Translations under genes and position numbers: made by a program | Shown here: positions 1-31,313 of the stretch, one piece after another | How positions within the stretch are numbered: position 1 is the stretch's first letter | How the letters are laid out: each line of letters begins with the position of its first letter | Assembly (NCBI GenBank): GCA_043822785.1 | Contig: JBDRBN010000132.1 | Location: 1 to 31,313 of the forward strand | DNA: 31,313 nucleotides | Reading direction: 5' to 3' | From: Pseudomonadota bacterium | Lineage (GTDB): Bacteria > UBA10199 > 2-02-FULL-44-16 > JAAZCA01 | Notes under the pieces: generated by a model | The model's database searches: none | What the model was told of the DNA's origin: nothing | Seen by the model: the letters and a program-made list of their open reading frames with translations, nothing else

Positions 1-579
1 TGGAGTAACGTCGTACTGCAAGTTCCGGATATTAACAGAATGAGCGCCAAGATTCCTGTTGAGGTGATTGACGCATGCGGAACAAGGGTAAACAAAGAAG
101 CCGAACTCAAGGTGCGCTGGCCGGAAGATCCGCTAAAGGACAATTCGTTATATACGAGGATATCGGCCGAGCAGGCGTGCAATACAAACCCGGATACGGA
201 TTTGGAAATTCGCTTATTCAGCGGTAAGACATTTGTTGCCAAAGCCCACTTTGAACTGGATGATATTCCTTGCGACCAAACCTTAAGGTATTGGGAAGCT
301 AAGACAGAGAGTACTGATGATGTAGGAAGCTTTGATACTACGAACATAGATAAGATCGAAGCGCATACCAGTAATCCTTATATTGCTGAAGATGATGATG
401 GAGCACTTGGATTGTATATAGCCGGTCTTCATTTAGCTTCTAAATACTGGTATCGCGAATGGCCTGACTGGACTAACCCCACCTACTTTTATGGAACACA
501 AGGCACTGACATAACAGCCTATTTTGGAGGATGGCAGGTCCGGTGGGCAGGTGTTCCCAAAGATCGCAGGACGTTCTAA
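1..579 (+). CDS. 3' part of a hypothetical, possibly secreted protein (open from the window edge)
   Basis: Frame is open from base 1 (WSNVVLQVPDINRMSAK...) to TAA at 577-579. The WSN..VP motif resembles the end of an IPT/TIG domain (weak). A terminator follows. Confidence 0.7.
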   Translation, partial: WSNVVLQVPDINRMSAKIPVEVIDACGTRVNKEAELKVRWPEDPLKDNSLYTRISAEQACNTNPDTDLEIRLFSGKTFVAKAHFELDDIPCDQTLRYWEAKTESTDDVGSFDTTNIDKIEAHTSNPYIAEDDDGALGLYIAGLHLASKYWYREWPDWTNPTYFYGTQGTDITAYFGGWQVRWAGVPKDRRTF

Positions 580-583
580 CAGC

Positions 584-616
584 AGGGAATGGGGAATAGG
601 GTGTAGGGAATAGGGA
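584..616 (+). repeat. Heptamer tandem repeat (GGGAATA family), single purine-rich arm
   Basis: agggaat ggggaat agggtgt agggaat aggga; same family as 9565-9683. Confidence 0.8.
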
Positions 617-626
617 AAAAACTTCG

Positions 627-659
627 GCCGGTAAGCGAATGCGCTTACCGGCTTTTTTT
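627..659 (+). terminator. Intrinsic terminator
   Basis: Perfect 11-bp stem GCCGGTAAGCG-aatg-CGCTTACCGGC followed by T7. Confidence 0.85.
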
Positions 660-660
660 A

Positions 661-861
661 TCAAAGCGTTGCGGGCTCTACTTGTTCTACTGGAGCTTTG
701 CTTTTCTCGCCGGTCTCGCTGGTCTCGCCCAATTTCGTCCACTCCTCTTTTTTCCACAGATTATTCCGCCACAACAGAACATTGAGCGCAATGAAGGTAG
801 CTGTATTGTGCACACCTAATGCGATTTTTAAAAGAAATGATTTTATAGGTTTTAAATTCAT
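661..861 (-). CDS. Possible small hypothetical protein (66 aa)
   Basis: ATG-initiated ORF with a hydrophobic stretch, downstream of the aldolase. No clear RBS. The C-terminal part is encoded by 9-bp GCGAGAnnn repeats. Confidence 0.3.
   Translation of the reverse strand: MNLKPIKSFLLKIALGVHNTATFIALNVLLWRNNLWKKEEWTKLGETSETGEKSKAPVEQVEPATL
702..728 (-). repeat. 9-bp tandem repeat (GCGAGAnnn family)
   Basis: Three TCTCGC units at 9-bp period on the plus strand. Confidence 0.7.
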
Positions 862-873
862 AATGTACGTTTT

Positions 874-947
874 GTCATCGCGAGCCCCGCCAGGGGCGTG
901 GCGATCTCCTGGTTTTCATGAGATTGCTTCGCTTCGCTCGCAATGAC
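874..947. repeat. REP-like branched palindrome GTCATCGCGAG...CTCGCAATGAC, copy 1
   Basis: Terminal inverted repeat with internal hairpins. A second copy lies at 3403-3481. Confidence 0.85.
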
Positions 948-949
948 AA

Positions 950-1636
950 TCACTCAATCAAATCCAAAAGAGTTTGTGATATCTGCTGGCCAAGCGTTCT
1001 GGCCTGCTTTGTAAGCTTATGCAGCTGGGCCTTTGTGAGCGGCTCGATAGAATCCATAGAGCTCACAAGATACGCCACGTTTGCTATGTGTTCAAGATGC
1101 TCAAGCCTGTTGTATGCATCTTGCAAATCCTTGCCCAAGACCAATACGCCATGCCGCTGCAATAAGAACGCATTGTGTTTTTTAAGAAACGGAGCGAGCT
1201 CTTTGCACATCTCCACAGTGCCAGGTGTAGCATAGGGCACCGAAGGAACTGGACCTATGTATATGGCGAGCTCAGGCAAAAGCATTTCTGTAAGCGAGAT
1301 CCCGCCTAGCGAGCACGCAAGGCAGTAATGCGGATGCGCATGTATGGCTGCGTTTATATCTGGACGCACATGATATACCTCTCGATGCATAGCTATCTCT
1401 GAAGAAGGATGATCATTTGGATTGAGCGGCACGCCGTCAGCATTGCATGCTACGATCGAATCAGCATCCACTGCATCCTTTCGCGTGGAACCAGGTGTTA
1501 TGAGAAACCCGTCTTGTTCGCGCACCGATACATTGCCGCTGGTAGCCACAAGATAGCCGTGCTCATAAAGCCTGTGGCATACATCAGCTATGGCCTCGCG
1601 ATTGTTCTTCTTCCACTTGTGCGCATCCATATTCAT
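950..1636 (-). CDS. Class II aldolase/adducin family protein (FucA/MtnB-like)
   Basis: Motifs SGNVS, ITPG, PSSEIAMH, HAHP and QRHG (Zn ligands). ATG at 1636 overlaps the upstream TGA. Confidence 0.9.
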   Translation of the reverse strand: MNMDAHKWKKNNREAIADVCHRLYEHGYLVATSGNVSVREQDGFLITPGSTRKDAVDADSIVACNADGVPLNPNDHPSSEIAMHREVYHVRPDINAAIHAHPHYCLACSLGGISLTEMLLPELAIYIGPVPSVPYATPGTVEMCKELAPFLKKHNAFLLQRHGVLVLGKDLQDAYNRLEHLEHIANVAYLVSSMDSIEPLTKAQLHKLTKQARTLGQQISQTLLDLIE

Positions 1637-2667
1637 CAAACAGTTCCTATCTCTTCTACCTGTTCGATCATGCCCTTGTCATCAAAGACCTTGCGCCTGT
1701 CGTGCGCACCCATGAACAAAAGCCCAAGCGAAATCCAAAACGCAGCGCGCAGCCTCTTTGCGATTTGAATGGTGATGCCGATAGACGGATCAAGGTGCAA
1801 AAGATATAGCACGCCGCTGAACGCGCCTTCCATTACCCCAAAGGCCCCTGGTATGAATGCGAATACAGCCATGACCATAGGCGCCAAGGCTGCAAGCATG
1901 AGCGCAGCAAAGATCGAAAACTCATCGCTCACCACACGGCCTATGGCATAGATCTCAACCACGCCCAATAGTCTGCCAAAGATATGGCAGGCAAGAGCTA
2001 CGAGAAAGCCGCGATGGTTCTGATTATAGAAGTCCACGATATGACTATCCAGCTCCATGATGCGTTTGACCGTACGCTCAGAGAACTCTTTCTTTATGCC
2101 GATCCTTTTGCAGAAGTTGAGCAAGAGGCCGAACAAACCGCGCCTCTGATGCACGAGAAGAAATCCCATGAAACCGCATGCTATCACCAGCACTATGGGA
2201 ACGCCGTAAGTGATGTTTGCTGAAAGCTCATCGAATTTTAGAAACGCCACTATGATGCCCAGAAGAATGGTTACTAGTATAGCAATGCTCTGCAGGGTAC
2301 GATCCACCACTACCGAAGCTGCGCCTTCTGAGACAGGAAAGTTCTTCTTGAGAAGATAGATCCGCATGGGATCGCCGCCTATGAAGTTGGCAGGCGTGAG
2401 AGTGTTTACGGTTTCGCCTGAGATCTTGATGCGAAACAGCTCGAAGAACCCAATTCCATCGCTTAGGCGATTGAGAAAGATCATCCACGCTATCGTATAT
2501 GAAACGTAGCCGAGCCCGCTTATGCACAGGATGGGTGCAAACCGCCACCCAAGGGCCCTGATGTTATCAACGATCGTATTCACGCCGACCTTGCGAATCA
2601 AAAGCATAAGCAATACAGCGCCAATGATGAGGAAAAAGAAGCGTAAGTGTCTTGTTAGTTTTTTCAT
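1636..2667 (-). CDS. UPF0104 / lysylphosphatidylglycerol synthase TM-domain (flippase-like) membrane protein
   Basis: Multi-TM protein with motifs NTLTPANFIGGDPMR, SVVVDR and IPGAFGVMEG typical of the family. Confidence 0.85.
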   Translation of the reverse strand: MKKLTRHLRFFFLIIGAVLLMLLIRKVGVNTIVDNIRALGWRFAPILCISGLGYVSYTIAWMIFLNRLSDGIGFFELFRIKISGETVNTLTPANFIGGDPMRIYLLKKNFPVSEGAASVVVDRTLQSIAILVTILLGIIVAFLKFDELSANITYGVPIVLVIACGFMGFLLVHQRRGLFGLLLNFCKRIGIKKEFSERTVKRIMELDSHIVDFYNQNHRGFLVALACHIFGRLLGVVEIYAIGRVVSDEFSIFAALMLAALAPMVMAVFAFIPGAFGVMEGAFSGVLYLLHLDPSIGITIQIAKRLRAAFWISLGLLFMGAHDRRKVFDDKGMIEQVEEIGTV

Positions 2668-3386
2668 AGTATGAATGTGGGGTTGTCGGTTATTGTTTTT
2701 TCTGCAATTTCCAGGTCAGCTGGCGTATCTACCTCAAGCCAACCCATGCCTGAAACATCACAGATATTTATTTTTGTGTTAGTTCTTGTCATAAGCGCGA
2801 GAGCGGATTCTACAGCTGCAGCATTTCCTTCACTTTTTCTAGCTTCGCAGACTGCGTGTTTGTACATCGTCAAGGAGGCATTTGAACAGAAGGTCATGCC
2901 TATATATCCTCCATCGTATTCTGAAAGCGTCTTTCTGATTCCCTTAAGGCAACCATCTTCGCCCAGCTTTACCTTCATGTCGTCAGAGCCGAGCGTGCGA
3001 TCAAAGTCACACATGGCCGTGATTTCTTGTGCGCTCTCGATTATATGCCCAAACATCCTTTGCGGGTAGATGTGGTCCACGTTCATGAGAAGAAAATCCT
3101 CCTCTATAAATGGAAGAGCTGTCTCAATAGTTCTTATCGAGCCATCCCTATAGTTGGGGTTGTGAACTGTTTTTACTTTGTGACATTTTTCTTTGATAAA
3201 GCTTGCCAGGCGCTCGCCTTCGTAACCTGTCACTACTATGCGATCTGTAATTGCCGGATGATCTAAAAAGTCAAAGGCGCGCAAAATGAGCTCGCGCCCG
3301 ACAACCTTCACCAAGGCCTTTGGACGATCTTTTGTAAGATCGCCAAGCCTCTGTCCCAACCCCGCTGCAATAATGACTGCTAACAT
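2664..3386 (-). CDS. Nucleotidyltransferase (LicC/IPCT-like cytidylyltransferase family)
   Basis: AAGLGQRL..LTKDRPKAL, NVDH, DDMKV and WLEVDTPADL motifs. ATG 3386 is preferred because ATG 3407 lies inside the REP. Confidence 0.88.
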   Translation of the reverse strand: MLAVIIAAGLGQRLGDLTKDRPKALVKVVGRELILRAFDFLDHPAITDRIVVTGYEGERLASFIKEKCHKVKTVHNPNYRDGSIRTIETALPFIEEDFLLMNVDHIYPQRMFGHIIESAQEITAMCDFDRTLGSDDMKVKLGEDGCLKGIRKTLSEYDGGYIGMTFCSNASLTMYKHAVCEARKSEGNAAAVESALALMTRTNTKINICDVSGMGWLEVDTPADLEIAEKTITDNPTFIL

Positions 3387-3402
3387 AATTGATTCCGATT
3401 CT

Positions 3403-3481
3403 GTCATCGCGAGCCCGCGTGAGCGGGCGTGGCGATCTCCATGACTTCGGGGATTGCTTCGGGCTGTGCCCTCGCAATGAC
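3403..3481. repeat. REP-like branched palindrome, copy 2
   Basis: GTCATCGCGAG...CGTGGCGATCTCC...GATTGCTTCG...CTCGCAATGAC, conserved with 874-947. Confidence 0.85.
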
Positions 3482-4125
3482 TACGTAAATATCTCCTTCA
3501 ACTCCGAAAGCGTCGATATCACTCGTGCCTTTGGAAATTGGTGCATAAACTGATCTCGAGTAAAGAAACCCTCTTTAGCAATAAAATTGATTCCAAAGCC
3601 TGCTGCCCTCTCACCGTCCTTTATGGAATCACCCACAAAAGTCATGCACTCGCGCGGAATTTCGAGTTCTTTCTCGATGTGGCTAAAGTGCGCAGCTCCT
3701 TTGTCAAAACCTTCTTTAAAACCCAGGATGGCATCGAACTTTATGCCCTGCTTTTTTACGAATTGATCTACCAAATGCTGAAAGTTGTTGGACGAAACAG
3801 CCACCTTGATGCCCAGCTCTCTCAAATGCTTTACGGTATCATAAGCATCTTCAAACAGCGGCTCCTCAAAATAGCCTTCGAGCTTTATCTTTTCAAACTC
3901 CTCTGCAGTCTCCTTATTTGCAGGATGGCCAGGAAACAGAACCTCAAGCTGCTGAAAGAAGGGGATGCCAGATGTTTCAAAATACCTGCGCCGCGCAGAT
4001 TCAGAATCGATGTTAAGCCTGCGCGGCATAACCTTGGCAGCTATATCAGCAAACGTGTTCATCGAGTCCACGATCGTGCCGTCAAAATCAAATATCACAG
4101 CTGTATTTTCATAAGTACGATTCAT
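3481..4125 (-). CDS. HAD-superfamily hydrolase (phosphatase)
   Basis: Motif I DFDGT, motif II VSSN, a conserved Lys, and motif IV VGDSIKD. Confidence 0.9.
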   Translation of the reverse strand: MNRTYENTAVIFDFDGTIVDSMNTFADIAAKVMPRRLNIDSESARRRYFETSGIPFFQQLEVLFPGHPANKETAEEFEKIKLEGYFEEPLFEDAYDTVKHLRELGIKVAVSSNNFQHLVDQFVKKQGIKFDAILGFKEGFDKGAAHFSHIEKELEIPRECMTFVGDSIKDGERAAGFGINFIAKEGFFTRDQFMHQFPKARVISTLSELKEIFT

Positions 4126-5471
4126 GCACTTTGTCCTTCTGATTGCATGCCAGCCTCAGCAAAGCGCTTGTCGCGCGATGTTCGCCACGCCTGTATGTTG
4201 AGATACGTAAGAATAATCGCAGCGAGAGTTGTGCCAAACGCTGTTATAAACAACCACCAGTACAGGATACCTGCAACTGCAAATACGAGAAAGCAAAACG
4301 AGAACACATCCTTCTTGAGCGTGTATTTTCCAAAACGTATGAATGTCAGTAAGAACTTAGGGCCTGTCTTAAGCTTAGCAAGGTAATCCTTGTCAAATGT
4401 GGCAAGGCTTGCTGACTGGGTGTTCTTGACCAGGTAGCGGATCATCCAGAAGAGGGTGATGGCGGTGGTCGTGAGCATGATGGCGCCTACGTAAAAGGCT
4501 AGGGGTGAATGGGTGGAGCGCCAATATCCTGCGATGAGCCCTGTGAGAAAGCTGCCCAGAGACAGGTTGTCAGAAAGCGAATCAGCGTATTGGCCAAACT
4601 TTGTGTACCTGAAGGTGAGCTTTGCCACTTCGCCGTCGCAACCGTCTACGATGGATGCGATTTGAAAGAGCACGGCTCCAAATAGGATGACCTCGTAGCG
4701 ATGGCCATCAGCCACGAACACGCCTGAGAACAGGCCTATGACTATGTTGAAAGCCGTTATCGAGTTAGGGCTGATCCAGAGTTTTGACAGGAAGAGGCTG
4801 ACAGGCAAGGAGATGCGCTTGTTAATGTGCACGGCTATGGGGCCGGGTGCTCTGTGGCGTATTGCCTCAGCGAGGGATTTTTCCGCTACAGCCCGATCTC
4901 GTATGCTCTTTAACAAAAAAGTATTGGATTCAGCAGGCAGCTTTGCCACGCGCGTAGTAGCGACTTCAGTTAAGTGCCCCAGGCAGCTCTCAATGGAACG
5001 CGGCTTTTCTTTGGTAAAGGACTCTAATTTCTTCCACACGCCTTGCGATGTGTCGATTACAGGACACCTGTGTGCACCTTCCTCGCACAGAACTACTTCA
5101 TCGTCTTCAATAGGCATGGAGCGCATCTCTGAGACCATGCTCTTTTCAAACAGGAAATTTGCGTTGATGAGGAGCATGCGCTTGGTCGTAGTATCTGCGA
5201 TATTGCGGACTATGGCTGGGCTTACTCGATAGGGTTCGTCATAACTTATGATCTGTATCAAAGGCAGGCGCTTATCATTATATCTTTCAAGAAAGGATTC
5301 GATCTTATGACGCTGGGATGCTGCGATGAGCAGCGTGCAGCCATCGATTCCGGCGCTTGCCAAAGTCATGATGCTGCGCACGATAAGCGGTACGCCAGCC
5401 ACTCTCAGTGTGGCCAGGGCCATGGCCTCAGGCGTATCTGAGGGAACATATATTATTGCACTGCTTTTCAT
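4122..5471 (-). CDS. CDP-alcohol phosphotransferase with a degenerate N-terminal NTP-transferase-like domain (IPCT/DIPPS-like architecture)
   Basis: Signature DGCDGEVAK-x8-G-x3-D-x3-D, plus SPNSIT. The N-terminal LRVAGVPLIVR lacks the GxGxR loop. Start at ATG 5471 is inferred. Confidence 0.88.
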   Translation of the reverse strand: MKSSAIIYVPSDTPEAMALATLRVAGVPLIVRSIMTLASAGIDGCTLLIAASQRHKIESFLERYNDKRLPLIQIISYDEPYRVSPAIVRNIADTTTKRMLLINANFLFEKSMVSEMRSMPIEDDEVVLCEEGAHRCPVIDTSQGVWKKLESFTKEKPRSIESCLGHLTEVATTRVAKLPAESNTFLLKSIRDRAVAEKSLAEAIRHRAPGPIAVHINKRISLPVSLFLSKLWISPNSITAFNIVIGLFSGVFVADGHRYEVILFGAVLFQIASIVDGCDGEVAKLTFRYTKFGQYADSLSDNLSLGSFLTGLIAGYWRSTHSPLAFYVGAIMLTTTAITLFWMIRYLVKNTQSASLATFDKDYLAKLKTGPKFLLTFIRFGKYTLKKDVFSFCFLVFAVAGILYWWLFITAFGTTLAAIILTYLNIQAWRTSRDKRFAEAGMQSEGQSA

Positions 5472-5539
5472 ATTAATGTAGCGCCGAGAACTAGCAAAAC
5501 CCATTGAAACTTGTAAAGAAAATTCGAATTTGGAGGACC

Positions 5540-5569
5540 TTGACGCCCCTCATACATATGTGATAGCAC
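5540..5569 (+). promoter_or_regulatory. Possible sigma70 promoter for the radical SAM gene
   Basis: TTGACG-N18-TAGCAC; resembles the TTGACGCCC...TAGC promoter at 10484. Confidence 0.35.
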
Positions 5570-5598
5570 GCGCAACTCATTAAATGTTGTCCGGTCCA

Positions 5599-5625
5599 CG
5601 TTGCTTGCGTTGCTGGCTTTGCTGG
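5599..5625 (+). repeat. 9-bp tandem repeat (CGTTGCTGG-type)
   Basis: cgttgcttg cgttgctgg ctttgctgg just upstream of the radical SAM start. Confidence 0.55.
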
Positions 5626-5652
5626 TATATGGACAGTTAAAGTACTCAATTT

Positions 5653-6624
5653 ATGAATATTGAACCTATAAGACATAAATCTCCATCGCCTTTGAGGGGG
5701 TTTGGGTATTTTTTGCGCTGCAAGGTGCGAAGGCTGCCTGTGCTCCTTAATATTGAAATCACAAAGAAATGTAATGCCCGCTGCTCATTTTGCTCGTGCT
5801 GGCGGGCAGATACGCCAGGACCTGAACTCGAAGATTATGGCCCGCTGGTAAAGAAGTTTAGGCCGGTTCTGGTGTCTGTGTCCGGCGGAGAACCGCTGGT
5901 GAGAAAGAACTGCATGGAGATATTGCGCGGGATCCGACCGCATTGCCACTACCTAGCTCTCATCACCAATGGAGCTCTTCTTAATGAGAAGAGCGCGCGG
6001 TTGCTTGTCCAGGCTGGTGTTGACCAGATCTGCGTTTCGCTCGATTTTTTGGGCAGGAAACATGACGAGGCAAGGCGAGTTAAGGGTCTTTATGAACAGC
6101 TTTCAAAGATAATTCCGGCGCTAACCAAGGCGGGCTATAGGATTGCTCTCAACACCATTATTATGGAATCAAACTTAAGCGAGATTTTGCCCATCGCTTA
6201 TCGCGCACGTGAGTGGGGTGCCATGGTGTCGTATTCAGCTTTTTGTTCGCTCAAGCGTAATACAGAAGATGGCATGGTTGCGCAGCGTCGTTATACGCAG
6301 CTGGTGGGCATTGTAGATGAACTAAGACATCTTAAGCGCTCGCTCGGTCATGTGAAGAATTCGGATTATTATCTGCGCAAGATCCCAGCATACTTTCGAG
6401 ATGGATATGTGCCTGGCTGCAAGGCTGGTTTTAATTGGCTGCAAGTGACGCCCGATGGGTTTTTGCAGCAGTGTTCTGAGCTTCCGCGACTGTGTCATTT
6501 TTCTGAATATGATCGCCATTCAATTAAGCCTTCTGCATGCACCAAATGTTGGTATACGTGCAGGGGCGAGGCAGAGGCGAACCCGCTAGCGCCAGGCCGG
6601 CTGCTTGAGCTGATTAGAGCATAG
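5653..6624 (+). CDS. Radical SAM protein with C-terminal SPASM/Twitch-like cysteine cluster
   Basis: CNARCSFC, SGGEPL, ITNG; C-terminal CKAG...C...CTKCWYTC. Confidence 0.9.
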   Translation: MNIEPIRHKSPSPLRGFGYFLRCKVRRLPVLLNIEITKKCNARCSFCSCWRADTPGPELEDYGPLVKKFRPVLVSVSGGEPLVRKNCMEILRGIRPHCHYLALITNGALLNEKSARLLVQAGVDQICVSLDFLGRKHDEARRVKGLYEQLSKIIPALTKAGYRIALNTIIMESNLSEILPIAYRAREWGAMVSYSAFCSLKRNTEDGMVAQRRYTQLVGIVDELRHLKRSLGHVKNSDYYLRKIPAYFRDGYVPGCKAGFNWLQVTPDGFLQQCSELPRLCHFSEYDRHSIKPSACTKCWYTCRGEAEANPLAPGRLLELIRA

Positions 6625-6629
6625 TCAGA

Positions 6630-6800
6630 GCGGCTAACTACTTACGGCTAACGGCTGACAGCTGACAGCTAACGGCTAACGGCAATAACAGGTATTATGA
6701 GCTGTTTGCCGTAAGCGAGTGTAACGAGCGAGCCGTAAGTGAGCAAAGCGAACGAGCTGTTTGCTGTAAGCGAACGAAGTGAGCGAGCTCCTAAGCTGTT
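6630..6800. repeat. Composite heptamer inverted array (GCTAACG/GCTGACA) with nested GCGAGCGAAGCGAGC-like units
   Basis: Left arm ggctaac/agctgac units. Right arm gccgtaa/gctgttt units interrupted by three related ~17-bp inserts. Related copy at 10345-10429. Confidence 0.8.
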
Positions 6801-6899
6801 TTTCCCCTTGCATGGCATTATAAATGTTTGTATATACGGCCAATATATTTGAGAACGAAAACAAATCGTTATCCCTAATTGGGGAAGGAGGAGGGGTAG

Positions 6900-7115
6900 A
6901 TGAAAAAGTTTCTAGCGGTACTCGTAGTACTAGGTCTTTGCGGGCTGTATTGGTATGGCTGTCAGAAGAAAGAGGCACCGACAACTGGCGAGGGTGCAGA
7001 ATCAGCAATAACTGAACCGGCACCAGAAGTAATACCGCCTCCACCGCCGCCACCACCACCACCACCTCCGCCAGCTGCAGAAGGTGAAGGCGAAGGTGAA
7101 ACAGAAGCACAGTAA
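6900..7115 (+). CDS. Small putative lipoprotein with a 13-residue polyproline tract
   Basis: Strong RBS GGAGG, signal-like MKK plus hydrophobic core plus YGC, mixed Pro codons, followed by a terminator. Confidence 0.8.
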   Translation: MKKFLAVLVVLGLCGLYWYGCQKKEAPTTGEGAESAITEPAPEVIPPPPPPPPPPPPPAAEGEGEGETEAQ

Positions 7116-7140
7116 CTAGTAGTCAATGCAGTGCAAATAC

Positions 7141-7180
7141 AATGTGCCCCCCAATGTTCTTTGGGGGGCACATTTGTTTT
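7141..7180. terminator. Intrinsic terminator between convergent genes
   Basis: AATGTGCCCCCCAA-tgttct-TTGGGGGGCACATT followed by a T-rich tail. Confidence 0.85.
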
Positions 7181-7203
7181 TAATTCTTGATTGTTTTATT
7201 AAC

Positions 7204-9402
7204 TTAGTCCTTTTTATGAGGTGCGTACTTCTTTTGGCCTGCGACTGCGTCAGCAATGTTTTTGGCGCGACCGATAATGGCATCGTAAAATCCGAGTATA
7301 TCCAGATAAAATGTACTTATGCACGATTCAGTTGGTTCTATATCACTCGGAACCGTAATATTCTGAATGCGTCGATCGTGCGCCTTTCTTCGCTTTTTTA
7401 TAACCTTAGCAATTCGCGCGCGCTCAGAAGCGGCCTTTATCCAGAACGTGTTGTCAGCAGCGCCTAATGAAGAGATTATGAACATTAGATATGAGGCGAC
7501 ATTCTCATGGATCCTCTGTAAATCCGCTTTTGCTTTTTCGGGTATTTCGCGTCCTTTTGAATGCGATTTTTCGATTCTCTTCGTGATATCGCGTATACGA
7601 TCACCAATCGTCTCTAGCTGATCGACTATTGTACGCTGTGCGCTGATCTGCGCTGAAGTCTCATCGTCCATCTTCTTTGTTCTCACTTTGGCATGCCATG
7701 CAAAGATGGCTGTTTGCATGATATCGAGTTCATCTTCGAGCTTAGCAATTCTTTGGCCTTTTTCTGAACTGGTTTCACCATTTCCTATTATTTGAGACAA
7801 ATCATCGAGCATGGTTTCTACGTGAATGCCCATTTGGTCTATTACTTTGTATGCAGCTTGAACAGCATGGCGAGGGAATTTTAGGAGCGTTGGGCTTAAG
7901 GCAGCCAAGGCTGGAAGCTTTGGCCCCTTTGTTGCTAGCTTGCTTGCTAGCTTATCTGAAAGAATGCGTGTTACCAAATTTTTATAATGGGGCAAAAACG
8001 ATATGAAGAGGGCCGAAGCCAAAACATTAAAGGCGGTATGTGAAAAGGCAACCTTAGAGGCAATGTCTGCGCTACCCATGGCTTCTGCCAGGTGATCTAT
8101 CGCTTTTATATATTGAGGCGCGAAAGGGAAAACTATAGCTGCGCCGATAAGGTTGTACATCACGTGTGAGAGTGCCACTCTTCTGGCATCAATCGAGGTG
8201 CCGCGCCGCAGTGCAGCGAGCACAGCTGTTATGGTCGTTCCGATGTTCAAGCCGAATATTAAGGCTGCGGCTGTTTCAAATGGAATGACGCCTGCTTTTG
8301 CCAGAGCTATTGTTACGCCTAAAGTTGCTGAAGAAGATTGCACGATCTCTGTCGCTATAGCAGCTGCGATAATACACTTTAATATCCCCAAATGGGATGA
8401 TCCTGACATGGTGGAGAAGAATGAATGAAGCGCTTCTTTTACAAGTGGATCCTCAAATCCTGCTGCCATGGTTGTTAGGCCCAAGAATACAAGCCCTATA
8501 CCCACGATAGCTTTGCCAATATTTTCAACGCGTTCATTTTTATTTAGAAAGAGATAGGGGATGGAGCCTGTGCCTATGATAGGTAGCCCATATTTTGCTA
8601 TCTTTAACGCGAACAACCATCCGGTAATTGTGGTGCCGATGTTTGCGCCGAAGACTACACCCATGGCTTGGGTCAGATTCATAAGGCCAGCATCCACAAG
8701 GCCCACAGTCATAACTGTAGTCACAGAGCTGGATTGAATGACAGCGGTTACTCCGGTTCCGACTGCGAGGGCGGCAAATCGGTTAGTTGTGAGCGCGCCG
8801 AGAACTTTTTTGAGCGTGCTGCCGGAAACTGAATGCAGCCCGTCCGACATGAGTTTCATGCCTAAGAGAAATACTCCGAGTCCGCCAAACGCCTTGAAGA
8901 GCACGGCATCCATGAGCACTTTGGTGAGCTCAGATGAGCTGCCGGCCGCACCACCGCTGCATCCTGCAATTATTACAGATGCAGTGGCTGCAAGCGCAGT
9001 GAGTCCAATTAACTGAGCGCGTTTGTCTATATCATCTGTCCAGGAGCCGAAAAATTCCCTTGCCGAATGAACTGCAGCGCTTGCGGCTGACTGACCATAT
9101 TCGATGTATTCGCTAAGAGCTGAGAAGATAGGGTTTGATTGAAGTTTTTCAGGTGTTTCAAAAGAGCGGGAAGGCAAAGGCACATTGAGCTTTGGAGCTT
9201 CTTCTACATTAGGTTTGTAGATCGTAGGAACGGTAAAAGATAAATTTGGATCTGAAAGAGCAGTAGCCTTGGCATCATAATAATCATGAGCGCCATTTAA
9301 AGCTGCAAAACTATGGGATGAGTTGAGAGCAATGGCAGGAGAACTTCCAACGAGCGACGAATACATTCCTGGTTGAGACAAAGCAGTGAAGCCGTAGCGC
9401 AT
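7204..9402 (-). CDS. Na+/Pi cotransporter family protein (PNaS/NptA-like) with PhoU-like C-terminus and ~160-aa N-terminal extension
   Basis: Two QSSS motifs with GANIGTT/GLNIGTT repeats and GGLGVFLLGMKLM. AGGAG lies upstream of ATG 9402. Confidence 0.9.
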   Translation of the reverse strand: MRYGFTALSQPGMYSSLVGSSPAIALNSSHSFAALNGAHDYYDAKATALSDPNLSFTVPTIYKPNVEEAPKLNVPLPSRSFETPEKLQSNPIFSALSEYIEYGQSAASAAVHSAREFFGSWTDDIDKRAQLIGLTALAATASVIIAGCSGGAAGSSSELTKVLMDAVLFKAFGGLGVFLLGMKLMSDGLHSVSGSTLKKVLGALTTNRFAALAVGTGVTAVIQSSSVTTVMTVGLVDAGLMNLTQAMGVVFGANIGTTITGWLFALKIAKYGLPIIGTGSIPYLFLNKNERVENIGKAIVGIGLVFLGLTTMAAGFEDPLVKEALHSFFSTMSGSSHLGILKCIIAAAIATEIVQSSSATLGVTIALAKAGVIPFETAAALIFGLNIGTTITAVLAALRRGTSIDARRVALSHVMYNLIGAAIVFPFAPQYIKAIDHLAEAMGSADIASKVAFSHTAFNVLASALFISFLPHYKNLVTRILSDKLASKLATKGPKLPALAALSPTLLKFPRHAVQAAYKVIDQMGIHVETMLDDLSQIIGNGETSSEKGQRIAKLEDELDIMQTAIFAWHAKVRTKKMDDETSAQISAQRTIVDQLETIGDRIRDITKRIEKSHSKGREIPEKAKADLQRIHENVASYLMFIISSLGAADNTFWIKAASERARIAKVIKKRRKAHDRRIQNITVPSDIEPTESCISTFYLDILGFYDAIIGRAKNIADAVAGQKKYAPHKKD

Positions 9403-9423
9403 GATGTCGTATTTTCTCCTGTG

Positions 9424-9462
9424 TTGAGCTGCCCGCCACTAAAGCCTCGGCGGGCCGCTCAA
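9424..9462. repeat. Palindrome TTGAGC-tGCCCGCC...GGCGGGCc-GCTCAA
   Basis: GC-rich hairpin between tRNA-Thr and the transporter RBS. Confidence 0.65.
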
Positions 9463-9487
9463 TAAAAATGCTTCAGCATTTCTATTG

Positions 9488-9560
9488 AGCCGAGGAACGG
9501 ATTTGAACCGTCGACCTGCTGATTACGAATCAGCTGCTCTACCAGCTGAGCTACCTCGGC
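9488..9560 (-). tRNA. tRNA-Thr(CGU)
   Basis: Cloverleaf: GCCGAGG/CCTCGGC acceptor stem, CTGAT-tCGTa-ATCAG anticodon arm, GGTTCAAATCC T-arm. Followed by CAA, not CCA. Confidence 0.95.
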
Positions 9561-9564
9561 TTAA

Positions 9565-9683
9565 CTGCAGGGAATAGGGGATAGGGAATAGAGTGTAGGG
9601 AAAAAGCTTGAAGTAAATGCTAGGGATAGTCATTGCAGATGGTTTTTCCCTATTCCCTTATCCCTACCCCCTATTCCCTGTAG
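9565..9683. repeat. Heptamer inverted array (GGGAATA / TATTCCC)
   Basis: Purine arm 9565-9605 and complementary arm 9643-9683 fill the spacer between the two tRNAs. Confidence 0.85.
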
Positions 9684-9686
9684 TTC

Positions 9687-9775
9687 TGGTGCCGGAGGCC
9701 GGATTTGAACCGGCACGAGCTGTAAGGCCCGGCAGATTTTGAGTCTGCTGCGTCTGCCAATTCCGCCACTCCGGC
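9687..9775 (-). tRNA. tRNA-Leu(CAA)
   Basis: GCCGGAG acceptor stem, GCAGA-ctCAAaa-TCTGC anticodon arm, long variable arm, encoded CCA. Confidence 0.95.
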
Positions 9776-9884
9776 ATGCTTTTGAAATTTCAGAAGTTGC
9801 ATTTAGTTCCGTGTGCCCACTCCGTGGGTCCACATCCCTAACAAAACCGTCTGCATCCGCAGCCGCTTTTGTAAGGGCTGTGGA

Positions 9885-10037
9885 AGTCTGCTGCGCCCCG
9901 ACATCCGCACGTTTTTTTGTTCACAAAAAAACGTTTGCGGTGTCGAGGGTCCTCGATACAACATGCAATTTTTGGTGCCACCAGCGTGGCCCCAAGAATT
10001 GCGTTGTATCGGGATCTGCCAATTCCGCCACTCCGGC
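9885..10037 (-). pseudogene. Duplicate of tRNA-Leu 5' half (first 34 nt) split by a 119-bp palindromic insert
   Basis: 10015-10037 matches 9753-9775 exactly and 9885-9895 matches 9742-9752 exactly. The insert 9896-10014 consists of two hairpins. Confidence 0.8.
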
Positions 10038-10045
10038 CTGAACTA

Positions 10046-10119
10046 CAGAAGCTAGAAGCTAGAGACCAGAAGCTAGAAATTAGGTTTTCTGACTTCTAGC
10101 ATCTAACTTCTGACTTCTA
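10046..10119. repeat. Heptamer inverted array (AGAAGCT / ACTTCTG family)
   Basis: cagaagc tagaagc tagagac cagaagc tagaaat ... ttctgac ttctagc atctaac ttctgac; overlaps the rpoZ stop. Confidence 0.85.
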
Positions 10120-10323
10120 TTGATTTTCATCTGACGTTTCAGATGTGGGACGTGCTTTGCCATCTGCTATTTCGCGAAGTGACGTCACAGCCTCTCTATT
10201 CTTACATTTTACTAGGGGTTTTGACCCTCTGAAGAGTTGCTTTGTCCTTTGCGTAGCAAGATGTACCAAAGAGAAACGATTTTCCACGAATTCGAGGCAG
10301 TCCTCAACAGTTACTCGTGCCAT
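10117..10323 (-). CDS. rpoZ: RNA polymerase omega subunit
   Basis: [10 protein letters not shown]...[10 protein letters not shown]...LREIA; AGGAG RBS. Confidence 0.96.
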
Positions 10324-10344
10324 TTGTAACTCCTTTTTTGAAAA

Positions 10345-10429
10345 GCGGCTAACGGCTTACAACTAACGGCTAAGAACAAGAGCCGTAAGCGAACAAAGTG
10401 AGCGAGCTGTTTGCCGTCGGCCGTAAGCC
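10345..10429. repeat. Heptamer inverted array (GCTAACG family) with one nested insert
   Basis: Shares gagccgtaag, gtgagcgagct and gagctgtttgccgt segments with 6630-6800. Confidence 0.8.
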
Positions 10430-10442
10430 AAATTGGAGGGCG

Positions 10443-10471
10443 TTCATAGTTATATTATTCCAGAAAGTCAA
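10443..10471 (-). promoter_or_regulatory. Possible sigma70 promoter for rpoZ-tRNA transcript
   Basis: Minus strand TTGACT-N17-TATGAA. Confidence 0.45.
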
Positions 10472-10483
10472 GGGGTTATGGGT

Positions 10484-10512
10484 TTGACGCCCGTTTGCTT
10501 ACATGGTAGCGT
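10484..10512 (+). promoter_or_regulatory. Sigma70-type promoter for the histidine kinase
   Basis: TTGACG-N17-TAGCGT with TGn extension, 11 bp before the ATG. Confidence 0.6.
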
Positions 10513-10523
10513 AAATTACCTAA

Positions 10524-12464
10524 ATGAATCGTGACGTTCTCATTGATGCAATCCTACCTGAATACTCCACAAGGCACGTATTTGCCATGAAACTGCGCCT
10601 TGTGGCCTTTTTGGGTTTCTGGGCTCTTTATCTCTACTTCATGCGCGGCGCTCTACCGCAGACAAAAGTCGTAGCAATTGTAGTTCTTGTTTCCTTTTTG
10701 GTTACTGGCTTTGCCTATTACAACGTAATGCGCGCAAAGTGGCTTGTTAGCTCATTTGTTGTTGAGCTGTTTTGCGATCTCACTGCGCTCACGGCAGTTT
10801 TATACTTAACTGGCGGACCGCACAGCGCTTATTATACGATTTACATTTTATATGTTCTTCTTGCCGGCATACTCTACAATCACTATCTTGCTGGAATCCT
10901 GGCCTTTGTAACAGCAGCCTATTACGCGGTCTTCCTGCTGTTGTGCCATTATGGCGTAATTCCACCGCTTATACTCTACTATGGTGATCGTGCGCCAATT
11001 CCCACTTACACGCCTTTTGCCCATTTTCTGCTCGCATGCGTTCTTCTTGCTGCGATCGTGTACACGGTTAAAATTGCGACCTACTTTTCCCAGCGCAGGG
11101 AGAAGATACTTGAAAGACGCAACCGCGAGCTCATGGCGCTTCATCGCATGAGTGGCACGGTAAGGAGCGCTTTGGCTCTTCGCGATGTGATAGATCACAT
11201 CCTTGCGGGCGTTTTGGAAGGCTTGGGTCTTGAGGCGGCAGCCCTCATCCACTTTGACCGACAAAATAATATGGCTAGGCTCTATGCGCCTGGCAAGCAT
11301 CCCAAGCATGCGCAGATCGAGGCTGTCTTCGGCCGGCCGCTTGAGGGCATAGAGTTTCCGCTTGATGCTTTATCCAGTCCATTCATGAAGGATGTGATGA
11401 AGCACAAAATCATATTTCGTGGCCGCATCGAGGAGTTGCTTGAGGGCTTCGAAGGTGCTGTTACGCTCGATCAGTGCGATCGAATCCAAGATATCCTTGG
11501 CATAAAACGCATCGTCGTGGTTCCTATCATTGTTGAGAGCGAGACTCTCGGAGCTCTCGTCGGTTTTAGCCGCGAGCCTTTTGTTGAGGAAAAGCACGTT
11601 GCCACGATGGAGGCATTTGCAGATCAGTCTGCGCTATCACTCGAAGCTGCAATGCTCATCGATAGGCTCAGAAAGTTAAACGAAGAGCTTAAAGAGGCAA
11701 ACCAGGTCAAATCCGAATTCCTTGCCACCATGAGCCACGAGCTTCGCACGCCGCTCACAGCCATCATTGGCTTCACTGAGCTAATTGCAGAAGGCGTCAT
11801 GGGTGAGATAGCTTCAGAGCAGAAAGATGCGCTCAAGGAAGTGCTGCACAACGCAGCTGACCTGTTGGAAATGATAAACAGCCTTTTAGACCTCACAAAG
11901 ATCGAATCAGGCTCCATGGGCTTGGAGCTTCGTATGTTCGATATTACAGAGACGATAAAACGCATGCACATAACGCTTACTCCACTCATACAAAAGAAGA
12001 AGCAGATCATGACCGTTGATCTTCCAGATGAATTACCTGTCTTAAGGGGTGATGAAAGAAAGATTCAACAAGTCATATTGAATCTTCTCGCAAACGCCAA
12101 CAAATTCACGCCTGAGGGTGGGCACATAACTCTTGCTGCTAGACACCATCAATCATGGGATAAAGTTAAAAAAGTAGCTAGCTGGTGGCAGAGGTTTGAG
12201 GCTGATCCTAGCCCTGTGAGTAGGGGGTGCCTAGAGATGGTGGTGGAGGATGATGGGATTGGCATTCCGCCGGAGCATTTAGAACGTGTCTTTGATATGT
12301 TTCATCAGGCAGACAGCTCATCTACCCGAAATTTTGGCGGTACTGGCCTAGGTTTGGCTTTGGCGCGCAAGTTTATTGAAATGCACGGCGGGACTATCTG
12401 GGTGGAAAGCGAATTGGGTAAGGGTGCGAGATTTACAGTGATACTACCGCAGAATGCAATATAA
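10524..12464 (+). CDS. Membrane-bound GAF sensor histidine kinase
   Basis: Multi-TM N-terminus, GAF-like region, H box MSHELRTPL, N box NLLANANKF, G1 DDGIGI, G2 GGTGLGL. Confidence 0.93.
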   Translation: MNRDVLIDAILPEYSTRHVFAMKLRLVAFLGFWALYLYFMRGALPQTKVVAIVVLVSFLVTGFAYYNVMRAKWLVSSFVVELFCDLTALTAVLYLTGGPHSAYYTIYILYVLLAGILYNHYLAGILAFVTAAYYAVFLLLCHYGVIPPLILYYGDRAPIPTYTPFAHFLLACVLLAAIVYTVKIATYFSQRREKILERRNRELMALHRMSGTVRSALALRDVIDHILAGVLEGLGLEAAALIHFDRQNNMARLYAPGKHPKHAQIEAVFGRPLEGIEFPLDALSSPFMKDVMKHKIIFRGRIEELLEGFEGAVTLDQCDRIQDILGIKRIVVVPIIVESETLGALVGFSREPFVEEKHVATMEAFADQSALSLEAAMLIDRLRKLNEELKEANQVKSEFLATMSHELRTPLTAIIGFTELIAEGVMGEIASEQKDALKEVLHNAADLLEMINSLLDLTKIESGSMGLELRMFDITETIKRMHITLTPLIQKKKQIMTVDLPDELPVLRGDERKIQQVILNLLANANKFTPEGGHITLAARHHQSWDKVKKVASWWQRFEADPSPVSRGCLEMVVEDDGIGIPPEHLERVFDMFHQADSSSTRNFGGTGLGLALARKFIEMHGGTIWVESELGKGARFTVILPQNAI

Positions 12465-12467
12465 GCA

Positions 12468-12545
12468 GCGAGACAGGCGAGAAATGCGAGACACGCGAGA
12501 AAGGTTGACTGGTCTCGCTTTTCTCGCCGATCTCGCTTGTCTCGC
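12468..12545. repeat. 9-bp inverted array (GCGAGAnnn x4 / nnnTCTCGC x4)
   Basis: Four units on each arm, followed by a T-rich stretch; may double as a terminator. Confidence 0.88.
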
Positions 12546-12585
12546 ATTATTGGTTTTTTTCGTTTTCTCTTGTTTTTCTACAGTG

Positions 12586-12591
12586 TATAAT
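12586..12591 (+). promoter_or_regulatory. Possible -10 element for the gsp operon
   Basis: Perfect TATAAT 23 bp upstream of the gspC ATG; weak -35. Confidence 0.4.
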
Positions 12592-12614
12592 ACCTTTTCA
12601 AAGAGGAAGCTTTA

Positions 12615-13607
12615 ATGAGAGGCGGAATTCGCCAATATTACTGGGTTATTGACCTGGTCGGAATATTTCTTTGTGCTTTTTTTCTGGCCAAGTTGACAAG
12701 CGTGTATTTGGGCAAGGCTATGGAGGTAAAGCGTTCCGTAGCTGTGCTTAAGACATCTGAATTGGCAGCAGAAGAGCTGTCGCGCCCCAGCCTTACAGAA
12801 TATAGCGTTATCTTAGATCGCGACATATTTGATTCAACACCACCTGCCGAAAAAGGGGAAAGTGTAGAAGAAGAGAGTGAAGCTGCAGAAAAGCGCGCAA
12901 AGGCCGGAGAGGCAGTTCTCACAAACCTTAACGTACAGGTTATGGGTGTGCTCGTGGTAGGAGATGGCAAAGATAAGCGCTCCACAGCCACCATCGTTAG
13001 CTCTGGCGCTTCACCGACGGCACCGACAAAGGGAGCAAAGGGAGCAGCAGCTTCTTCAGGAGCTGCGGTCTATGCTGTTGGCGATGAGGAGAGTTTTGCA
13101 CCGAACACAGAGCTTGTGCGCATACAGCCTGATCGAATTGAATTTCTGCATAGCGGTAGACTTGAGTATGCAGAGGTATTGTCAGAAGAGGGATTAAATA
13201 TCTTTGCACCGCCAGCGCGTGAGCCGTTGGCTATGGTTCCCTCCACAGAGGAGCCTGCTGGAAAAGAGACGATGATCAGGCCGGAAGGGGCTGGCAGGTT
13301 TACAGTGGATAAGCGCGAGGTTGAGGATGCAATACAGAATCTAGATCGCCTCTATACTGAAATTCGCGCGGTTCCAAATTTTGCTGGTGGTAAAGTTTCA
13401 GGCATGAAGATTCTTTCAGTCAAAGGCGGTTCGCTTTTTGCAAAACTCGGGCTTCGCAGGGGAGATGTGTTACAAAAGATAAATGGCATGGAGCTCGATG
13501 TGAAGCGAGGCTTTGAGATATTCAACACATTGAAAGAAGAGTCCAGCATAACGCTGGATCTGATAAGGCAGGGCCAGCCCACAACGCTTGAATATGAAAT
13601 ACGGTGA
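12615..13607 (+). CDS. gspC: Type II secretion protein C (PDZ-containing)
   Basis: N-terminal TM, HR domain, C-terminal PDZ (LGLRRGDVLQKING); first gene of the operon. Confidence 0.9.
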   Translation: MRGGIRQYYWVIDLVGIFLCAFFLAKLTSVYLGKAMEVKRSVAVLKTSELAAEELSRPSLTEYSVILDRDIFDSTPPAEKGESVEEESEAAEKRAKAGEAVLTNLNVQVMGVLVVGDGKDKRSTATIVSSGASPTAPTKGAKGAAASSGAAVYAVGDEESFAPNTELVRIQPDRIEFLHSGRLEYAEVLSEEGLNIFAPPAREPLAMVPSTEEPAGKETMIRPEGAGRFTVDKREVEDAIQNLDRLYTEIRAVPNFAGGKVSGMKILSVKGGSLFAKLGLRRGDVLQKINGMELDVKRGFEIFNTLKEESSITLDLIRQGQPTTLEYEIR

Positions 13608-13687
13608 CCAGTAACCAGTAACCAGTAACTAGTGACCAGTGTTTGCTGGTTACTAATTACTGGTCACTGGTCACTGGTTACTGGTTA
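13604..13687. repeat. Heptamer inverted array (AGTAACC / GGTTACT)
   Basis: gtgacca gtaacca gtaacca gtaacta gtgacca ... ctggtca ctggtca ctggtta ctggtta; starts at the gspC TGA and ends at the gspD RBS. Confidence 0.9.
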
Positions 13688-13696
13688 GGAGGCTTG

Positions 13697-16060
13697 ATGA
13701 CTAAAAAACATCTTCTGATCAGCCTTATCTTATGTATTTCATTCATCAGCTCTCTTATGCCTCTTGATCTCTGGGCCCAGAAGGCGGACGAAAGAGCTGT
13801 CAGGGGTAGTGTGCGTCTTCCTGAGACACAGACGCCTGCTGAGATAGACGAAGAAATAATGCCTAAGGCTGCAGCTGAGGTAGCAAAACCTGCGCCGGAA
13901 GAAGCAGCAAAAGGTCCATCAGCTGACGAGATGGTGTATCTCAATGTCCAGGACGAAGATATCAAAGACATAATACGCCAGATAAGCAAAGCCACTGGGA
14001 AAAACTTCATCATCGACGATAAGGTTCGCGGCAAAGTTACTATAATGTCAGAGAAGATGATGACCAAGGAAGAGGCTTATCAGGCATTCCTCTCAGCTTT
14101 GGAAGTAGCGGGTTTCACTACGGTGCAGGGACCTGGAGGAATTATAAAGATCATAAGTCTCAAGGATGCAGCCAGCTCTCCCGTTCCCACACATGTAGAT
14201 TCCACGCCTTATACAGATAGTTTTGTTACGCGTCTCATATCGCTCAACAATATAAGCGCCCTTGAAATGTCTAATGCTATAAAGGGGTTGATTTCAAAAT
14301 CAGGCAACATGTTTGCCTATCCAGCGACAAACACGCTCATCATCACAGATTCTGGCACAAACATCGACAGACTCATGAAGATCATCAAAGAGCTGGATCA
14401 GGAAGGACCACAGCAGGTGCTGGAGATCATTCCCATAAACTATGCAGATGCTACGGAAGTGGCGCAGACAGTTTTGAATTTATTCGAAATAGAGCAAGCG
14501 CAGGCTGCGACAAGAAGAGCGACGCCGAGAAGAGCGGCGGGAGCTGAACTTGAGGATATAAAAGATGTGTCAAAGATCATAGCTGACGAACGTACCAATT
14601 CGCTCATAGTTCTTGCCAGCAAACGCGCTATCGACAAAGTGCGTGACATCATCGCCAAGCTCGATAAACCACTCGAAGCAGCCGATACTGGCACTATACA
14701 CGTTCATTATCTCAAGTATGCGAATGCAACTGATCTAGCTTCAACCCTCTCAGCCATAACATCGGCTGCCAAGACGCAGGCAACACAAGCCACGGGTGCG
14801 GCAAAGGGCGCAGCACAAGCAGTGGTGGCGCAACTTGAAGGAGGCATCAACATAGGCGCTGATGATTCCACAAATGCGCTCATAATAACTGCTTCGGCCA
14901 AGGATTATAGGACTTTAGTTGATGAACTTATTTCAAAGCTCGATATTCCGCGTCGTCAGGTCTATCTAGAAGCTATCGTCATGGAGCTTGAGGTGTTTAA
15001 TCGCAATCAGGCAGGTGCCTCGGGTTACGCTGGTGCTGGATCTGGTTCTATTCTCGGGTTTGGCAGCACGAACTTCAGCGATTTTAGTTCTGTGAGCGGA
15101 CTTTTTGATCCAACCAGTTTCTTTTCCACGCCTGGCCTTTTGGGCGGACTTCTGTCGCGCAGCAATATCACCATCGATGTGCCCAGCACTGGTGGAGGAA
15201 CTACTACGCTTACAATTCCATCTTTTGCTGCGTTTCTCAATTTTCTTTCAACGTACCGCGACGCAAACATCGTCTCTACGCCAAACCTCATGACGCTGGA
15301 CAACCAAAAGGCCTCCATAGAGGTCACGCGCATCCAGTATGCTAACAAGACCACGCAGTCAGGAACTACTGGTTTTCAGACGGTAGAGCCTTATCCTCTT
15401 GAAGCAGGCCTTACGCTCGAGATCACGCCGCAGATCAGCGAAGGCGATTCAGTGCGCCTTGAGATCCACCACAAGCTCTCGAACTTCACAGGCGATCCAG
15501 GACCTACAGGTGCTGCGCCACAGACAAAGCGCGAAATTACGACTACAGTTATGGCCATGGATGGGCAAACAGTGGTTTTAGGCGGTCTGATGGAAGACGT
15601 GGTGACGCATGACAAGAGTAAGATTCCGATTTTGGGCGATATACCTATTTTGGGATGGCTGTTCAGAAGTACCCGAAGCTCTAATTCCAAGAGCAATCTC
15701 CTGGTTTTTATAACGCCCCATGTGCTGCGCGATCCAACTGATTTTGCAGAGATAAGCAAGATAAAGATCGAACAGAGAAATGCATTCATAGATAAGAACT
15801 ATGGCAAGCGGCAGCAGAGAGCCATTTATGATACGATTGCTATGCATCGTGCAGATCTGCTCGCATTTACTCCGCAGGGAACTTACAGGCCTCCTGGTAC
15901 GACTGAAGGAGCTCCGTCTTCTGAAGGACCTGTTATCACAGTTCCGGCTGTGGGCACAGAACCTGCATTCGGAGGTACTGTCGAGAGCTCCAAGACAAAA
16001 CCTGTTACAAACCAGGGTGAGGCGGTCTCGAGTGGAGGAAATTTAGATCATTCGTATTGA
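13697..16060 (+). CDS. gspD: Type II secretion secretin
   Basis: Signal peptide, N0-N3 domains, secretin motif VVLGGL...KIPILGDIPILGWLF...LLVFITP; GGAGG RBS before ATG 13697. Confidence 0.95.
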   Translation: MTKKHLLISLILCISFISSLMPLDLWAQKADERAVRGSVRLPETQTPAEIDEEIMPKAAAEVAKPAPEEAAKGPSADEMVYLNVQDEDIKDIIRQISKATGKNFIIDDKVRGKVTIMSEKMMTKEEAYQAFLSALEVAGFTTVQGPGGIIKIISLKDAASSPVPTHVDSTPYTDSFVTRLISLNNISALEMSNAIKGLISKSGNMFAYPATNTLIITDSGTNIDRLMKIIKELDQEGPQQVLEIIPINYADATEVAQTVLNLFEIEQAQAATRRATPRRAAGAELEDIKDVSKIIADERTNSLIVLASKRAIDKVRDIIAKLDKPLEAADTGTIHVHYLKYANATDLASTLSAITSAAKTQATQATGAAKGAAQAVVAQLEGGINIGADDSTNALIITASAKDYRTLVDELISKLDIPRRQVYLEAIVMELEVFNRNQAGASGYAGAGSGSILGFGSTNFSDFSSVSGLFDPTSFFSTPGLLGGLLSRSNITIDVPSTGGGTTTLTIPSFAAFLNFLSTYRDANIVSTPNLMTLDNQKASIEVTRIQYANKTTQSGTTGFQTVEPYPLEAGLTLEITPQISEGDSVRLEIHHKLSNFTGDPGPTGAAPQTKREITTTVMAMDGQTVVLGGLMEDVVTHDKSKIPILGDIPILGWLFRSTRSSNSKSNLLVFITPHVLRDPTDFAEISKIKIEQRNAFIDKNYGKRQQRAIYDTIAMHRADLLAFTPQGTYRPPGTTEGAPSSEGPVITVPAVGTEPAFGGTVESSKTKPVTNQGEAVSSGGNLDHSY

Positions 16061-16146
16061 CAGAGGCCAGAAGCTAGAAATCAGAAGTTAGAAAATCTGT
16101 ATTCTAACTTCTATCTTCTAACCTCTAACTTCTAACTTCTAACTTC
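16061..16146. repeat. Heptamer inverted array (AGAAGTT / TTCTAAC)
   Basis: Fills the gspD-gspE spacer; right arm is ttctaac-type units repeated six times. Confidence 0.88.
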
Positions 16147-16156
16147 AAGGTTAACC

Positions 16157-17854
16157 ATGGAAGAACGCAGTTTAGGTTCTATATTGCTTGAAACAACCTC
16201 GCTTACCGAGGAGCAGCTGGAACAGGCGCTCGCAGTGCAGCGTGAACGCGGGGTCAAACTGGGCGAAGTGTTGGTACAGCTTAAGTTCCTAAGAACAGAG
16301 GATGTTCTAAAAGCTCTCTCCATTCAGCTAGGCTTCCCATACGAGAACAAGATAGAAGTGGATGCCATTTCAGGCGACCTCATAGCAAATTTGCCCATCA
16401 ACTATGCCAAACAGAATGAAGTGCTTCCGCTAAAGAAGGAACATGGCAGCATCTTGGTGGCAATTGCAGATCCCACAAACTTCTATGCGCTCGACGATTT
16501 GCGCATGCTATATGGTTGCGACATCAAATCCGTGATCGCATCTTCCTATGAGATAGTAAACGCTATCAATGCACTTTATAACCGGATGACTGGTGCAGGG
16601 GAAGAGGCCATGGGCGAGCTGGAAGAGGGTGCTGAGATCGCAGATGAATTCAACGAGCCTGTGGATCTCTTAGATGCAGACGATGAAGCGCCGATCATTC
16701 GACTGGTCAATTCTTTGCTCTTTCGCGCGGTTAAGCAGAAGGCCAGCGATATCCATGTTGAGCCGTTTGAGCGCGATCTCAAGATAAGGTTTCGCATCAA
16801 CGGCATACTCTACGATGTCATGTCTCCTCCAAAGCGAGCACAGAGCGCCATCATATCGCGCGTCAAGGTCATGAGCCAGCTCAACATAGCAGAGAAGAGA
16901 ATGCCGCAGGATGGCAGGATACGCATCAAGATAGCTGGCAAGGATATCGACATCCGCGTTTCCACAATACCAATTGCGCATGGCGAGAGCGTAGTGATGA
17001 GACTTTTGGATGCCACCACTGTGCTTCTTGATATGGATACTTTGGGCTATACTCCTAAAAACCTCGAGATATTTAAAGACCTCATCACTCATCACAATGG
17101 AATTATTCTCGTTACCGGTCCAACAGGGTCCGGAAAGACCACCACGCTTTATTCAGCGCTTACTCGTCTCAACACCGAGGAAGTGAAGATCATTACCGTT
17201 GAGGATCCTGTGGAGTATCAGCTGCACGGCGTAAATCAGATGCAGGTGAACCCCAAGATAGAACTCACATTTGCGTCAGGTTTGAGATCTTTTCTCAGAC
17301 AAGATCCTGACATCATAATGGTCGGTGAGATCAGAGATAAGGAAACAGCTGAAGTTGCCATTCAAGCTTCGCTCACAGGTCACTTGGTGCTCTCCACGCT
17401 GCATACGAACGATGCTCCCAGTTCCATAACAAGGCTTGTGGACATGGGCGTGGAACCATTTTTGGTGGCGTCATCAGTGCTGGGCATCTTGGCTCAGAGG
17501 CTTGTAAGAACTGTGTGTAGAGATTGTGCCAGAAAATATACGCCTGACGCAGAGGAATTGGCGATGATAGGCCTTACGCTTGGCGATCTCAAGGGGAGGC
17601 AGATCTATAGGCCGGTCGGCTGCCCTAATTGTATGGAGACAGGTTATGCGGGCCGAGCAGGTATACACGAGATCCTGCGCGTGACAGATGCTGTGAGGGC
17701 AGAGCTCATGAAGGGCTCAGACGCAACTACGATCAAGAAGGTGGCTGTGGCTGAGGGAATGTCTACGCTTAGGCAGGATGCAGCACAGAAGGTATTGACT
17801 GGACTTACAACAGTAGCAGAGGTTTTGAGAGTGACACAGGCGGAGAGCGAATAG
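16157..17854 (+). CDS. gspE: Type II secretion ATPase
   Basis: MshEN-like N-terminus, ASDIH, Walker A GPTGSGKT, LRQDPD, CxxC...CxxC. Confidence 0.96.
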   Translation: MEERSLGSILLETTSLTEEQLEQALAVQRERGVKLGEVLVQLKFLRTEDVLKALSIQLGFPYENKIEVDAISGDLIANLPINYAKQNEVLPLKKEHGSILVAIADPTNFYALDDLRMLYGCDIKSVIASSYEIVNAINALYNRMTGAGEEAMGELEEGAEIADEFNEPVDLLDADDEAPIIRLVNSLLFRAVKQKASDIHVEPFERDLKIRFRINGILYDVMSPPKRAQSAIISRVKVMSQLNIAEKRMPQDGRIRIKIAGKDIDIRVSTIPIAHGESVVMRLLDATTVLLDMDTLGYTPKNLEIFKDLITHHNGIILVTGPTGSGKTTTLYSALTRLNTEEVKIITVEDPVEYQLHGVNQMQVNPKIELTFASGLRSFLRQDPDIIMVGEIRDKETAEVAIQASLTGHLVLSTLHTNDAPSSITRLVDMGVEPFLVASSVLGILAQRLVRTVCRDCARKYTPDAEELAMIGLTLGDLKGRQIYRPVGCPNCMETGYAGRAGIHEILRVTDAVRAELMKGSDATTIKKVAVAEGMSTLRQDAAQKVLTGLTTVAEVLRVTQAESE

Positions 17855-17862
17855 ATTATATA

Positions 17863-17897
17863 GCGAGAAATGCGAGACAGGCGAGAAAAGCAAGAAA
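17863..17897 (+). repeat. 9-bp tandem repeat, single arm
   Basis: gcgagaaat gcgagacag gcgagaaaa gcaagaaa. Confidence 0.75.
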
Positions 17898-17924
17898 CGT
17901 TAAGAGCTAATAACAAGAGGTTGT

Positions 17925-19151
17925 ATGCCGGTATTTGAATACGTAGGAATAGATTCCAAGGGAAAGCGCGCAGCAGGTACGGTGGATGGCGATAGTGAGA
18001 GGGTTGTTCGCCAAAAGCTGCGCCGTATGGGCGTCTTTCCCACATCTTTGATCATAGAGGGCAGCTCAAAGCAAAAAGTAGGCCTCGGAATGCAAGTCGA
18101 TGTGGGTAAGTATTTGCAGCGCATCAAGACAGCTGAAGTCGCCCTCATGACCAGACAGCTTTCAACCCTTATTGCATCGAGCATTCCTTTGGTGGATGCC
18201 TTGTCTGCGCTAGTAGATCAAATCGAAAATCCCAAACTGCGAAATGTCGTGTCCCGCGTAAGGGAAAAGGTTACCGAGGGCAGTAAGCTTTCAGATGCCA
18301 TGCGCGGTTACCCTAAAGTGTTCAGCGATCTCTATGTAAACATGATAAATGCGGGTGAGACGAGCGGTGCGCTTGAGATTGTGCTTTTGCGCTTGGCCGA
18401 TTTTATGGAGGCGCAGGCCAAACTCCGCAGCAAGGTCATTGGCGCTATGATCTATCCGGTCATAATGTCGTTCGTTGGCGCAGGTCTCATGATTATGCTG
18501 CTCGTCTATGTAGTTCCCAAGGTAACCAAGATATTCGAGGATGTTGATGCCACATTGCCTTTGCCCACAAGAATATTGATGTCCGTAAGCAATGCCCTGT
18601 CCAGTTACTGGTATCTGTTTATCCTTTTTCTGTTCGTAGCTATATATATGATAAGGCGCTTTCTCAGAACGCCCAAAGGCAGAGCGTGGTGGGACAAAAA
18701 GCTGCTCACGCTTCCGCTTCTTGGCCGGATCAATAAGTTAATAATCGTGGCCCGCTTTTCGCGGACGCTGGCAACGCTTTTGGCAAGCGGTGTTCCACTT
18801 CTGGGCGCATTGGATATAGTTAAGAATATCATCACAAACACAAGACTTAAGCAGGTTGTAGAGACTACCCGCGACAGTGTTCGCGAGGGTGCAAGCATAG
18901 CTGATCCACTCAAACGCAGCGGCGAATTTCCGCCCCTGGTGACTCACATGATTGCGATTGGTGAAAAAACAGGTGACTTGGAGAGGATGCTGGTGAGGAT
19001 TGCAGACACCTATGATGCGGATGTGGACACAACGCTATCAGCTTTGACAACGCTGTTGGAGCCAATAATGATACTGGTGATGGCGGGCGTGGTGTCCTTT
19101 ATAGTGATGTCGATATTGCTGCCAATTATGCAGTTGAATCAGCTGGGTTGA
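17925..19151 (+). CDS. gspF: Type II secretion inner-membrane platform protein F
   Basis: AGETSGAL, AMIYP, IGEKTGDL, LLEP motifs. Confidence 0.96.
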   Translation: MPVFEYVGIDSKGKRAAGTVDGDSERVVRQKLRRMGVFPTSLIIEGSSKQKVGLGMQVDVGKYLQRIKTAEVALMTRQLSTLIASSIPLVDALSALVDQIENPKLRNVVSRVREKVTEGSKLSDAMRGYPKVFSDLYVNMINAGETSGALEIVLLRLADFMEAQAKLRSKVIGAMIYPVIMSFVGAGLMIMLLVYVVPKVTKIFEDVDATLPLPTRILMSVSNALSSYWYLFILFLFVAIYMIRRFLRTPKGRAWWDKKLLTLPLLGRINKLIIVARFSRTLATLLASGVPLLGALDIVKNIITNTRLKQVVETTRDSVREGASIADPLKRSGEFPPLVTHMIAIGEKTGDLERMLVRIADTYDADVDTTLSALTTLLEPIMILVMAGVVSFIVMSILLPIMQLNQLG

Positions 19152-19156
19152 TTTAA

Positions 19157-19227
19157 TGCGAGACAGGCGAAAAATGCGAGACAGGCGAGATCGGTGAACC
19201 TTTCTCGCCGGCCTGGCTGGTCTCGCA
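19157..19227. repeat. 9-bp inverted array
   Basis: GCGAGA-type units x4, loop, TCTCGC-type units x3. Confidence 0.8.
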
Positions 19228-19326
19228 AGAAAGCATCCGACACTTTACAAATAGGTCACTAGTTGGCATTAATTACTAAAGCTACTTATAACCTGATTTG
19301 AATAAGCATGTTTTGAAAGGAGGGGG

Positions 19327-19785
19327 ATGATGAAGAAGAGGTTTCTTGCTGGCGAACGAGGTATGACACTTATCGAGATCATGGTTGTCATCACAATCCT
19401 TGGTCTTATCGCTACAGTTGTAACCGTAAACGTCCTCGATCGCCTAGATGAGGCGAAGATAGAAACGAGCAAAACGCAGATGAAGGTCTTTGAAGAAGCT
19501 CTAGACCAATTTCGCCGCGACAACGGCTTTTATCCTTCTACAGAGCAGGGGCTTTCGTCTTTGGTGGTAAAGCCAAGCATTGGTCGCATTCCAAGACGTT
19601 ATCCGTCTAGTGGCTATCTCAAAGGTGGCAGGGTTCCAAGAGATCCGTTTGATTGTGAATTCCAATACTACTGCCCTGGCATCCAAGGGCATGATTATGA
19701 AATCTATTCGCTAGGCAGGGATTGCCAAGAAGGCGGGGATGGAGTTGATGCTGATATCAGTTCATTTGAAGTAGAGGAGCAGTAA
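19327..19785 (+). CDS. gspG: Major pseudopilin G
   Basis: G|MTLIE prepilin site, YPSTEQGL, DPF, SLGRD..EGG...DI; strong AGGAGG RBS. Confidence 0.93.
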   Translation: MMKKRFLAGERGMTLIEIMVVITILGLIATVVTVNVLDRLDEAKIETSKTQMKVFEEALDQFRRDNGFYPSTEQGLSSLVVKPSIGRIPRRYPSSGYLKGGRVPRDPFDCEFQYYCPGIQGHDYEIYSLGRDCQEGGDGVDADISSFEVEEQ

Positions 19786-19794
19786 TCAATACGA

Positions 19795-19869
19795 GCGAGA
19801 AAAGCGAGAAACGCCAGCAACGCGAGAAACGCAAAAACAGATTTGCGCATATGTTGCTGGCGTTTTTTT
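19795..19869 (+). terminator. 9-bp repeat arm merged with a terminator-like hairpin after gspG
   Basis: AAACGCCAGCAAC (19809-19821) is complementary to GTTGCTGGCGTTT (19853-19865), with a T run to 19869. Confidence 0.6.
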
Positions 19870-19887
19870 AACTCATTGGAGCTATAG

Positions 19888-20559
19888 ATGCGATCAAGTC
19901 GCACAAATGCTAGCTGTCGCAATGGTTTTACGCTCTTGGAGATAGTTGTCTCCTTAGCTGTTGTGAGCCTTATACTCGGTGTAGTCATAAGCCGAATGGA
20001 TACCATGCTGGAATGGGATATGAAGAAGGCGTCGAACAAGCTCGCCTCAACCATGCGCTATCTCTATAATAAGGCAGCTTCAGAGGGTCTGTACATCCGC
20101 CTGGTGCTGGATATCGATGAGAATGCATACTGGGTAGAGGCTACAACAGATCCTTTTGTAATCTCAACAGGTGAGGAAGGCGAAAAGTCGGCTAAACAAA
20201 CAAAAAAAACAGAAGGGGAACAAGGAGCTGAAACCAAAGGGCTTGAAGGTTTAACAGAAGAGGAAGAGGGCTATGGGCTAAAGCCAAGCGAACCTGTATT
20301 TACGCCTGTGGAATCGCATCTTCTCAAACCCACTAAACTTCCTGACACCGTATTTTTTAAAGATGTGTATGTGGAGCATCGGCGCACGGGTGTGGATGCA
20401 GGAAAAGAATCGATCTACTTCTTTCCTAATGGTTATGTAGAGCATGCGGTGATCAACCTGCGCAATGACGATGATGACATTAATTACTCGTTAGAAACAA
20501 ATCCTGTAAGCGGACGCGTGAACATTGAAGATCGATATAGGACTAGGGAAGAACAATAA
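19888..20559 (+). CDS. gspH: Minor pseudopilin H
   Basis: G|FTLLE site, FFPNG motif, position after gspG. Confidence 0.85.
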   Translation: MRSSRTNASCRNGFTLLEIVVSLAVVSLILGVVISRMDTMLEWDMKKASNKLASTMRYLYNKAASEGLYIRLVLDIDENAYWVEATTDPFVISTGEEGEKSAKQTKKTEGEQGAETKGLEGLTEEEEGYGLKPSEPVFTPVESHLLKPTKLPDTVFFKDVYVEHRRTGVDAGKESIYFFPNGYVEHAVINLRNDDDDINYSLETNPVSGRVNIEDRYRTREEQ

Positions 20560-20630
20560 ACTAGTGATTAGTAATTAGTGACAAGTGATTGGCAACTGCA
20601 TTTACTAATCACTGATTACTAATCACGAGT
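20560..20630. repeat. Heptamer inverted array (AGTGATT / AATCACT)
   Basis: Arms around loop GGCAACTGCATTT; core matches 23337-23366 in reverse complement. Confidence 0.88.
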
Positions 20631-20646
20631 TATAAAATTTGAGCTT

Positions 20647-21120
20647 ATGTCTTTGCGCAAATCACATGATAGTGGCTTCACGTTATTAGAGGTGATGGTT
20701 TCCATTGCTATCCTAGCAGTAGCTCTCACAACTCTTCTTATGTTTTCAGGCAATACTCTCATAAAGAGCGGGCGCGCGGAAAAACTGCTTGTGGCAACGA
20801 TGCTTGCGCGCCAGAAGATGACCGAGATCGACATCGATTTGGAAAAAGCGAAGAAGAAAAAAGAGTTCCCTGACGAGAAGAGCGAGGACGGCTCATTTGA
20901 TGAACCCTTTGATGATTACAAATGGAAGATGGAAATCAGGCGCGTTGATCTGCCTGCTCCAGTTACAGGTGAGGAAGGCAGCATACAGGGTGTCATAGGA
21001 AAACAGCTCACCAAGGAAATAACCAAGACAGTTCGTGAGCTGAAGCTCACTGTCTTGTGGGAGGAGATGGGCGAGGAACAAACTATCGATGTGGTGACAC
21101 ATATTGTAAAATTGTGGTGA
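20647..21120 (+). CDS. gspI: Minor pseudopilin I
   Basis: G|FTLLEVMV site, size and operon position. Confidence 0.85.
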   Translation: MSLRKSHDSGFTLLEVMVSIAILAVALTTLLMFSGNTLIKSGRAEKLLVATMLARQKMTEIDIDLEKAKKKKEFPDEKSEDGSFDEPFDDYKWKMEIRRVDLPAPVTGEEGSIQGVIGKQLTKEITKTVRELKLTVLWEEMGEEQTIDVVTHIVKLW

Positions 21121-21124
21121 GGAT

Positions 21125-21943
21125 ATGGTTAGAAGAGAGAGTAAATCAGACCGAGCCCGCATTTGCTTCCGTGTCCGGAAGTTGTTAGGAGACGTTTGCG
21201 AAAAAGGCCGGATGTGGACGCGGGCGCGGAAGCGGCTTTGGGTCGAGGGTTTCACGTTGCTGGAAGTAATGGTGTCGGTGGGAATATTGGGCGTCATAAT
21301 GGTGCTCGTATGGTCTTCTACAGCACAGACCATAAGATCTAAGGATCGCGTTGAGGAGCGCGATCTTATGTTTCATTCAGGACAGGTAGCGCTCAAGAAG
21401 ATTGCAGATGACGTGGAGGTCGCTTTTCTAGCAACGACAGCTGCGGCAACCACGACAACAGCCTCAGCCGAAACAACTGCCCAGGCACCACCCACTGCAA
21501 ATTTTAAGACTTTCTTTATTGGCGAAGATCGTGGCGATCAGGATGCTCTCAAGTTTACATCTCTTTCTCACTTAAGGCTGGTTGCCAGTTCAAAGGAATC
21601 CGATCAGTGTAGGATCTCCTACGAGATCGTTCCGCATCCAGAAGAACCAGGGTTTTTTAATCTGGTACGCAGAGAGCAGCCATGGCTGGACAAGACCACC
21701 GATGTAGAGGGAAGGACGTTTGCGCTTGTCGAGAAGATAGTTAAGTTCAATGTGGAATACTACGATGAGCTTAAGAACGATTGGGGTAAGGAGTGGGATA
21801 CCGACAAGTTGGATTGGAAGGATCGCCTTCCCATGGCAGTGCGCATAAAAATCGTTTTTGCTGATCCAAACGATGAGACGCAAGAGATTCCTCTATCCAC
21901 TGCTGTGATGCCGGCTATGTGGAAGAATCCGATATCGCTATAA
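21125..21943 (+). CDS. gspJ: Minor pseudopilin J
   Basis: G|FTLLEVMV site, C-terminal W...LPMAVRI; GAGG before ATG 21125; long leader. Confidence 0.87.
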   Translation: MVRRESKSDRARICFRVRKLLGDVCEKGRMWTRARKRLWVEGFTLLEVMVSVGILGVIMVLVWSSTAQTIRSKDRVEERDLMFHSGQVALKKIADDVEVAFLATTAAATTTTASAETTAQAPPTANFKTFFIGEDRGDQDALKFTSLSHLRLVASSKESDQCRISYEIVPHPEEPGFFNLVRREQPWLDKTTDVEGRTFALVEKIVKFNVEYYDELKNDWGKEWDTDKLDWKDRLPMAVRIKIVFADPNDETQEIPLSTAVMPAMWKNPISL

Positions 21944-21945
21944 GG

Positions 21946-21979
21946 GCGAGAAAGGCGAGACAAGCGAGACAAGCGAGAA
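21946..21979 (+). repeat. 9-bp tandem repeat, single arm
   Basis: gcgagaaag gcgagacaa gcgagacaa gcgagaa fills the gspJ-gspK spacer. Confidence 0.8.
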
Positions 21980-23278
21980 ATGCATTTTATGAGATTGATC
22001 AGAAATAAAAAGGGCGTAGCTTTGATGCTGGTGTTGGCAGCCATCTCAGTGCTCACCGCTGTGGGCGTTGAGTTTGCATACAATACTAGCATCTATTACA
22101 ATCTTGCTCAGAATGAGCTTGACCGCCTTAAGGCCTATTACCTGGCAAAGTCTGCATTCAACTTCATGCAGCTGGAACTTAAATTCGATAAGCTGTTTAA
22201 AGAAACAGTGCAGAGTCAGAATTTAGGACAATACCTAGGCGGTAATGCGCAGCTTCCGCTTTGCCAACAATTTCCTCTGTCCACCGGGCTTATAAGAACG
22301 GTATTCATGGAGGGAGGGCTGGAAGGCCTTATGGGCAAGGAGGGTGGCGAAGAGGTTCCTGAAGCCGAAGTGGCAGAAGAAGGGATTGAGGACTTGCGAA
22401 AGGGTACGTCCATTTCCCAGGAGAAAGGGGCAGCGGATTTTCTTCAGTTCGACGGCGACTTTGATGGCGAATGTGTGGACGAGAGTACAAAAATAGATCT
22501 AAATGGCTTCTATGGCCTATCTCTATCGCCCAGTCCGGAGGGAACTCCGAGCCAGTTTGATCAATACAAGCAATTTATCTTTCGTTTTCTCTCACAGCCT
22601 AGGTTTAAGCTTTTATTTGAGAAGGCTGATGTGAGGGTTCCAGACGTTGCAAACAATATCGGCGATTGGGTTGATGACAATAGCGAGATGAACGATTTTG
22701 ACGGTCGGACAGGTGGTGCAGAAACAGCGCTCTATCAAAAGGATGAAGCTCCATATGAAGTTCGCAATAGCAAACTCATCACGCTTCTTGAGACATACCT
22801 GATCGATGGCGTGGTGGACACATGGTTTGAACCCATGATGGCGTACTTTACGATATACGGCGACAGCAAGATCAATGTCTGTACAGCAAGCGAAGAGGTG
22901 TTGGAGGGGCTTATTCGACGTTACGTTGATTCTACGCCAGATCTTCCGCCCCTTCGCCTTGAAGACCCCGAGGAGATGGGGCGCCTTACGACTGCTGTGT
23001 TAGAGGCTTGTGGTCAGGGAAATTCTGGCTCTCAGCTCAAACAGGACATTAATGCTGCTTTAAGTGCTGTGATAGGCAGTATAGCTGGTGGGCAACAAAC
23101 CGCTACCACATCAGGCTCCACAGGAGGATTTGCTGAATATGTGAGCACAGATAGTCGCTACTTTACGCTCAAGCTAGCAGGCCAGGTGGCTGATATCACA
23201 GTGCGTATCAAGGCGGTCCTTAATGTGACTGAGAGTGACCCAACCAAATGGAAGCTGCTATATTGGAGGGTTTATTGA
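21980..23278 (+). CDS. gspK: Minor pseudopilin K
   Basis: G|VALMLVL without Glu5, DESTKIDLN, DWVD, KINV.TA motifs. Confidence 0.9.
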   Translation: MHFMRLIRNKKGVALMLVLAAISVLTAVGVEFAYNTSIYYNLAQNELDRLKAYYLAKSAFNFMQLELKFDKLFKETVQSQNLGQYLGGNAQLPLCQQFPLSTGLIRTVFMEGGLEGLMGKEGGEEVPEAEVAEEGIEDLRKGTSISQEKGAADFLQFDGDFDGECVDESTKIDLNGFYGLSLSPSPEGTPSQFDQYKQFIFRFLSQPRFKLLFEKADVRVPDVANNIGDWVDDNSEMNDFDGRTGGAETALYQKDEAPYEVRNSKLITLLETYLIDGVVDTWFEPMMAYFTIYGDSKINVCTASEEVLEGLIRRYVDSTPDLPPLRLEDPEEMGRLTTAVLEACGQGNSGSQLKQDINAALSAVIGSIAGGQQTATTSGSTGGFAEYVSTDSRYFTLKLAGQVADITVRIKAVLNVTESDPTKWKLLYWRVY

Positions 23279-23288
23279 GATTGGGACT

Positions 23289-23315
23289 TTTACATAAAAC
23301 TTTGGGTGTGATAAT
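23289..23315 (+). promoter_or_regulatory. Possible internal promoter for gspLMN
   Basis: TGtGATAAT extended -10 with TTTACA upstream (15-bp spacing, suboptimal). Confidence 0.35.
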
Positions 23316-23401
23316 AGTGATTAGTGACTAGTAATTAGTGATTAGTAAAAGCAGTTGCCAATCACTGGTTACTGGTTACTGGTTACTGGTTACTGATCAC
23401 G
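23315..23401. repeat. Heptamer inverted array (AGTGATT / GGTTACT)
   Basis: Left tagtgat-type units; right ctggtta x4; loop AAAAGCAGTTGCC. Confidence 0.9.
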
Positions 23402-23410
23402 GGTTTCATT

Positions 23411-25033
23411 ATGCCTCACAGAATAATCGGCATAGACATAGGCAGTTATGCGGTAAAGGTAGCTGTGATCGATCGCAGTTTTCGCACCTTTGCGTTCACT
23501 GAGTTTTATGAGCGCCGGATTCAGTATAATGAGCTCCTAAGCCCTGAGGAGTCAAAGGCCATTGCCCTTCAGGGGCTCATCGACGATTATCACTTGGTGT
23601 GGGATGCTGTGAGCGTGGGTTTTTCTGCACAGCGAGTCACGTCCCGGCTTCTTACATTTCCCTTTAGCAACCTCAAGAAGATAGAGCAGACGGTTCGCTT
23701 TGAAATCGAAAGCTACATTCCTTTTGAGATGGATGAGGTAGTGCTTGACTATGCTGTGATCTGGCAAACAAAAGAAGCCTCTCGCGTGATGGTCGTATAT
23801 GTACAAAAGGGCGAGCTCGTAAAAGAGCTTTCAATGCTCTCAACTGTTGATCTGGATCCTCGATATGTATGTGTGGAGGGTGTGGATCAGATTGGCCTGG
23901 TAAACTTAGGCATGGTTCCACCGGAGGGGGCGTACGCGATCATAGACATTGGCCACAGTAAGAGCACGCTCACTATTTGCCGAGGTAAAAATCTGGGTTT
24001 CATCAGGGCCATATCAATTGCAGGCAAGAACATAACCGAGGCTATATCTGAAAAACTTTCCGTGCCCTATGAGGAAGCAGAGAGGCTTAAAATCGAGATG
24101 GGTCGTCTTCCCTTGCTAGGAGAAGAAGTTGTAGACGATATTTCCAAAGAGGTGGCCCAGGCAATACGCGAGGTGGTCGATGAACTTCTTCTTCACCTCC
24201 GTCAAACCCTTTTCACCTATCACGAGACTGAAGGCGTTCCTGTCGAGGGCGTTTATCTTTGCGGAGGTACGTCTAGACTTCCTGGTCTTGATCGATATCT
24301 ATCGGATACACTCAAGTTAAACGTGGCATATCTCAATTGCACGGAATTTCACTTTAGCCGTCTTGACCGTGCAGAGGCGCACAGGCATGTGATTCCTCAG
24401 GCTCTGGCGCTTGCCCTCAAGGGTGCTGCAGGCATAGGCCCGGACATCAACCTGCGCCGCGGCGAGTTTGCGTTCAAGGGTGATGTAGAACAGCTTGGAG
24501 GTGAAGTAAGAAGGGTGGGGGTTATCATAGGATTAGTTGTGTTTTTAGCGCTGCTTAGTTTTACTGCAAAGTACTACTTGGTGAAAAGGCAGATCGAAAA
24601 TATGGGTAGTGATGTGGCTGCCTTGGTAAAGCAAGCGCTGCCTGGAATTCCAGCGCCAAAGGCTAAGACTCCAAATGCAGCTATCTCACTAATTAAAGGT
24701 AGGCAGGCCGAGATAGACGAACGAATAAGAGAACTCGCTTCGGTGAGTGGCATATCCCCATTGGATATTCTCAAAGAGATATCCATGATTCTGCCGTCTC
24801 GAGATGAACTCACGCTTGAGGTTACGGATCTTGGCATATCCAAGGGCAAGGTAACGCTCGATGGAGTTGTGACCGACTTCAAGGCAGTCGATACTGTTCG
24901 GCAGGCACTTGAGAAATCAGGGATGTTTGCAAATGTGACTTCGGGCAATGTGCGAAAAGGCGTGAAGGGAGAGGTGAAGTTTAGCATGTCCATGGATATC
25001 GAGTTAGGAAAGGAAGAAGAAAGTGGCATTTAA
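23411..25033 (+). CDS. gspL: GspL with intact PilM-like actin-fold domain
   Basis: IGIDIGS, IIDIGH, YLCGGTSRL, INL motif, TM helix and PilN-like C-terminus. Confidence 0.87.
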   Translation: MPHRIIGIDIGSYAVKVAVIDRSFRTFAFTEFYERRIQYNELLSPEESKAIALQGLIDDYHLVWDAVSVGFSAQRVTSRLLTFPFSNLKKIEQTVRFEIESYIPFEMDEVVLDYAVIWQTKEASRVMVVYVQKGELVKELSMLSTVDLDPRYVCVEGVDQIGLVNLGMVPPEGAYAIIDIGHSKSTLTICRGKNLGFIRAISIAGKNITEAISEKLSVPYEEAERLKIEMGRLPLLGEEVVDDISKEVAQAIREVVDELLLHLRQTLFTYHETEGVPVEGVYLCGGTSRLPGLDRYLSDTLKLNVAYLNCTEFHFSRLDRAEAHRHVIPQALALALKGAAGIGPDINLRRGEFAFKGDVEQLGGEVRRVGVIIGLVVFLALLSFTAKYYLVKRQIENMGSDVAALVKQALPGIPAPKAKTPNAAISLIKGRQAEIDERIRELASVSGISPLDILKEISMILPSRDELTLEVTDLGISKGKVTLDGVVTDFKAVDTVRQALEKSGMFANVTSGNVRKGVKGEVKFSMSMDIELGKEEESGI

Positions 25034-25625
25034 GATGGGCCCACTCAATCTCAAGCAGCTTAAGCTTGAGAATATCTATAACGCCTACTTTGGCATGAGC
25101 CCGAGGGAGCAGACGTTTGCTCTAGTGGGCGCTGTGGTGGTCTTGGTGCTGGTAGTTGTTTTGCCTGTAGTGGTTGCATCCAGTAGGATTAGCCGGTTGG
25201 AAGAGGATGTTGTACAAGGAAAACGTCAATTTCGAGATGTGATGAGGGCGATAGAATCTTATAATGGACGAAAGACAGAGCTTTCCAGACTTCAACAAAC
25301 CCTTGCTGGCGGGTATGACTCCTCACTATCTACCACGATAGAGTCGCTTGCAGAAAAGAACAACATGAAGGATCAAATCGATTCGCTCAAAGCTAAAGTG
25401 ACGGCGCCATCTGATCTCTTTGAAGAATCTGCTGTGGACGTGAGGCTAAGGCATGTGGAGTTAAAACCCTTGATAGATTTCATGTATGCCATTGAGAACG
25501 ATCCAGAAAAGGCATTGCGCATAAAGACGCTCTCCATAAAACCGCGTTTCGATGAGAAGAAACTCGATATAACATTGACAGTCTCCACTTTCAGATTTCT
25601 TGAGGGGGCTGTGGAAGGTCTCTGA
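25023..25625 (+). CDS. gspM: Type II secretion protein M
   Basis: MSPREQ followed by TM, coiled coil and ferredoxin-like domain; operon position. Confidence 0.85.
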   Translation: MAFKMGPLNLKQLKLENIYNAYFGMSPREQTFALVGAVVVLVLVVVLPVVVASSRISRLEEDVVQGKRQFRDVMRAIESYNGRKTELSRLQQTLAGGYDSSLSTTIESLAEKNNMKDQIDSLKAKVTAPSDLFEESAVDVRLRHVELKPLIDFMYAIENDPEKALRIKTLSIKPRFDEKKLDITLTVSTFRFLEGAVEGL

Positions 25626-26536
25626 TGTCGCGTTTGATCAGATATATCGCTTATATAGCGCTTTTCTTCGCGTGTTTTGCGATCTTCTTATATTGGGTGT
25701 TTCCCTACGATGTTCTTAAAGATCGCATACTCAATGATGTAGAGAGCCAGCTTGGCAAGGGGCTGCAGGTCTCAGCAGATCGTCTCGAACCATATTGGTT
25801 TTCAGGCATCGATATAAAAAATCTTAGGATAGAGGGGGTTGGAGAGCACGGCATAGTTGATCTTCTGAAGTTCAGTCGCGTGCGTGCCCGCGCGTCTCTC
25901 GTGCCACTTATTTTTGGCAGCATACGTTTAAAATTCGGATTGGATATAGGAAAGGGAGAGCTTTCTGGTTTTGCCAAGGTGGGCGAGGACACAATATCTT
26001 TGGATTTGGATATAGACGATCTAAATTTGTCGGATTTTGCATTCATTCAGGAGCGGACGGGGCTTAAGGTGATGAGCAAGATCGATGGCAACGTGGAGTT
26101 GGAAATTAATCGGCAACAGCCAGCCCGAAGCGCAGGCAGCATGCAGCTCACATTTGCCAATTTGGGCATTGGCGCTTCAGAACTCAAGGTAGGAGATCTA
26201 GCTCTTGAGATGCCTGATCTGGTATTAGCAAAAGGACGAGATTCGCAAATAAAACTTACGCTGAGTAAAGGCGCAGCTACCTTTGAAAAATTTAATTTAG
26301 CAGAAGGGGATCTTTTGGTCGATCTCAAGGGCAAGATGTTTCTATCCAGCAAATTTGCCAACTATCGTCTAAATCTCAGGGGAAAGTTCAGCACTTCACA
26401 AAAGCTAAACGAAGCACTTCCGTTTCTGTTCATAGTGGATTCGCAGAAACAGGAAGATGGCAGCTATCCGCTCATCATCACAGGCAGGATCTCACGCCCA
26501 TCGATCAAGATCGGCACATTCACGTTACCGCTATGA
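25625..26536 (+). CDS. gspN: Type II secretion protein N (deltaproteobacterial type)
   Basis: TM followed by FPY, beta-rich body, C-terminal G...P; TGATG coupling to gspM. Confidence 0.85.
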   Translation: MSRLIRYIAYIALFFACFAIFLYWVFPYDVLKDRILNDVESQLGKGLQVSADRLEPYWFSGIDIKNLRIEGVGEHGIVDLLKFSRVRARASLVPLIFGSIRLKFGLDIGKGELSGFAKVGEDTISLDLDIDDLNLSDFAFIQERTGLKVMSKIDGNVELEINRQQPARSAGSMQLTFANLGIGASELKVGDLALEMPDLVLAKGRDSQIKLTLSKGAATFEKFNLAEGDLLVDLKGKMFLSSKFANYRLNLRGKFSTSQKLNEALPFLFIVDSQKQEDGSYPLIITGRISRPSIKIGTFTLPL

Positions 26537-26550
26537 ACCCAAAACAAAGA

Positions 26551-26625
26551 CGGATGGTGGATGATGGACAAGAAACCGACGTGCTGAGGATTTACTGGTC
26601 ACTGGTTACTAATCACTAGTCACTG
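26551..26625. repeat. Two non-complementary heptamer arms between convergent genes
   Basis: ggatggt ggatgat ggac on plus after gspN; AGTGACT/AGTAACC units on minus including the hydE TAG. Confidence 0.65.
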
Positions 26626-27728
26626 ATCTTAAAATGTGGCGCATCTCCCCACTGGTTGAAGCCTACCCTTTCGCCTATGGCCTCAACCCTCCTGATAAGA
26701 CAGTCGCCACAGGTTTTTGAGTCCTCATCGACACAAGGTTTATTGTCGTAGAGCTTGTAGTAGGACCTGTATCTCGTATCCGTGATGTTAGGCATTATGA
26801 TATTCGCGCCGGCCTTAAGGCCCATTTCCCTGCCGAAATCGTCTAAAACCTGAAGGGCTGTGGTCGAGGCGATGTTTACATCCTTAAGATAAATCCTTGT
26901 AGTGGCGATCATCTTTAGACAGAGCTTAAAGAGCGATATCTTCTGGTCTTCAAAATCGCTCTTGGCGCAAGCCAAAGGTGTGTCTGAATGTGGAATGAAA
27001 GGGCCCATGCCGATCATATCAATGTCCATGTGTTTGAAGAAAATGATATCGTCAGCCAAATCTTCGATGCTCTGCCCGGGCAGGCCGATCATCACGCCGC
27101 AGCCAACCTGATAACCTATGGATTTTAATGCTAGAAGCGATGAAAACCTTGTTTCAAAAGTTTGTTCTTTAGCATGCAGCTTTTGATAGAGCCCCTTGTT
27201 GGAAGTCTCAATCCTGAGCAGATATCTGTGTGCTCCTGCTTCAAACCACCTTCTGTAAGTCTCAATGCTTTGCTCGCCAAGCGACAGCGTGATCCCCAAC
27301 TTGCCAGAGGAAATCATTTTGATCTGCAAGACCAGGCGTTCGACAAAGGAGATAAATTCCTTGTCTGTGCGCTCGCCGGATTGCAGTACTATGGAACCGT
27401 ACTGTTGCTCATGACATCGCTTGGCTGCAAATACGATTTCCTCCTCGCTCATCGAATATCTTTTGATCTTATCGTTGCTCTTCCTGATTCCGCAATAGAA
27501 ACAATCATTTTTGCATTTATTGCTGAACTCGACGATGCCGCGTAGATAGACTTTATCTCCGACGTAACGCCTTTTCACTCCATATGCTGTTTTATAAAGT
27601 CTATGAAGCTCAGACTCCTTCATTATCGAGAGAAGTTCGATGAGGTCATCTCGGGTGAGGATTTCCTCGTGGGTCTTTACGAATATCGATGATCGGAGAT
27701 TGGGCATCGGATTTGGTTTATCGGTCAT
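26616..27728 (-). CDS. hydE: [FeFe]-hydrogenase maturase HydE-like radical SAM protein
   Basis: LRGIVEFSNKCKNDCFYCGIR, YLLRIET, GMGPFIPH.DTPL, GANIIMPN, Y.LY..K.C-x7-C-x2-C. Start at ATG 27728 is inferred. Confidence 0.85.
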   Translation of the reverse strand: MTDKPNPMPNLRSSIFVKTHEEILTRDDLIELLSIMKESELHRLYKTAYGVKRRYVGDKVYLRGIVEFSNKCKNDCFYCGIRKSNDKIKRYSMSEEEIVFAAKRCHEQQYGSIVLQSGERTDKEFISFVERLVLQIKMISSGKLGITLSLGEQSIETYRRWFEAGAHRYLLRIETSNKGLYQKLHAKEQTFETRFSSLLALKSIGYQVGCGVMIGLPGQSIEDLADDIIFFKHMDIDMIGMGPFIPHSDTPLACAKSDFEDQKISLFKLCLKMIATTRIYLKDVNIASTTALQVLDDFGREMGLKAGANIIMPNITDTRYRSYYKLYDNKPCVDEDSKTCGDCLIRRVEAIGERVGFNQWGDAPHFKISD

Positions 27729-28041
27729 CGTGAGACTTTTCTTCATATAAGACCTCTCCAGGTCTTATAAAGCCAAGCTCAGAGCGTATAATCATCTCAA
27801 GATTTTCAGGATTTTTGAGGACCTGTCGTTCTTGCGAGAGCTTGTCTATCTCTTCATTTATTCTTGCTCGTTCAGTCATGAGACGGTGCTTCATTTCAAT
27901 GAGGCGTCTGAACTGATATATGCCTTGGTCACCAAGAACCAAAAACCAAAGGAGTGCTACTATGGCTGTGATCACAGCAATCCTGATGGGCGTGATGACC
28001 TGAAGGAGATGAACTCTTATCTGTGATATCGAATTTTTCAT
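27718..28041 (-). CDS. Septum formation initiator family (FtsB/DivIC-like)
   Basis: TM-GDQG, coiled coil, IRSELGFIRPGE. Confidence 0.88.
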   Translation of the reverse strand: MKNSISQIRVHLLQVITPIRIAVITAIVALLWFLVLGDQGIYQFRRLIEMKHRLMTERARINEEIDKLSQERQVLKNPENLEMIIRSELGFIRPGEVLYEEKSHDDR

Positions 28042-28073
28042 CTCAATGATGCCCGAGGTTTGCTGCGGGCTTT

Positions 28074-28117
28074 CCTTTACCCTCTCCCTTGAGGGTAGAG
28101 GGTAGGGTGAGAGGGTG
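28074..28117 (-). repeat. REP-like CCCTCTCACCCTACCCTCT...GGGAGAGGG hairpin
   Basis: Minus strand CACCCTCTCACCCTACCCTCTACCC-TCAA-GGGAGAGGG just after the ruvB stop. Confidence 0.7.
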
Positions 28118-28122
28118 ATCCA

Positions 28123-29157
28123 CTATTTGAAAAATTCGCTCTGATCAGGAGCCTTGTACTCGAGGCCGAAGTGTTCATAGGCCAGCTTCGTAGCTACACG
28201 TCCTCTTGACGTTCGGTTAAGGTAGCCACATTGGATGAGATAGGGTTCGTACACGTCTTCTATCGTATCCTTCTCCTCGTTTATAGCGGACGATATGGTA
28301 TCGATGCCAACTGGCCCTCCTTCGAATTTCTGAATTATCGTCATGAGGATGGTCCGATCCATATGATCAAAACCTTTTTCGTCTACGTCAAGGAGGGCCA
28401 GCCCTCCTTGCGCGACGTTCTTATCGATCTTTCCTTCGGCCTTCACATCTGCGAAGTCACGCACTCTGCGAAGCAGGCGATTTGCGATGCGCGGAGTTCC
28501 GCGGGAGCGCCTTGCTATCTCGGTGGCGCCATCAGCATCTATGGTTACGCTGAGTATGTTTGCTGACCGTTCGACGATTTTCTTGATGTCCGGAGAAGGA
28601 TAAAAGTCGAGCCTTGCGGTTACGCCAAACCTATCGCGCAGAGGAGAGGTCAAAAGGCCTGTGCGTGTCGTCGCTCCAACGAGAGTAAAGCGCGGCAAAT
28701 CGAGTTTTATAGTCTTTGCCGATGGGCCTTGTCCTATGAGGATATCAAGCTGAAAATCCTCCATAGCTGGATAGAGTATCTCTTCAACGACGTGGTTGAG
28801 CCTATGGATCTCGTCTATGAACAGCACAGATCGATCTTGAAGGTTTGTGAGTATAGCTGCAAGATCGCCAGGGCGCTCTATCACCGGCCCTGATGTGGTT
28901 GTGATATTTACCCCTAGTTCGCGAGCTATTATGTATGCGAGAGTTGTTTTACCCAAACCAGGAGGGCCGGAAAAAAGCACGTGGTCTAGGTTGTCTCCTC
29001 TTGCCTTGGCTGCATCTATAAAGATGCTAAGGCGTTCCTTTACGCGCATTTGACCTATGTATTCTTCAAGAGTTTGCGGACGCAGGCCTGCTTCGGCTTT
29101 ACGCTCGTCAGGGGACAGCTGTTTTGCCAAGATAGTTTCATTGCGCTCTGTATTCAT
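28123..29157 (-). CDS. ruvB: Holliday junction branch migration helicase
   Basis: [41 protein letters not shown] overlap with ruvA. Confidence 0.98.
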
Positions 29158-29747
29158 GCTTTGCATAGCTCCTTAAGCCCTGCTTTTACTGCTTCTTCTA
29201 TTGTAACCTCTTTGTCGATGCCAGCCCTTATCATGACGTTTTCAGCTACTGCTTTTGTATAACCCAGATGGACGAGCGCCGAGATAGCTTCTTCGCGGAT
29301 GGATGCTACACTATTTGCAGGACTTCCTCCTGAGCCTTTCAGATTATCTGGAAGCTTGCCCTTTAGTTCGATTATCATGCGCTGCGCTGTCTTATTGCCA
29401 ATTCCAGGTATGGTTGACAGACGACTGGCATCTGCTGCGCTGATGGTTTCGATGAGATCAGAGGGGGGAAGGCCTGAGAGCACTGCTAGTGCTATCTTGG
29501 GTCCGATACCAGAAATGGCGATGAGTTTGAGAAAGATCTGACGCTCCTCTGGTGAAGTAAATCCATAAAGCACTAGCTGATCCTCGCGCACATATGTGTG
29601 AATGAACATTTTTACGGCGTTGCCAACTTCAGGCAGAGTGCTGAATGTTGAAAACGACACGTTTACGCCATAACCCACGCCACCTACATCGACCACGCAA
29701 TGAGTAGGTTCTTTATGAAGCAATATACCGCTTAGGTGAACTATCAT
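29154..29747 (-). CDS. ruvA: Holliday junction DNA-binding protein
   Basis: GVGY, VRED..LYGF, HhH motifs GIGPK and GIGNK. Confidence 0.97.
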
Positions 29748-29754
29748 AAAAAAT

Positions 29755-29821
29755 AGTGACCAGTGATCAGTTCTTATGGTTTTACGTTTCTAGCGTGTCT
29801 CGCCTTTCTCGCTTGTCTCGC
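29755..29821. repeat. Chimeric spacer: 9-bp arm plus 7-bp arm
   Basis: On minus: GCGAGA units after the ruvC stop, then actgatc actggtc acta before the ruvA ATG. Confidence 0.7.
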
Positions 29822-29823
29822 AA

Positions 29824-30321
29824 CTACACTTGATGCTTCTTAATTTTATTCCTTAGCGCTGTACTATTGCAGTGGCATATTGCCACTGCCAATGCATCGG
29901 AGGCGTCTTCACAAGCTGTCTCAGGTAGCCTAAGAATTGCGCGCACCATGCTTTGTATCTGTTCTTTGCTTGCGCGTCCAGAACCTGTAATAGCTATCTT
30001 TACCTGAGCTGGCGTATATTCCCCGATTTCTATGCCAGAGCTGGCTGCTGCCAGCATAGCCACTCCGCGCACATGTCCTAAGATGAGTGAACTCCTAACG
30101 TTTTTAGCAACAAACACATTTTCGATGGCTACGGCATTGGGGCAAAAACGCTCTATTAATTCTGTAAGCTCATCGTAGATGATTGAGAGTCTTTTGGGGA
30201 ACGAAAGTTTTGCTCTGGGGGCGATGCTGCCGTTATCGATGTGGCGCATGACCCCGCCTTTGTTTTCAAGGATGCCGTATCCTGTGATGTTGCTGCCTGG
30301 GTCAATGCCTAAGACTCGCAT
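29824..30321 (-). CDS. ruvC: Crossover junction endodeoxyribonuclease
   Basis: LGIDPG, AIENVF, G.GRASKEQ, DASDALAVA. Confidence 0.97.
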   Translation of the reverse strand: MRVLGIDPGSNITGYGILENKGGVMRHIDNGSIAPRAKLSFPKRLSIIYDELTELIERFCPNAVAIENVFVAKNVRSSLILGHVRGVAMLAAASSGIEIGEYTPAQVKIAITGSGRASKEQIQSMVRAILRLPETACEDASDALAVAICHCNSTALRNKIKKHQV

Positions 30322-30333
30322 TTTTTATTCAAA

Positions 30334-31077
30334 TTACGCCAGCTTCTCCATAGTTTTGGAATCTATGTCGAAGTTGGCGTATGTGTTTTGTACGTCTTCG
30401 TGTTCATCAAGTGCGTCCATGAGTTTGAGCATCTTCTCTGCGCCAGCTTGATCGAGCTTTACAGTGGTCTGAGGCACCATGCTTAGGCTAGCCTCTATGT
30501 ATTCGAGCCCTTTCTCATTGCAGGCTGTCTTTACCGACTCGAATGTGCATGGATCTGTGATGACTGAGAGCATATCCTCTTCAGTCTTGATATCCTTTGC
30601 TCCAGCCTCGATGACAGTGTTCATGAGTATTTCTTCGCCAATGTCCTTATCGAATGTGAGCACACCTTGCTTTGTAAAGATCCATGCTACGCAACCTGCT
30701 TCACCTAGGTTTCCGCCCATCTTAGAGAACAGATGTCTGAGTTCAGAAACAGTGCGGTTGCGGTTGTCAGTGAGCGTTTCAACCATAACCGCAACTCCTC
30801 CCGGGCCATAGCCTTCGAAGGTTACTTCTTCGTAGCTGATGCCCTGGATCTCGCCTGTACCTTTTTTGATTGCCCTGGTGATATTGTCATTGGGCATATT
30901 GGCTGTACGCGCCTTGTCGACAACTGCGCGAAGCCTGGAGTTGCCATCCGGATCACCGCCCCCGATCCGTGCGGCAACAGTGATCTCTTTGATGAGTTTC
31001 GAAAAGAGTTTGCCCCGTTTGGCATCTGCTGCCCCCTTTTTGTGTTTGATGGATGACCATTTACTGTGACCCGACAT
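30334..31077 (-). CDS. yebC: YebC/PmpR family protein
   Basis: MSGHSKW..IKHKK, EGYGPGG, TDNRNRT; AGGAG RBS. Confidence 0.97.
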
Positions 31078-31098
31078 GCCTACTCCTTGTCTGCATGA

Positions 31099-31150
31099 CC
31101 AGAAGCCAGAAAATCTAACCTCTAGCTTCTGCTTTTATCTAACTTCTGCT
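31099..31150. repeat. Degenerate AGAAGC/CTTCT heptamer array
   Basis: ccagaag ccagaaa atctaac ctctagc ttctgct ... ; same family as 10046 and 16061. Confidence 0.65.
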
Positions 31151-31202
31151 TTCTTGTAAAGAGATGACATAACGCCTGTCGTGCCCAAGTCAATATGTCA
31201 GG

Positions 31203-31313
31203 TTAATGCCCAAGCGATAATGTCAGGGTGGGCGAATGTGCAGCTAGGGCTGCCGAATTAATAGGAATGATCGGAACCATTTCCGGATCAATCCCAGGTT
31301 TTCTAAAATAGGC
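31203..31313 (-). CDS. Possible C-terminal end of an upstream gene
   Basis: 36 open codons from the window edge (AYFRKPGIDPEMVP...) to TAA; no recognisable motif. Confidence 0.3.
   Translation of the reverse strand, partial: AYFRKPGIDPEMVPIIPINSAALAAHSPTLTLSLGH

Follow-up and report, generated by a model that had tools for sequence, protein, structure and literature searches.

In the 23S IVS of Coxiella (PMC4990558), a terminal stem of 28 bp has been shown experimentally to be cleaved at its middle by RNase III, and tandem GACAGAT heptamers, variable in number among strains, precede the S23p ORF. GGGAATC repeats (Rehm 2015, PMC4692102) are described as lying on the sense strand within 50 bp of the stop codon or on the antisense strand upstream, with a preference for four units. 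The arrays analysed here follow the same positional rule and four-unit preference as these GGGAATC repeats, and the TAACTGA repeats (MacGregor 2015) are consistent with the rule found here for orphan arms. A literature search found no paper describing the repeat-armed hairpin design. With a probability of roughly 0.6, the arrays are read as paired or orphaned arms belonging to palindromic insertions of the rRNA-IVS type, of which the ORF-bearing Coxiella IVS with its heptamers is an example.

The window, i.e. the whole 31,313-nt stretch of DNA analysed, gave 45 TRF rows and, after merging and filtering, 22 strict arrays, all 22 with a period of 7 or 9; by eye, about 18 of its 26 spacers bear arrays. 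The features are listed below, z referring to folding against shuffled sequences.

584..617, plus strand: orphan 5'-form arm, AGGGAAT x4.9, starting 5 nt past the stop at 579; no fold (TRF).
705..729, plus strand: short 3'-form 9-mer array, TCTCGCCGG x2.8 (TRF, sequence).
5599..5625, plus strand: orphan 3'-form 9-mer arm, CGTTGCTGG x3, pyrimidine-rich, in a divergent spacer, 28 nt upstream of a radical-SAM gene start at 5653 (plus) (TRF).
6631..6683, plus strand: GCTAACG-family arm, CGGCTAA x7.6, with a partly complementary GCCGTAAGCGA region downstream (TRF, fold).
9569..9679, no strand: GGGAATA hairpin (AGGGAAT arm, loop, TTCCCTA arm) in the tRNA-Thr / tRNA-Leu spacer; folded over 9564-9684, -65.1 kcal/mol, z -8.2 (TRF, fold).
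10047..10119, no strand: AGAAGCT / TTCTAAC hairpin, z -5.2 (TRF).
10346..10373, plus strand: GCTAACG-family array, CGGCTAA x4, upstream of a histidine-kinase gene (TRF, sequence).
12468..12550, no strand: 9-mer hairpin in the kinase gene / gspC spacer, GCGAGAnnn x4, loop, nnnTCTCGC x4, with 6-bp helices separated by 3x3 internal loops; -49.1 kcal/mol, z -7.4 (TRF, fold).
13607..13687, no strand: AGTAACC / CTGGTTA hairpin between gspC and gspD, its first unit overlapping the gspC stop codon (13605-13607) and its 3' arm extending into the called gspD start region; z -9.9 (TRF).
16068..16146, no strand: AGAAGCT / TTCTAAC hairpin in the gspE-side spacer of gspD (gspD / gspE), 3' arm longer than 5' arm; z -3.5 (TRF).
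17862..17897, plus strand: orphan 5'-form 9-mer arm, AGCGAGAAA x4, in the gspE / gspF spacer, starting 8 nt past the stop at 17854; no fold (TRF).
19158..19226, no strand: 9-mer hairpin 3' of gspF, z -2.9 (TRF).
19795..19868, plus strand: 9-mer arm 3' of gspG, GCCAGCAAC units pairing with GTTGCTGGC, then TTTTTTT, starting 10 nt past the stop at 19785; z -6.2 (TRF, sequence).
20561..20630, no strand: AGTGATT / AATCACT hairpin in the gspH / gspI spacer, z -7.9 (sequence).
21946..21980, plus strand: orphan 5'-form 9-mer arm making up the entire 36-nt gspJ-gspK spacer, starting 3 nt past the stop at 21943 (TRF).
23315..23405, no strand: TAGTGAT / ACTGGTT hairpin in the gspK / gspL spacer, z -10.2 (TRF).
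26594..26625, minus strand: orphan arm, purine-rich, its 5' form (GACCAGT) on the minus strand, overlapping the stop of a minus-strand radical-SAM gene at 26616 (TRF, sequence).
28075..28116, no strand: small CCCTCTC / GAGGGTA palindrome 3' of ruvB, a weak member; z -1.5 over 28075-28122 (TRF).
29755..29821, minus strand: chimeric ruvC-ruvA spacer with GCGAGAnnn and heptamer-family arms; on the coding (minus) strand, a purine-rich GCGAGAnnn 5'-form arm (29787-29821) at the ruvC stop (29824) is followed by a pyrimidine-rich ACTGATCACTGGTCACT 3'-form heptamer arm (29755-29775) before the ruvA start (29747, minus) (TRF, sequence).
31098..31150, no strand: degenerate AGAAGCC / AGCTTCT palindrome upstream of yebC; z -1.8 over 31098-31165 (sequence).

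Seven of the nine paired sites beat shuffles strongly (z -5.2 to -10.2, none of 200 shuffles being equal), and 16068..16146 and 19158..19226 did so more weakly. Folding at 28075-28122 and 31098-31165 was no better than that of shuffles, and single arms of the window did not fold. All the single arms listed in the earlier note (584, 17862, 19795, 21946, 26594, 29787, 5599 and 29755) were located.

Over the 2.3-Mb genome, whose assembly is 87% complete, 469 arrays were found, nearly all of period 7 or 9. At a TRF score of at least 40, the whole genome gave 173 rows of period 7 and 133 of period 9, with 1 row of period 8 and 5 of period 6, compared with none for any of these periods after dinucleotide shuffling; together with the window census, these counts establish the arrays as real. 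About seven unrelated families of units occur repeatedly, at as many as 129 loci; six named families hold 322 of the 469 arrays, the two largest being GCGAGAnnn (129 arrays) and GGAATTT (57). Arms of about 35 nt are the most common for periods 7 and 9 alike, and 83 of the 129 9-mer arrays have four units. Core positions of the units (AGT.A.C; GC.AG) are at least 98% invariant, variation being limited to two or three set positions, which simple neutral slippage does not explain and which counts against the IVS-type reading.

The arrays might instead be simple-sequence repeats of the host, generated on the spot by slippage of the polymerase and retained for regulation or structure, for example through G-quadruplex formation (Rehm 2015, PMC4692102) or binding of a translational regulator, S1, Csp or CsrA (MacGregor 2015), any cargo genes being incidental. 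Double and triple periods (14, 18 and 21) often outscore the base period in TRF, a signature of slippage, and at 13624 precisely one 7-nt unit is missing from a contig of a different groundwater sample (depth 2 of 4, hence weak). The invariant core with its few variable positions also fits a sequence-specific binder, and the rule and unit preference published for the GGGAATC repeats agree with this explanation as well. However, independent slippage does not predict one unit at up to 129 separate loci, and most families are not G-rich, so G-quadruplexes cannot be the general reason. With the junctions, rRNA inserts and cargo genes described below, this explanation is considered unlikely.

Arm order was fixed in GCGAGAnnn (49/49), AGTGACC (45/45), GGAATTT (41/41), GCTAACG (7/7) and GGGAATA (4/4), that of AGAAGCT being ambiguous (8 versus 6). 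Of 97 orphan arms located between co-directional genes, 77 showed their 5' form when read along the coding strand (p = 5e-9), and these started at a median of 2 nt past the stop codon (IQR -2 to 7); orphan-arm orientation tracked gene strand (Fisher p = 2e-8). The polarity is not an artefact of ORF calling, as arrays that were classed as coding have this orientation too and occupy the very 3' ends of ORFs. The shared architecture and polarity claimed in the earlier note, including a non-random orientation in a genome-wide catalogue, are therefore upheld. Its rule that the purine-rich arm follows the stop codon holds as a tendency but not strictly, with exceptions in the AAATTCC/GGAATTT family of this genome and, in the relative G001, the CGTCGTT/ACGAACG family, neither of which puts a purine-rich arm first. 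Polarity can be explained without a special mechanism, by the single arm order that each family keeps and by insertion into minimal spacers.

The earlier note had nevertheless suggested a dedicated generating or mobilising mechanism. An enzyme could, for example, add units in a templated or telomerase-like manner to both 3' ends of a break in a spacer before joining, so that the left arm would have the 5' form and the right arm would be its complement. Such an enzyme might be helped by the cargo protein; in DGRs, reverse transcriptases have Avd-like proteins as partners. Such an enzyme would agree with an arm order fixed in every clear family, with a length peak independent of period, with variation confined to set positions around the invariant core, with arms that are independent draws from one unit pool and not mutual copies, and with the many 9-mer hairpins whose arms join head to head at AACGTT, almost without a loop. 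On the other hand, paired-arm lengths are only modestly matched (Spearman 0.36), and at least seven unrelated families in one genome would require as many templates. No dedicated generating or mobilising enzyme was found in the genome, which also counts against the IVS-type reading, and the single RT has a DGR-like setting (by eye) away from the arrays. This suggestion was not supported and is judged quite improbable. Copying of REP/REPIN elements by RAYT (Y1 HUH) transposases is more improbable still. The genome is rich in palindromic repeats and has nine Y1_Tnp-like (Y1 transposase) genes, but none of the nine has a family tandem array within 500 nt, those showing flanking repeats each have their own short, non-tandem palindrome, and the arms, in contrast to near-identical REP copies, are tandem arrays whose degenerate units vary in number and order.

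REP elements in E. coli operons offer a comparison for stem-loops setting cistron expression, and the arrays could likewise be host-selected terminators, attenuators or 3'-exonuclease barriers that tune cistron ratios. Nearly every gsp-operon spacer holds an array and the stems are very stable. After gspG, the major pseudopilin gene, 9-mer units form a terminator-like stem with a T-run (19795..19868), and five relatives (G003, G004, G009, G013 and G017) have an unrelated stem there, followed by a clear T-run in three of the five (by eye). However, a consensus terminator scan of 9400-29390 gave 15 sites against 17.8 expected, none of them inside an array, and by eye a T-run directly follows only one window hairpin. 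Stem mismatches on the coding strand showed no wobble bias (G·U 183 versus A·C 177), and the nnn positions of mirrored 9-mer units (32 hairpins, 276 positions) had a complementarity of 0.59, compared with 0.61 when permuted and 0.57 in draws from the pool (z = 0.9). With neither a G·U excess nor co-variation of the arms, selection for RNA pairing is undetectable. Both results weigh against the RNA function raised in the earlier note and also against the IVS-type reading, and the lack of co-variation suits slippage. Divergent spacers, where transcription need not yield a hairpin, contain arrays at much the same frequency (17%) as co-directional spacers (18%), again counting against both. A role as host-selected terminators, attenuators or exonuclease barriers is also regarded as quite improbable.

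Comparison of orthologous gsp junctions revealed lengths of 0-17 nt in some relatives and of 70-144 nt, with other units, in others. The gspE-gspF junction measures 1-17 nt in six relatives, compared with 70 nt here, 123 in G001, 120 in G003 and 112 in G014, the units differing in each; at gspJ-gspK, the two genes overlap or are 0-14 nt apart in ten relatives, compared with a spacing of 36 nt in this genome and 90 nt in G001. The sequence was thus gained whole, indicating that the arrays are insertions and arguing against slippage in place. Their absence from the same junctions in close relatives implies that they are dispensable for operon function, contrary to host-selected stem-loops.

Hairpins with heptamer arms were also found inside the 23S rRNA genes of G001 and G003, at one helix tip near position 285 of the RF02541 model, which is a further point against host repeats arising by slippage. 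The G001 insert (122 nt) has the same unit family and arm order as a hairpin in its gsp operon.

Genes lying between the arms were also examined. All three TIGR02436 genes of the genome under study (G000) adjoin arrays and one lies exactly between matching arms. At G000:C22, a PF05635 gene (E = 4.9e-39) is flanked by an AGTAACC arm from the upstream stop and an ACTGGTC arm ending 4 nt before mlaD; the same junction holds same-family repeats without the gene in G007 and is tight in G005, G014 and G015, so filled and empty alleles exist here as at the gsp junctions, as the earlier note had anticipated. Complementary repeats flank 17 of 27 TIGR02436 loci in relatives, above the maximum of 103 control placements, which confirms the link that it had proposed and is difficult to reconcile with incidental cargo; the units include AGAAGCT, GGGAACA and GCAAGCAAG, from families that are gene-less in G000. 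Its proposed link to GxxExxY genes held in one relative of the same class, where inverted units flank three of four full-length genes (by eye), but not in the 87%-complete G000 assembly, where none was found. Across 30 relatives, the density of arrays and the number of TIGR02436 copies are positively correlated (Spearman 0.55, p = 0.0016, uncorrected for kinship).

Other observations speak against the IVS-type reading. G013 has 18.6 arrays per 100 kb and no TIGR02436 match, as slippage would allow, and G016 and G018 have 20 and 11 TIGR02436 copies with few arrays in the sample. No complete gene-bearing copy of GCGAGAnnn or GGAATTT was found in the 87%-complete assembly, and the closest pair of cargo proteins, L105 and L106, come with arms that are unrelated, so cargo and arms are not transferred together as a fixed unit. 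Hairpins without a gene may be empty sites, but they may just as well be miniature cassette derivatives or targets of cargo genes. The interpretation in the earlier note is thus partly supported, in its architecture, polarity, alleles and TIGR02436 link, and not in its enzyme or RNA selection.

Taken together, an element of the IVS type would consist of a 5' arm of about 33-37 nt (four to five degenerate 7-mers or four degenerate 9-mers), a loop and a 3' arm whose units come from the reverse-complement pool. The loop of the full-length form would carry a small cargo gene, coding for a 23S-rRNA-IVS protein of the four-helix-bundle type (TIGR02436/PF05635) or, as in one relative, for a GxxExxY protein of the PD-(D/E)XK type. 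Elements would have entered junctions originally only 0-17 nt long and would therefore abut the upstream stop codon. Each arm would then evolve separately as a tandem array by slippage, with its unit core invariant. Polarity would be a geometric by-product of the single arm order per family, so that, on either strand, the left gene border is next to a 5'-form arm and the right one next to a 3'-form arm, and orphan arms would retain the position of their source arm; the 3' arm is lost more often, probably owing to its overlap with the translation-initiation region of the next gene. Transcribed stems of 25-40 bp would be the kind of double-stranded RNA cut by RNase III, which the genome encodes, and such cleavage may make insertions into operons and rRNA tolerable, while some copies, e.g. 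the terminator-like stem after gspG, may have been co-opted. The link to hairpins carrying IVS genes offers a clue, open to testing, to a class of bacterial repeats that has long lacked an explanation.

The genome under study, G000, is a 2.30-Mb metagenome-assembled genome of 148 contigs and 47% G+C. The window encodes lipid-head-group enzymes, two radical-SAM proteins, a Na/Pi-PhoU transporter, tRNA-Thr, tRNA-Leu, a GAF histidine kinase and a complete type II secretion operon from gspC to gspN, together with ruvB, ruvA, ruvC and yebC; the two tRNAs are its only Rfam matches. TRF returned 45 repeat rows in the window, from which 22 arrays of period 7 or 9 were left once merged, spread by eye over about 18 of the 26 spacers. 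The repeat families and single arms described in the earlier note were all recovered, at the positions given there, by TRF and in the sequence itself, and the polarised palindromic tandem-repeat system that it had proposed proved real and striking in TRF, folding and orientation statistics. Seven of nine paired window sites folded with z values of -5.2 to -10.2, with 0 of 200 shuffles as good, and two further paired sites gave z values of -3.5 and -2.9. Two weak candidates and every orphan (unpaired) arm of the window folded no better than shuffles.

Some observations concern annotation and assembly. The longest-ORF start of gspD (TTG at 13643) falls within the 3' arm of a hairpin (13643-13687), and the real start is probably further downstream. 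At 6900-7110 on the plus strand there is an uncalled small ORF whose product has a signal peptide of lipoprotein type (MKKFLAVLVVLGLCGLYWYGC), followed by a stretch of prolines and a tail rich in Glu and Gly; it is this coding repeat, and not an array of the system, that TRF reports as rows of period 3 and 9 at 7034-7073. Apparent joints linking distant arrays of the same family in read assemblies look like assembly-graph links through repeats. In practice, such arrays break assemblies and misdirect start-codon calls, that of gspD being an example.

At a TRF score of at least 40, G000 contains 173 rows of period 7 and 133 of period 9, compared with 0 and 0 in a dinucleotide-shuffled genome; periods 8 and 6 account for only 1 and 5 rows. 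The resulting catalogue holds 469 arrays (period 7: 296; period 9: 173), of which 322 belong to six named families and 147 lie outside them. The arrays occupy 17 kb, or 5.7% of non-coding DNA, and the share of spacers with an array is 18% among co-directional, 17% among divergent and 13% among convergent ones. Of 380 period-7 loci, 282 lie less than 50% within an ORF, and the enrichment of tandem heptamers in non-coding DNA that characterises heptamer SSRs is thus found in G000. A complementary partner was present at most 110 nt away for 217 of the 469 arrays versus 55 in the composition control.

Named array families of G000, with number of arrays and constancy of arm order
GCGAGAnnn: 129 arrays, the largest family, a 9-mer; order constant in 49/49 arms
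AGTGACC: 92 arrays; order constant, 45/45
GGAATTT: 57 arrays; AAATTCC arm first in 41/41
AGAAGCT: 23 arrays; order ambiguous, 8 vs 6
GCTAACG: 15 arrays; order constant, 7/7
GGGAATA: 6 arrays; order constant, 4/4

Synteny of the kinase-gsp operon extends to 12 relatives, drawn from the same family, order and class, and its orthologous junctions were compared between genomes. The contrast of filled and empty alleles anticipated in the earlier note was borne out there, a single junction being found in either state. Five more relatives have gspD>E spacers of 30-104 nt in which clear arrays are absent.

Spacer lengths at orthologous gsp junctions in G000 and relatives
gspE>F: 70 nt in G000 (9-mer arm); filled in G001 (123 nt, CGTCGTT/ACGAACG), G003 (120 nt, 8-mers) and G014 (112 nt, 8-mers); 1-17 nt in six relatives
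gspJ>K: 36 nt in G000; filled in G001 (90 nt); 0-14 nt or overlapping in ten relatives
gspD>E: 96 nt in G000; filled in G003 (100 nt); 3-22 nt in three relatives
gspK>L: 132 nt in G000; filled in G001 (121 nt), G003 (144 nt) and G013 (127 nt); 3-8 nt in two relatives

The arrays are insertions, and their arms abut the stop codon because they were inserted into spacers of nearly zero length. The same view accounts for their polarity. Since a palindrome is identical on both strands, a fixed arm order means no more than that the 5'-form (the unit version of the first arm) stands at the gene border on the left and the 3'-form at that on the right; the order is ambiguous for AGAAGCT because CTAG is self-complementary. 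Orphan arms in co-directional spacers show the 5'-form on the coding strand in 77 of 97 cases (p = 5e-9), the position near the stop in sense, or before the start in antisense, that is known from heptamer SSRs. Orphan 5'-form arms begin a median of 2 nt past the stop codon (IQR -2 to 7), and the 20 reversed orphan arms are closer to the next start. Their orientation tracks gene strand (Fisher p = 2e-8), and does so within single contigs that have genes on both strands as well. Arrays classed as coding are confined to the final few percent of their ORFs and point in that same forward direction, so the polarity rule is not an artefact of ORF calling. Polarity is consequently a geometric result of fixed arm order and insertion into minimal spacers. 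As for the purine-rich first arm claimed earlier, it holds as a tendency (GCGAGAnnn, GGGAATA and AGAAGCT) and fails as a rule, as seen with AAATTCC and with CGTCGTT/ACGAACG in G001. A possible selection of 5'-form units for providing stops in every reading frame was also considered; by eye, a stop codon lies within the unit in 13 of 19 5'-forms versus 8 of 19 3'-forms, and in none of the 9-mers.

Arm lengths peak at 30-34 nt in heptamer arrays and at 35-39 nt in 9-mer arrays, and the unit numbers of the 129 9-mer arrays (four in 83, three in 25 and five in 12) do not follow a geometric decay. The lengths of paired arms are modestly matched (Spearman 0.36; median difference of 5 nt vs 8.1 nt when permuted). 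Unit variation in the AGTRAYC and 9-mer families is limited to two or three positions, with positions 1, 2, 3 and 5 of AGTRAYC units (n=434) conserved at 99% or more and G1, C2 and A4 of 9-mer units (n=466) at 98-99%, some of these positions having served for phase setting, which was done per array only and not per unit. Complementarity of the mirrored nnn positions in 9-mers showed no excess (0.59, vs 0.61 in within-arm permutation and 0.57 in pool draws), and no wobble bias was found among coding-strand stem mismatches (183 G·U vs 177 A·C). These null results indicate that the arms are independent arrays drawn from one unit pool and not mutual copies; selection for RNA pairing beyond the unit core is undetectable, and the nulls argue against it without excluding it. 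Double and triple TRF periods point to slippage within arms, as does a 7-nt deletion at 13624 seen in one contig of another sample at depth 2 of 4 (four DNA runs, short contigs of low depth). When compared with MITEs, unit number and order vary among the arms within a family, and some loops are common to several copies, in particular the AAAGAGG-type loops of the GGAATTT family.

For the dedicated generating or mobilising mechanism suggested in the earlier note, no enzyme emerged among the RT and Y1-transposase genes of G000. Nine Y1_Tnp (RAYT-like) genes are present (on contigs C94, C78, C73, C97, C26, C99, C54, C138 and C75), and none of the nine has a tandem array of the families within 500 nt. 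Several have short non-tandem palindromes of their own on either side, e.g. TACCAGTAGGAAGCTGATTCCTACTGGTA, GGTCACCCCTAGGGGTGACC and CTGTAGCGAAACGCTACAG, in a classical REPtron layout. The arrays resemble REP, BIME and REPIN sequences as abundant extragenic palindromes at gene ends within operons, but differ from REP and REPIN in having arms made of degenerate tandem arrays with independent unit order and cargo genes (small genes between the arms) in loops. Copying of the arrays as REP/REPIN by RAYT was consequently rejected, given the position of the nine Y1 genes and the different repeats that flank them. The single reverse transcriptase gene (C53:10501-11860), with a small ORF adjacent and GTTGTTG-rich repeats near, looks by eye like a diversity-generating retroelement; it is not near arrays, and was rejected as their mobiliser.

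Two other repeats were observed beside the arrays. A second, unrelated family in the window (880-949 and 3408-3480) consists of gene-end palindromes, CGCGAGCC..GGCGTGGCGATCTCC..GATTGCTTCG..CTCGCAATGA; a 9-mer hairpin on contig C19 has a REP-type palindrome pair nested in its loop, and this pair is of the CGCGAGCC kind. An element of about 200 nt, bounded by terminal inverted repeats, was seen immediately next to AAATTCC/GGAATTT hairpins and at the ends of many G000 contigs (e.g. C112:1-160, C116:1-160, C122:1-155, C133, C28, C16:24930-25120 and C27:28143-28240). Its ends read CACTG(C/T)TGT(C/T)GCGTTAGA ... TCTAACGC(A/G)ACA(A/G)CAGTGCA and it includes a second-family REP-type palindrome. Most likely this is a MITE present in many copies, which interrupts the assembly and may have the AAATTCC/GGAATTT hairpins as its targets.

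A consensus scan for intrinsic terminators over 9400-29390 gave 15 sites versus 17.8 expected, with 0 in arrays. The lone terminator-like stem built from an array and followed by a T-run lies, by eye, at 19806-19868, after the major pseudopilin gene gspG. A stem at gspG>H is also seen by eye in the relatives G003, G004, G009, G013 and G017 with unrelated sequences, and a clear T-run follows it in G000, G003, G009 and G017. Judged by eye, this stem is positionally conserved and attenuator- or terminator-like, and in G000 it is made of 9-mer units.

The earlier note had also proposed that the arrays may be empty sites of a small gene-cassette element, similar arrays flanking TIGR02436 and GxxExxY genes. 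The TIGR02436 part of this idea was supported. All three TIGR02436 genes of G000 adjoin arrays, and one of them (C22:18971-19294; PF05635, E = 4.9e-39) lies between matching arms. This C22 gene sits in an mla-type operon, where an AGTAACC arm starts at the stop of the preceding gene and an ACTGGTC arm stops 4 nt short of mlaD; the closest solved relative of its protein is 2GSC from Xanthomonas, deposited with five chains. At the equivalent junction, G007 has a gene-less AGAAGCT arm together with a GATCACT arm, G013 and G009 have different arrays, and G008 and G020 have different palindromes; in G005, G014 and G015 the junction is tight. Among the seven candidates for genes between distant matching arms in G000, the C22 cassette alone has a small gene in the loop; another is the C19 hairpin with its nested REP-type palindrome, and the remainder are ordinary genes between orphan arms of adjacent spacers.

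In the relatives, which have from 0 to 20 TIGR02436 matches each, flank complementarity at 17 of 27 inspected TIGR02436 loci exceeds the maximum of 103 control placements, with arm units of period 6, 7, 8 or 9. AGAAGCT, GGGAACA and GCAAGCAAG arms, of families that occur gene-less in G000, flank TIGR02436 genes there. Across the DNA sampled from 30 relatives, the density of arrays rises with TIGR02436 copy number (Spearman 0.55, p = 0.0016, kinship ignored), with median values of 0.85 arrays per 100 kb in the 10 relatives without TIGR02436 and 7.9 in the 20 with it; G013, G016 and G018 are clear exceptions to the trend. For GxxExxY (TIGR04256; PF13366, PD-(D/E)XK nuclease family), the proposal found support in one relative, G026, where inverted units flank 3 of 4 full-length copies by eye, and none in G000, in whose 87% complete assembly no such gene was found.

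Cargo-gene orientation relative to neighbours is mixed, according to crude ORF calls. The two cargo proteins closest to each other come from cassettes with unrelated arms, implying that the gene moves between hairpins or that arms turn over faster than the gene; the tree of 26 cargo proteins is for the most part poorly resolved, with 9 of 23 forks open. A TIGR02436 cassette directly 5' of the aspartokinase gene (start ..VVQKYGGTS) was observed in two relatives of different families, at locus L113 of G001 and locus L110 of G018, with unrelated arms (GGTACGTT vs TTAGACC). Either the junction is a hot spot or the cassette is old and its arms have turned over; the tree of the 26 proteins does not show the two loci to be orthologous. 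It was also observed that many TIGR02436 genes of the relatives form divergent pairs about 130-180 nt apart (e.g. G016:C31:7088-7842, G003:C3:919068-919793 and G009:C29:23701-24454), many copies having one in-frame stop, mostly TGA. Such copies possess a different upstream hairpin and lack tandem arms (loci L122 and L123), and they are a second subtype of the family.

Integron cassettes with attC likewise consist of a small promoter-less ORF and an imperfect palindrome that is variable in sequence and conserved in architecture. The present cassettes share the association of a small ORF with an imperfect palindrome of conserved architecture; unlike integron cassettes, they have arms on both sides of the ORF, and their sites are scattered in core operons and not lined up beside an integrase.

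The same hairpin type was found in ribosomal RNA genes. Both G001 and G003 have an insertion in 23S rRNA at one helix tip, around position 285 in the RF02541 model, and both inserts are heptamer-armed hairpins; that of G001 is 122 nt long and shares its TTCGTTC/GAACGAA units and its arm order with a hairpin of the G001 gsp operon. The assembly of G000 is without a 23S gene and the window hairpins are intergenic, so the helix-tip location of 23S intervening sequences (IVS) is not seen in it. In Coxiella, the 23S IVS is 428 nt long, with an S23p ORF, a 28-bp terminal stem that RNase III cuts at the middle, and tandem GACAGAT heptamers beside the ORF whose unit number depends on the strain, according to the accessible text of PMC4990558. 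As far as that text describes the IVS, the hairpins studied here share with it a long terminal inverted-repeat stem, evident from the partner counts and the window fold z values of -5 to -10, and a loop able to hold a PF05635/TIGR02436 gene, occupied at C22 and at the 17 loci of relatives. As in the described part of the Coxiella IVS, heptamers stand in the ORF-side arm and their number differs among strains, and both kinds of element are regarded as selfish. RNase III is encoded by G000 (rnc gene); its cleavage has been demonstrated for the IVS in the same accessible text, and for the window hairpins we infer it by analogy. Unlike IVS, the window copies lie between protein-coding or tRNA genes and not in rRNA, and the elements number hundreds per genome, in several unit families, mostly ORF-less and many of them one-armed.

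Comparable intergenic heptamer repeats are the STRR of cyanobacteria. The GGGAATC and GGGGA(C/T)T repeats of Xanthomonas and Nostoc are described, in the accessible text of Rehm et al. 2015 (PMC4692102), as non-coding tandem heptamers located near the stop on the sense strand, or antisense upstream of a start, with a preference for about four units, with number and sequence differing between close relatives, and with mention of inverted copies capable of stem-loops. As far as described there, the G000 arrays share the position rule and the four-unit preference, and the GGGAATA family is one base off GGGAATC. G-tracts are found in the GGGAATA family only (6 of 469 arrays) and in none of the GCGAGAnnn, AGTGACC, GGAATTT, AGAAGCT and GCTAACG families. 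Most families are therefore not G-rich, and quadruplex formation cannot be what unites them. Unlike the published heptamer SSRs, the largest family of G000 is a 9-mer, and that text draws no link of the repeats to cargo genes or IVS (PMC4692102). TAACTGA direct repeats of Beggiatoaceae, cyanobacteria and Bacteroidetes lie mostly just 5' of start codons, sometimes over the upstream stop, with 1 inverted set among 170 and the others direct, and were interpreted as a translational regulator site in the accessible text of MacGregor 2015 (PMC4679880). Rotating TAACTGA gives GATAACT, whose reverse complement AGTTATC occurs as a minor AGTRAYC unit in G000 (7 of 434). The placement and orientation of TAACTGA, as there described, match a 3'-form arm of G000, and no hairpin or cargo link is drawn in that text (PMC4679880). 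Thus, the polarity rule had already been published for heptamer repeats. Within the literature covered, with subscription journals outside it, no publication was found tying intergenic heptamer hairpins to PF05635/TIGR02436 or GxxExxY genes, Coxiella IVS heptamers excepted.

Taken together, these results make it fairly probable (roughly 60%) that the arrays are IVS-type, repeat-armed hairpin insertions, most of them gene-less or one-armed. Such hairpins would probably be tolerated because their stems are processed at the RNA level, with a step by RNase III suggested by analogy to the IVS, and may occasionally be co-opted, for instance as the terminator-like stem after gspG. It is further conceivable, if unlikely when the whole is taken jointly, that the repeat arms are recognition and homing sites of widespread, undescribed selfish mini-cassettes. 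The cargo, a pentamer-type four-helix-bundle protein or a PD-(D/E)XK nuclease, would then bind or cut the cores of the tandem units in same-family hairpins (as cruciform, single-stranded DNA or RNA), and the break would be repaired from a filled copy with the arms of about 35 nt as homology, whereby the gene would spread and leave gene-less hairpins and orphan arms behind.

Tandem heptamers have served strain typing for decades and are known in cyanobacteria, Xanthomonas, sulfur bacteria and many uncultured lineages. To our knowledge they have no accepted function, and the 23S IVS and S23p/PF05635 proteins are equally unexplained. G000 displays these repeats unusually clearly, with a fixed arm order, a constant arm length and insertions in otherwise tight operon junctions, and its several unrelated unit families, including a 9-mer, imply that neither unit sequence nor quadruplex formation is the common factor. 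With the same type of hairpin found around a PF05635 gene and in the rRNA genes of relatives, two old puzzles merge into a single testable question, namely whether cargo proteins or RNase III act on repeat-armed hairpins. If the arms do serve as homing sites, the STRR, the heptamer excesses of Xanthomonas, Beggiatoa, Bacteroidetes and many uncultured phyla, and the rRNA IVS would all be footprints of one type of element.
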